A stretch of DNA of 64,000 nt. Origin: Antedon mediterranea (taxonomy: Eukaryota; Animalia; Echinodermata). The position numbers and the translations under genes were made by a program. This document shows, piece by piece, positions 1-64,000 of this stretch. The notes beneath the pieces are model-generated. The model was not told where the DNA came from. It made no database searches and was given only the letters and a program-made list of their open reading frames with translations. Where the stretch lies: the NCBI RefSeq assembly GCF_964355755.1, contig NC_092671.1, positions 33,676,304 through 33,740,303 of the forward strand, in the 5' to 3' direction. The number at the start of each line of letters is the position of its first letter. Position 1 is the first letter of the stretch.

Positions 1-1895
1 TTAAATTGAGTTAGATAATTAATTATTGACAATTAAAACGAATTTAGGTTCAACAATTTGCCCCAAATAGGGGTGTTTTCCAATCGTGATATACACTGTC
101 TAATGATGTCCTTCTTGAAAAATACCCTTACACAATCATACGAGAATGCTTCGTATTTACCTATATTCTTCTACGATAATTGTTTGTAACTAGATAGTAC
201 GCTCGCTTCGCTCGCGTACCATCTAGGTCGTGCCCACAGATGGTTCTCGAATACATAATTATTTCAGCTTTAAAAAACTGACGATTTCAAATGTACGTAC
301 AATAATACATGTCGTTTACAGGAACGAATAAATAGACACTGATTTATGTACTCAACTAAAATTAGCACACTGGGAATTACTTCCGAAAGAGAAACTTGTC
401 ACAAAATGAGACCAATTGTTTAAGTCAAATGTAAACAAACTTAATTTGTGTTATGTATGTAACATTAGGGTTGAGGGATGGGGAAGAGGATAGGTGCAAA
501 GAGGAACAATTTTTAAATATATTCTTTATCCATTTAGTAACGAAATATTAGGCCTAATTGTTTTCATGTTTTACAAATAATATACCAAAACACAGTAAAA
601 CATTGCGATGTAATACTTTGTTGAAACTATCACCGTCCTAGTCAATTGAAGTAGTACAGTACATGTAACGATACATCACTACGACGTGTATTTTATATAA
701 TGTAAAACAATTTGTGAAAACCACATCTATTCGGGGAAAATCATGAATTCGATTTAATCGTCAATAAATATTAAATTATCTAACTCAACTTAATTAGTAG
801 GCCTAATGGTTTTCAATTGTTTCTTTGAGCCAATTCATACTTAAGTTGGTTCCTACCCTACCCACCAAAGTTGTTCTGCGTTTAAGGCATGTGATGCACA
901 GTAGGCCTATCCTCTACTGGCTTTACAACGCTACTCATGCCAGTGAGGGAAGGGTGATGACGTGGGTGGTTTAACTGCAATAATAAAGATTTGTACATAA
1001 TATACGGCGACTGAAAACGCTAGCTCATTATCCGTTAAAATAAAATTTATATCCAACCTCTGCAGCACAGATTGAAAAAAAAAATGGATCGAATTTCTGT
1101 TATGAGTATACAGTACTTACCTTTACGACGCCTGAGGAATAGACACCTGTGGAACAGAGATTGGAATATTCCATTCTTCGCAAATCAATACATTTGTATA
1201 AACGTATATTAAATCTATCAAAATAGTATTTTTGTAAGAAAATTGGCCTGTCTTCAACATTATGATGCTGTACTCGAGCTGTTCAACCAGTTTTCAGCCA
1301 TTAAAAACAATTATCGTAGGAGGAGATAGGAAAATGCGAAGCATCCTCGTATATTGTCTGCGGGTATTTTTCAAGACGGACATCCATTAGACAGTGTATA
1401 CCACGATCGAAAAACACCCCTATTTGTGGCAAATCGTTGAACCTAAATTCGTTTTAATCGTCAATAACTAATTATCGAACTCAATTTAATTAGTAAATAG
1501 GGTTACATCAGGTGGTTAAAATCAGTACCGAAAGTACGAACCAACTTTATATACCATCGAGTAAACATTCTAGAAATAACGCGCGATTTACCGAATTTTG
1601 CCCTTACGTAAATTTATATATAGATAACTGAATATCGGTTGAACAACTCGAGTACAACATCATAATCTTACATGTTTTTCCTCTTTCCCATCCCTCAACA
1701 ATAATGTTATATATAAAACACAATTTCCAGGGTGCTAATTTTAGTTGACTACATAAATCATCGTGTCTATATTATTTATTCGTTTCTGTAAACGAAAATG
1801 TATTATAGCCCTGCGGTACGTACAAAAAAAAAAACACATTCTTTTACGCTGGAATTACCATCTGTGGGCACGACCAAAGTAAGCGTACCATCTAG
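1..1895. mobile_element. Nest of Helitron family 1 fragments (+ 1-187; - 190 to ~790; - ~1050-1624; + ~1630-1895)
   Basis: Reverse-complement 3' hairpin at 190-227, reverse-complement 5' end at 1624, and + strand CTAG end at 1895. Confidence 0.8.
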
Positions 1896-2066
1896 TTAAG
1901 TTAAAGTATGACAGTATAAAATGAGGATATTATAATTGCAAAAGCCTCCTTCACAAAAAGGCTATTCTAAATGATCCATACATAATATTTTAATTTACTA
2001 CATTTCAGAAAATACAAATAATTATTTTCAAAGTATTCATATTTTGCTGTGCTGTTTTTTTTTCAG

Positions 2067-5000
2067 AAGCTCCTTCTCCACCTCATCCACCTGCTGTATG
2101 GAATTATGGAACGACTGAAAGTAAGTCAGATGGTAGTAATAATTAGCATAATCTATTTATAAATGTACGTAAGGGCAAAATTTGGTAAATTGCGCGTTAC
2201 TCCTAAAATGTTTACTCGATGGTATATAAAGTTGGTTCGTACTTTCGGTACTGATTTTAACCACCTGATGTAACACTGTTTACTAATTAAATTGAGTTAA
2301 ATAATTAGTTATTGACATTTTAAACGAATTTAGGTTCAACGGTTTGCCACAAATAGGGGTGTTTTCCGATCGTGGTATACACGGTCTAATGGATGTTCAT
2401 CTTGAAAAATACCCGCACACAATAATAAGAGGATGTTTCGCATTTTCCTATCTCCTTCTACGATAATTGCTTTTAATAGCTGAAAACCAGTTGAACAGCT
2501 CGAGTATAGATTCATAATGTTGCCGATTTTCTTTAAAAAATACTATTTTGATATATTTAATATACGTTTATACAAATGTATTAATTTACGATGAATGGAA
2601 CATTCCAATCTCTGTTACACAAGTGTCTATTCCATCAGGCCTCGTAAAGGAAAGTACACCCATAACAGAAATTCGATCCATTTTTTTTCAATCTGTTTTA
2701 CATCTATATATAAATTTACGTAAGGGCAAAATTCGGTAAATCGCGCCTTACTTCTAGAATTTTTACTCGATGGTATATAAAGTTGGTTCGTACTTTCGGT
2801 ACTGATTTTAACCACCTGATGTAACCCTGTTTACTAATTAAATTAAGTTAGATAATTAGTTATTGACGATTAAAACGAATTTAGGTTCAACGATTTGCCC
2901 CAAATAGGGGTGTTTTCCGATCGTGGTATACACTGTCTAATGGATGTCCATCTTGAAAAATACCCGCCACAAAAATGCGAGGAGGCTTCGCATTTTCCTA
3001 TCTCCTCCTACGATAATTGTTTTTAATAGCTGAAAACCGGTTGAACAGTTCGAGTACAGCATCATAATGTTGAAGACAGGCCGATTTTCTTTAAAAAATA
3101 CTATTTTGATACATTTAATATACGTTTTTACAAATGTATTGATTTGTGATGAATGGAACATTCCAAATTATTTGGTTTAACCATACAGGTATAAATTTAG
3201 ATTTATGGGCCCCCTTGGAGAATAAACATAAATAGTATTGCAATGCTGTACAATACTGTTAAGGTATTAACCACTTTTGATCGCAATTTGAATCGCAAAT
3301 TTCTTACTGTGAGTGTTGGTACTGTTAGATGTAATATAAAAATATATACAAATAAACTTTATTACTGTGAGTGTGGGTAGGCCCTACTGTTAGATTATAA
3401 ACATATAATATACAAATAAATAAACGTTATTACTGACAGTTGCTTCTCAACGTTTGTATTAATTAATAATTTAAAAATATATAAACGTCGTAGTGGTGTA
3501 TCGTTACATGTACTTTACTATTTCAATCGACTATGACAGTGAGAGTTTTAACAAAGTACTGTATTAAATCGTAAATGTTTTACTGTATTTAGTGGTATAT
3601 TATTTATAGGCCTATAAAACATGAAAAACAATATTTCGTTACTGAGTGAATAAGAATATATTTTAAAATGTTTCCTCTTTGTACCTATCTTCTTCCCCCA
3701 TCCCTCAACCCTTAATGTTACATACAAAACACAAATTGGGTTTGTTTAAATGAGTCCAAATAAAAAAATTTGACTCATTTTGTTTCTCTCTCGGAAGTAA
3801 TTCTCAGGGTGCTAATTTTGGTTGACTACATAAATCATTGTGTATATTTATTCGTTTCTGTAAACGACAATGTATTATAGTCCTGCGGTACGTACATTTG
3901 AAATCTCCATTTTCTTCTCGCTGGAAATACTGTGTATTCGAGAACCATCTGTGGGCACGACCTAGATGGTACGCGAGAGAAGCGAGCGTGCCATCTAGTT
4001 ATATAAACATATACAAATAAACATTATTACTTACAGTTACTTCTTAACATTTTTATTAATTAATACTGTAATTTAAAAATATAAACGTCGTACTGCTGTA
4101 TCGTTACATGTACTGTACTATTTCAATCGACTATGACGGTGACAGTTTAAAAAAAGTATTACATCGCAATGTTTTACTGTGTTTAGTGGTATATTATTTG
4201 TAAAACATGAAAACAATTAATATTTCGTTACTAAATGGATGAAGAATATATTTAAAAATTGCACCCATCCTCTTCCCCATCCCTCAACCCTAATGTTACA
4301 TACAAAACACAAATTAAGTTTGTTTAAATTTGACTCAAACAATAATTGGTCTCATTTTGTGATAATTATCGTTTCGGAAGTAATTCCCAGTGTGCTAATT
4401 TTAGTTGTGTACATAAATCACCGTGTCTATTTATTCGTTCCTGTAAACGACATGTATTATTGTCCTGCGGTACGTGTATTGTATTCGAGAACCATTTGTG
4501 GGCACGAAACAACACGATTTATATATACACTAAGGCCCTGTTTCTGCTGCCAAGTAAATACCGTATATTATACGGTATTTTTTGAATACCGTATATATAC
4601 GGTATTTTTTTGGCAGCAGAAACTGCGCTCATAAAATAAATACCGTATTTTGTATACCGTATTTTCCCCACAAAATTTGTGGATAAAATACGGTATTTAC
4701 AAATTTATACCGTATTTTCTGTACCCTTTTCTGTTGCCAATAAAAAATACCGTATTTTTTTTTACCTGTGACATGAGGTCAACATCGTGTTGTGTTTTGA
4801 TTTTTTGTCGCTGCGACAGTTGTTTAACACACGTGCGATAATGTGGACCGAAGAAGTTACCGTTTTTACTATTAATTTGTGGGGGGAAGCGAAACTTTCA
4901 GGAAAACTAATGGGTAATAAAAGAGACAGCACTATTTATAAAGAAATTTCGAACAAAATAAAACAGGAATACAATGTAGATTTGTCTCCGAAGCAAGTGA

Positions 5001-8000
5001 ACACGAAACTTAAAACCCTCCGAAAGCAATACAACATTGCAAAGGACAACAACTCGAAGTCTGGGAGGGACAGAATTACTTGTCCTCATTACGAGGTTTT
5101 GGACCGAATTTTGGGAGATCGGGCCATAGCTGCCCCTCACTATCTAATGGATAGGAACCAGGCAGTAGGAGTTGCCGATGGTATGTACATTTTAATTTAT
5201 AATTAAATAACTAGGCCTATAGCTATATAGCCTACTAATAGACTATTCTATAGTAGTAGGCATTTATAGCCTACCTATTATAGGCCTAGCCTTGGCATGG
5301 ATAAATTAAAAAAGAGGAATCATGCTAAATGTACAGTAACAATATTATTTTCCATGGATTGTGTTAATAAATATAGGAGCTGAGGAAGAACAGCAGCATG
5401 AGGACGGCCCACATGTCGAAGATGTTGATGAAGAGAATGATAGTGTTGGTAAGAATTTACTTATTTTTTCAAGGTTTAATTTAAAAATAATTTTTAGTGA
5501 AGTACGGTATAAATAAATATGCAACCTGATTAACACAGTAGTACTAGATTTGTGTTCAGCAATGGTCATCATGGTTTTTAAAAAGAGCAATATATTGTAG
5601 TTCATTTGACAACAAAATTAATAATAATATTCTACTGAAGTTTAAAATTTTGAAATTAACATTTTTTATAAAATTGTACCAGTGACTGCAGATGATAGCC
5701 AAAATGACGAGGAATCTGACATTGATGATATACCACTACCTGATCAGGATGTTGAAGACGATACTATTCCTGGACAGGCCAATCCTCACCAAGAACAACA
5801 AAGGCTTGCTAGAGAGAATGAAGGTTAGTAAAATAACTAATCTAAACCTAACTTAAGTAAAACAAAACGAAATAGTGGTTAAATTAATCCACTTCCTTAT
5901 ATTAGTTTTCCTAAAGTTGTCTTTTTGTTATAAAGTTAATCTACCCCAATATAAGGAAGAATTAATAATTTCCAACACAAATTGGAACATTGATATATAG
6001 CTTCCAACTCATTTTGGAATTTATTCTGTTTTTTACAATTATTTTCTATAATTTGTTAGGAAATGAGCAGCCCTGTCGAAAGCGAAAAAAAACAAAATTG
6101 CAGGAATCTTTTGAAATGCTTTCAAAAGAGATGGCGAAGCAAGACAGGGAGGAAGAAGAAAGATATATGCGGCACTCTGAAAGATCAGCACAACACCACC
6201 GGGATTGGATGCAACTCATGGCGCGAGAGGCTGAAAGAAACCGACAAAAAGACAGACAGAGAGACCATCAGAGGATGATGCAGATCATGCAGTTATTTGC
6301 ACCACAACAACAACAACCACCGCCACAACCACAACAATACCACCACCACACAATGCATAGACCTACACATCAAAACTACTACCCAACAAACCAACAACAG
6401 TCAGAAAGTCAAGCTCATCATTGTAGAATACCAGCTCGCACTAGTACACCAGCTCGCACTAGTACACCACATTACACTAGTACACCAGCTCGCACTAGTA
6501 CACCAGCTCGCACTAGTACACCACATTACACTAGTACACCAGCTCACACTAGTACACCAGCTCGCACTAGTACACCAGCTCGCACTAGTACACCACATTA
6601 CACTAGTACACCAGCTCCCACTAGCACACCACATTACACTAGTACACCGGCTCCCACTAGTACACCACATTACACCATTACACCAGCTCGCACTAGTACA
6701 CCAGCTCGCACTAGTATACCAGCTCCCACTAGTACACCAGCTCGCACTAGTACACCACATTACACTAGTACACCAGCTCGCACTAGTACACCACATTACA
6801 CTAGTATACCAGCTCCCACTAGTACACCAGCTCGCACTAGTACACCACATTACACTAGTATACCAGCTCCCACTAGTACACCAGCTCGCACTAGTACACC
6901 ACATTACACTAGTATACCAGCTCCCACTAGTACACCAGCTCGCACTAGTACACCACATTACACTAGTACACCGGCTCCCACTCGTACACCAGCTCCCACT
7001 AGTACACCACATCACACTATCAGCAAAGCACCTGAATACTTTATTCTGTAGATTTCATGTTTTTGTTTCCAAACAACTTGTCTTTCCTTCTCAGCAACAT
7101 GTAAATAATGTAAAAAACCACATTTATAATTATATTAGATATTTGTATTTTATTCTGTAGATTTAGATATTGCTTTATTTTAGAAAAAAAACATAGCATG
7201 TTTTATTAGTTATAGCATTAGTAAACCAAAATGCCTTTCACTCTCAACATTGTAAATAAAAACAGTGGTACAGTATTTCATATTACTTAACTCCACTTTA
7301 TATAGTAATATACCTTTACAACTCAAAAAATGCAATAACATCATTATGTGCAATAACACATTCTTGCTTTAACTTATTTCATTCAGGGTTACTTGCTTCC
7401 GTCCAACTCTAAACTTATTTATATAATAATTAGTGTTTTTCAATAAAAAGTAAACATTTTAATGCAATTGGGATTGTCCTGTTTCTTTTTTTTTCTCTTC
7501 ATTTTTGTGTCTTTTAGGACAAGGAATGACCTGGTTTAATATTTTTAAATATATGCATTATTTTTTACAAAACATCAAAAATTGCAGGAAAAGTGTCTTT
7601 AATAATAATGTTTGTATAGAACGGAAAGTAATAATAATTTAATAACAAATAAAATATTTTATTAAATAATGGAAAGTCTATGTCAGGTGGTTAAGTAAAG
7701 CATTCCTAATATCTACAGCACCTGGTTGTGGGTCGTTGTCACCTGCTACATCATTTTCTTGTAATTCTTGTAATTCTGGTAGTATGTCATCATACAAGTC
7801 ATTCTGTTCTATGCAAAAGTTATGCAATATACAACAAGCATTGACCATCAATGGCACCTTGGACACGTGCGAGTCATTCCTACGCATCAGAATGCGCCAT
7901 CTTCCTTTTAGAAGACCAAACGCACGCTTCACAACCATTCTGGCCTTGCTGAGTTTGTAGTTAAATAGCCTGTGCCGTTGGTGTTCATTTCCTCGTTGCG

Positions 8001-11000
8001 GAAAACCCTTCATCAACCATAGAAGTAGCGGATATGATGGATCACCGATAATAAAAATCGGCACTTCCACATTCTCCATGTTAACAGTAGTCTGTTAAAT
8101 ATGTAAAAATAAGAAATAAGGTTTTTATTCTGTAAATTTATTCATGAATAATAATTTAATTTGCATACAACCTCCTCATCAGTCAGTATGCAGACATTTT
8201 CACTGATTTTCTTTTTAAAATGTGATGCTGTTAATAATGTCAGTTTTTAATTATGTTAACTGCTCGGGGATTTATTGTACATAAAACATAATCTGTTTCG
8301 ACCACTAACCCTAGGAAATAGCTGACCGTTTTGACCCTTTTCAAATAATGAAGAGTTCCTAAAAACTCTGGCATCATGTACCTTCCCAGGCCATCCAACA
8401 TATGTGTCTGTGAATCTGAAACCAAAAGGGTTATTACCAAAATAATTACACAATTAACAAATAGACTATGTTTAAAACAAAATACAATACTTGATTTGAT
8501 TAATAAGTTCAATTTTAATTTGAAACATCATAGTTACAAAAAAATGTATTGTTAGCCATGCAATAACACACACAGTACTGTAGTGCCAAGTTACCTTAAT
8601 TTATGATCTACTACTGCTTGTAGTATAACAGAGTAGTGGCCCTTGCGATTGAAGTAGTCAGCTTTTGACTCTTTAGGTGCAAGAATAGGGATGTGTGATC
8701 CGTCAATGGCACCTGCACATTGAGGAAAGCCATGCAGTTCATTGAAGCCTGCTACAGTAGTAGTCAAGCGATCTCCTACTGGCCAAACAATGTAGTCATC
8801 GTACATGAGGTCTACCACTGCCTGACACACTTGCTTTATGGATCTGGAGACAGTAGACCTGTGCACACCAAAGCGATTTCCAATTGTGCGAAGGTCGCAA
8901 CACGTTGAAAGTCTCCAAAGCGTCATGCCAACTACATGCTCTACGGTCATCCCATTACCAAAGTTTGTTGCTTCTCTTTGTAAACTTGGCCGCAGTATTC
9001 CACATAGAACAGTAAAAGTGTCTAAACAAAATTTTAAATAAGTTAATATTGTTTTTTATTTCATAAATCACCATTGTTGTAAGTACTGTAGTTCTCTAGC
9101 CCTTTCACTGATCCCACTAATCAACCAACTGATCATCCTAAACTAATAATAAAGCAACCCATCGTTTACGTAGCACTAGTAGCCACTGTGCAGTGCAGCA
9201 GTAGTAGTACTACTACTGTACCAAAGTAATTTTAGTAAGTAGTAGAAGACTCGGCATAGCCTAGAAAACATTTTTACAGGCTAGGCCTGCCTAAAAGCTA
9301 GTTTATTTATTAATATTTAGTTATGGGGTTAGAGGTTAATCCTCTAGAGCATGAGGCCCGGCCGCGATTTTTTTTTTCGTACATAAGTTGGGGACCCCCT
9401 CATGAAACGTCACAAAATAAACATGAATAATTCATAGTTAAATGTTCTTGTTCCGTGTGCACCCAAGCGTATAGCAACAAGAAGTGATTACACAAGTGCG
9501 GTACAATTCTAGGCCTATCTCCGCGCTGTTGTTGCGGCGTGCGATTTCATAGAAGAATAGCGGCGTTTTGTGTTGATTGTCGAAATAATCAGCCTTTAGT
9601 TTATGATAGTGTTTTTAATATAATTCATTACTAAAGAATTACGTGTTAAAATTATAGTTTCTATTAATACTATTAGGCCTATGCCTAATTATTAGTCTCT
9701 AAACATATGTCTATTCTAGTAGAGCTGTGTGTGTGTGTTATAGGTATGACACAATCCGAGTAATAAGTCAGCAAAATTAAACAATAAACATTACACAAAA
9801 ATACATTTTTTATTCTCGTGGGTCTAATCTAATCTAAACCCATCTCATGTGTTCATATACGCGCATTTTTAAAGTTCCTTTGAGTAGACCTACATGCATT
9901 GTTTGATAATAAAATAGCAGAATTAAAAACAAATACAGTACACAAATTATAAACATTCTTTATTCTTGTGGGTCTAAGCTTTCTTTGGGCTATGTCCAAT
10001 GAATTACTACTTAGTTTAATGTCTTTCCTAGCTGTCGATTAGCCTCGACTCGACACATTTTGTGTGAAGAAGAGTGCGCGAAGGCAATCGCGTAAATTGA
10101 CTTAGAATCCTAGGCCTACTGTAGAAAGTATCGTATCGCAGTTGTGTAATCGCTTCTTGTTGCTATACGCTTGGGTGCACACGGAACAACAAATTTAACT
10201 GATGAATTATTCATGTTTATTTTGTCACGTTTCATGAGGGGGTCCCCAACTTATGTACGAAAAAAAAAATCGCGGCCCGGCCGCCTACTATACTAGCTAG
10301 TACTACGAGTACGTACCCTACTTTACTTGACTTTCAGCCAAATTATTTAAGGCCTCTAATTGTTATAATCAACAATAATAATAAATATAAATAATAATAA
10401 TAATTACCTTTTGACATACGGACATTTTCTTTCCACAAATGGGCGGTGTAACGGTTGCAAACTGTTTCGTTCCACCAGTCTAAAGACACAATTGGGTTAC
10501 GAGGTCGCCTAGCCGCAATCAAAACTACGAAGTTTTTTGTTACGTCTACCATGTTTATCGTCGGGACATGTAACACATGTGAGACATCGAGAGTGGAAAT
10601 TCCTGAGTTACAGTGCGCACGCTCAGTATACTTAGGTCAAACACAGACTTCCTGTTCAAGAATGGCCGCTTGGGTAATAAAGATGAAATTTAACACGACC
10701 ACCCAAGAAGTATTTTTAGCAGAAACGGGGTACTAAAAAATACGGTATAAAAAATACCGTATTTTATACCGTATTTTTATACCGTATTTTGAGCAGTTGC
10801 AGCAGAAACAGGCCCTTACACATACAAAATAAAATTAATTCTTACACCACATAAGATATAACAAGATAATAATCATATTTAAAAACAAATCTCTTTCAGA
10901 TTATGACAGAATTCGTCGACAAGCACGTAAGTAAACTAAACGTTGATTTAACTGTGATAAAACGGCTTAAATATAAATTCGTGTTCATATTTTGTTATTT

Positions 11001-14000
11001 CTTTTGCTTTTTATTTCAGGAACGCCCTCTTGGGATGAAATGATAACTAATAGTAAGTAAAAAAGGTGGATGTCATACAAATATCTATAAAAATTGAAGG
11101 CCTACGGTGATTGTTATTCATATTTTGAAACAACTCTCTTTCAGATTATGACAGAGCTCGTCGATATGCCAGTGAGTAAATTAAAGTTAAGAGCATTATT
11201 TTGATAAAAAAGCATGTAATTAACTATTTGAAACTCTTCATATTTTGCTCTTTGTTTCAGGAACTCGTTATATCTTGAATGAAATCAATCTATAACAGTT
11301 ACTCATATTTTAAAACAAATCTCTTTCAGATTATGACAGATATCGTCGACAAGCACGTAAGTAAACTAAACATTGCTTCAACTGTGATAAAACGGCTTAA
11401 ATATAAATTCATGTTCATATTTTTTATTTATGTATGTATGTGTTTATTTATTTTTTTTATTTATTTTTCTCTTTATTTCAGGAACGCCCTCTTGGGATGA
11501 AATGATAACTAACAGTAAGTAAAAAAGATGGATGTCATACAATTTTCTATAAAAATTGAAAATTAAGTGTGACATAGTTCATATATAATTTTAATGTCAC
11601 CATCAGGATGATCTGGGTATTATGATGACATTTTATTTCTTTCAAAAATACAATCAGCAATAAATCGACATAAATCATGCCTCTTTACCATAAAATACAC
11701 AAACAAGATTAAATAGTTATTAATGCTTGGTTCGACCAAACAACAAGTTCCCAATCAAAACGCAACAGTTTAATTGTCGTTTAATATGTATCGGCTAATT
11801 ATCGATTAATAGTATTATTGGCTGAGGAAACACGGTGTAAACATAAACAGATATATTGATGGAACGTACAGTAAATAATATACAATACACATAATTAAAT
11901 GTAGGCCCGCCGTGATTGTTATTCATATTTTGAAACAACTCTATTTCAGATTATGACAGAGCTCGTCGATATGCACGTGAGTAAATTAAAGTTAAGAGCA
12001 TTATTTTGATAAACAGGCATGTAATTAATTAAACTATTTGAAACTGTTCATATTTTCCGCTTTGTTTCAGGAACTCGTTATATCTGGAATGACATCAATG
12101 ATGACAGTAAGTTACAAAGATGAATGCATTTTGTCAAACTTGATCGTGTTGAATGAATGTATCGATGATTTTACAACCCCAAGCCTTATACATTAATATG
12201 CTACAATCGATTATTTTACAAATACATTTGATTGCATATTGTGTCTTTTTCTTGTCTGCTGGATTTATTGTAGTTGGTAAAATTAACATGAATAAGACAA
12301 GCAACAGAACAAACAACAACGACCCAGAAATAGTTCTATAAAACTGAACAAGTAATGTAGGCCTACTTATAGGTCAAAGAAGTTGAAATTAAAGAAAAGA
12401 TTAAAGCATAATTATAATGATGAATGAAAATATTTATATCCATCTAGTCATTTCAAATTTTACTTGTTTAGTAAATAACGGAGTTTCACGATCATGTTGA
12501 TTAGATATCTTTTTAAAACGTTATACTACCTTGATAAATAAAAATATTCATATTTCTCTAGTAGCTAGATCAACTTTCGTATGCACTTTGAGGTCCAGAG
12601 AATTTGACTTCAGAAATTGGTTTAGGATGGTCAAACAATCATTATAGGCTTGGTTACACATTTTTAAAATGTGGCGAAAGGTCAAAAGGTCAGGGTGAAA
12701 GGTTAACAAACTAAACACCAATAGGTCCTTAAATCTCGACAACCACTGGTCACAGCGAGGTAATTTTGGTCTCAAATTGATCAGAAGGTATACATTTTAG
12801 TCAAAAATTACCGAAAATGCCATTTCTGACCTTTGACCCACAACCCTGGGCATCTATTTATCTCCATAACTACTGGTCGTAGACACTTGAATTTGGTTTT
12901 AAATTGTTCGAAATATATATTTTGTTATTTGTTAAACATTTTTAAAAATGTTACAAAAGGTCAAAGGGTCAGGGTCAAGGGTTATATGAACAAATAAATA
13001 AAGGTATTTGTATCTCGGCAACCACTGGTCGCAGCAAGTCAATTTTGGTTTCAAAATGTTCAGATGGCATACATTTATATTCCGTCTAATGGGGCATTTT
13101 AGTAAAAATGATCAGAAATGCCATTTCTGACCTTTGATCCACAGGGCATCTTCATATCTCTGTAAGTATTGGTCGTAGAAACTTAAATTTGGTATCAAAT
13201 TGTTCGAAATATACATATTTACATTCATTGTAATAGAAAATGTGGTAAAAAGATGAACAAAAAATAATATTACTAATGTTTCAAACAAAAACAAATCTCT
13301 ACTCAACTTATCCTTAAACAGTAATGTTATGCAATAACTGATACTTTAAATTGTTTCAATTTCAAGTACTAGTTATTGCTGTCCACGAGAACATTTTGAT
13401 ATAAACGTCAAGCTCAACAGTTCTTTACAGAATGCTAAAAGTAACTCGCCTTGTGTATCCGATTAAACGCCCCAAGCATTTATTGTTCAAAAGGGTTTTT
13501 AGGGGGAGGGGATGCATATTTATTTGGGGTATAATATTGTAACATGTATAATCAAATAAATACCACCTAGATGTATAAAACTACAGCACAATTAATATCA
13601 AAAAATGATAAAATTATGTCAAAATGCTTGGTAAATTGTAGATTATGGTAGTTAATGTGATACAATTATTTTGTAAATGCATGTGGCTGATCGTTTATCC
13701 CACATGGTGTCCTATTGGAGGAAATGGTGGCGTTTATTTGAGGGAGGCTTTTATCCAAAGCGGGTGTTAATTCGAATAAATACTCGAGCTCAACAGTTAA
13801 AAATGCTAGAAGTAACTTACCATAGTTAAACGGGCATTTATTTATTCAGGGAAGGCGTTTATTTTGTTTGGGTGTAGTAATGGTAACATGTATAATCAAA
13901 TAAATACACCCAAGATAAAAAAAAATAAATATAATAAGAATAATAACTGGATTAAACCTCATTCTATCCTTGTGCAAGTACAATCATGTAATAAAAGGTA

Positions 14001-15205
14001 TCAGAGACAACTATAGACCAATTCATTGTCATTATTCCGTATCCCTGTTACATAATATTTTTGAATGTTACCGACAAAACTTATACATAATATGTATAAG
14101 TTTTGTCGGTGTATATTATACACGTCTGTTCCCAGTGTAGATAATAAAACAATATATGTTTCTGGAGATTTATTATCAATACTATAGGGTAATGCGTTTA
14201 AGAGCTTCGGCTCATTGCATACCCGTTTTGTATCAAATAAGTTTATAGAAATATTCTTGTGAAAGAAATACTGTATTATTTTGTTGTTGATACAAATAAA
14301 TGGTACGTATATAGTACCGCGAATGATACCACTAGAAACTTTGACATGTTTTAGGTACTGAATGCATTGACAATAAAAGCATCAGAAGTTATCATGATAA
14401 ATTCATACTACAACAATGTACTACAGTACACAAGGGTGTTTTCAGGAAAGCTGGACATATTGTACAATAGTAATGAAACTATGTATTGGCATTTAAAAAT
14501 ATGCAAAAATTGTTGTCAAATTGTAGTCACAAACAAACAGATGATAGAATGAAGATCCATTATGAGTGCAATCGTGTCAGGATAATGATATGTCATTGTT
14601 TTATTTCATTATACTGGCACCTGGAGAAGATCCATTTAATGTTATCTATGACACTGTCACTATTCTAAAAGACAGAAACATTTCGTTAAAGAGCATAAAG
14701 AAGAAAACGAATCATGTAAAGTACCTTTTATCAGTTGAGAAACAAATTATAATTATTAAAATTAGAGTATTTATTCGAATTAACACCCGCAAATAACAAA
14801 ATGTTTATTTCAAACAATTTAAGACCAAATTCAATTGGTCAGTAGCATTTCCGGTAATTTTGACTAAAATTTCCCATTAGACTGAATATAAATGTATACC
14901 TTCTGATCAATTTGAAACAAAAATTACCTCACTGTGACCAGTGGTTGTTGAGATTTAAGGACCTATTTGTGTTTAGTTTGATAACCTTTCACCCTGACCT
15001 TTTGACATTTCGCCACATTTTCAAAATGTGTAACCAAGCCAATAATGATTGTTTGATCATCCTAAACCAATTTCTGAAGTCAAATTCTCTGGACCTGAAA
15101 GTGCATATACGAAAGTTAATCTACCTACTAGAGTATATATCCATTGTGTCAATTCAAATGTTTCATGCTTTCTCTATTTTAGGTGGTATCGGAGAAGAAC
15201 CTTAA
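2067..15205 (+). CDS. Gene A1, paralog of A2 (ATG and signal exons expected upstream of the window). Exons 2067-2120, 10900-10926, 11020-11052, 11145-11171, [11261-11295 donor-less, stop], 11330-11356, 11482-11514, 11950-11976, 12071-12106, 15183-15205
   Basis: Same splice signals and exon sizes as A2 (54,27,33,27,27,33,27,36 nt). Translation ...APSPPHPPAVWNYGTTENYDRIRRQARTPSWDEMITNNYDRARRYANYDRYRRQARTPSWDEMITNNYDRARRYARTRYIWNDINDDSGIGEEP*. AATAAA near 15419. Confidence 0.8.
2703..3998 (+). mobile_element. Helitron family 1, complete copy. Partial copies adjoin at 2152-2701 and ~4000-4510
   Basis: a|TCTATATATAAATTTACGTAAGGGC ... CCATCTAG|t, colinear with 54432-55708. Confidence 0.88.
4841..7051 (+). 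CDS. Harbinger Myb/SANT (trihelix-type) DNA-binding protein, ~514 aa. Exons 4841-5180, 5377-5448, 5683-5823, 6060-7051
   Basis: MWTEEVT..LWGE..IYKEIS..QVNTKLKTLRKQY..CPHYEVLDRILG is a Myb/SANT-like signature. It is followed by an acidic linker, RKRKK, a coiled-coil-like stretch and a TSTP-repeat tail. GT-AG introns keep the frame. Confidence 0.88.
6427..7020 (+). repeat. 18-bp coding minisatellite (CACTAGTACACCAGCTCG / CACTAGTACACCACATTA variants)
   Basis: About 30 tandem units encoding TSTPAR/TSTPHY/TSIPAP in the last exon of the Myb-like gene. Confidence 0.92.
7678..10552 (-). CDS. Harbinger (HARBI1-like) DDE transposase, ~363 aa. Exons 10552-10408, 9021-8595, 8415-8310, 8091-7678
   Basis: Motifs RMSKDTF..LC, LWRLST, GFPQCAGAIDGSHIPI, YFNRKGHYS..LQAVVD, GWPGKVHDARVF, IGDPSYPL, VVKRAFGLLKGRWR, ACCILHNFC. 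The spliced frame is open. Confidence 0.92.
9356..10283. mobile_element. MITE-like non-autonomous element nested in transposase intron 1
   Basis: ~140-bp inverted repeats: GCCGCGATTTTTTTTTTCGTACATAAGTTGGGGACCCCCTCATGAAACGT.. and its reverse complement at ~10145-10276. Exact ends and TSD not resolved. Confidence 0.8.
12553..15137. mobile_element. Non-autonomous TIR element with ~250-bp TIRs and a TA duplication, in the last intron of A1
   Basis: Ends CTCTAGTAGCTAGATCAACTTTCGTAT.. / ..ATACGAAAGTTAATCTACCTACTAGAG. Absent from A2 (attca-TA-tccatt at ~50970). Confidence 0.82.
14070..14110. repeat. Perfect palindrome with 20-bp arms
   Basis: ACCGACAAAACTTATACATA-A-TATGTATAAGTTTTGTCGGT. Confidence 0.85.
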
Positions 15206-15490
15206 ATTTGCCTTTGAGGAAAACAGTTCGTAAACCAATGTAACGGTTGTTATTTCAGTTCTGTCAATTTTGTGTAATAGTCTAATATTTGACAACCAAT
15301 TAAAAGTTTCTGTTACTGAATGTATCATACCATAGGCCTAGTTGTTTTATATTTGTTGTTGGTGTTGAAAGTCATATCAATTTTATATCTTGCAAAAAAA
15401 GGGACATAATAATTATAATAATAAAGAAGAATATCGGTATGGAAAAAAATGTACTGTATAAAACAGATTAAAACAGAATTCCAAATGAGA

Positions 15491-18400
15491 CCCAGGTGAA
15501 AATTCCAGTTGAGACCAGTTGGAAATTCCAATTGGTCCAACTGGTATTCAACTGGTCCAACTGGTTTTCAATTGGTCCAACTGATTTCCAATTGGTTCAA
15601 CTGGTTTTCTGAACTGGTCAGCTATTTTTTCCAACTGGTTTTCAATTGGTCCAACTGGTCGGTTTTTTCAACTGGTTTTCTCAACTGGTCAGCTGTTTTC
15701 CAACTGGTTTTCAATTGGTCCAACTGGTTGATTATTCCAATTGGTTTTCCCAACTGGTTTTTCTAACTGTTTTTTTTCCATAACGTCAACTGGTTTTCCC
15801 AACTGGTCTCCACAACTGGTCTCCAACTGTTTTTCCCCCATCAGGTCAACTGGTTTTTCAAGCACTACTCAGTAGGCCTATAGGCTGGTTGTTTTCTTAA
15901 CTGGTCCAAAACAGATTTTGCAACCAGGTAAATTGGTATTTCCCAACTGGCTTTTATAACCAATTGTGTGCAAGGAGAGGGCAGGAAGGGTAGAGGGAAG
16001 TGGGGGGGGGGGAAAGGGGGGTGGGGTAGGATGAGAGGGAAAGGAATGGTAGGGAAGAAGGGGATCCTCCTCCGGGAGGAAGGATATGAGCTAGTGCGCG
16101 CATAGTCCCATAATGACTTATGACAAACTGATACAAATATGTCAATTTAATTAATATCATTATTTGTAAAATATTCAATTATTATTGTGTAAAATATTCA
16201 ATTATTGCTACAAACACAAAAAATTAAAACGAAAGTAAAATTTTTTTTTGAAATAATTGACGAGCATGCGCACACCAGTGTAATTCTCGTATCAACCAAT
16301 CAAAACATTGCTCTCTTAACGACCAACTGTCCAAAACGGCTTCCTATTACTGTGCGTCCTGGCAAGAAATCGTTGGATTAAACTGAGGCATGTTCCTGCC
16401 TAGCTGCTCCAGTACATATGACTCTATTTTGCAGTATTTTGATGTTTTTCTATTCCAAAATGGTTGTACAATTTATTTGTCTCAGTGATAATGTCAGGAA
16501 AGTGTTTTTAATCACACATTTGGCTGGACGGCAGTCACACATATCGGCTGCATATCATGGCGACGGTGGCAATCAGGACCGAATGGATACAGAGGAACAA
16601 ATTGCTGTTTTATAAAAAAGGTGGTAGGCCTGGCTTGATGTATAATTTCTAAGTATTATCACTCCCGGAGATCGACAAAAAAGCATCCCTAGTAGGCTTA
16701 CAGTAGCTAGCCTATTGCATATAATAGGGGCCTAGACTCTAGGCTTAGGCCTAGGCCTTGTTTTATTTAGGGGGCACTGCAGGGTGTCAGATGAAATTGG
16801 TCGCGTCTGAAATCGGTCGCGTTTGAAATCGGTCGCGATAAAATCAACTTCCGGTATTTTGTATGGCGCGCCGCTAGAGCTATACGTTTAATGATATCGG
16901 TCGCGTTTGAAATCGGTCGCGCTATTTTGCATGGGACGCACTACGATACATTTTTAATGAAAACGCTAATTATGTTTTTAGTTAATTTTGAATATAGAAT
17001 TTCTAACTAATACTATTAATATTTTGTTTACCTCGATCGTTATTATTTTTTTAGTACAGTAGGCTTAAATATAAATATTTATCTCATTATTTATAAATAA
17101 TTTGTGTTTTCATTTTATCTTACAGGTGTCAATGAATAATTGTAATGTGTTCGTTTAGAAAATCGGGTTAAAAAGTGTTATTGAATATTGTTTAAGTTTT
17201 TGAAAAGATTAGCATGCCACTGTTTAAAGTTTTAAAAATGTTGAATTAAACAAGTAGACGCGCATATTGCGTATTTTTTTTTATCACAGTTAATTACGAA
17301 ACTAGTTCTATACCTGCAAGTGGATACCAGCTCAATGAGGTTTATGCAATAAAGGAAGATGATGTATGACGATGATTTTTACGTTCGATATCCGCCACTC
17401 TTACGTGAGCATGGTTTTAGGATAATACTAATAAAATAATATGCCGTTATATATCAATCTAAACTGTACAATGATAGGCCTAGTGATTATTATAAATGTA
17501 TAGAAAATATATAGAAATAAAAGATATTCAAAATTAAAAACTATAGTATTGCCGAAGTACGTAAATTATATACTGTACATCATTTCACCATGGAACTAGG
17601 TTTCACAAAACACGTTCAGGCCTATAGATGTTTTAAACGTATGGTTATTAGTAATAGGCCTATTATACGTCATCTTTACATGTCCATGGACAACGATCGC
17701 CGTACGTGTTTTGTCCATGATTTGACACACTAGTGCGTGTTTTTTTTTTAAGGGAATCCCCGTCAGCAAAATAACGTGCAGTTAACGTCTGCATGATCAT
17801 AGAAGGCGCATCCACGATATGATTAATGGCCTATTTCGGGGTTTATTTCAGTAACTCGCCTTTTAACGATCCGCATATAATAATCATTTTTTACTAGAAA
17901 ATATTTTAGGCCTAAACATTAGAAATAAAAATATACACGTGATTTGCCTCAACAATATTCATTATTTTATAGGCCTAAACTTAATATTATCCTACATAAC
18001 GTACGGACATAAATAAAATAGAAATTAAAATACGGTAAGGTAATCCAATAGTAAGTTTTTAACGACATGGATATGATATATCTGCCACAGTATGCATAAG
18101 TATAAAAATGGATACGCTGGCTTTACGGGCTATTATTATATTGTTTGATTAATAAAAGACACAGACGTATATTCTCTATATAATATATTAATTACACAGT
18201 ACATAATAAAATAGAGGTAAATTATTATATGCCTAATAAAATATTTAAACGTGTTTAGAAATGGCCATTTAGAAAAGACACAGTCCTTCTTCTCCGAGAC
18301 ATGTGAAATAAAAAAAAAATGATAATAAATATTTATTAACCAAAATAAAAAATATCCACATAAATAATCTAGTTCCTAAAAAATATCAATTAAATAAACT

Positions 18401-19890
18401 ATATAAACGAAGAAAATGTATATCCCGCTAGCATGCATCTCGCTCCATACAAAATAGCGCGACCGATTTCAAACGTGACCAATTTCAAACGTATAGCTCT
18501 AGCGGCGCGCCATACAAAATACCGGAAGTTGATTTTATCGCGACCGATTTCAAACGCGACCGATTTCAGACGCGACCGATTTCATCGTAAACCCACTGCA
18601 GGCCTACTGGGTAGAGGCCTGCTAGAGTAGTAGGCCTAGCTAATAAAAGCTAGCTTACAACAGATGGCTAGGCCTCTCACTATGGCTAGCCTAGGCCTAT
18701 GTTAATTTGGTGGTTGCTGAATTACATTTATTTTTACATTCATCATTTACGGCCGCTAAAATGCTAGCTAGGTAGGCCTCCTATCCTAGGCTAGCTAGTA
18801 TTACTCTCTAGCCTAGGCCCTAGTAGTACTAGTAGGCCTGCCTCTCCTCCTACTACTACTGTACTACCCTATCCTATACAAATAAGGCTACAAAAGCAAA
18901 TATATGCCTAGGCATAGCCTGAGGTAATTATACATTTATGATTTAATAATAATTATTTCATTTAGGGATAGGCCCTCTTTTAATAATACAAATAAATAAT
19001 ATTCATAATGATCCATCTTCTGAAAATTCAAAATTATTGCCAGTTCTGTACTCTTATCTCGGCCTACCAAAAAGTAATCTCGCCTAGGCCTACTGTAATC
19101 CATGCTGTTTTCAGTCATAATTTTTATATTATTATATCTTTCATTCAAATTGCAGATGATTTCTAGCAGATTATTTGAACACAATTACAAGGCTGTGGCG
19201 GCTGTATTAAATACTAACCAAGCCAGTCATAATGCTGCAAAAGCACAGTAAAAAATTGAAGGGTAAGTTAAAATCATTTTTTTATAGACGACATTGAATA
19301 ATTTTAATTTAATAAATACAATATCTATAATTTTTTTTTCTTTTTGATTACTTTTCAGATCAATTGTTGAGACATGACTAAATATTAAGAAGGCCATAAG
19401 CAAGTCGCTTCATAGTCGCTTCTATATTATTACTAAATAAAATGTACTTGTAAAAAGCAACGGGAATACAGGGTATACTGGTTATTATTTATTAAGATGT
19501 TTGTGTAATGGCTGTGTATGTTAAGGTATAACATTAATAAAGTTAATAAAGTATACAATTAAACAAGTTCTCTTGTTTGTGTATTTGTTTCAGTACTGAA
19601 TTTTGGACCAATTGGAAAATTTCCAACTAGGATTGACCAGACCAGTTGGAAAATTTCCAGCTGGTTTTCAATTAAAAATTATTCCTGTGACCAGTTGGAA
19701 CTGGAACCAGTTGGACCAATTGGAACCAGTTGGAACTGGGACCAGTTGGAACTGGGACCAGTTGGAACTGGGACCAGTTGGAACTGAGACCAGTTGGAAC
19801 TGGAACCAGTTGGACCAGTTGGAAAAAAACGAATTTCCATCATCCAACTGGTTCCAGTTCCAACTGGTCCAACTGGAATTTTTACCTGGG
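15491..19890. mobile_element. CACTA/EnSpm-like (CMC) non-autonomous element
   Basis: TIR CCCAGGTGAAAATTCCAGTTG / CAACTGGAATTTTTACCTGGG with GA on both sides (2-bp TSD). Dense subterminal CCAACTGG/CCAATTGG repeats at 15500-15960 and 19600-19880. Absent at the paralogous site ~51355. Confidence 0.8.
16783..18593. mobile_element. Nested TIR element (MULE- or hAT-like), ~1.8 kb
   Basis: ~150-bp TIRs containing AAATCGGTCGCG repeats, GG...CC ends, and the direct repeat CACTGCAG on both sides (8 bp, possibly 9). Confidence 0.85.
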
Positions 19891-20285
19891 GAGTAGTCAG
19901 GTGGCACTTTTTGTGAGAAATAGAATAATAATAGAATTGTTAAAAAACAGACCAACACCATTGTAATGCTTTAACAATACAAGATTATGCATCTCCTGAG
20001 ACTAAACAATATATTGGCTAACATAACGCTATTACGTTATACAGCCATACCGTAAATAAAATGGTGGGTATCAGTATTTGCATAAAGTAACTCTACAGTG
20101 TTTATAGGTTACAGGACATTAATTAACATTCAAATTAATAGAAACAGTAAGTTTTTAAAACCTTTCAAACAGGTGAATAATTAATAAAAGTCCCAAATAC
20201 CGAATTAAAAAATTATCTAAGTCACCAAAACGATTATAAATGTGACAGGTTACTGGACTTGTTTCCACGAAGACCGTAGTCTGGT

Positions 20286-23200
20286 TTAGTTTACTCCTTT
20301 AGGAGGTAGGCCTGCTGAAAGAAAATGGAAATTGTTTTAAAAGTTAATATCATTTTAACATGCGTATACAATACCAACTATAATAACTACGTTATGCGAA
20401 ATCTTATTCCCATGTGATATTATGCTGTTCGCACTGTTATGCCTTATAAAAATTACATGATAGGCCTGATTGTCATATAAACAACACCATTAATAGGATT
20501 ATTACCGATTAAATCGCTTTACACACAATATTGTATTTAAAGATATTTTTAGGAAGCACTTCTTTAATTTGTTTCCTGTTTTCAAATGATATATTATCAG
20601 CATTCAATCAGAAACAGATACATTTGGCTTCTTGTTAAAAGGCATTGATATTATGTGAAATGATATTTTTTATTGTTATAAGAGAATATTAGGGATTACC
20701 GGGAAAAAAAGTTGAGCAGGGTTCAATTATACCAAACGCTGGTTTGCAACGAAGGCGTACTGCCATACCTCGGGTAGGTTTATTATTAGGTTCAATTATA
20801 CCAGACGCTGGTTTTCAACGAAGGCGTACTGTAATACCTTGGGTAGGTTTATTACTGGGTTCAATTATACCAAACGCTGGTTTGCAATGAAGGCGTACTG
20901 CCATACCTCGAGTAGGTTTATTATTGGGTTCAATATACCAACGTTGGTTTGCAACGAAGGCGTACTGCCATACCTCGGGTAAGTTTATTATTGGGTTCAA
21001 TATACCAAACGCTGGTTTGCAACGAAGGCGTACTGCCATACCTTGGGTAGGTTTATTATTGGGTTCAATATACAAAACGCTGGTTTGCAACGAAGGCGTA
21101 CTGCCATACCTCGGGTAGGTTTATTATTGGGTTCAATATACCAACGTTGGTTTGCAACGAAGGCGTACTGCCATACCTCGGGTAGGTTTATTATTGGGTT
21201 CAATATACAAAACGCTGGTTTGCAACGAAGGCCTACTGCCATACCTCGGGTAGGTTTATTATTGGGTTCAATATACAAAACGCTGGTTTGCAACGAAGGC
21301 GTACTGCCATACCTCGGGTAGGTTTATTATTGGGTTGAATTATACCAAACGCTGGTTTGTGACGAAGGCGTACTGCCATACCTCGGGTAGGTTTATTATT
21401 GGGTTCAATTATACCAAACGCTGGTTTGTGACGAAGGCGTACTGCCATACCTCGGGTAGGTTTATTATTGGGTTCAATATACCAAACGCTGATTTGAAAC
21501 GAAGGCGTACTGTCATACCTTGGGTAGGTTTATTACTGGGTTCAATTATACCAAACGCTGGTTTGCAACGAAGGCGTACTGCCATACCTCGGGTAGGTTT
21601 ATTATTGGGTTCAATTATACCAAACGCTGGTTTGCAACGAAGGCGTACTGCGATACCTCGGGTAGGTTTATTATTTGGTTCAATTATACCAAACGCTGGT
21701 TTGCAACGAAGGCGTACTGCCATACCTCGGGTAGGTTTATTATTGGGTTCAATTATACCAAACGCTGGTTTGCAACGAAGGCGCACTGCCATACCTCGGG
21801 TAGGTTTATTATTGGGTTCAATTATACCAAACGCTGGTTTGCAAGGAAGGCGTACTGCCATACCTCGGGTAGGTTTATTACTGGGTTCAATTATACCAAA
21901 CGCTGGTTTGTGACGAAGGCGTACTGCCATACCTCGGGTAGCTTTATTATTGAGTTAAATTATACCAAACGCTGGTTTGCAACGAAGGCGTACTGCCATA
22001 ACTCGGGTAGGTTTATTATTGGGTTCAATTATACCAAACACTGGTTTGCAACGAAGGCGTACTGCCATACCTCGGGTAGGTTTATTATTGGGTTCAATTA
22101 TACCAAACGCTGGTTTGCAACGAAGGCGTACTGCCATACCTCGGGTAGGTTTATTACTGGGTTCAATTATACCAAACGCTGGTTTGTGACGAAGGCGTAC
22201 TGCCATACCTCGGGTAGGTTTATTATTGGGTTCAATATACAAAACGCTGGTTTGCAACGAAGGCGTACTGCCATACCTCGGGTAGGTTTATTATTGGGTT
22301 CAATATACCAACGTTGGTTTGCAACGAAGGCGTACTGCCATACCTCGGGTAGGTTTATTATTGGGTTCAATATACAAAACGCTGGTTTGCAACGAAGGCG
22401 TACTGCCATACCTCGGGTAGGTTTATTATTGGGTTGAATTATACCAAACGCTGGTTTGTGACGAAGGCGTACTGCCATACCTCGGGTAGGTTTATTATTG
22501 GGTTCAATTATACCAAACGCTTGTTTGTGACGAAGGCGTACTGCCATACCTCGGGTAGGTTTATTATTGGGTTCAATATACCAAACGCTGATTTGAAACG
22601 AAGGCGTACTGTCATACCTCGGGTAGGTTTATTACTGGGTTCAATTATACCAAACGCTGGTTTGCAACGAAGGCGTACTGCCATACCTCGGGTAGGTTTA
22701 TTATTGGGTTCAATTATACCAAACGCTGGTTTGCAACGAAGGCGTACTGCGATACCTCGGGTAGGTTTATTATTTGGTTCAATTATACCAAACGCTGGTT
22801 TGCAACGAAGGCGTACTGCCATACCTCGGGTAGGTTTATTATTGGGTTCAATTATACCAAACGCTGGTTTGCAACGAAGGCGCACTGCCATACCTCGGGT
22901 AGGTTTATTATTGGGTTCAATTATACCAAACGCTGGTTTGCAACGAAGGCGTACTGCCATACCTCGGGTAGGTTTATTACTGGGTTCAATTATACCAAAC
23001 GCTGGTTTGTGACGAAGGCGTACTGCCATACCTCGGGTAGGTTTATTATTGGGTTCAATTATATCAAACGCTGGTTTGCAACGAAGGCGTACTGCCATAC
23101 ATTGGGTAGGTTTATTATTTGGATTTTAATTTGACTTATTGTACAGTTGTAACTTACCTTCAGTGTTTATTTTCTTAGGAGGTCCTGAAACAATTAAACA

Positions 23201-26200
23201 AAAACATAGGAACATTTTGAAATTTATATTCATGTTAACATTTGGATAAGTTATTAGGTTTGCAGGTTTGGTTATCAAATGTTATCTACTTTTTAACTGG
23301 TTTATTATCCCAAACGATCTGTGTTATAATCTGAAAAGGAATCAGTAATTAAGTATTTTACATTAGTATTGATTGTAGTTGAACATGGTGCATACGACTT
23401 TCATAATTACGGTTGAATTGTGTTTTGGCTTTTTAAAAAAAATTTAGATATTTTGATTTATGTGACATATCCGTTTAAGAGTTTCTTCTTTCTTCTGGAC
23501 ATATTTCGATTTGGTTTTCATTACTTACTTTCAGCGTTTATTTCCATAATAGAAGACTCTGTAACAAAGATTATTAGTAGGAAACATGAAGAATACATTG
23601 TCATTTTCAAACTTAATTATCAAATCCCCTTTTATTTCAACATCTAGAAAGATATTTTGGATTAAAAAAGAAGTTATCAACCTTTTCCTAATACAGGATG
23701 TGCGAATACGGGATGATCGACACACACAATTGGTGCTGACCAGGGTTCAATTAGACAAAAGACTGATTAGCGCTGAGGGCGTATCCATACTTGGTTTCGG
23801 TTTAGGTTTTTTTCTCACACGTCTGTAGAGCACTTAGATGTTTCACGACATCAAAGAGATTAGCATGCATTAAACTTTCAGAATGTTAAAGCGGCAGAAG
23901 AAAACTATAAAATGTGCAAACTTATTTCCCCACATGTGAGTAAGGTCGTAATATTGATTACGCCTATAATTATAAAATACTAGAGGGTGAGCTCGCTTCG
24001 CTCGTTCCCCCTCTAGGAAGTGTAGACGATGGTTCTCGGAATAATATGGAATGAGACGGGTAAACAGGTTTTAAAAGGACGTTCTCCTTGTACGTTTTCT
24101 GTCGGTTACCATTATTGAAAATGCTTGACAGATCGTAAAACTAAACCTGTCTTAGATGATTAATAATATTTTAAAGGATAGTGTTTATTGTTTGGTAGGG
24201 TCATTATAGGTTGGAGGTGGGGAGGCGGAGATCATTTGAGGTAGGTGCATATTCGAGGGATAATTTTGTGTTTTAATAATATGGTAACATTATTTTATAA
24301 TCAAATTAAATCCTCTAATAGATATGAAAAGTGGTAAAAAGAAAAACAGATGCTTGGTAAATTGTAGATAATAGAGATGAATTCTACTACAATTAGTATA
24401 ATTGTGTTATTATAAATATAATACTTTATTTGTGTGTATTATAAATGAGGATGGGCGTTTATTATTCAAAGTGATGTTTTTTTTGGAGAGGCGTTTATTA
24501 AAATAAATACCATCCTACTAATTAATACTTTATTTAATTTAAACATCTTTTGAAATTAACTTCCGCGACAAAGTAAGCCGTTTCAGCCCAAGAAAAAAGA
24601 CGTTTTAGACGGCTTGCAACATGGGCGGACATTCTGGTCCTAACGGACTTTATGGCGTATATTTACTTTTATCTTTATTAATTTGATTGCAGTATAATTT
24701 TTATTTTTTAACTACTGTACCTTCGCAGGCGTGGTCCGCTTCTAAAATAAACAAAAACATCTAAAATGGCTATAGCCTATAACTATATAACGACCAACTT
24801 AGTTGAAACCAGGTTGTTGCAAAGTGAACTAATTGTGAACCCAGAAATTACTTTGACTACGTAGAATTAAAATTGAGTCGAAAATCTGACGTTGAAATCA
24901 TAAATTTTGTTAAAAAACTCTTTATAATATCTTTCTAAGATAGAAATATGGAACAATATCGTAATAGTAAAATCCATTGTTGTCAAATTTAGATTTCAAG
25001 GTACATCTGAGATAGATCAGGTAGGCATCCAAGGCAGAGATTTGTACCGAAGTTTTTTTTTATGCTCGTCTAATTTATGTCAGAATTAACCATAATTTAT
25101 ATATAGATTATGATTATTAAAATAATAAAATAGAATAATATAGTATACCATCACCTTCTTCACCTCGACGAACTCTGTCATGAACTGAAATAACATAACA
25201 TATTAAAAACGGGTGATTAATAGCAAGAATATTGCATTAAAACATTGAATGTTAGTGTTTTGTGTTAAACAGATGTAAAGTTCATGCTTAAGATTGATTC
25301 CATTGTGTTTTTGAATTCATTATTCACTTTGTAAACGTAATATGTGGTCCCCTACCGGTATCGTTTATATTATAGTAATGTGTATTAAATTTGCGAATAA
25401 ATATAATTATTACTGTACATTGAACATAAAAAGAAATATATAATACATAATTATATTACATGGTATTAAAATGTTGAAAATCATAAATTATCCAAGCAAT
25501 GATTATCCGCTATCATCGTATTTATTTTATTTTATGAATACAGTACTATTATTCTATTATGAGGTTCTGAAAAAGATCAGACAAAAAGCATGAACACTTT
25601 GAAATTTATATTCATGTAACAGATAAGTTGATGTTTGTAACCGTGTTTATCAAAAATGTGTTATCTACTTTTAGTTTAGGTCAACATTTGAAGGATTTGT
25701 TTAATCCAAAAAGCAATTAATCAAAGTAGCCTACTAATGTAAGAATGTATGCCTATGGTTATAATGGAACATGGTACACAGACAATGCAAATGGTTGTAT
25801 TTGTGTTCGAATTAAGGTCACGTGCAGTGCGGTACGGTAATTAGTTCTACCTAACAGAAAAGTGACGATAAGTAATGATAATAAATTTAATGATAAAGTG
25901 ATGATAATTAATGTTTCTAATTTGTCTCGTGTCGTCTCTATATAAATTTCTTTCTAGTCCTAGGCCTATATTGAAGAAATAATTCGGACTAGGTGTTAAA
26001 CTTCTTCTTATATTGATACCGTTTGAGCTCTTAAGTCGGCGTTCACAGTATAAATACAGTTCCTTCGCATTAATACCTATCGTCAGGATCATCCCCGATG
26101 ATGATAGAATTGATTTAGAAATAATGATTACTTGCACCATGACGTGCATTCGATAACGTTTGTAGAATAAAGCTCTTTCTTCAATCTACACTATCAAATT

Positions 26201-26976
26201 AGTTTGACAAAAAAGGGTTTTTTACAAATTATACTGCATGTTATGCATATTTTGTTTTATTTTTAAACTTACCTTCAGCGTTTAATCCAGATCTTTTAGC
26301 AGCAGGTTCTGAAGCAATAAAGAAAAAATTAACTTTAAAGTGTATAAGTTTTCAAATTAGATTAATAATATATTTTGCTTTGATTTTTGTTTTCGCGTTC
26401 GATTCGCGAACACATTTGCCTAGAGTGAAAATCGGCTTAAAGACTTACTCCTCTGACATTGCCCAAATTCAGGTTGCAAGAAGAACACGACCAAAAATAC
26501 TACCACCAACGTTTGTAATCTCCTGAAAATTGTACTCAAAATATTATTTTGAAAACAAACATAGGATTAATAAGGTCAGTGAATATTTAAGCACCTACTC
26601 CGCTTCCGCTTTAGATCCAGTTCGCGTCAGTACATACAGCATTTACGGCTTTTCGTTTATACGACGCGCCACGCGGATACTTCTGACTTATAGATGTGCG
26701 TATAGTGTAGCCGGCTAGTCGCGTATAGCAGTGTGAAAACTGAACAGTGAGATGACGGGCCACGCGGATACTTCTGACGTATAGATTTCCGCATAGTGTA
26801 GCCGGCTAGTCGCGTATAGCAGTGTGAAAACGAAACAGTGAGATGTGATTGTATTAATCGCAGCCGGAACCAGAGCAGATGTGAAAACAGTGAGATGGGA
26901 TTGTATTAGCCGCAGCCGGAACCGTAGCAGATGTGAAAGACGCTTTAGCTGGTACTTACAATTGAGCAGCTGCCAT
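20286..26976 (-). CDS. Gene B1: micro-exon gene for a secreted peptide precursor, ~80 aa. Exons 26976-26960, 26522-26449, 26308-26273, 25184-25155, 23558-23529, 23184-23158, 20314-20286
   Basis: All junctions are cag/gt and in frame. Translation: MAAAQLRLQTLVVVFLVVFFLQPEFGQCQRKPAAKRSGLNAEVHDRVRRGEEESSIMEINAERPPKKINTEAGLPPKGVN*. The RVRR exon (CATGACAGAGTTCGTCGA) matches the RIRR exon of gene A (TATGACAGAATTCGTCGA). Confidence 0.8.
20718..23120. repeat. 69-bp tandem satellite (~35 units, some of 67-68 bp) in the last intron of B1
   Basis: Unit GGGTTCAATTATACCAAACGCTGGTTTGCAACGAAGGCGTACTGCCATACCTCGGGTAGGTTTATTATT. Confidence 0.95.
23980..25107 (-). mobile_element. Non-autonomous Helitron, family 2 (paralogous copy 56706-57949, partial copy ending ~52526)
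   Basis: Minus strand starts TCTATATATAAATTATGG and ends with a hairpin plus CTAG (CTAGAGGGTGAGCTCGCTTCGCTCGTTCCCCCTCTAG on +). Confidence 0.75.
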
Positions 26977-27416
26977 GATGGTTAATCGAACGTCAGTTTA
27001 TTACGAATGGTTCATGTATCGAATTTATACACTATTTTATATCTAAACTGATGCAATAATAATAATAATAATAATATATATATGCATATTCCTAATAGAA
27101 TAAACAGACGGCTGACATTAAAAAAATGTAAACAAAACTATAAAAATCTATTTATCTAGAGTATTTTACGATGTTCATTATTGTTGTTATTCGAATACCA
27201 TTAAGTAAAACAATGTTTATACTTTTAAATATATTTAGTTTAAGTGTGCTTATTGTTTTTACATGGTGTATGAAATAATAATGAAACTAACTGACACTTG
27301 CTGTAAGAAAAATGTTCCAAGCCATTCTTTGGAGAAATTGAGGATTTGTATTAAAATTGAATAGCTATCATCATAATATTAATAAAGTTAATGAGAAAAT
27401 TAACCATTTTTGATCC

Positions 27417-27670
27417 AATACAAGATACAAGATACAAGATACAAGAAAACTTTAATCATCCCAACTTGGGAAATTGTGTTGCTGTCTAATAACAATGCCG
27501 TATTTAAAAGAGAAATGATATGCCTAATACATAAGTGTATAAAAGTGTATCGTAATAAATTCTTTCTTTGATACCTTTCATTATAGTCTCGTATGCTCCT
27601 TGGGAGGAAGGTGAGACGATGACGTTCAGTGGATCCCCGTTGCGGCCTCAGTCTACCCCTACGTTCCATG
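27417..27670 (-). mobile_element. 5'-truncated LINE 3' end (L2/Rex-like)
   Basis: GRLRPQRGSTERHRLTFLPRSIRDYN resembles an L2-type ORF2 C-terminus and is followed by a (TCTTGTA)n tail on the minus strand. Confidence 0.6.
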
Positions 27671-30600
27671 AGTAAATCGTATTTTTTTTTAGAAGAAAAT
27701 TGTAATCTACCTTCTTAATACCATTGGCCCTAGTATCATTCACCACCTTTTGTTCGGTCGATATGTTATACGCCTTTAAATGTTTAATAAAAGTTTTGCA
27801 AATACGCCTTTTAACGAAACGGAAGACATCTTCGATCGATGACAAACAATGTTGTTCAGGAAAGTGTAACCAACAGAAATAACATAGCGTCCTCAGGGGA
27901 TTTCAGGACACCATGTTAATATTGATATACTGTGTTTGACTTTTGAATTTAGACGATCACAGTTTGTTTTAAGTCATACATTGGTGTAGGCTAATACTTA
28001 AACAATATTTTACAGTAACATGTTTGTCTACAATACTGTCTTTTAAGGAATTTTTAAATAACTAAATTTTTCTTTTGGTCATGCTTTCAATTCAATTCAA
28101 CTCAAAATAACATTTATTTACTTTCTTTTAAAATCGAAAAGTCACAGCATTGTCTGTTATCGGTTGAAGACACAGCATTGTTTGTCATCGGTCGAAGACA
28201 CAGCATTGTTTGTCATCGGTTGAAGATGTCTTCCGTATGTTTATGGGAACATAGACATATAATCTCAACCAGATGTTTCTATATTCAATCATCTGTTCAA
28301 TTTTGTTTTGCATTTAGTATTACAATAGTATCATTGTTATTCTCATATTATACTTTTAGTTCTTTTTACAGGGTATGCCGTGCAATACAGGTATATAAAC
28401 AGAAACAACTAACCGTTTGTATTTCTGTTTTGCCATAATATATATGTACCTACGTTTTTGTCTGTCTTCATATCTTGTATTCATCTTTAACTAGACTGGA
28501 TTACATAGTGATAACCCATGACACATTATCTTAAACACCCATTACCAGATGTGAAATACTTATTGTGTTTCTATATAGATAATCTTTGAAGAATATTTGT
28601 GGTTTGTGAGGAAACGTAATTCCCGTATGGCAACGTTTCATTTTTTTAGAAGGAGGTTTTCACTTACACAACGTTTATTTTCTGTTTTAAAACTAACTTT
28701 TTATAATTGCACATCATTTTCCGTTGAAACACAGTTACCGTAACTTTGTTTCTTGTTTATTTAGAGCGAGTTGACAAATGACATCCGACAGTCCATCGGT
28801 TGTGATTCGTCAAATTTCTTAAGTTGTGTTACGTCGTTGTGTTGCGTCTCTAGTTAGAACCAAGCATTATGCAAAATAACTAACAATTTTGTACTAAAAA
28901 CAGTTACACGCTTTATTTTTTTGCAATTGTCAGTATTATTTGTATTCGAATATCAGCAATTAATAGAGTGTTTATAGTTTTAAATGTTTAGTTTAAGTGT
29001 TTAATTATGTTTATATTGTGTATAAAATGAGGATAATATACTTACTAAAATGTATACTGTGGTTATCTCTCAAAGTTTTTCCATGTGTGGATTATATTCG
29101 ATTATGTAAATATTTATACGGATAATTAACTGAATGTACTGTTTACTATACTTTTTTCTCGTCGATATATTTTCTGCTTTATTTTGTTTTACGTTTTTAT
29201 GCATTATGATTACCAATAGTAAATTAATCACAATCTATCAGATAGATGGCAATCTCCTGACACTGCTATTTTTGGACATTGAACATTTGACTCCACCGGT
29301 CTCTTGCAGAAACCACTATGTTCTTTCCTTCCTACCCCAGGGTAAAAGACGCTTTAATTCACATTTTAAAATATCTTTTGTAGCGGATTTATCTTTAGTC
29401 CAAATCTTCAAGTTATCGCTAACAATTTTAACCTTCTTACTCATCTAAGGCAATGGAAAAACCGGTGCAGAGTATATCTATAAAAAAACTTTTGCGATTT
29501 CAATACAAAATGATCTAAACACTTATCTTTAAAATATCAAACTCTTGTTCATAAAAAATATTAAATTTAGTCTTATTTATTTATTTATTTATTATGTATT
29601 TTGCAATTATTTAAGTCGTTTCCATTGAAAATCTATTAGAAAGTTGTATTTTTGTTCACTAAAAATAGATATTCGTCAAGGCGCTTTTGTAAACAAACCA
29701 CTAACCCAAATGACGTCATGTTTGGTACCTGTATCTGTTCCAAAATAATATTTCAATCTACAATAATTGTTAACAACCTCTTTATCTTTTTAAAATAAAA
29801 GTAGCCAGTTGAAATTGGTATGGTGTTAAGTTGCTAACATTTCTACCAAGAGTTTGTGAATCTCTGACTCTGATTGGCTATAAAGATAAAATACGCTCCT
29901 TGATTAGAAACAGAATATTTGAGAATGTAATCGTTATTTTCTTCTTTTTTTTAAAGAAAAAAGCTACAGTATAATTTTATGTACTGCATAGTGAACATAT
30001 TTTCAAGTTATTGAGTAAATGGCGAGTTTTTCAGCAGACACGTTGATCAGGCAGGCAATGCTAGGCCCAGCTAATCCGCGTCACTCTTTCATTGTTAATA
30101 AAAGATATAAAAAATCCTCATTTATTTCTTAAGTTAAAATATTTTATTATTTTTAGTGTCACATTATGCATGCATCATAATAAATGCAAATCATATAACA
30201 CAGTAATCAAATTCAATTTGTATGTATGGACAACGGTCTCTACCAGAGATTGATTTTGGAGTCGCAACGTGCTATTACTTGACTGGCCTTTGAAATAAAC
30301 AACCGAACATTAAACAGTTCATAATTTATGCCATAATATGGCATAAATTCATCATATTATGATCTTTTACCAGGTGTTTTATAACAAAGACTTATACAAA
30401 GGCAACATTGCTACATTCACACCATTTTACGGAACGTTAAACAATGGAAAATCATAATAACATTTGAACGTCTTTCATTCCCTGAAACGGAACAAGTGTG
30501 AATGTAGCTTTATAACTATGAATATGCCTCTAAAATGTTCTTTGATGCAATAATGGTCAGTATAAGAAATGGAATTGCGAGTACAGTATATGAAAATAAA

Positions 30601-30943
30601 GACAGATACGCTGTAGCTACAGAAGCATTTTAATTACCAAATAAAATAACACTCTTAATAAACATGAACACATGCACGATCAAAAAGTTACACCACTGTA
30701 AAACCGCTATATACCGAAACCAAAATACATAGGCCTAAACCATTGTTTTCTTTAGAATTTAAATGAACAAAGTTGAATAGGAATTTAAAAGAACTAGTGT
30801 ACTCTACTACAACCAGAGGAGACCAACATTAATGTAGTTCAGCCAGGGTTGTGTATAACTACAAAGAACAAGTATAGAGACACAATTAGTAATAGAGATT
30901 TGGTTAAAACAGATCTGCAGATGATTCAGTGTAAGTCAACTCT

Positions 30944-33337
30944 TTAGTTACCATCTAAAAATACAAGTGAAACATTACTAATTAATTAGATTAAAATGTA
31001 TATACAATAATGATATAGTAGTTAAAATTATTCACACAGTACAGTTTATGGAAATTGTGAAAATTGTATTATTGTTGACAATTTGTATCCATTCTTGAAT
31101 AATCTCTTCATGTTACGATATAGTAGACACAAAATACTACGTCATGTTTATTTATTGTGATATTGGGACGTGTTTCCTCGCCTCTCACTTCGACACAGAT
31201 ATTTAAGTTGATACACCGATTGTTTGTGATTGGTCAATAATTTACTCGTGGTGACCTAGCGTTTCGTCCTAGTGGGAACGAAGCTTTAGTAAATTAATGA
31301 TTGAGTGATGAATAATTGTTTATGTAAAAGTATTCTATTTTATTTATACTGTATTTTCTTTTATCATTAACACCAAAATATTTACTTCGATGCTAACTTT
31401 TAATTAGTTTTAAGTGTAATTTTTATATCAATGGTACTTAATTTAGTCTATATTATTATTATTAATTTAGTGTGTTTTTTTTTTTTTTATATATATATTC
31501 AAAAACTTGCCGCTTTCAAAGTTTGTGTTCATTAGGGCACCAGGAATGCCTGATACAACAAGTAGAAAAGAGAAAAGTCCACGTGCTTAACATAGCAAAT
31601 GTTGCGAACAAATGATTATTGTAAAAATCTAATAATTCATAACATTTTGAAATACTAATAGGGATCGAGCAATACCAAAATGAATTTAGGAAAATCACTT
31701 TTTCATTTTATGTCTCAGTTCACCTACCTATAATTTCAAATTTTCCTTGAAGCAGGATAAAGGGAAAATCATTAGTGTAACATTTATAGTACAACAAGAT
31801 AAGATTCTTAACCCTAATATAATTTGCATGTGGTAAAAACGACATCTGAATTAATTGTATGTACACCGGTGCACCGCGGTGCTGGTGCTGTACGGCGTGG
31901 AAGGCGTACAGCACCAGCAGATATTTGATTGACCAATCATAATCGTCAGTTTTGACGATCCATCACGTCGTACTTGGTAAAAATGCAAAAGATCAGCTAC
32001 CGCTTGACGCACCAAAGTAGGTGAAACTCAAAAAAGAAATTCCAACCAATCATGACGCGATGAAATATTCAAGTTGCTTGTGATTTGTAAACTCACTTAA
32101 TAGGATAATTTTACCACATCCTTTCGTAGGTTTGCAATATTCTGTTCCAACTGCATTTAAAAAAAATTATTTATGCCTACGCACCATCATCCCGAAGGAT
32201 TCCGCGAGTGAGAGCTATTTAGAGGGTTAGGTCGTTCAGTTACATATAGGCATATTACCATTCTTAATCTTTAATCATTCACTTGTTGTTATATTTCATT
32301 CCAACTTTCTGTCAAGATGCAAAATAATGGTCTATAATTTATTTATTTATTTTTTAAATTTTATTAATTTCGGCAAACACATAATACAGACATAACAATA
32401 CAAAAAATAGCTAGATTGCGCCAAGGAGCGGCAAAAGATGCCAATTACCATTATTATTATTATTATCGTTATTATTATCATTTTTGTTATTTTTTATTGT
32501 TGTTGTTATTGTTGTTATTGTTCAGGTCAATGTTTTTTTATTCAATTCTACTAAATGTATGCTAAAATAAATTATGAAATAATTTTTTTTTCAGTTTTTA
32601 TTTTTGAGTGTCTCTATTTCTTCCACCTACCTATTCCGTAGCCTTCTCCTATTCTTCCAACTCCGATACCACCTATTGGAAATATTTCTGTAAAGGTAAA
32701 TTGAAAAATCATTACTGTATACAGTAATTGAAAAATTTGACAAAATATATTGTCTTTATGTAGTTTCACATTTTTAACATATGTCGATAATTATTTATAC
32801 TACTTAGGAGTTTGGTTTGCTATTGTATTACATTTTAACACTGTTCTTTTTGACTGATTTATTGCAATGTTTTTTTCCTACTCACCTCCATCCCGGCGAA
32901 TTCTGCTACCATGCTCTGAAATGTAATAAAATAAGAACACACACGATCATGTATGCTTCACTGTTATTTTTTAAACATTCTGTTATTATGTTAAATAATG
33001 GCGTATACTTATTTTGTTCCTTTAATATGTTATCCACTTTTACATAGTTACTGAAGTGAGGTTTTCTATTTTCTTTTATAATATGCTCTAATTAAATTAT
33101 TTGGTCTTTATGAATTATGTTGCTGATAAAAAATAACGTTGTATTAAGATGATCGTCATCACTGGTATGACCTGAAATGCAGTACATTATGGAAGTTAAA
33201 GGCAGCCATGTTGTGCAACATGACGATGATTCTGGGGAAGGAGGTTATGCGAGATTGGTTTTTAAGGTTAGGTTTTAGTTACCTAAATCTAATGCCAGAA
33301 AGTTAGGCTTATGGCCAGGTATAATTTATATTTTCAG

Positions 33338-33385
<48 letters not shown>

Positions 33386-36300
33386 CATACTGTAAATTAT
33401 AGAAACAGTGCTCATATTCGGAACATGATCTCATAATCGCGTCGAGCATAACTCATTGGCGAAAGTTCCGTATTTTTTAGTTGTATGAAAAAATGTCTCT
33501 GGCTGGATTCGAACCTGCAACCTCTCGCTTACAGGGCGAGTATCATACCACTAGACCACAGAGCCATGTATGGTATTATCACAGATTTTCACCCACCAGA
33601 TACATTCTCTCATACAACAAACGCCCTCACAATCAGTGGAGGCTTAACAAGTCAGAATAAATTCCAACTTTAATTCGCAACGGTTTTTTAAATAATATTG
33701 TGTATATGTAAATCAATGATGTTGCGTAGCACTGTGTAAATTATATATAAATCATACTGTAAATTATAGAAACAGTGCTCATATTCGGAACATGATCTCA
33801 TAATCGCGTCGAGCATAACTCATTGGCGAAAGTTCCGTATTTTTTAGTTGTATGAAAAAATGTCTCTGGCTGGATTCGAACCTGCAACCTCTCGCTTACA
33901 GGGCGAGTATCATACCACTAGACCACAGAGCCATGTATGGTATTATCACAGATTTTCACCCACCAGATACATTCTCTCATACAACAAACGCCCTCACAAT
34001 CAGTGGAGGCTGAGATCATGTTCCGAATATGAGCACTGTTTCTATAATTTACAGTATGATTTATATATAATTTACACAGTGCTACGCAACATCATTGATT
34101 TACATATACACAATATTATTTAAAAAACCGTTGCGAATTAAAGTTGGAATTTATTCTGACTTGTTAAGCCTCCACTGATTGTGAGGGCGTTTGTTGTATG
34201 AGAGAATGTATCTGGTGGGTGAAAATCTGTGATAATACCATACATGGCTCTGTGGTCTAGTGGTATGATACTCGCCCTGTAAGCGAGAGGTTGCAGGTTC
34301 GAATCCAGCCAGAGACATTTTTTCATACAACTAAAAAATACGGAACTTTCGCCAATGAGTTATGCTCGACGCGATTATGAGATCATGTTCCGAATATGAG
34401 CACTGTTTTTATAATTTACAGTATGATTTATATATAATTTACACAGTGCTACGCAACATCATTGATTTACATATACACAATATTATTTAAAAAACCGTTG
34501 CGAATTAAAGTTGGAATTTATTCTGACTTGTTAAGCCTCCACTGATTGTGAGGGCGTTTGTTGTATGAGAGAATGTATCTGGTGGGTGAAAATCTGTGAT
34601 AATACCATACATGGCTCTGTGGTCTAGTGGTATGATACTCGCCCTGTAAGCGAGAGGTTGCAGGTTCGAATCCAGCCAGAGACATTTTTTCATACAACTA
34701 AAAAATACGGAACTTTCGCCAATGAGTTATGCTCGACGCGATTATGAGATCATGTTCCGAATATGAGCACTGTTTCTATAATTTACAGTATGATTTATAT
34801 ATAATTTACACAGTGCTACGCAACATCATTGATTTACATATACACAATATTATTTAAAAAACCGTTGCGAATTAAAGTTGGAATTTATTCTGACTTGTTA
34901 AGCCTTCACTGATTGTGAGGGCGTTTGTTGTATGAGAGAATGTATCTGGTGGGTGAAAATCTGTGATAATACCATACATGGCTCTGTGGTCTAGTGGTAT
35001 GATACTCGCCCTGTAAGCGAGAGGTTGCAGGTTCGAATCCAGCCAGAGACATTTTTTCATACAACTAAAAAATACGGAACTTTCGCCAATGAGTTATGCT
35101 CGACGCGATTATGAGATCATGTTCTGAATATGAGCACTGTTTCTATAATTTACAGTATGATTTATATATAATTTACACAGTGCTACGCAACATCATTGAT
35201 TTACATATACACAATATTATTTAAAAAACCGTTGCGAATTAAAGTTGGAATTTATTCTGACTTGTTAAGCCTCCACTGATTGTGAGGGCGTTTGTTGTAT
35301 GAGAGAATGTATCTGGTGGGTGAAAATCTGTGATAATACCATACATGGCTCTGTGGTCTAGTGGTATGATACTCGCCCTGTAAGCGAGAGGTTGCAGGTT
35401 CGAATCCAGCCAGAGACATTTTTTCATACAACTAAAAAATACGGAACTTTCGCCAATGAGTTATGCTCGACGCGATTATGAGATCATGTTCCGAATATGA
35501 GCACTGTTTCTATAATTTACAGTATGATTTATATATAATTTACACAGTGCTACGCAACATCATTGATTTACATATACACAATATATATATATATATATAC
35601 TGAAAATGATGGTGGAGGAGGAGGAAGTTATCTATTGCATTTAATATTATTATAACACATTACAAAATGACTCTAACTTTTATACTTTAATCAATTTAAC
35701 TTACCGTTAGCGTTATTTACAACAGGAATATGGACACATTAATTATAGATTATTAGTTCCAAGTCATTAAAAAACATAATATGGATCGAACAAATACTGA
35801 AATGTATTCACTTTTTCAGTTTGTATTTTTCTTTCTTCAACCTACCAATTCGGTTAACTCCCTTTTGACCTCCTCTTCCTTGGAATATCTCTGTAAAGAA
35901 TTGAAAAAGACGTTGCCTAAATTGAAACATTTGACAATATACATTGACTTTATTGTGTTTTCCTATGTATTTGTCACATTTCTACATAGCTATGTTGATA
36001 ATTCGTTATACTATTTAGGAGTAGGTTTGCAAATTTATTACATTTTAACGCTGTTCTTTTTGACTGTTTTATTGCAATGTTTTATTCCTACTCACCTCCA
36101 TCCCGACGAATTCTGCTACCATGTTCTTCTGAAATGCAATAAAACAAGAATACACACGATCAAGTATGCTTCACTATCATTTTTTAAACATTCTGTTATG
36201 GTGCCAAATAATGGCCTATAATTAGTTTGTTCCTTCATTATGTTATCCACTTGTACATAGTTACTGAAGTGAGGTTTTCTATTTTCTTTTATAATATGCT

Positions 36301-38806
36301 ATAATTAAATTGATTGGTCTTTATGTAGTCTGTTGCTGAAGAAAAATAACGTTGTATCAAGATGATCGTCATCACTGGTATGACCTAAAATGCAGTAGGC
36401 CTACATTATGGAAGTTAAAGGCAGCCATGATGTGCAACATGGCGATGGTTCTGGAAAAGGAGGTTATGTGAGATGGGTTTTTAGGTTAGGAGTTTAGTTA
36501 CTAAAGCTAAGGCCGTAAAGATAGGCTTATGGCCAATAGATACGGTATAGTATACGTTTTTATGCAGATTATTATGGAGGAGGAAGTTAGTTGGTGCATT
36601 TAATTATTATGATAACGCATTGCAACATAACGCTAACTTTTATACGTTATTTGATAACATACCGTTAGCGTTATTTACAATAGGATTATTAACACATTAA
36701 TTATAGATTATTAGTTCCAAGTCATTAAAAAAAATATATAATGGATCGAAGAAATACTGAAATGAATTCATTTTTTTCAGTTTGTATTTTTCTTTCTTCA
36801 ACCTACCAATTCGGTTAACTCCCTTTTGACCTCCTCTTCCTTGGAATATCTCTGTAAAGAATTGAAAAAAAACCTGTATTTAATTGAAACATTTGACAAT
36901 ATACATTGACTTTATAGTATTTTCCTATGTATTTGTCACATTTCTACATAGCTATGTCGATAATTGTTTATACTATTTAGGAGTAGGTTTGCAAATTTAT
37001 TACATTTTAACGCTGCTCTTTTTGACTGTTTTATTGCAATGTTTTATTCCTACTCACCTCCATCCCGACGAATTCTGCTACCATGTTCTTCTGAAATGCA
37101 ATAAAACAAGAATACACACGATCATGTATGCTTCACTATCATTTTTTAAACATTCTGTTATGGTGCCAAATAATGGCCTATAATTAGTTTGTTCCTTTAT
37201 TATGTTATCCACTTGTACATAGTTACTGAAGTGAGGTTTTCTATTTTCTTTTATAATATGCTATAATTAAATTGATTGGTCTTTATGTAGTCTGTTGCTG
37301 AAGAAAAATAACGTTGTATCAAGATGATCGTCATCACTGGTATGACCTAAAATGCAGTAGGCCTACATTATGGAAGTTAAAGGCAGCCATGATGTGCAAC
37401 ATGGCGATGGTTCTGGAAAAGGAGGTTTTGTGAGATGGGTTTTTAGGTTAATAGGAGTTTAGTTACTAAAGCTAAGGCCGTAAAGATAGGCTTATGGCCA
37501 ATAGATACGGTATAGTATACGTTTTTATGCAGATTATTATGGAAGAGGAAGTTAGTTGGTGTATTTAATTATTATGATAAGGCATTGCAACATAACTCTC
37601 TCTTTTATACGTTATTTGATAACATACCGTTAGCGTTATTTACAATAGGAATATTAACACATTAATTGTAGATTATCCCCCCAAAAAAATAATTATAGAT
37701 CATTAGTTCAAAGTCATTTTAAAATATTAATATGGATCGAGCAATACTGAAATGAATTCACTTTTTCAGTTTATGTTTGATTGTTTCTCTTTCTTCTACC
37801 TACCAATTCCGAAACCTCCTCCACCTCTTTCTGGAATTATCTCTGTAAAGATAAATTTAAAAACCGTTACTGTAATTGACAACATTTGACAAAATGTATT
37901 GGTTTTATTTGTTTTTGCTGTATTTGTCGACAAGTCTACATAGTTTGTCGATAATTATTTAAACTACTTTTTGCAGTAGGTTTGCAATTTTATTACATTT
38001 TAACAATGTTATTTTTTTGCTGTCTTTATTGCAATGTTTTATCTCTAGCCACCTTCATGCCAACGGATTTTGCTACCATGGTGTGAAATGTAATAAAGGA
38101 ATACGTTGTCATGTAGGATGGCTTAAAATAACTAAAGAATACCACTTACTTTCTATATTTTTACCGAAGACAGACTCAGCATAGAAACACAAAACTACCG
38201 GTACTAAAAATATAACCACCAACAATTGGAAGCTTCTGTAAAATAAAGAAAAAAGACTACTTGGTAATTGGGTGGAATGGTAGCGGTTTGGAAGAGGTTT
38301 TGACATAGATATTCTATACACAGGAAGGTAACTATTTACTAATTGTAATTGTTTTCATTGTAATTTTTTTATTTATTTATTTTTTCCAATTTTTAATTGT
38401 TACATAGGACATCACATTTTAAAGCTTTGCTTATGGTGATGCCCGATTCAATCAATCGATATATAACTTTTGCTTAAAACCATGTTCAACTGTAGGCCGT
38501 TGCCAATATACAGTAATCTCCTTAAACACTGCTACTTTTAATACTTACAATATTATATGTTTTCATCTTTTCCATTGATTGTAAACCTCTAATTAAACTT
38601 TCCTGTATTTTATTATTCAACTTCTGTTTCCAATAATATTCAATATAAACAATTAATTTTTATTTTTATCATTACTGTAAATAATCATTGTATATATTTT
38701 GTAATTAATATTTATATTGGTCTTGTTTTTTTGTAAAAATCTACTGTAATATTATATCTTATTGTGGTTACCATTATAAGAAATGTACGATTGATTGAAT
38801 AAAGTT

Positions 38807-38859
<53 letters not shown>

Positions 38860-39598
38860 ACCAATCGGCTAACTAAACAACACCAGATTTGGTGCCGATT
38901 ACTTTCCTTACTCCCTGAATGTATAAAGTTGCATTAATTATCTAAACATACAGTAGTAGTTATTTTGTGCTTGAGAAACCAAGCTTAAAGCTCTCTTGAG
39001 CTTATTTTGAGTTTTCCCATCTTTGTATATTTTAAGGCGCGATTTACCGAATTTAGCCCTTACGTAAATTTATATATAGATACTTATCAAGTGTGATGCA
39101 TTGTGAATGAATTAACAATATGTCTAAATGCGCATGCGATTGCCTACATAAGCAAATTGAACAAAATGTTAATTCAATTTTGCAATTAACACCAAACAAG
39201 CTATTGAATATATGAAAAAGTTTATATAAAAAAATAATGTAATTATAAATTCAATGGCAAATTGATGATGTTGGTATTAGTGGCTGGATCTCAATGGAGA
39301 TACAAACTAAGATAAGCGAAAAGCGAAATCAAAACGTAAAAAAGTTAAAAAGTAAAACTAGAGTACAATTAGCAGATAAAATAATAGATTTTATGTATAT
39401 AATAATTATAATAAATATTTATTTAAAAAAGTAATATAATTATTTATATAGTACCCGCCTTTATAACAGTAGTCCATTACAAATAGAAGATTTATATTAG
39501 AAACCTCTAGGTCGGCAATCCATTCAAAGTCAATAGTTTACCTACAAATACTTAAAGCAGATTACGTAATCGAAAATTACTTACAGTTTACTTGACAT
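30944..39598 (-). CDS. Gene C: micro-exon gene for a secreted Gly-rich multi-peptide precursor, ~149 aa. Exons 39598-39585, 38235-38150, 37842-37804, 37090-37058, 36851-36807, 36128-36096, 35890-35846, 32915-32886, 32687-32631, then tentatively 31745-31728, 31549-31511 (GC donor), 30954-30944
   Basis: Translation: MSSKLSFQLLVVIFLVPVVLCFYAESVFGKNIEKIIPERGGGGFGIEEHGSRIRR-DGEIFQGRGGQKGVNRIEEHGSRIRR-DGEIFQGRGGQKGVNRIEHGSRIRR-DGEIFPIGGIGVGRIGEGYGI(GKFEIIGIPGALMNTNFESDGN*). The first coding exon ATGTCAAGTAAACT|gtaagt differs by one base from A2 ATGTCAACTAAACT|gtaagt. The last three exons are less certain (aag acceptor, gcaagt donor). Confidence 0.75.
33343..35599. repeat. Inverted tandem array of 367-bp units, each carrying a tRNA-like sequence, bounded by (TA)n
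   Basis: About two units on - followed by about four on +, switching at ~34010. Units are nearly identical. Confidence 0.93.
34246..34317 (+). tRNA. tRNA-like gene/pseudogene or SINE head with a tRNA-Pro-like body and TGT at the anticodon position. Identical copies at + 34613-34684, 34980-35051, 35347-35418 and - 33494-33565, 33861-33932
   Basis: GGCTCTG TG GTCTAGTGGTATGAT A CTCGC CCTGTAA GCGAG AGGTT GCAGG TTCGAAT CCAGC CAGAGAC A followed by T6. A and B boxes are present. One mismatch each in the acceptor and T stems, and C instead of U33. Confidence 0.6.
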
Positions 39599-40339
39599 GA
39601 CTGTACAAGAATACTGCTTACATGTAGTGAATCAGATTCAAATAAAAACAATATTCACGTCCACATCGATGATGGAATTGATATTTTATGAAAAAAGTGA
39701 CATTTGCCATTTCAAAAAGTGCTTTTGATTTCATAAAACGTTTTAAAATAATTTATAAAAAGATGAGATAACTTACGTCTGTGGACATATTACCATTTAT
39801 TTCCATAAATCTACTTTGTGATTTTTAATCCTCATTGTTAAGCTATTCATATAATAAAACACACCTGTTAGTAACGTTGTTTTTTATGGAGAATATATAA
39901 TAGAATTTATACAGTAATATATTGACTTGACTTTCTCTAAGCATATTAATGGTTACGATGTTAGTTTTCTTTTTCGTGTATTGACAGTGAGCACTTGTTT
40001 ACGTAATGACATTTAAACCAACGATAATGTAGAATTGTAACTATTTCTTTAAAAGAAATGTATGATTCATAATTATTTAATAAATTAATAATAATCCCAT
40101 TTATATGTTGCATTAACAAAAATATTTATTGTATTTTAAATAGTTGTGGAAGAGATATACATCGGCGTTGTAGCTTCAACAAAAATATTCAAAGTTTTAC
40201 AGAAGATGGGCCTTACTTTACTAAAAACACATTTGATTTGCAAATTATTTACTTTTACTGTTTTTTTTTGCATTATATTTTAATTAATAATTAATCAAAA
40301 TTACACATTTTTGGTTTTATAATATTATTAGTTACACCC

Positions 40340-40452
40340 GGCTTGTTCATGGAATACGGGAAATATCTACGTTCTGGCTCAATATTCCAATAAGCCGAAT
40401 GGATTATGGAACCAGGACGTAGATATTTCCCGTATTTCGTAAGAACAAGCAT
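40340..40452. repeat. Long imperfect hairpin, probably the end of a non-autonomous DNA element
   Basis: AATACGGGAAATATCTACGTTCTGG ... CCAGGACGTAGATATTTCCCGTATT. Confidence 0.6.
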
Positions 40453-41330
40453 GTTGCAACGATTTTATCTCTTATTGCATACTTATAGCGTTTATCTTTT
40501 TATGTAAATCCACAAGTAATTATATGAAAAAAATAATGTGTTTGTATTTGGTGTTACCTAACCCGAGGAGGTATACTGATTCGATATATGAATTATAAAC
40601 ATTTGTATTGCATTACCAATTTTCAAACGTCTGTCGTTATTTCTGATTACCACTTTTTCGTTGAACTCCATAAAAATGCATAAAAAAACATTAATCAAGT
40701 AAAATAAATAATAAATAACTAAGCGAAATAAAAGCAAAACCTACACGTTCAGAAACAAACGATTCATATAATACTACTGTATTTCTAGTAGGCCTATGTC
40801 TAATTATATTCAGATTACGGAAGAATTTAATAACGCTTATTAAAAAAAATATATTTTAAGTGTTCATATGTTTTCTGATCTTATGAAGAAAGCCCAGTTG
40901 ATTTTAAAGATGTTAAGTAACATAAAATAAAACCATTACTATTAAAACTGAAAAACAAGTACAATAGGCATAATATTGAACTATTCATATTGTTATTGTT
41001 ACTTTGATTTACTGCGTTTCAGACCGTGAGAGAATCCGTCGGCAAACATGTGTGTAATTTAACTAAACTTGTTATTTAGATAAAACCAGACGAAATATAA
41101 CGTTTCAAAGTATTCATGTATTCTGTTCGGCTCTTTGTTTCACTTTCTAAAAAAAAGTAGATTAGATTAATTGATGAAAATAAAACCATGTTATTATTGG
41201 TATAAAAAAAAGAGAAAACGTCATGTGTTAAACCTTTGAAAATGGTAACCATCATTTTATTAAACAGTTTTATTGCGTCGATTTAATGGTTTTTAGGGTA
41301 GATAACAGATTGATTAAAATAGTATAAGTT

Positions 41331-41339
41331 TATATAAAA
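41331..41339 (+). promoter_or_regulatory. Candidate TATA box of gene A2
   Basis: TATATAAAA about 75 nt upstream of the A2 ATG. AT-rich background weakens the call. Confidence 0.35.
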
Positions 41340-41406
41340 CTGAATCACCAATTTATTTTATTAAAAGCTGATGTCAAAAACTTCGTACTGCAGCGTTCCT
41401 ATTATT

Positions 41407-44400
41407 ATGTCAACTAAACTGTAAGTATATATCATATTCTAGTGACAATATCCAATATCCAATATCACTATTATCTATATATAAATTTACGTAAGGGCAA
41501 AATTCGATAAACTCGGTTAATTAGAATTATAGAATTTTTACTCGATGGTATATAAAGTTGGTTCATACTTTCGGTACTGATTTTAACCATCTGATATAAC
41601 CCTGTTTACTAATTAAATTGAGTTAGGTAATTAGTTATTGACGATTAAAACGAATTTAGGTTCAACGATTTACCCCCAAATAGGGGTGTTTTCCGATCGT
41701 GGTATACACTGTCTAATGGATGTCCATCTTGAAAAATACCCGCCACAAAAATGCGAGGAGGTTTCGCATTTTCCTATCTCCTCCTACGATAATTGTTTTT
41801 AATAGCTGAAAACTGGTTGAACAGCTAGAGTACAGCTTCATAATGTTGAAGACAGGCCGATTTTCTTTAAAAAAATACTATTTTGATAGATTTAATATAC
41901 GATTATACAAATGTATTGATTTGATTGAGTTTGGTTTAACACAAGTAGGTACATTTATGAGCCCTTGGTTTAACACATATGGTAGGTAAATATATGGGCC
42001 CTTTGAGAATAAACTTGCAATACTTTGACAATACTGTAAATACCTATTAACTATTTTTGGTCGTCATTTGAATCGAACATTTCTTACTGTGAATGTTCAT
42101 ACTGTTAGATGTAATATAAAAATATATACAAATAAACTTTATTACTGAGATTGTGGTTAGGCTCTACTGATATATAAACACATTATTATATACAAATAAA
42201 CTTTATACTAACAGTTCCTTCTCAACGTTTGTATTAATTAATAATTACCAATAATATAAACGTCGTAGTGGTGTATCGTGACATGTACTTTGATATTTCA
42301 ATCGATTATGACAGTGACAGTTTTAACAAAGTATTAAATCGCAAATGTTTTACTTTATTTAGAGGTATATTATTTATAGGCCTATAAAACATGAAAAAAA
42401 TATTTCGTTACTGAGTGGATAAAGAATATATTTAAAAATTGTTCCTCTTTGTACCTTTCCGCTTTCCCATCCCTCAACCCTAATTTTACATACAAAACAC
42501 AAATTGGGTTTCTTTAAATGAGTCCAAATCAAAAATTTGAACTCATTTTGTGATAAGTTTCTCCTTCGGAAGTAATTCCCAGGGTGCTAATTTTAGTTGA
42601 CTACATAAATCATCGTATCTATTTATTCGTTTCTGTAAACGGCAATGTATTATAGTCCTGCGGTACGTACATTTGAAATCGCCAGTTTTGTTACGCTGAA
42701 ATTACTGTGTATTCGAGAACCATCTGTGGGCACGACCTAGATGGTACGCGAGCGATCGTGTCTATTTATTCGTTTCTGTAAACGGCAATGTATTATAGTC
42801 CTGCGGTACGTACATTTGAAATCGCCAGTTTTGTTACGCTGAAATTACTCAGTATTCGAGAACCATCTGTGGGAACGACCTAGAGCGAAGCGAACGTACC
42901 ATCTAGTTAGTACAATAATACATACTTTCCATATTGATTCCTGTGAGATTTACTGATATTGTTATGTTACTATATTTTGGTGGCATAGTATACATATAAT
43001 AAAAGTTATGAGAGTAATGGTACAAATTATGGCATGAGGTGAATGTTGAAAGGTTTCAACGAGGTGAAAGCGAGTTGATATATAACCTTTCATCATTCAC
43101 CCAATACCATTATTTGTACCATTCGACGAATATAAACATTCGTTTTTGTTTTATACAACATCGAAATAGATTCCTGTCGTTTGAATCAAATAAAAGGTAG
43201 GCCTATCCAAGGCCGACATTTGATTCACATTGATTGAAGCAGTAACATTTGGTTTGGTCATATTACATTTATATGGATTTTATAAACACACCTACTGTAT
43301 TGTTAATCATGTATCGTATTAACAAACGACCAAACAATCGTAGGCCTAGCAAGGCTAAAATCCATAGGACTAGCCTAATACTAACTAGGCGGAAAGGTAG
43401 CAATACCAAATACGAAACTTCGACAGGCAACTGGAACTCATCGTCTTATAGAAATTTTCCCATTAATTAATCAAAATCCTACAAACGATATAAAGCTAAT
43501 TTGAATGCCTTTTTGATCTAAATTAGTACAGTACACATAATGTCTCTCAAAAAATGTACTATCATCGCGAAACCAGTCATAACATTCAATCTTCGCGGCG
43601 AAAGTACAGAACAGGTGGCGTTGTTGTATTTCAAAAGCAATAGTATAATAAAAATATTGCCCAAAAGCGAACAAATATTTGTTTTCGTACACGATAAAAG
43701 TACTTTTAAACGATCGTTTAATAATGCATACTATTGCACATCATGTGACTACAATCATCCAATCAAATGACAGGAATGTATATAGGTGTTAAATAATATA
43801 TTCTAGGTCTGGTTTTGAAAACCAAAAATAACACACCTTCCGTTGTAGATACGGAGCAATCAGTTATATATCTGCAATGCGGCAAGTAACCAGTTATATA
43901 TTGAATTAGAAACTACTAATACAAATGTTTTCACAGATAAATAAATCAAGCCAAGCGAAAACATCAGCTGTTTGAGCGAATAGCTACTTCCACCTGCTGT
44001 CTGCAACTGAGCTGTTTGCCATCGCAAAATGGGATTTGCAAGATGGAAATGCGTACGCATATCTCAACGCTTTTGACTTTGCACAAATTCTTCTAGTGGG
44101 AAAACAGGCTTTTATAGAAATCCTCAAATAGTGATAATATATTTATATAATATATATTATTTATAATATTGTATTTTTGTTACAGAGGCTTGTTGGTTTT
44201 ATTTTTAGTAGTGTTTGTGCAATGTGCAAGTAAGTAAATACTTTTTTTAAATATCGTTTTATTTTACCATATTTCTGTATTAGAGTAATCAAAATATTTC
44301 TTAAGTTCAAGTATTTTATTTAACTTCTAATTTCACAATACCCATAATATCTGAATATATAACTATAAACTGCTATGACTGTGTCTTTTATTAAGAATAG

Positions 44401-45082
44401 ATTTATTAATATACAATACATATTTATAATATAAACACTAAATAAATTAATACACGTTATGCCAGGATTTACAACATCATCTATTACTAGTATATAAATT
44501 TACGTAAGGGCAAAATTCGGTAAATCGCGCGTTACTTCTAGAATCTTTACTCGATGGTATATAAAGTTGGTTCGACTTTCGGTACTGCTTTTAACCACCC
44601 GATGTAACACTTTTTACTAATTAAATTGAGTTAGATAATTAGTTATTGACAATTAAAATGAATTTAGGTTCAAAGATTTGCAACAAATACGGTATAGGTG
44701 TTTTCCGATCGTGTTATACACTGTCTAATGATGTCCATCTTAAAATTACCCTCACACACAATAATACGAGAATGCTTCGTATTTACCTATATTTTTCTAC
44801 GATAATTGTTTTTAATAACAAACAGCTCGAGTACAGCATCATAATGTTACATTTATTCTTTAAAAATACTATTTTGATAGATTTAATTTTTTTTTTAAAT
44901 TTTGTAGTTTATACAAATGTATTGATTTGCGATGAATGGAACATTCAAATATCTCAGTCTCAATATAATTATTTGGTTTAACACAAGTAGGTAAATTCAT
45001 GGGTCTAAGGATAAACTTGAAACCTTTAGATATAGTATTGCAATAGAATCGCAAATTTCTTACTGTGAGTGTGGGTACTGTT

Positions 45083-45160
<78 letters not shown>

Positions 45161-48100
45161 AGTATCTCTTCTGAAATCCCGCTTCGTGATACTGAATAGA
45201 TAAGGGCGTATAAATTTGATCTCTGGTGCGCGTGCGTACAATTGAGGGACTAGTGCAGCTGTTCCGCCATACCACGCCGGGAATGTTAAAGAATCGCTAT
45301 CCAATCGAGTTTTAACAATAACATGAAAGCATCAGTGGTCTAATGGTTAGGACAGCTGCATATCAAGCAGACGGTCCGAGTTCGAATCTCGTTTGGGGTG
45401 GCTTTTTTTCTCATTCTAACAGATTTCCTCATCTTTATCGTTTCAAATTAATTAATTAAATTTCAGAATATCACCAGGCGGTTCAGAATTAATGTTCTTT
45501 GCTTGATGTGTCTCACACACTTCTCATAGATCATTTTGGTCCATTCCTTTCTGTTGGTTGTCCAGGTAAAACGTGGAATACTTCTGCCTCTTTTCCCGTC
45601 TATTTTACCATCTAGTAGTCCCCTTTGAAGACTTTCCTTCCTTATGATATGACCAAAAAAATATAGCTTTCTTTTCTTGATGGTTGTAATAAAGGCCTGG
45701 CATCAGAAAAGCGGCGCAGAGTCGCAACCCGAACTTTTGAGATATTTAGCCTTGAAGTTCATCAGAATGTGAAAAAACGGCCTAACCTATCAATTTAAAA
45801 ATTTCAATAAAAAACGATACTATAAACACTTATCTTTAACATATCAAACTCTCTCTATCAAAATATCACAAGTATGTGTATTTTGCAATTATTTATGTCG
45901 TTTCTATTGAAAATGATTAGGAAATTTTCGTTTTGTTCACTCAAAAATCAACTTTCTTTACGGCGCTTTTGTAAACAAACCGCTAACCCAAATCACGTCA
46001 TGTTTGGTACCTATCTGTTCGAAAATATAATAAGCTACCATCATTTTTAACAACCTATGGGATTTTTTTTATCTAGTCAGAATTTGTGAATCCTTGACTG
46101 TGATTGGCTATAGAAATAAATTACGCTCTCTTATTGGCTGACGCTTTTGTTTATGATGAAAAAGCATGGCTTCCATCGTAGTTTCTCGAATGATCGTTTC
46201 AACATATTTTTGAATATTTAGGAAGTTAATCGTTATTTTTATCCATATATTTTTAAAAAGAACAAAAAATATAATATTATGTTCCGCACAGTGATATATT
46301 TTCGACTAGTTTGCCGTTATTGAGAAGAAAATAGCGCAGTTTGGACAGAGAGTCTTGTCGCGTTGATCGGCGGGCTTGGCTAGGCCAAGCTAATCGGCGT
46401 CGGTACTTCATTGTTTATTTTCTCAAAATGAAGATTTCCTGAGCTAGAAAGTGACTCGTATGTTTTCATTAATACCTCTTCATATAATAAACCAATTTTA
46501 ATAAACAACGGCTTATTTTAAAGATTATTAAATATAGATTACGAATATATAAAAATAAAATATTAATTCCGACACTATGCCGATTTTGTGATGCCATGCC
46601 TCTTATATAAAACACAAATTGGGTTGTTTAAATGGGTACAAATGTGACTCATTTTGTGACAAGTTTCTCTTTCAGAAGTAATTCCCAGGGTGCTAATTTT
46701 AGTTAACTACATAAATCATAGTGTCTATTTATTCGTTTCTGTAAACGACAATGTTTTATAGTACTGGGGTACGTACATAAAAAAAAACATTTTTGTTTTA
46801 CACTGGAATTACTGTTTATTCGAGAACTATCTGTGGGCACGACCAAAGCGAGCGTACCATCTAGTTAAGTATGACTGTATAAAATGAGAATATATATTAT
46901 AATAGTTTCAAACAAAAGCCTACTTCCTTCACAAAAAGTCTTCTCTAAATGATCCATACATCATATTTCATAAAATACAAATCATTATTTTCAAAGTATT
47001 CATATTTTGCTGTGCTGTTTTTTTTTCAGAAGCTCCTCCTCCACCTCCTCCACCTGCTGTATGGAATTATGGAACGACTGAAAGTAAGTCAGATGGTAGT
47101 AATAATTAGAATAATAATATAAAGTCAAACAATCGTTATATATATATTCACGCCGAGAATGTTAAAGAGTCGTTATCCAATCGAGTTCGAACAATACCAT
47201 GAAAGCCCCAGTGGTCTAATGGTTAGGACATCTGCATATCAAGCAGGCGGTCCGAGTTCGAGTCTCGGTTGGAGCGACTTTTTCTCATTCTCACAGATTT
47301 CCTCATCTTTATCGTTTCAAATTAATTAATTAAAGTTCAGTATATCACCGGGCGGTTTGGAATTAATGTTCTTTGCCTCTTGTGTTTATTTATATATACT
47401 TAAACATACGAAATAAATTAATTCTTAAACCTCATAAGATAACAGTAAATCATATTTTAAAACAAATCTCTTTCAGATTATGACAGAATTCGTCGACAAG
47501 CACGTAAGTAAACTAAACGTTGCTTCAACTGTGATAAAACGGCTTATATTTTTTATGTATGTATGTATGTATTTATTAGGTGATCATTTAGAATAAAATG
47601 ATCACCTATTGTTATTGTATGAAATCTTTATTATTTTTCTTTTTTTTTTCTTTTTATTGTTTCTGTACACTATTATCTCAAAAATTTAATGTCAATGATT
47701 ACCAAAATTTCAGAATATCTTTCAAATAATATAACTTAATCCTAATCAGCTTTCCAGCGTGATCACTTATCCGTGACGTCATTTATACGCCATTTTGTGA
47801 AATCACATTACCAATCATATCTCCATAATTCATTATGACATATTAATGAAATTCACTACAGGTAAACTTCAGGTCAAGGGTAAAAATATTAGCAAATAAA
47901 AAGTTGCGCGTTTCAAGGTCATGCACGTGAAATCGCGCGTTAAAAATTTAAAACGCGCAAAATTAGGTTTTGATCAATTTAGAGCATGAATTAGGCCATT
48001 TGCGCGTTTCAAAAAATTACTGCGCAAAATGCGTTTTTGTGCGCACGATTCTTAAAATGCGTAAAAAATAAAATTTGATGTATAAATCACATTCTACTCA

Positions 48101-51045
48101 CAATCCTTAGTACATTCACCAATTTTGAGTCCATTCCGACCTAAAATAACGCTATACGAGCACGTTAAAAATGACAAAATGCGCACACTAATTGTACAAA
48201 AGTGCTAAAAATGGTAAAAAATAAGGACTTTTTAAAATGAATATAACTCTTCAGAATGGCAGATGACCCCCAATTTTTTTAACTTATTATGGAAGCCAAT
48301 AAGTTGTAGATACAAATGTATATACACATTAGACGTACAAAATGGTATGACGTCATCAAATGGCCACTTGAATTTAAAAATTAGGAATTTTTATCTTTTT
48401 GTGTGGGTTATCACATTCAATAGAGCGCATCTCCGTTATTTGAGCCCGATTTTCGCACAACTTTTAGTATGTGCTTGCTCAATTAATGTTTCTTCTAATG
48501 AGTGGTCAACATTTTTATTTTGATGACGTCATCACGCGTAAAAACTTGAATAACCTAGGTCGTGTAATTTCAGCTACACCATACATTTGAATATCTTATA
48601 GCTCTTCAGAATTAAAGGTGACCTTGAAGATTATAACTTATTATGAAAGCTGATGAAATGTAGATATGAATTCATATTAAAATTAAGCCTATCGGATGTT
48701 GTGATGTTATCATATGGCCAGTTGAAGTTAAAAAGTAGTTTTTAAATTTCTTTAGTCAAAGTTATACAAATTTCAAAGACCGCGCATTGCGCTTCTACGT
48801 GTCAAATTTTCTTCCAATCCTTATATTTTTTTGCTCAATTCATTATCTTACTGTATATTGTTTATGGCATATAATAGGCACAACTCAACACTATAAGCAT
48901 ATAATAGGATGGAATGTATCATCATTTTCCGATCGTATGATAACGTACGTGCATGTTTAAAACAAATTATTTTCAGTAATTAATTAATTAATGTCAATAA
49001 AATGATAATAATGATCACCTATAATTCGTCAAAGTGACGAATTAAATTCTAGTTTTTTTATTTATTTTGCTCTTTTTTTCAGAAACTCCCTCTTGGGATG
49101 AAATGATAACAAATAGTAAGTAAAAAAATGGATGTAAAAAAATTATCTATAAAAATTGAACATTAAGTGTGACAGAGTTCATAATTTTAATGTCACCATC
49201 AGGATGATCTGGGTATTATGATGACATTTTATTTCTTTAAAAAATACAAACAGCAATAAATCGACAAAAAACATGCCTAAATATGCATGCATAAAATACA
49301 CAAACAAGATTAAATAGTTATTAATGTTTGGTTCGACCAAACAACAAGTTCCCAATCAAAACGCAAGAGTTTGATTGTCGGTTAATATGTATCGGCTAAT
49401 TATCGATTAATAGTATTATTGGCTGAGGAAACACGGTGTAAACATAAACAGATATATTGATGGAACGTACAGTAAATAATATACAATACACATAATTAAA
49501 TGTAGGCCTACCATGATTGTTATTCATATTTTAAAACAACTCTCTTTCAGATTATGACAGAGCCCGTCGATATGCCAGTGAGTAAATTAAAGTTAAGAGC
49601 ATTATTTTGATAAAAAAGCATGTAATTAACTATTTGAAACTGTTCATATTTTGCTCTTTGTTTCAGGAACTCGTTATATCTGGAATGACATCAATCTATA
49701 ACAGTTAATCATATTTTAAAACAAATCTCTTTCAGATTATGACAGATATCGTCGACAAGCACGTAAGTAAACTAAACGTTGCTTCAACTGTGATGAAATG
49801 GCTTATATTAAATTCGTGTTCATATTTTTTTATTTATGTATGTATGTATTTATTTTTTTATTTATTTTGCTCTTTTTTCAGGAACTCCCTCTTGGGATGA
49901 AATGATAAATAATAGTAAGTAAAAAAGATGGATGTCAAACAATTATCTATAACAATTAAAAATTAAGTGTGACATAGTTCATATATAATTTTAATGTCAC
50001 CATCAGGATGATCTGAGTATTAGGGTGACATTTTATTTCTTATTACAATCAGCAATAAATCGACATAAAGCATGCCTCTTTACCATAAAATACACAAACA
50101 AGATTAAATAGTTATTAATGATTGGTTCAACCAAACAACAAGTTCCCAATCAAAACGCAACAATTTGATTGTCGGTTAATATGTATCGGCTAATTATCGG
50201 TTAATATTATTATTGGTTGAGGAAACACGGTGTAAACATAAACAGATATATTGATGGAACGTACAGTAAATAATATACAATACACATAATTAAATGTAGG
50301 CCTACCATGATTGTTATTCATATTTTGAAACAACTCTTTTTCAGATTATGACAGAGCTCGTCGATATGCACGTGAGTAAATTAAAGTTAAGAGCATTATT
50401 TTGATAAACAAGCATGTAATTAATAAACTGTTTGAAACTGTTCATATTTTGCTCTTTGTTTCAGGAACTCGTTATATCTGGAATGACATCAATGTTGACA
50501 GTAAGTTACAAAGATGAATGCATATTGTCAAACTTGATCGTTTTTAATCAATATATCGATGACCTTACAACCCCACGCCTTATACATTAATATGCTACAA
50601 TCGATTATTTTTCTAAATGGTGCATTGATTGCATCTTGTGTCTTTTTCTTGTCTGCTGGTTTTATTGTAGTTGGTAAAATTAACATGAATAAGACAAGCA
50701 ACAGAACAAACAACAACGACCAAGAATAGTTCTATAAAACTGAACAAGTAATGTACTTATAGGTCAAAGAAGTTGAAATTTAAAAAAAAATTAAAGCATA
50801 ATTTAATGATGAATGAAAATATTCATATCTATCTAGTCAATTCAAATTTTACTTGTTTAGTAAACAACGGAGTTTCACGACCGGTCCAAGTCACTGTTAA
50901 CTAAACAAGGAAGTCATGTTGATTAGATATCTTTTTAAAACGTTATACTACCTTGATAAATGAAAATATTCATATCCATTGTGTCAATTGAAATGTTATT
51001 TGTCATGCTTTCTCTATTTTAGGTGGTATCGGAGAAGAGCCTTAA
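41407..51045 (+). CDS. Gene A2: micro-exon gene for a secreted multi-peptide precursor, ~114 aa. Coding exons 41407-41420, 44186-44229, 47030-47083, 47477-47503, 49083-49115, 49551-49577, [49667-49701 donor-less, stop-containing], 49736-49762, 49882-49914, 50345-50371, 50465-50500, 51023-51045
   Basis: Internal exons have ttcag/ttacag/tttag acceptors and gtaagt/gtgagt donors, and phases join in frame. Translation: MSTKLGLLVLFLVVFVQCA-KAPPPPPPPAVWNYGTTENYDRIRR-QAQTPSWDEMITNNYDRARR-YANYDRYRR-QARTPSWDEMINNNYDRARR-YARTRYIWNDINVDSGIGEEP*. Hydrophobic N-terminus and four RxRR sites. The last exon differs from A1 by a synonymous GAA/GAG, supporting the frame. Confidence 0.85.
41474..42906 (+). mobile_element. 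Helitron family 1 copy with a tandemly duplicated 3' end, in intron 1 of A2
   Basis: TC start and CTAG end. The ~140-bp 3' segment occurs twice (~42615-42755 and ~42756-42906). Confidence 0.88.
43015..43125. repeat. Long imperfect hairpin, probably the end of a non-autonomous DNA element
   Basis: AATGGTACAAATTATGG..GGTGAATG..GAAAGGTT / AACCTTTTCATCATTCACC..CCATTATTTGTACCATT. Confidence 0.55.
45086..45157. repeat. (TA)n microsatellite. Others at ~33343-33382 and ~38810-38853
   Basis: Directly visible. Confidence 0.95.
45329..45400 (+). pseudogene. tRNA-derived (ATC loop, Asp-like) head of a dispersed repeat spanning ~45270-45505. Second copy 47205-47276 within ~47150-47390
   Basis: TGGTCTAATGGTTAGGAC A-box region, CTGC-ATATCAA-GCAG arm, GAGTTCGAATCTC B box and a T-run terminator. 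The two copies share flanks on both sides. Confidence 0.65.
45505..45690 (-). mobile_element. RTE-clade LINE 3' fragment
   Basis: Minus strand translates as IKKRKLYFFGHIIRKESLQRGLLDGKIDGKRGRSIPRFTWTTNRKEWT, typical of the RTE ORF C-terminus. Confidence 0.7.
45693..46601. mobile_element. Non-autonomous TIR element, possibly Kolobok-like. Related degraded copy at ~29450-30100
   Basis: Imperfect 23-bp TIR AGGCCTGGCATCAGAAAAGCGGC / GCCGATTTTGTGATGCCATGCCT. Internal blocks (GGCGCTTTTGTAAACAAACC..CGTCATGTTTGGTACCT) are shared with ~29680. Confidence 0.6.
47574..49052 (+). mobile_element. Helentron/DINE-1-like non-autonomous element in an A2 intron
   Basis: 5' TAGGTGATCAT..ATGATCACCTA hairpin, a 3' ATGATCACCTA sub-terminal repeat, then stem-loop AATTCGTCA-AAG-TGACGAATT and CTAG, in a T-rich site. 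Absent from the short equivalent intron of A1. Confidence 0.75.
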
Positions 51046-53449
51046 ATTGGCCTTTTGGGGAAAACAGTTCGTAAACGAATGTAACGGTTGTTATTATATA
51101 TAAAGATGCACTATCTAAGATCGTTTCTTATTTCAGTTCTGTCAATTTTGTGTAATAGTCTACTATTTGACAACCAATTAAATGTTTCTGTTACTGAATG
51201 TATCATACCATAGTTGTTTTATATTTGTTGTTGGTGTTGAAAGTCATATCAATTTTATATCTTGCAAAAAAAGAGACATAATAATTATAATAATAAAGAA
51301 GAATATCGGTATAGAAAATGTACTGTATAAAACAGATTAAAACAGAATTCCAAATGAACCTAAGTAGTCAGGTGGCACTTTTTGTGAGAAATTCCTAATA
51401 ATAGAATTGTTAAAAAAACAGACCAACACCATTGTAATGCTTTAATAATACAAGATTAGGCATCTCCTGAGACTAAACAATATATTGGCTAACATAATGC
51501 TATTACGTTATACAGCCCTACCGTAAATAAAAGCGGTAGCATATTCGAGGTAGGGTATTTTCGGTAATTGGTTCTTTAGGCATAGTTTATTCCTCTTGAT
51601 GATCGTGATGGAGGTGATACTGAGCTGTCTGGTGTAGATATGGATGGATTAGGTACGATGACAAAAGCAGCAGTACAAATAATAATATAGGCCTACGTTA
51701 ATAGAATTTTTTAATTTCAAACGTAATGCAGAATATCAATAATTAGACGGACGTTTTTTCTTTCCAGGACGCATTATATTTTTTTTTCTATCCAATTAAG
51801 AGAGAAATCATGAATAATTCATTACCTTAATTATTTTCTATGCAAACTTAAAACTCAGCTATCCGGATTTCACTCGAAAAATGTCTTATCATCAAATCTC
51901 CCTATGTAATTTTATAATACTATTCCCCACAATATATTCTGATTCTTTATGGCGTATATTTAATTTGATTTTTATTAATTTGCAGTATAATTTCTATTAT
52001 TTAACCACTGTACCTTCACACACGCGCGCGGTATGTTTAAAATAAACAAAAAACTGAAATGGCTATGAATAATGGCAAACTTAAGCTCCAGTCCTACTAT
52101 CTGATTTTTTTTCGTCTTCCAAAGGAACACTGTATTGATTGATGGAAAGTGCCTGTTTCCAGTCACCTTTAGGATCAAATCTATTATTTTAACTGCTCCC
52201 TTGTGTATAAAAGAGAGAAAATATTTGAAACCAGGTTGTTGCAAGGTGAACTTATCTTAAACCCGGAAGTTACTTTGACCGGGAAGAATTGAAATTGAGA
52301 TGAAAATCTAATGTTGAAATCATAAATTTTGTTAAAAAACTTTTTATAATATCTTCCTAAGATAGAAATATGGAACAATAGCGTCGATGTGAACACTAAT
52401 GTTATCAAATCTACGTTTCGCGGTACATCTCAGATAGATAAGGTAGGTATCCAAGGCGGAGATTTGTACCAAAGTTTTTGCATTGTGCTCGCCTATGTCA
52501 GAATTAACCATACTTTATATATAGATGCAAAAGAATTAAAGATAGCTGGCCTACTTCCTAAATATACTGAACCTAACCCCCTAAATAATCTCTCTCAACT
52601 ATTAAAAAAAACATGTTCTTGAAAGAACTCGAACTGAGGGCTTCAGTGTAATATGTTAAAGTATTTACTACTATAGACCAAACATTTCGGTTGACAAACG
52701 CTGTTTACACAAACTATTTAATCTCTATACATGCTTATATAGTGCCCCTATAATGCTCCATATTTTGTCATAATTATTCTAATAAATTATTCATGATTTC
52801 TGGCTTAATTGGATTGAAAAAAAATAATGTCTCCAGGACCCTTGTGATACAACAATGGTAATGGTAATGGTTTTTGTCACGTCCCTAGACAACTTGTCAG
52901 TCAATCTCCACTGCATTTTTTTGTTTCTGTTTTAGTCTACTGTCTTGTAGTATTTACTCTTTCCTGAGTAGACTATACTTGCTTATCATCGGACTCGTCC
53001 TTATAGTGGTTCATTACTTCTGGAAAAACACGCTTGTTTGACAGCAATGGGATATATCTATATCGACGTTCCCGTTGTTGTAAAACAAGCGTTGATATTT
53101 TCATCGTCAATTTTCCCTTCAAAAAGGTTTAACATGGAGTTATTATTCATTTCATTGTTTAATATTTATATAATAGACAAAAGGACAACAGCATAACATG
53201 TTCATAATTATTTTTAACAATCCATTTTGTTTAAATCAGTATTTGCATAAAGTAACTCTACAGTGTTTATAGGCTACGGGACATTAATTAACATTCAAAT
53301 TAATAAAAACAGTACGTTTTAAAACCTTTCAAACAGGTGAATACTTAATAAAAGTCCCAAATACCGAATTAAAAAATTATCTAAGTCACCAAAACGATTA
53401 TAAATGCGACAGGTTACAGGACTTGTTTCCACGAAGACCGTAGTCTGGT

Positions 53450-56400
53450 TTAGTTTACTCCTTTAGGAGGTAGGCCTACTGAAAGAAAATGGAAATTGTT
53501 TTAAAAGTTAATATCATTTTAACATGCGTATACAATATCAACTATAATAACTACGTTATGCGAAATCTTATTCCCATGTGATATTATGTTGTTTGCACTG
53601 TTATGCCTTATACAAATTACATGATAGGCCTGATTGTCATTATAAACAACACCATTAATAGGATTATTACTGATTAAATCGCTTTACACACAATATTGTA
53701 TTTTAAGATATTTTTAGGATGCACTTCTTTAATTTTGTTTCCTGTTTTCAAATGATATATTATCAGCATTCAATCAGAAACAGATACATTTGGCTTCTTG
53801 TTAAAAGGCATTGATATAATATGAAATGATATTTTTTATTGTTATAAGGGGATATTAGGGATTACCGGGAAAAAAAGTTGAGCAGGGTTCAATTATAACA
53901 AACGCTGGTTTGCAACGAAGGCGTACTGCCATACCTCGGGTAGGTTTATTATTTGGTTCAATTATTCCAGACGCTGGTTTGCAACGAAGGCGTACTGTCA
54001 TACCTCGGATAGGTTTATTACTGGGTTCAATTATACCAAACGCTGGTTTCCAACGACGGCTTACTGCCATACCTCGGGTAGGTTTATTATTGGGTTCAAT
54101 ATACCAACGCTGGTTTGCAACGAAGGCGTACTGCCATACCTCGGGTAAGTTTATTATTGGGTTCAATTATACCAACCGCTGATTTGCAACGAAGGCGTAC
54201 TGCTATACCTTGGGTAGGTTTATTATTGGGTTCAATTATACCAAACGCTGGTTTGCAACGAAGGCGTACTGCCATACCTCGGGTAGATTTATTATTGGGT
54301 TCAATTAAACCAAACGCTGGTTTGTGACGAAGGCGTACTGCATACCTCAGGTAGGTTTGTTATTGGGTTCAATTATACCAAACGCTGGTTTGTGACGAAG
54401 GCGTACTGCCATACCTCGGGTAGGATTATTATCTATATATAAATTTACGTAAGGGAAAAATTCGGTAAACCGCGCCTTACTTCTAGAATTTTTACTCGAT
54501 GGTATATAAAGTTGGTTCGTACTTTCGGTACTGATTTTAACAACCTGATGTAACCCTGTATACTAATTAAATTAAGTTAGATAATTAGTTATTGACGATT
54601 AAAACGATTTGCCCCAAATAGGGGTGTTTTCTGATCGTGGTATAAACTGTCTAATGGATGTCCATCTTGAAAAATACTCGCCACAAAAATGCGAGGAGGC
54701 TTCGCATTTTCCTATCTCCTCCTACGATAATTGTTTTTAATAGCTGAAAACCAGTTGAACAGCTAGAGTGCAGCATCATAATGTTGAAGACAGGCCGATT
54801 TTCTTTAAAAAATACTATTTTGATAGATTTAATATACGATTATACAAATGTATTGATTTGCGATGAATGGAACGTCCCAATCTCTCAGTCTGCCAGAGTT
54901 TGGTTTAACACAAGTAGGTAAATTTATGAGCCCTTGGTTTAACACATACGGTAGATAAATATATGGGCCCTTTGAGAATAAACTTGCAATACTTTGACAA
55001 TACTGTAAATACCTATTAACTATTTTTGGTCCTCATTTGAATCGAGCATTTCCTAAATGCTCATACTATTAGATGTAATATAAAAATATATACAAATAAA
55101 CTTTATTACTGAGATTGTGGATAGGCTCTACTGTTAGATATACAACTTTATACTGACAGTTCCTTCTCAACGTTTGTATTAATTAATAATTACCAAAAAT
55201 AAAACGTCGTAGTGGTGTATCGTGACATGTACTTTAATATTTCAATCGAATATGAAAGTGACAGTTTTAACAAAGTATTAAATCGCAAATGTTTTACTGT
55301 ATTTAGAGGTATATTATTTATAGGCCCAAAAAACATGAAAAAATATTTCGTTACTGAGTGGATAAAGAATATATTTAAAAATTGTTCCTCTTTGTACCTA
55401 TCCGTTTTCCCATCCCTCAAACCTAATGTTACATACAAAACACAAATTGGGTTCTTTAAATGAGTCAAAATAAAAAATTTGGACTCATTTTGTGATAAGT
55501 TTCTCCTTCGGAAGTAATTCCCAGTGTGCTAATTTTAGTTGACTACATAAATCATCGTGTCTATTTATTCGTTTCTGTAAACGACAATGTATTATATAAT
55601 AGTACATTTGAAATCGCCAGTTTTGCTACGCGGAAATTACTGTGTATTCGAGAACCATCTGTGGGCACGACCTAGATGGTACGCGAGCGAAGCGAGCGTA
55701 CCATCTAGTTGGGTTCAATTATACCAAACGCTGGTTTGTGACGAAGGCGTACTGCCATACCTCGGGTAGGTTTATTATTGGGTTCAATTATATCTAACGC
55801 TGGTTTGCAACGAAGGCGTACTGCCATACCTCGGGTAGGTTTTTTATTGGGATTTTAATTTGACTTATTGTACAGTTGTAACTTACCTTCAGTGTTTATT
55901 TTCTTAGGAGGTCCTGAAACAATTAAACAAAAACATAGGAACATTTTGAAATTGATATTCATGTTAACATTTGGATAAGTTATTAGGTTTGCAGGTTTGG
56001 TTATCAAATGCTATCTACTTTTTAACTGGTTTATTATCCCGACGATCTGTTTTATAATCTGAAAAGGAATCAGTAATTAAGTATTTTACATTAGTATTGA
56101 TTGTAGTTGAACATGGTGCATACGACTTTCATAATTACGGTTGAATTGTGTTTTGGCTTTTTAAAAAAAATTTAGATATTTTGATTTATGTAACATATCC
56201 TTTTAAGAGTTTCTTCTATCTTGTGGACATATTTCAGTTTGGTTTTTATTACTTACTTTCAGCGTTTATTTCGATAATAGAAGACTCTGTAACAAAGATT
56301 AGAAGGAAACATGAAGAATACATTGTCATTTTCAACATTAATTATCAAATCCCCTTTTATTTCAACATCTAGAAGGATATTTTGGATTAAAAAAGAAGTT

Positions 56401-59400
56401 ATCAACCTTTTCCTAATACAGGATGTGCGAATACGGGATGATCGATACACACAATTGGTGCTGACCAGGGTTCAATTAGACAAAAGGCTGATTAGCGCTG
56501 AGGGCGTATCCATACTTCGTTTCGGTGTAGGTTTTTTTCTCACACGTCTGTAGAGCGCTTAGATGTTTCACGACATCAAAGAAATTAGCATGCATTAAAC
56601 TTTTAGAATGTTAAAGCGGCAGAAGAAAACTATAAAATGTGCATACTTATTTCCCCACATGTAAGTAAGGTCGTAATATTGATTACGCCTATAATTATAA
56701 AATACTAGAGGGTGAGCTCGCTTCGCTTGCTCCCCCTCTAGAGGAAGTGTAGACGATGGTTTTCGGAATAATATGGAATGACACGGGTAAACATGTTTTA
56801 AAAGGACGTTCTCCTTGTACGTTTTCTGTCGGTTACCATTATTGAAAATGCTTGACAGATCGTAAAACTAAACCTGTCTTAGATGATTAATAATATTTTA
56901 AAGTGTAGTGTTTATTGTTTGGTAGGGCCATTATAGGTTGGAGGTGTGGAGGCGGAGATCATTTTTTAGGTAGGTGCATATTCGAGGGATATGTTTAATT
57001 TTGTGTTTTAATAATATGGTAACATTATTTTATAATCAAATAAAATCCTCTAATAGATATGAAAAGTGGTAAAAAGAATAACAGATGCTTGGTAAATTGT
57101 AGATAACAGTGAGATGAATTCTACTACAAAAAGTATAATTGTGTTATTATAAATATAATACTTTATTGTTGTGTATTATAAATGAGGATATGCGTTTATT
57201 ATTCAAATTGATTTTTTTAGGAGACGCGTTTATTCAAATAAATACCGTCCTACTAATTAATACTTTATTTAATTTAAACATCTTTTGAAATTAACTTCTG
57301 CGACAAAGTGGGCCGTTTCAGCCCAGGAAAGAAGACATTTTAGACATCCTGGTACTAACGGGACACAGATAGCTTACAGTTATTCCTGCCAGCTTACTCA
57401 ATAAAACTCGGCTATCGGGATTTCACTCGATTTAAAAAAAATCAAATCTCCCTATGTAAACTATTAATACTATTCCCCAAAATATATTTCGATGCTTTAT
57501 GGCGTATATTTAATTTTATCTTTATCAATTTGCAGTATAATTTTTATTTTTTAACTACTGTACCTTCGCACGCGTGGTCCGGTCCTAAAATAAACAAAAA
57601 CATCTAAAATGGCTATAGCCTATGACTATATAACGACCAACTTAGTTGAAACCAGGTTGTTGCAAAGTGAACTCATTGTGAACCCGGAAATTACTTTGAC
57701 CACGTAGAATTTAAATTGAGTTGAAAATCTACCGTTGAAATCATAAATTTTGTTAAAAAACTCTTTATAATATGTTTCTAAGATAGAAATATGGAACAAT
57801 ATCGTAATAGTAAAATCCATTGTTGTCAAATTTAGATTTCAAGGTACATCTGAGATAGATCAGGTAGGCATCCAAGGCAGAGATTTGTACCGAAGTTTTT
57901 TTTATGCTCGTCTAATTTATGTCAGAATTAACCATAATTTATATATAGATTATGATTATTAAAATAATAAAATAGAATAATATAGTATACTCTCACCTTC
58001 TTCACCTCGACGAACTCTGTCATGAACTGAAATAACATAACATATTAAAAATGGGTGATTGATAGCAAGGAATATTGCATTAAAACATTGAATGTTAGTG
58101 TTTGTGTTAAACAGAGGTGAAGTTTATGCTTAAGATTGATTCCATTGTGTTTTTGAATTCATTATTCACTGTGTAAACGTAATATGTGGTCCCCTACCGG
58201 TATCGTTTATATTATAGTAATGTGTATTAAATTTGCGAATAAATATAATTATTACTGTACATTGAACATAAAAAGAAATATATAATACATAATTATATTA
58301 CATGGTATTAAAATGTTGAAAATCATAAATTATCAAAGCAATGATTATCCGCTATCATCGTATTTATTTTATTTTATGAATACTGTTATTCCATTATGAG
58401 GTTCTGAAACAGATCAGACAAAAGGCATGAACACTTTGAAATTTATATTCATGTAACAGATAAGTTGATGTTTGTAACCGTGTTTATCAAAATGTGTTAT
58501 CTACATCTAGTTTAGGTCAACATCTTGAAGGTTTTGTTTAATCCAAAAAGCAATTCACCAAAGTAGCCTACTAATGTAAGAATGTATGCCTATGGTTATA
58601 ATGAACATGGTACACAGACAATGCAAATGGTTGTATTTTTGTTCGAATTAAGTTCACGTACCGTGCGGTACGGTAATTAGTTCTACCTAACAGAAAAGTG
58701 ACGATGCGTAAAGATAATAAATTTAATGATAAAGTGATGATAATTAATGTTTCTAATTTGTCTCGTGTCGTCTCTATATAAATTTCTTTCTGAAGGAAGG
58801 CAGACGGCAGGTAGGCCTAGTTTGAATTATACACAAAATATCTAGGCCTAGGCCCATATTGAAGAAATAATTCAGAGTAGGTGTTAAACTTCTTCTATCG
58901 GTTGCATTAAATATAGGTACACTTTTGTTATTTATTCTAACTAAACATCTACAATGGCCAACGTGGAAAACAAAGAGCCAAATATTTCTAATTTAAATAT
59001 TAGCGCCGCTGAACCGAACACCTGGCTGTCGACTCTCATCAAGTCAATCATGGGCTGCAAAACCATTGCTGATATTATATCTACATTATGCGACGCAGTC
59101 ACCAAGATTGTCTCCTTGGAAAAAGACATTACCACCCTCAATCTTGAAATCACCGGTTTACAAAAAGAACTGAGGAATTTGCACGCCGATATGCAGGAAA
59201 ATTCTGATTTCATGGATGTTAAGCTGAAGGATATTGCCGAGGATACGCAGCAATCCACTACGGAATGCATAGAAGAGATACGTGACAAAATTGACAACCT
59301 AGAAGGACGTCAACGCCGTAACAATCTGATGTTTACTGGCATACCCGAACAAGCGGAGGATAGTGAAGGTACTGTTAATTTCCTTTCCTCATTTATCTCC

Positions 59401-62400
59401 AATACCACCGGCATCAAAATCGCTAATGATGATATACAACGAGCCCATCGAGTTGGACCACGTAATACCACCAGGGATAAACCGAGACCACTTGTTGCAT
59501 ACTTTCTCAGATATTCTACTAAAGAAAGAGTACGCAAGGCAGCTCCAAAAGTGAGACCTAAATTTAAAGATAATAACATCTACGTAAATAATGATTTTAT
59601 CAGCAAAGTGATAAGTAGAAGAAAGGCATTATACTCATCGATGAAATACCTGCATTCCAACAAAGTAAAGGCCTGGCTCCACCTTGACAAATTGCGTTAC
59701 ATAGATGCAAATGGTTATGTTCGCACATTCATCGACATGGATCATCTTGCCAAATACTACCCGAACCTCAAGGAAGCACATGCCCCCGTAGCTACTGAGT
59801 AATTCTAGTCGTCGCAATAATTTAACTTTACTTTGACTCTACTTACCGTCAACCGAAATATTACCTATAATATATTTTTATTTCAAGAATTGTTTATTTT
59901 GCTTCTCATTAATTATGTATTAATGTATACAGTCTCATGCATGCTTATTGCTGTATTTCTTTTTTAGATAACGCTATACGCAGCTATTGTTAATGAATGT
60001 TAATTATCTTCACTTACTTCCTTTTTATGACTTTAATGTGAACTCTGAACTTACTAACAACAATGATATTTCTAACATAACCTTTAATCCAGTTAATTAC
60101 AATGAAAATGAAAAATATGATGAATCTTTTGATCAACTAATTAATAATCTCAATTCACAGTCGGTTACCCTAGATGAATGCAGCTTTTATGATTATTCAC
60201 AATTTAATTCTAAGTTTAATACATCCTTTAATACTAAACTATCTCTCCTGCATCTTAATATTAGAAGTATTACGCATAAAGTTAATGATCTCGAATGCCT
60301 TTTGAATTCAATTAATAACAAATTTTCCATAATCGGTATCAGTGAAACATGGCTTAATGAAAACTCCCCTATTCCTTTCATTAATAATTACTCCTTCTTT
60401 GCAAGCAATAGAAGCAATAATCAAATTGGCAGAGGAGTTGCATTTTTTATACGTAATGATATTAGCATTACAATTCGAAATGACTTAAAATTACCAGACG
60501 ACCTTTCCGAATCACTTTTTGTTGAGATTGAAAATTCAAAGACAAAAAATGATATTATAGGCATTATTTACAGAGCCCCCTGTGGAGGGCTAGATTATTT
60601 TACTAAATCCGTCGATAATGTATTAACCCAAATTAACAATGAAAACAAAAATTGTCATCTCATGGGAGACTTCAATATTGATTTATTGAAATTCCATAAC
60701 CATAAATTAACAAACACCTACCTAAATACCTTAATTTCCCATTTTTTTTCCAACTATTTCAAAACCAACTAGGATTACCTCAACTTCGGCCACCTTGATT
60801 GATCATTTTTATTCCAAACAATCTAACTATAAAATAGTTGCTGGTGTTTTACTTAATGATATCTCCGACCACCTTCCTATATTTCAGTTCATTGATCAAG
60901 AAATTAATGATCAAAACCTTGATGATAATAGCGCCAACTATTCATTTCGTATAAACGACCTAAATGCCTTATCGATTGATTTAGAAGGTGAAGACTGGTC
61001 TATGATATTTGATTGTGACCCAAGATTGAGTTTTGATATATTTATTGAAAAATTTACAAATATCCACTCCAGACACTTGGTTAAAAGTAGTATAAAATCA
61101 AATAAAACGTTTAAACAACCATGGATGTCATCTGCTCTCTTAAAATGTAGTTCTCGGAAACATAAACTTTATAACAAATATATGCACACACGTAGTAATA
61201 ATGACAAATTAAACTATACAAAATATAATAATATTTTCACTAATCTTTGTCGCACTGCTAAAAAGAATTATTATACTTCCCAGTTTGATAGATATAAAGG
61301 TAATCTGAAGAACACATGGCTTGTAATAAATTCTGTTTTAAATAAAGGTAATAATAATAACAAGCACCCGAATCTAATTAAAGACGGTGATAATATTTAC
61401 AAAACTCAAAAAGAGATATGTGAATCGTTTAACAACTATTTTTCTACAATTGGTCCTAATCTTATTAATAGTATGCCAACTAATATAACTGATCCATTAT
61501 CTTATCTTCATTCTGCGTTTGCCAACTCATTTTATATTAGCCCAGTTTCAATTGATGATGTTAACCTAACTATATACAATCTAAATTCTAATAAAGGGTC
61601 TGGATCTGACGGTATTACTGCTCGTGTCTTAAAATCTGTATCTCCCTTAATCATCAACCAACTTACCCATTGTATAAATTCATCTTTTTTATCTGGCACT
61701 TTTCCAACACACTTAAAACTAGCTAAAGTTGTGCCCATTTTCAAGAAAGGTGAACGAAGTCAATTATCTAATTACCGGCCAATATCACTACTTTCAGTGT
61801 TTTCCAAAATTATTGAAAAACTCATGTATTCTAAACTTTCTGATTATCTCACAAAATTTGATATACTTAATAAACGCCAATATGGTTTTCGAAAAAATCA
61901 CTCTACATCCCATGCCGTTTTAGATCTTATTAATAATATTACAAATTCATTTGAATCAAAAGAAAATTTATTAAGTTTATTTATTGATCTTTCAAAGGCC
62001 TTCGATGTTATTAATCACAATAATTTAATTAAAAAACTTGAGTGCTATGGAATTAGAGGTATTTCATTGAATTGGTTTAATAGTTATTTGAAAGATAGAA
62101 AACAATATGTTGCATTAGGATCTTGTACATCGTCGACGATGGATATTACTTGCGGAGTGCCACAGGGATATGTGCTTGGGCCATTGCTCTTCCTTATTTA
62201 TGTTAATGATCTGGCTAATGTCAGTAACAAATTGCAAGTAATATCCTTCGCCGACGACACCACCTTATTTTACTCTAATTCCAATATTGATTTATTATTT
62301 ACTACATTCAATGATGAATTAACAAAATTTTGGGACTGGTTTATTTCAAACAAATTACTTATTAATACTCTTAAAACAAATTATTAAATTTTTCACAATT

Positions 62401-63874
62401 CTCAACGTAAACTAAAAGTTGATGACCTAAATATACTTCTTGGCGGAATTCAAATTGAACGCAAAACTGAAACACTTTTTTTAGGTGTATATATTCATGA
62501 AAACCTCAAATGGACCAGTCATCAAAATTACGTTTCGAAAAAAATATCAAGATCTATTAGTATTATTAACAGACTTAAGCACTTCTTCCCTCTAAATATT
62601 TTTAATTTCTCTTTATAACACACTTGTACTTCCTTATTTCTAGTATTGTAACATTATTTGGGCTGCAGATTACTCTTCTAATATTGCTAGATTAACTAAA
62701 TTACAAAAACGTGCAGCTAGAATTATTACTTTTTCACCATATAGAACCTCATCTGAACCCCTTTTTAAACGTCTTGGTATATTAAAATTAACGGATATCC
62801 ACAATGTTCAAGTTGCCAGTTTTATGTTTAATTATTTTAAAAACCAACTTCCTATTTCTATGATTGATATGCTCTGTAAACGTACCAAATTTCACAATTA
62901 CAATTTAAGAACTTCTCATTTAAACATTCCTTTTGCTAGACTTACAAAAACTAAATTTTTTATAACTATATCAGGTCCTAATTTGTGGAATCATATCCCA
63001 CCAAATATCAAAACGTCAATATCATTATTTACTTTCCGAAAAAAGTTAAAGAATCATTATATATCTAAATATTATACTGCTTAGTTAATATGCTTATTAT
63101 CATTATTTATACTCATATACTATTTATGTCTTACACAAAATATTAGTTGTTGTTTATTATTGCAATCTTTAATCTATACTATATATAATGTATATAGTAT
63201 ATACTATATATATACTGGAATTATAATTTATGTATACATATTTTTTTTTTTCATTTACCAATATCGGTAGTTATTTCATTTATAATTATCATGAAACTAT
63301 TGAAATATAATTTAAATAATTTTTATAAAGAAGATGTTAGTTATGTTATTATACTGTAATTTTTTATCCTAAATTATATAATTATATATTCTAGGTTATT
63401 TTTATTTTTTTAGTAATGTGTTTTGTTATGGGTCCCTACGAGACAAGTTTTTAACTTCTAGAAGGGATCTATGATAATAATGACTACCAATTACTGCTTT
63501 ATCTATGTTCACTTTAATATCTTTTTTCTATTTTGTATATATTCATTCATTATTATCTAAATAAATATTATCTGAATCTGAATCTGAATACCGTTTGAGC
63601 TAAGTCGACGTTCACAGTATAATTACAGTTCCTACGCATAAATACCTATCGTCAGAATCATCCCCGATGATGATAGAATTGATTTAGAAATATTGATTGC
63701 TTGCACCATGACGTGCATTCGATAACGTTTGTAAAGCTCTTTCTTCAATCTACACTATCAAACTAGTTTGACAAAGGAAGTTTTTTTTACAAATTATACT
63801 GCTTGTTATGCATATTTTTTTTAAATTTTTAAACTTACCTTCAGCGTTTAATCCATATCTTTTAGCAGCAGGTT
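53450..63874 (-). CDS. Gene B2, paralog of B1, 3' five exons only: 63874-63839, 58026-57997, 56286-56257, 55913-55887, 53478-53450. Possibly a pseudogene
   Basis: Exons and splice sites are intact (..PAAKRYGLNAEVHDRVRRGEEESSIIEINAERPPKKINTEVGLPPKGVN*). At ~63957 the sequence jumps to the equivalent of ~28080, skipping the region that holds B1 exons 1-2. Confidence 0.65.
53884..55852. repeat. Paralogous 69-bp satellite (~10 units) split by a Helitron
   Basis: Same unit at 53884-54431 and 55709-55852. Confidence 0.93.
54432..55708 (+). mobile_element. Non-autonomous Helitron, family 1, complete (1277 bp), inserted in the 69-bp satellite
   Basis: Starts TC, ends CTAG, and sits between A and T of the satellite unit (ttatta|ttgggttc) with no TSD. 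3' hairpin CTAGATGGTACGC..GCGTACCATCTAG. Confidence 0.92.
58954..59802 (+). CDS. LINE ORF1 protein (coiled coil plus L1-ORF1/RRM-like region), 282 aa
   Basis: IDNLEGRQRRNNLMFTGIPE, IQRAHRVG, PRPLVAYF and IYVNNDF motifs. Confidence 0.88.
   Translation: MANVENKEPNISNLNISAAEPNTWLSTLIKSIMGCKTIADIISTLCDAVTKIVSLEKDITTLNLEITGLQKELRNLHADMQENSDFMDVKLKDIAEDTQQSTTECIEEIRDKIDNLEGRQRRNNLMFTGIPEQAEDSEGTVNFLSSFISNTTGIKIANDDIQRAHRVGPRNTTRDKPRPLVAYFLRYSTKERVRKAAPKVRPKFKDNNIYVNNDFISKVISRRKALYSSMKYLHSNKVKAWLHLDKLRYIDANGYVRTFIDMDHLAKYYPNLKEAHAPVATE
59987..63084 (+). pseudogene. LINE ORF2 (AP endonuclease plus reverse transcriptase), disrupted
   Basis: HLNIRS, ISETWL, MGDFNID, SDHLP (endonuclease); NYRPISLL, QYGFR, FIDLSKAFD, GVPQGYVLGP, FADDT (RT). 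Split by frameshifts or stops near 60750, 62385 and 62600-62645. Confidence 0.92.
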
Positions 63875-64000
63875 CTGAAGCAATAAAGAAAAAAATAACT
63901 TTAAAGTGTATAAGTTTTCAAATTAGATTAATAATATATTGTGCTTTGATTTTTTTCATGTTTTCAATTCAATTCAACTCAAAATAACATTTAGTTACTT

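Follow-up and report, generated by a model that had tools for sequence, protein, structure and literature searches.

A micro-exon gene family in the crinoid Antedon mediterranea predicted to encode convertase-processed peptide precursors

Described systems and the crinoid locus

The micro-exon genes (MEGs) of schistosomes, as presented in the consulted sections of PMC10526429, encode a signal peptide, consist of short exons that are mostly multiples of three and are separated by long introns, and occur in duplication clusters with transposons nearby. Their exons measure 6-81 nt, the majority 15 nt, and number 10-20 per gene, and exon skipping is documented in them. A second set of precursors, the Drosophila antifungal Baramicin A and bee apidaecin, carries tandem peptides spaced by RXRR sites, and BaraA, too, is described there as having undergone a duplication of its locus (relevant sections of PMC8423362). 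The crinoid neuropeptide precursors (SALMFamide, AN peptide and PCNP1-20) come from the same animal group; in the excerpted parts of PMC9793003 they combine a signal peptide with several short peptides between basic sites, as do the genes discussed here.

In the DNA analysed, a stretch of 64,000 nt from Antedon mediterranea (hereafter the window), a single gene family occupies five loci: A1 and A2 on the forward strand and B1, B2 and C on the reverse. Against the sections consulted, the cluster matches MEGs in its signal peptide, symmetric short exons, long introns, clustering by duplication and nearby transposons, and it matches Baramicin A and apidaecin in its signal peptide and tandem related peptides between RXRR sites. 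Several differences are equally apparent. Relative to MEGs, the exons are 27-57 nt long and number 7-11 per gene, putative convertase sites occupy dedicated exons, the host is a free-living deuterostome, and protein searches and Pfam returned no sequence likeness; skipping, documented in the MEG sections, is merely hinted at here. Relative to Baramicin A and apidaecin, the predicted peptides are neutral to acidic, each module occupies its own micro-exon, and searches of C against protein databases, Pfam and PDB found no homology. The architecture is, by analogy, that of a furin-type polyprotein with a MEG-like gene structure in a deuterostome.

Gene models and exon architecture

Gene C (30944..39598, minus strand) is complete, with ten exons encoding 130 aa: an ATG exon (39598-39585), a signal exon (38235-38150), five middle exons (37842-37804, 37090-37058, 36851-36807, 36128-36096 and 35890-35846), two further exons (32915-32886 and 32687-32631) and a terminal exon (30954-30944). 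Its Gly-rich payload exons are interleaved with three RIRR linker exons. The model is identical in 130/130 residues to the RefSeq protein XP_071943192.1 (isoform X2), itself a computed model perhaps derived from the same assembly. An earlier, sequence-only reading of this DNA had called the cluster hidden. C is not hidden from annotation; for A and B no database protein was found. The record is named "uncharacterized protein", Antedon mediterranea, with no function or family given; C is annotated already, yet unexplained.

A second RefSeq isoform, XP_071943191.1 (X1), has residues 1-107 in common with X2 and then diverges. Its tail, comprising one more RIRR block and two further blocks, had no coding match inside the 64,000-nt window. 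Two possible extra C exons on the minus strand are skipped in the matching isoform: 31745-31728 (18 nt), whose AAG acceptor is weak, and 31549-31511 (39 nt), which has a GC donor and a translation identical in 5/12 residues to a block in the X1 tail. The 18-nt exon had been counted as part of C, but it is absent from the RefSeq protein, in which C ends at 30954-30944, and this ending is adopted over one running through the 18-nt and GC-donor exons to a stop at 30904. The diverging isoforms and the two skipped exons are the sole hints of splice variation, and combinatorial splicing is no more than hinted at. We treat as doubtful the idea that convertase-site and payload exons form a construction kit, a set of phase-1 cassettes that can replace one another and that splicing joins in varying combinations inside one gene and even between tandem paralogues; the chimeric-looking isoform X1 would imply splicing of the latter kind. 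Were it true, the kit would diversify the effector peptides that feather stars secrete and would be the deuterostome equivalent of schistosome MEGs, with proteolytic processing built in. Confirmation of exon skipping would extend the schistosome micro-exon strategy to a free-living deuterostome.

The A and B gene models are putative; their support comes from splice sites, from homology to C and from weak purifying selection. A2 (41407..51045, plus strand) is complete at 114 aa, with an ATG exon (41407-41420), a signal exon (44186-44229), middle exons at 47030-47083, 47477-47503, 49083-49115, 49551-49577 and 49736-49762, and remaining exons at 49882-49914, 50345-50371, 50465-50500 and, terminally, 51023-51045. 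Its candidate paralogue A1 (2067..15205, plus strand), recognised by splice sites and open frames, has its 5' end beyond the window; the exons inside lie at 2067-2120, 10900-10926, 11020-11052, 11145-11171, 11330-11356, 11482-11514, 11950-11976, 12071-12106 and, terminally, 15183-15205. B1 (20286..26976, minus strand) is complete at 80 aa, and its signal and linker exons are homologous to those of A and C. It comprises an ATG exon (26976-26960), a signal exon (26522-26449), and exons at 26308-26273, 25184-25155 (RVRR), 23558-23529, 23184-23158 and, terminally, 20314-20286. B2 (53450..63874, minus strand), a model whose 5' end also falls beyond the window, has predicted exons at 63874-63839, 58026-57997, 56286-56257, 55913-55887 and, terminally, 53478-53450. 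Five genes each with an ATG and a signal exon had been expected; the three complete genes, A2, B1 and C, have both, whereas for A1 and B2, truncated by the window edges, both exons would lie outside. The micro-exons themselves were borne out, with canonical splice sites. For B1 and C, longer ATG exons (44 and 20 nt, respectively) gave way to the homologous exons of 14-17 nt. A 21-nt candidate exon (24741-24721) was discarded because it falls in a repeat also present at 51945-52066.

The exons follow a uniform plan. The ATG exons of A2, C and B1 measure 14, 14 and 17 nt and end in phase 2; the signal exons (44, 86 and 74 nt) run from phase 2 to phase 1, with a best 11-residue hydropathy of 3.4-3.7. 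All internal exons (31/31) are 27-57 nt long and multiples of three, and introns span 92-8779 nt. R-x-R-R sites form separate short linker exons that mostly alternate with payload exons (four sites in A, as in the four linker exons of A1, three in C, and one plus a single KR in B). Among the 24 distinct internal exons, none has a stop in phase 1, whereas 22 have one when read in phase 2 and 11 when read in phase 0; RxRR occurs in eight of them in phase 1, in two in phase 2 and in none in phase 0. With a strict splice score, the window yielded 22 candidate exons of 15-60 nt, of which 20 were symmetric, 19 open in phase 1 (14 distinct peptides, the count taking in duplicated copies) and five endowed with RxRR or KR. 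The same four counts in 40 order-4 Markov nulls had means of 4.0, 1.45, 0.8 and 0 and maxima of 11, 4, 3 and 0. Symmetry and phase-1 openness are far above these nulls, for which the splice matrices were set by hand after the exons had been viewed. Uniform phase 1 means that exons can be gained, lost or skipped without frameshift. Such genes escape both ORF calling and homology search, and similar clusters may therefore be overlooked elsewhere.

Reads over 23150-32250 were DNA-like: those of one run (labelled X1, as distinct from the isoform) fell mainly on repeats, and those of two others (X2 and X3) occupied 30/30 bins. Among the 15 listed of 77 read joints in this interval, none matched an intron, and the three runs behave as DNA. 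Among sequencing runs searched with 49000-53600, no RNA run was listed as containing that stretch, an outcome that weighs neither for nor against expression.

Predicted products and their possible roles

The signal peptide and repeated R-x-R-R sites proposed from the sequence are present. In an AlphaFold single-sequence model of C, a hydrophobic N-terminal helix is confidently predicted, while residues 40-130 have pLDDT <50. Cysteines are confined to the signal region of the 80-130 aa precursors. We consider it fairly probable that these are secreted precursors from which a furin-type convertase frees short peptides, probably with a surface or defence role. From established convertase specificity, signal removal would come first, followed by furin cleavage after R-x-R-R and trimming of basic residues by a carboxypeptidase, releasing cysteine-free peptides, mostly of 16-31 aa, with a net charge of 0 to -3. 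The A peptides would gain X-Ala dipeptides (QA, YA) as N-termini, which dipeptidyl peptidases would remove. That the products are fast-turnover epidermal or immune effectors, not conserved neuropeptides, is the weakest step and is advanced tentatively. Recent duplication and the lack of relatives among 1.84 billion representatives, the Antedon record excepted, fit a lineage-specific effector family.

Other searches agree with the earlier reading, which did not recognise the peptides as members of a known family. Pfam assigned no family to the RefSeq proteins P0121 (the C model) and P0122 or to the C signal exon, the best PDB hit for C had an E of 0.65 (no match), and the best ESM Atlas scores (0.79 and 0.76) are at chance level. 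A protein search with 299 candidates found C alone, A and B not appearing as database proteins. No description of the family, its exon logic or its predicted peptides was found in the literature searched. A crinoid study is said to report repeated peptides, RxxR sites and diversity through duplication and splicing; if that report is real and its peptides are homologous, the cluster would be less novel.

The same genes and processing might instead deliver signals, be they crinoid-specific neuropeptides, hormones, or cues from the egg that activate sperm or induce spawning. Sea-urchin egg peptides of the speract type come from multi-copy precursors, and the Gly-rich payloads of C recall them. 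A signal peptide, short repeats separated by basic sites and the single KR site of B would suit this reading, and the short length, acidity and lack of structure of the peptides are in keeping with receptor ligands. We hold it to be unlikely. Firstly, none of 13 released pieces has the glycine ahead of the basic site that amidation would use. Secondly, the sites are RxRR, whereas crinoid candidates are defined by dibasic sites. Thirdly, in the portions of PMC9793003 covered, no peptide matched the PCNP peptides (section 36), seven text supplements (cells covered up to 400 characters) contained neither the peptide nor the DNA motifs, and crinoid SALMFamide genes place several peptides in one exon with phase-0 introns, in contrast to the phase-1, exon-per-module layout found here. 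Of the precursor analogies first drawn, the furin-type layout stands, the neuropeptide one is weak for want of amidation glycines and with one module per exon, and the cationic antimicrobial one fails on charge.

Alternatively, the secreted proteins could function uncut, or as large fragments, as disordered components of mucus, adhesive or matrix, the arginine motifs being structural repeats; pinnule mucus and larval or embryo attachment are settings suggested for such a role. Gly- and Pro-rich low-complexity repeats, the lack of a predicted fold past the signal helix and a weak resemblance in features to plant glycine-rich proteins (0.79, under the chance bar) lean this way. We judge it improbable: R-x-R-R is kept through three diverged gene types while its middle and flanking residues vary, and the short precursors offer no cross-linking cysteine outside the signal region. 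Crinoid chemical defence or signalling has been little studied at the peptide level, and the locus provides actual peptide sequences with which to approach it.

Family growth, constraint and transposons

What had been read as three separate gene types is one family, since A, B and C are homologous, with ATG, signal and linker exon sequences in common (the A2 and C ATG exons are identical at 13/14 nt). Judging by the repeated exon sequences, which bear out the proposed growth through exon duplication, the family has expanded as linker-plus-payload exon pairs were duplicated in tandem, and duplication of an A+B segment of 33-45 kb has enlarged it further. The cluster illustrates how a peptide library can expand when linker and payload exons that leave the frame intact are duplicated.

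Dead and truncated copies show that exons have been born and lost. A truncated payload exon in A1 (11261..11297, plus strand) retains a strong acceptor, lost its donor at a duplication joint and contains an in-frame stop; it and its A2 counterpart (49667-49703, plus strand) show two differences, both non-synonymous. Both are probably skipped, as reading on to the next donor would end the protein early. A dead copy of a C linker exon (38053..38082, minus strand) has CAC at the acceptor and no longer an RxRR motif. An orphan RIRR linker-type exon with a weak donor (41023..41049, plus strand), 5' of the A2 start codon, is either a remnant or a 5' untranslated exon.

Such decay, with recent transposon insertions in introns and the lack of RNA records or database protein matches for A and B, could mean that C alone is active and that A and B are decaying duplicates or mis-modelled. 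Paralogue pairs differ by six synonymous changes in 90 sites and six non-synonymous in 303 (dN/dS 0.30, p=0.034), with no exon indels in 439 nt, which suggests weak purifying selection on A and B. Exons diverge less than intron flanks when 27/28 flanks are used (3.2% vs 9.4%, p=4e-6); with the 20 cleanly aligned flanks only, the contrast is not significant (3.2% vs 4.9%, p=0.15; indels p=0.08), as inactive copies would also allow. However, every modelled A and B exon has canonical splice sites and an open frame, a TATA-like box (TATAAA) lies ~50 nt 5' of the B1 ATG exon, and poly(A) signals follow the A1 and A2 stops by 215-247 nt (AATAAA at 215 nt in A1). Together with the dN/dS ratio, these features make activity of C alone very improbable.

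Two transposons distinguish the paralogues. A Harbinger-type DNA transposon (4533..10816), with terminal inverted repeats, a Myb/SANT ORF (plus strand) and a DDE_Tnp_4-like ORF (minus strand), sits in an A1 intron and is missing from A2. A LINE (58790..63590, ends approximate, plus strand) with ORF1, an endonuclease-like ORF and RVT_1, its frames broken, sits in a B2 intron and is missing from B1; database matches to its protein were only ~40%.

Five micro-exon loci and their layout

A splice-site scan of both strands, combined with a start-exon search and context patterns, located five loci encoding predicted secreted peptide precursors in a window that is AT-rich (27-39% GC) and abundant in repeats. 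A1 (2067-15205) and A2 (41407-51045) lie on the plus strand, and B1 (26976-20286), B2 (63874-53450) and C (39598-30944) on the minus strand. A1/B1 and A2/B2 are two copies of one segment, offset by 33-45 kb and approximately 85-96% alike in aligned blocks, with C located between them.

Phase-2 ATG exons were found in A2 (14 nt), B1 (17 nt) and C (14 nt), each followed by a hydrophobic exon that begins in phase 2 and ends in phase 1. For A1 and B2, neither the start exon nor the signal exon was found within the window. All 31 internal exons (27-57 nt) are symmetric and no model contains an internal stop. No stop falls in any of the 24 distinct internal exons read in phase 1, whereas reading in phase 2 places one in 22 of them and reading in phase 0 in 11. 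The common architecture proposed in the sequence-only reading, with symmetric phase-1 internal exons, is borne out.

Under a strict score, with splice matrices set by hand after the exons had been viewed, the window contained 22 candidate micro-exons. Of these, 19 were symmetric with phase 1 open, a count raised by duplicates (14 distinct peptides). In forty Markov nulls the mean was 4.0 candidates (maximum 11), with 0.8 symmetric, phase-1-open candidates (maximum 3); even so qualified, the excess over the nulls is still large.

C and A2 are arranged head to head, their start codons 1.8 kb apart. Their start exons point in opposite directions across 39598-41407, an interval which may hold a shared promoter. 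Acceptor-like sites preceding both start exons, together with a donor candidate at 39777, suggest upstream untranslated exons.

Gene C in RefSeq

A search profile built from the Gly-rich exons of C matched a single protein among 1702 word-sharing candidates, namely XP_071943192.1 (P0121), isoform X2 of an uncharacterized protein from the comatulid crinoid Antedon mediterranea, which was again the sole match among 1.84 billion representatives. The first nine exons of C encode X2 residues 1-127 and exon 30954-30944 supplies the final three; the 10-exon model is identical across 130 aa to this record, itself computed and possibly derived from the same assembly as the window. Recovery of all ten exons, each of 11-86 coding nt, by a RefSeq model that had no homologues to draw on suggests that transcripts support it. 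The loci are real genes; the cluster had been described as hidden, which is partly wrong, since C is already annotated, albeit without a function. Three sequencing runs over 23150-32250 behave as DNA, with no intron-matching joint among the joints listed. A run search with 49000-53600 listed no RNA run containing that stretch, a result that does not bear on expression either way.

Isoform X1 (XP_071943191.1) equals X2 over residues 1-107 and then acquires a different tail, the coding sequence of which was not found in the window. Blocks of this tail resemble the B linker exon and a possible C exon (31549-31511) that X2 skips, and we infer an origin in another haplotype or in an additional C-like paralogue beyond the window; X1 would therefore represent cross-paralogue splicing or an annotation chimera. 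The divergence of the two isoforms is a hint at most of the combinatorial splicing raised in the sequence-only reading. As a query, X1 matched only X2 among 299 candidates.

Family membership, exon turnover and selection

A2 and C match at 13 of the 14 nt of their ATG exons, the signal exons have a common core, and the exons bearing the furin-type R-x-R-R (RxRR) site can be aligned across A, B and C together with their acceptors. Judged by these likenesses, A, B and C are one gene family. The basic site is carried on a separate linker exon of 27-33 nt, mostly alternating with peptide-coding payload exons. Failed exon copies also occur: a C linker (38082-38053, minus strand) has an acceptor reading CAC, truncated payload exons containing a stop are present in both A1 and A2, and an orphan linker exon lies upstream of the A2 start. 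In the two B copies, 25549-25672 and 58386-58504 are degenerate copies (76-77% alike) of the region of B exon 23184-23158, probably another dead exon.

Fourteen paralogous exon pairs of A and B differ by 14 substitutions in 439 nt and zero indels. Excluding junction codons, six synonymous changes at 90 sites stand against six non-synonymous changes at 303 (dN/dS 0.30, p=0.034). Flank divergence is 9.4% in 27 of 28 flanks (p=4e-6 versus exons), several of which span non-homologous joints; with the 20 clean flanks only, exons diverge by 3.2% and flanks by 4.9% (p=0.15; indels, p=0.08). Because the contrast shrinks in this manner, selection on A and B is suggestive rather than strong. We consider it very improbable that A and B are inactive.

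Predicted products and known systems

Cutting at RxRR in silico released 13 downstream pieces of 5-31 aa across the five models, two 5-aa pieces depending on skipping of the truncated A exon. The predicted pieces carry a net charge of 0 to -3, are cysteine-free, begin with QA or YA in A and DG in C, and never have glycine before the site (0/13). Pfam and PDB searches with C sequences, and an ESM Atlas search, returned nothing above chance, in agreement with the sequence-only reading, which recognised no known family in the peptides. A single-sequence AlphaFold model of C has one confident helix at the signal region and pLDDT <50 from residue 40, hinting, weakly for a model built without an alignment, at disorder beyond the signal region.

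The precursors most likely enter the secretory pathway, where a furin-type convertase, given its established specificity, would cut after R-x-R-R. Exopeptidases would then trim the peptide ends. That the products are uncut matrix or adhesive proteins appears improbable. Among roles for cleaved peptides, their acidic charge counts against membrane killing of the cationic kind. The products may be signalling peptides, a less probable alternative for which the C peptides can be likened to speract; recent duplication, exon turnover, the failure to find distant relatives and the presence of furin-type sites but no amidation speak against a classical neuropeptide role, and for these reasons a surface or immune effector role is favoured. 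Toxin-like peptide precursors are reportedly present in another crinoid, Anneissia japonica.

The predicted cleavage follows the same working principle as furin-processed tandem peptide precursors, and the gene build is that of schistosome micro-exon genes (MEGs); homology was found with neither, the C sequences being those compared with the former. Passages covered came from work on Baramicin, a Drosophila antifungal polypeptide (PMC8423362), from work on an MEG family (PMC10526429), and from PMC13219023. The portions of a crinoid neuropeptide study covered (PMC9793003, including section 36 and term searches of the text of seven supplements, up to 400 characters per cell) held no match to the family, and no publication on it was found in the literature searched, mostly outside subscription journals and bioRxiv supplements.

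Several repeats accompany these genes. A C intron (33375-35584) contains a 367-nt unit with a tRNA-Thr(TGT)-like gene in six near-identical copies, two inverted relative to four, with TA runs at the borders; the array either was amplified very recently, in tandem and in inverted form, or is an artefact of assembly. The last introns of B1 (20700-23110, ~35 units) and B2 (53880-54430, ~8 units, then broken by an inserted repeat) hold a 68-69 nt minisatellite, each unit containing, on the strand of the gene, the donor-like sequence GAG/GTATGG. A Harbinger element (4533-10816) includes a Myb/SANT gene with spliced exons, terminating in an 18-nt repeat that encodes a long Thr/Pro-rich tract (6420-7020), and a transposase broken near 9345-10292 by a nested element with inverted ends. 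The A1-B1 interval, and not the A2-B2 one, holds a DNA element with inverted ends (15490-19870), within which another such element is nested (16777-18601). The last A1 intron holds an element with ~240-nt inverted ends (12556-15133) missing in A2, and A2 introns carry a tRNA-derived SINE-like repeat (45329-45400 and 47205-47276), called as tRNA-Asp with an ATC anticodon.

Follow-up and report, generated by a model that had tools for sequence, protein, structure and literature searches.

Echinoderm sperm-activating peptides such as speract and asterosap activate sperm, and they come from precursors that are expressed in the ovary and carry tandem peptide copies; we found no precursor or gene structure for them in the open-licence literature. 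The honey-bee apidaecin gene encodes a multi-peptide precursor in which each exon is one complete 28-aa unit, and splice variation has been proposed as a diversifier (excerpts of PMC1847501). In ant hymenoptaecin, the repeats lie within one exon, and its authors say that splice variation is thereby excluded (excerpts of PMC3415428). Antimicrobial activity and immune induction were demonstrated for hymenoptaecin and for Baramicin A of Drosophila (excerpts of PMC3415428 and PMC8423362). A cleavage site on its own exon is described for ApoER2/LRP8, where human exon 6B (7B in mouse) is a 13-aa micro-exon that mainly adds a furin site. This exon is present in a single copy in a membrane receptor, and both its regulated inclusion and the cleavage were demonstrated (excerpts of PMC7410921 and PMC11293713). 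The micro-exon genes (MEG) of schistosomes, described as specific to the Schistosomatidae, have 10–20 very short exons that are mostly multiples of 3 and are hard to annotate (excerpts of 10.1101/2023.06.21.545858). The crinoid Antedon mediterranea itself has predicted neuropeptide precursors (PCNP1-20) with a signal peptide and basic cleavage sites (excerpts of PMC9793003).

We analyzed a 64-kb stretch of the A. mediterranea genome ("the window"). It contains a small cluster of genes built from alternating exons of 27–57 nt, of which one kind encodes an RxRR site and the other encodes a short peptide. We think that these genes are probably a tandem crinoid family of predicted secreted multi-peptide precursors that a furin-type convertase likely cleaves at RxRR and whose cut sites have been gained and lost exon by exon during evolution. 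The genes have a common build: a start exon, a signal exon, repeated cassettes of an RxRR exon and a peptide exon, and a terminal exon. There are 7–11 coding exons per gene, with lengths of 11–86 nt, and every internal exon in our exon models of types A, B, and C has phase 1-1. The models of the A and B genes are our predictions; that of gene C matches a database protein.

2067..15205, plus strand: gene A1, 5' end beyond the window; duplicate of A2 (91% over 1.5 kb); peptide exons 2067-2120, 11020-11052, 11482-11514, 12071-12106, with four RxRR exons; terminal exon 15183-15205
20286..26976, minus strand: gene B1, predicted complete, 80 aa without a doubtful 21-nt exon (24741-24721); start exon 26976-26960; signal exon 26522-26449; peptide-type exons 26308-26273, 23558-23529, 23184-23158, with one RxRR exon; terminal exon 20314-20286
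30944..39598, minus strand: gene C, complete, 10 coding exons, 130 aa; start exon 39598-39585; signal exon 38235-38150; peptide exons 37842-37804, 36851-36807, 35890-35846, 32687-32631, with three RxRR exons; terminal exon from 30954; exon chain as in XP_071943192.1
41407..51045, plus strand: gene A2, predicted complete, 11 coding exons, 114 aa, open frame and canonical splice sites; start exon 41407-41420; signal exon 44186-44229; peptide exons 47030-47083, 49083-49115, 49882-49914, 50465-50500, with four RxRR exons; terminal exon 51023-51045
53450..63874, minus strand: gene B2, 5' end beyond the window; duplicate of B1 (blocks 93–96% identical)

The translation of our exon chain for gene C is identical, residue for residue, to XP_071943192.1, an uncharacterized protein of A. 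mediterranea, and the three RxRR exons of gene C are separate exons in the database gene model. We considered that the peptide exons of gene C might be alternative terminal exons, but XP_071943192.1 uses their donors, which rules this out. For B, we dropped a candidate exon of 21 nt (24721-24741), as it sits within a high-copy repeat. As judged by hydropathy alone, A2, B1, and C probably begin with a signal peptide and would be secreted: each has a hydrophobic N-terminal core, with maximum values (Kyte-Doolittle, 9-residue window) of 3.4–3.8 at residues 8–11.

A first-pass annotation of this DNA had listed 13 intact RxRR exons of 27–33 nt. We found all 13, with the positions and sequences that it gave: eight of type A, two of type B, and three of type C. 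Their lengths are 27, 30, or 33 nt, and each has an AG acceptor, a GT donor, and phase 1-1. The A exons, four per gene, encode NYDRIRRQA, NYDRARRYA, and NYDRYRRQA; the B exon encodes VHDRVRRGEE; and the C exons encode EHGSRIRRDG, again as annotated. R-x-R-R is present in 13/13, so the three arginines are indeed invariant, and x varies (I/A/Y/V).

10900..10926, plus strand: RxRR exon A1a, 27 nt
11145..11171, plus strand: RxRR exon A1b, 27 nt
11330..11356, plus strand: RxRR exon A1c, 27 nt
11950..11976, plus strand: RxRR exon A1d, 27 nt
47477..47503, plus strand: RxRR exon A2a, 27 nt
49551..49577, plus strand: RxRR exon A2b, 27 nt
49736..49762, plus strand: RxRR exon A2c, 27 nt
50345..50371, plus strand: RxRR exon A2d, 27 nt
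25155..25184, minus strand: RxRR exon B1, 30 nt, weak donor GTGATG
57997..58026, minus strand: RxRR exon B2, 30 nt
37058..37090, minus strand: RxRR exon C1, 33 nt, part of XP_071943192.1
36096..36128, minus strand: RxRR exon C2, 33 nt, part of XP_071943192.1
32886..32915, minus strand: RxRR exon C3, 30 nt, part of XP_071943192.1

The search pattern proposed with that list has 12 matches in the window, whereas 200 dinucleotide shuffles gave a mean of 0.005 and a maximum of 1. Both 33-nt C exons escape the pattern, and it picks up an exon that was previously unlisted (41023-41049, plus strand). In all there are four homologues beyond the 13, namely this orphan and three copies with a dead splice site, for a total of 17 copies. 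A profile scan that used the acceptor only found no further RxRR-like exon in the window; it missed the dead ones too, so ascertainment bias remains.

41023..41049, plus strand: orphan RxRR exon, encodes R-I-R-R, upstream of the A2 start codon, weak donor
38053..38082, minus strand: dead RxRR exon of gene C, acceptor AG changed to AC, missing from XP_071943192.1
23306..23330, minus strand: dead RxRR exon of B1, donor GT changed to AT (by alignment), first Arg lost, 1-nt insertion, stop
56035..56058, minus strand: dead RxRR exon of B2, donor GT changed to AT (by alignment), first Arg lost
11261..11297, plus strand: dead peptide exon of A1 at a tandem-duplication junction, with an in-frame stop and no proper donor
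49667..49703, plus strand: dead peptide exon of A2 at the same tandem-duplication junction

In the dead exon of gene C, the first Arg is replaced by Lys and the last by Trp. At least one Arg was lost in 3/3 dead copies (from two lineages), and none was lost in the 14/14 copies with intact AG and GT. The orphan retains R-I-R-R even though it lacks any coding context within the window; the acceptor of the next peptide exon is mutated. Joining the orphan to A2 is ruled out, as the junction gives a stop and the exon lies upstream of the start codon. In A1 and A2, omitting the dead peptide exon would make two RxRR exons adjacent.

The RxRR exons had been proposed to be homologous across all three gene types, and our alignments agree. 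Using six intact representatives, with the orphan counted as type A, the DNA of 10 of the 11 cross-type pairs aligns with z = 3.3–9.5 relative to shuffles (the eleventh has z = 2.0). Between types, the flanking introns for the most part cannot be aligned, so the cross-type homology of this exon rests on 27–33 nt plus the architecture of the genes. The start exons of A2 and gene C are identical at 13/14 nt (2 matches, with 0.03 expected), and the signal exons of A, B, and C all align (z = 6.2 for B versus C). BLASTP gave no alignment between the signal exons of A2 and B1 (14 versus 24 aa), and the types show no alignable similarity in their terminal exons plus UTRs (z = –0.5 to 1.7). Because the start and signal exons are common to A, B, and C, these are paralogues of one family, and the RxRR exon was inherited rather than shuffled between unrelated genes. 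Within types, the introns downstream of the RxRR exons align as well (z = 3.9–21), which indicates that the RxRR exon duplicates as a cassette along with its downstream intron and the peptide exon. We saw no case within the 64-kb window of an RxRR exon moving alone into an unrelated gene. The description of the cut site as its own reusable exon is therefore right in that it is a separate exon, but "reusable" is an overstatement, since the gene types are paralogues and the exon is copied with its intron and peptide exon.

The arginine codons look selected. Across nine pairs of duplicates, which are not independent, the RxRR exons differ at 7/255 nt (2.7%) and the introns at 95/1053 nt (9.0%; Fisher p = 4e-4, which is inflated because the intact exons were found via the RxRR pattern). 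These exon differences comprise three synonymous codons and one non-synonymous codon. The peptide exons are conserved relative to introns too (12/327 versus 151/1055 nt), so exon-wide conservation is no special property of the cut site. By parsimony on nine distinct exons, with an assumed tree and the same inflation, positions 1–2 of the Arg codons have 0 changes and position 3 has 3, all synonymous, versus 11 changes at positions 1–2 of the x, +1, and +2 codons. In the comparison that was specified beforehand, against flanking intron and neighboring codons, the Arg codons are the more conserved. The first Arg codon has no change at any of its three positions, synonymous ones included, and this invariance could reflect splicing signals. 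We discarded an argument from CpG retention in CGN codons, as the observed/expected ratio of CpG is 0.98.

The earlier proposal that exon borders match processing units is not supported: the predicted scissile bond sits mid-exon, with 8–14 nt before the first Arg and 7–10 nt after the last. With the predicted cut there, each internal product draws on three exons, so the borders of exons and products differ. A furin-type proprotein convertase would likely cut the precursors after RxRR. After convertase cleavage, a carboxypeptidase would remove the last two Arg, and dipeptidyl trimming is possible for products that start with Gln-Ala or Tyr-Ala. The predicted products are cysteine-free, neutral-to-acidic peptides of 18–31 aa; in type A, a 7-aa piece would be released as well. 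The basic site lacks a preceding Gly, so amidation is not predicted. A2 has four RxRR sites per precursor and C has three, versus just one for B1.

None of the 96 exon-skip junctions yields a stop, and the frame is kept. Each duplicated cassette would bring one further product, whereas inactivating an RxRR exon would leave two products joined, with the frame intact. As all internal exons are phase 1-1, gaining a cassette or losing an RxRR exon is frame-neutral, and this modularity demonstrably acts over evolutionary time. The losses that we observed are permanent and occurred by splice-site mutation. Copying and loss of exons thus likely change the number of peptides released per precursor.

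Like the apidaecin gene, these genes have a conserved N-terminus followed by repeated exons in variable copy number, but each unit takes up two exons, one of which is devoted to the cut site, and we found no sequence relation (excerpts of PMC1847501). As in Baramicin A and hymenoptaecin, a signal peptide (predicted, in the crinoid) is followed by tandem related peptides parted by RxRR or RR, and the products of both hymenoptaecin and type C are glycine-rich; unlike in those systems, the predicted crinoid products are neutral to acidic and there are two exons per unit (excerpts of PMC8423362 and PMC3415428). The resemblance to ApoER2 exon 6B is that of a symmetric, in-frame micro-exon that is largely a (predicted) furin site, here of 27–33 nt and phase 1-1. 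The crinoid has 17 copies in a family of small, predicted secreted precursors (excerpts of PMC7410921 and PMC11293713). Schistosome MEGs also encode secreted proteins (predicted, in the crinoid) with many short in-frame exons. They differ in that the crinoid genes have two alternating exon classes, one of which is the cut site; "furin" and "cleav" are absent from the text of the MEG paper (10.1101/2023.06.21.545858). PCNP1-20 share the signal peptide and basic sites, but the new family lacks Gly before the site. No PCNP peptide described in the excerpts matches, and a motif search of seven text supplement files did not find the family's motifs (PMC9793003).

Database searches gave no relatives. 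Pfam had no family at E ≤ 1, and phmmer against 1.84 billion representatives returned the query itself and three weak matches, apparently unrelated repeat-type proteins by chance; neither search showed homology to apidaecin, hymenoptaecin, Baramicin, or a MEG, and the genes are from a crinoid. Comparing the A-type exon to database proteins of 71–2000 aa gave one candidate and none at E ≤ 10. PDB had a single match (E = 0.65), and 484 pattern matches in metagenome contigs included 0 that could be confirmed. ESM Atlas gave just glycine-rich leads below 0.9. The combination of a furin-site cassette exon, an exon-per-peptide precursor, and a micro-exon gene was not found in the open-licence PMC and bioRxiv literature that we searched. 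The best reading is that the family is undescribed and lineage-restricted.

A search of sequencing runs with an A2 stretch listed four DNA runs from one sample as containing it and no RNA run, which says nothing about expression. Another run (X5) was chosen by its species label and is only guessed to be RNA; its share for the A2 stretch was 0.00, and its reads were compared to B1 and the 3' end of gene C. A 422-nt contig from this presumed RNA begins to fit at 30955, the predicted acceptor of the terminal exon of gene C, and its first 143 letters are unlike the intron. The run also covers a variant of the B-type signal exon at a depth of 43.9, with depth 0 in three intron bins. Its contigs are ~90–95% identical to the window and represent a paralogue or an allele. 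Among the matches listed for B1 and the 3' end of gene C, none joins across an RxRR exon.

One alternative is that inclusion of the RxRR exons is regulated, so that precursors from the same gene differ in where they are cut and supply a combinatorial set of peptides; ApoER2 exon 6B is the single-site counterpart. The phase symmetry and the stop-free skip junctions are compatible with regulated skipping, which is possible; the RxRR exon of B1 has a weak donor, and the 13-aa furin exon is a precedent (excerpts of PMC7410921 and PMC11293713). But phase symmetry is a precondition of cassette duplication as well, so splicing is not needed to explain it, and the donors of the RxRR exons mostly have the consensus GT(A/G)AGT. 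The database has two isoforms of gene C, of which X1 apparently sets two RxRR units side by side. However, they differ by alternative 3' ends located outside the window, they may be chimeras with a neighboring paralogue, and neither omits an RxRR unit that is flanked by two peptide units. No transcript that skips an intact RxRR exon was seen among the X5 contigs listed or these two isoforms. Overall, we consider regulated inclusion unlikely, if worth keeping in mind.

It is less likely still that RxRR is retained for a role that does not involve a convertase, for example as an exonic splicing enhancer that the micro-exon needs or as a patch of basic residues for binding in a repetitive secreted protein that stays uncut. 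(The latter would be a mucus, adhesive, or matrix protein.) The invariant first Arg codon and the motif in the orphan fit such a role, as do predicted products that are neither cationic nor amidated, and the sole look-alikes in ESM Atlas, glycine-rich proteins of plants, score 0.79, which shuffled proteins often reach. On the other hand, the Arg codons changed synonymously three times and non-synonymously not at all, which argues for selection on the protein, and the exact R-x-R-R spacing behind a predicted signal peptide matches the cut sites of Baramicin A (excerpts of PMC8423362). The conservation might instead be an artefact of very recent duplication and of choosing exons by RxRR, with the genes being mostly decaying copies. 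The duplicate blocks are 91–96% identical, there are numerous dead exons and transposon insertions, and the ascertainment bias is real. Yet the exons align across types where the introns no longer do, exon divergence is one third of intron divergence, and three complete models have open frames, one of which is annotated and has presumed-RNA support. This explanation is already largely refuted, and we consider it very improbable.

Returning to secreted, convertase-cut precursors, their peptides would most likely act as extracellular signals or as effectors of defence. A signal or pheromone is our leading guess, defence comes somewhat behind it, and a neuropeptide or an adhesive or structural role are equally far down the list. 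It is unlikely, though worth keeping in mind, that the genes encode a splicing-programmable polyprotein, with each convertase site on a skippable micro-exon, so that cells pick single or fused peptides at the RNA level. If so, secreted peptides for signaling or defence would be made in varying combinations from five or more linked genes, and if skipping is regulated, this would be a clear case of splicing governing the processing of a multi-site precursor.

Each ingredient of these genes has a precedent: the furin-site cassette exon, the exon-per-peptide precursor, and the micro-exon gene. An uncharacterized family of predicted secreted peptides of crinoids is now defined, with exact predicted products that can be tested by peptidomics. 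In the design of these genes, the putative processing site is an independent evolutionary unit: copying a cassette would add a peptide, and one splice-site mutation would remove a cut, with the reading frame kept.

The window contains five genes: A1 (+, partial), B1 (-), C (-), A2 (+), and B2 (-, partial). A1 and B1 are related to A2 and B2 by a block duplication (91-96% identity). The three complete models share a common plan. They open with a start exon whose end is in phase 2, followed by a signal exon that runs from phase 2 to phase 1; a series of symmetric phase-1 exons comes next, and a short terminal exon closes the gene. Short peptide exons, which encode the body of each predicted secreted peptide, alternate with exons for Arg-x-Arg-Arg (RxRR exons). 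When we used the type-C signal exon as a database query, the single candidate was XP_071943192.1, an uncharacterized protein of 130 aa from the crinoid Antedon mediterranea. The translation of our predicted ten-exon chain for gene C is identical to this protein, whose database model leaves out gene C's dead RxRR exon. RNA-seq is a usual input to RefSeq models. A2 (114 aa, with RxRR sites ending at residues 44, 64, 73, and 93) and B1 (80 aa, one RxRR site) are predicted with open frames and canonical splice sites. No database protein matched a type-A exon used as the query.

30944..39598, - strand: gene C
41407..51045, + strand: gene A2
41023-41049, + strand: orphan RxRR exon
38053-38082, - strand: dead RxRR copy in C
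23306-23330, - strand: dead RxRR copy in B1
56035-56058, - strand: dead RxRR copy in B2

The start codons of C (39598, -) and A2 (41407, +) lie head to head, 1.8 kb apart, in near-identical start exons. This arrangement suggests an inverted duplication, and the two genes possibly share a promoter.

All 13 RxRR exons claimed by the first-pass annotation are present as described. Each is preceded by AG and followed by GT, has a length of 27, 30, or 33 nt, and is in phase 1 at both ends. The search pattern proposed for cleavage exons gave 12 matches in the window, versus 0.005 in 200 shuffles; two 33-nt exons escaped it and one unlisted exon, the orphan, was gained. Three additional homologues have a dead splice site, which brings the total in the window to 17 copies (13 in coding context, one orphan, and three dead). 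The RxRR-exon feature itself is real, and its first interpretation is partly supported.

Judging from sequence, types A, B, and C are one family, not three. The start exons of A2 and C are identical at 13 of 14 nt and at the donor (2 matches in the window versus 0.03 expected). The signal exons of B and C align at z 6.2, with 46% amino-acid identity. A2's signal exon aligns with both at the DNA level; BLASTP of the A2 and B1 signal exons gave no match. Because the start and signal exons are related, the simplest account is that the RxRR exon descends from one in a shared ancestral gene. Among intact representatives, 10 of 11 cross-type pairs of RxRR exons align at z 3.3-9.5 (the remaining pair, z 2.0), and the introns on either side are mostly unalignable across types. 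Within types, the intron downstream of the RxRR exon aligns (z 3.9-21), as do the introns flanking the C peptide exons, so the duplicated unit is an RxRR exon, an intron, and a peptide exon. The proposed reusable exon is homologous across types, but within types it was copied together with its downstream intron and peptide exon. In type A, the duplicated unit is a two-cassette block whose junction wrecked one peptide exon (in-frame stop); this loss would leave two neighbouring RxRR exons. More decayed peptide-exon relics, in C (31728-31745, -) and B (25540-25566, -), were found via flanking-intron homology (z up to 15.9).

Selection on the RxRR site had been proposed, and the Arg codons are more conserved than the neighbouring codons and the flanking introns. 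By parsimony on an assumed tree of the 9 distinct RxRR exons, Arg codons had no changes at positions 1-2 and three at position 3 (all synonymous), versus 11 at the first two positions of the codons for x, +1, and +2. Exons also differ less than introns: across nine duplicate pairs of RxRR exons, 7/255 nt differ, versus 95/1053 intron nt (p = 4e-4; the pairs are not mutually independent, and finding the intact exons by their motif inflates the selection p-values). These include 3 synonymous and 1 non-synonymous codon differences. In nine pairs of peptide exons, 12/327 nt differ versus 151/1055, with 5 synonymous and 6 non-synonymous. A less biased control than motif-found exons is the dead copies. 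Arg residues were lost in both dead lineages and in 0/14 copies with intact AG/GT; by hand calculation, the chance of this is 1 in 21 with the orphan as live or 3 in 21 with it as dead. The orphan, upstream of the A2 start codon, retains R-I-R-R, which tells against selection on the Arg codons unless the orphaning was recent. A CpG-based argument was inapplicable (observed/expected 0.98).

Contrary to what had been proposed, exon boundaries do not match the predicted processing units: 8-14 nt of exon precede the first Arg, and 7-10 nt follow the last. With the site mid-exon, an internal product would begin with 2-3 residues encoded by one RxRR exon, continue with a body supplied by a peptide exon, and end in a tail encoded by the following RxRR exon. 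Once trimmed, its C-terminal residue would presumably be the variable x. Skipping exons would keep the frame (a stop in 0/96 junctions), and the losses of RxRR exons seen in the window are permanent only. We consider regulated, combinatorial cutting unlikely.

Run X5 is putative RNA from a different study. One X5 contig of 422 nt (depth 97.6) matches minus-strand 30955-30676 from its letter 144 onward. The match starts at the acceptor predicted for the terminal exon of gene C, and letters 1-143 do not match the intron, the pattern expected of a spliced transcript. A B-type signal exon is likewise covered by X5, with four differences that also occur in a DNA contig, and three intron bins have zero depth. 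Among the X5 rows listed, no RNA joint crosses an RxRR exon.

The final units of isoform X1 (P0022, XP_071943191.1) are absent from the window, implying at least one further family gene nearby; two are RxRR units, apparently adjacent. We infer a C-like paralogue to the left of the window as their source, one that the block duplication would lead us to expect; X1 may therefore be chimeric.

The window is AT-rich and holds these repeats:

4531-10818, A1 intron: apparently complete PIF/Harbinger transposon with 20-nt terminal inverted arms, a Myb/SANT gene (+), and a DDE transposase (-; nearest proteins from Anneissia japonica, 57%)
9345-10292: 166-nt inverted-repeat element nested in that transposon
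16777-18601, between A1 and B1: 160-nt inverted arms (92%) separated by ~1.5 kb, a probable non-autonomous DNA transposon
33375-35584, C intron: six tRNA-Thr(TGT) in 367-nt units (two -, four +; >99% identical)
45273-45511 and 47149-47385, A2 introns after the signal exon and after the first peptide exon, one in each: tRNA-derived SINE-like copies (ARAGORN call, tRNA-Asp(ATC))
20719-23119, 53885-54432, and 55709-55851, last intron of type B genes: 69-nt satellite, with 35 copies in B1 and broken in B2 by a 1.3-kb interspersed repeat that recurs near 2700-4000 and 41470-42900
58900-63580, B2 intron (absent from B1): LINE whose ORF1 (285 aa), endonuclease, and reverse transcriptase lie in separate frames

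Known systems offer partial parallels. Each 28-aa apidaecin unit is one exon (PMC1847501), and all repeats of ant hymenoptaecin lie inside a single exon (PMC3415428). Baramicin A is cut at RXRR (PMC8423362), and ApoER2 exon 6B is a regulated 13-aa furin exon (PMC7410921, PMC11293713). Schistosome MEG genes are another comparison system (10.1101/2023.06.21.545858). Crinoid PCNPs did not match the family in the text of PMC9793003 or in motif searches of 7 of its supplement files, and asterosap/speract precursor structure was not found in passages of PMC9265791. Our search of open-licence PMC and bioRxiv papers turned up no earlier account of this family, nor of cut-site exons that stand alone and recur.

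Searches of Pfam, phmmer, ESM Atlas, PDB, and metagenome contigs found no homologues outside Antedon mediterranea. From hydropathy, the precursor is likely secreted, and a furin-type convertase would likely cut it after RxRR. The predicted products are cysteine-free peptides of 18-31 aa with net charge -3 to +1; C products are glycine-rich, and A adds a 7-aa piece. Amidation is not predicted, as no Gly precedes the basic site. The weak positive charge of the predicted products makes a classical cationic antibiotic less likely. A family restricted to one lineage and amplified in tandem would fit either signals or defence effectors.
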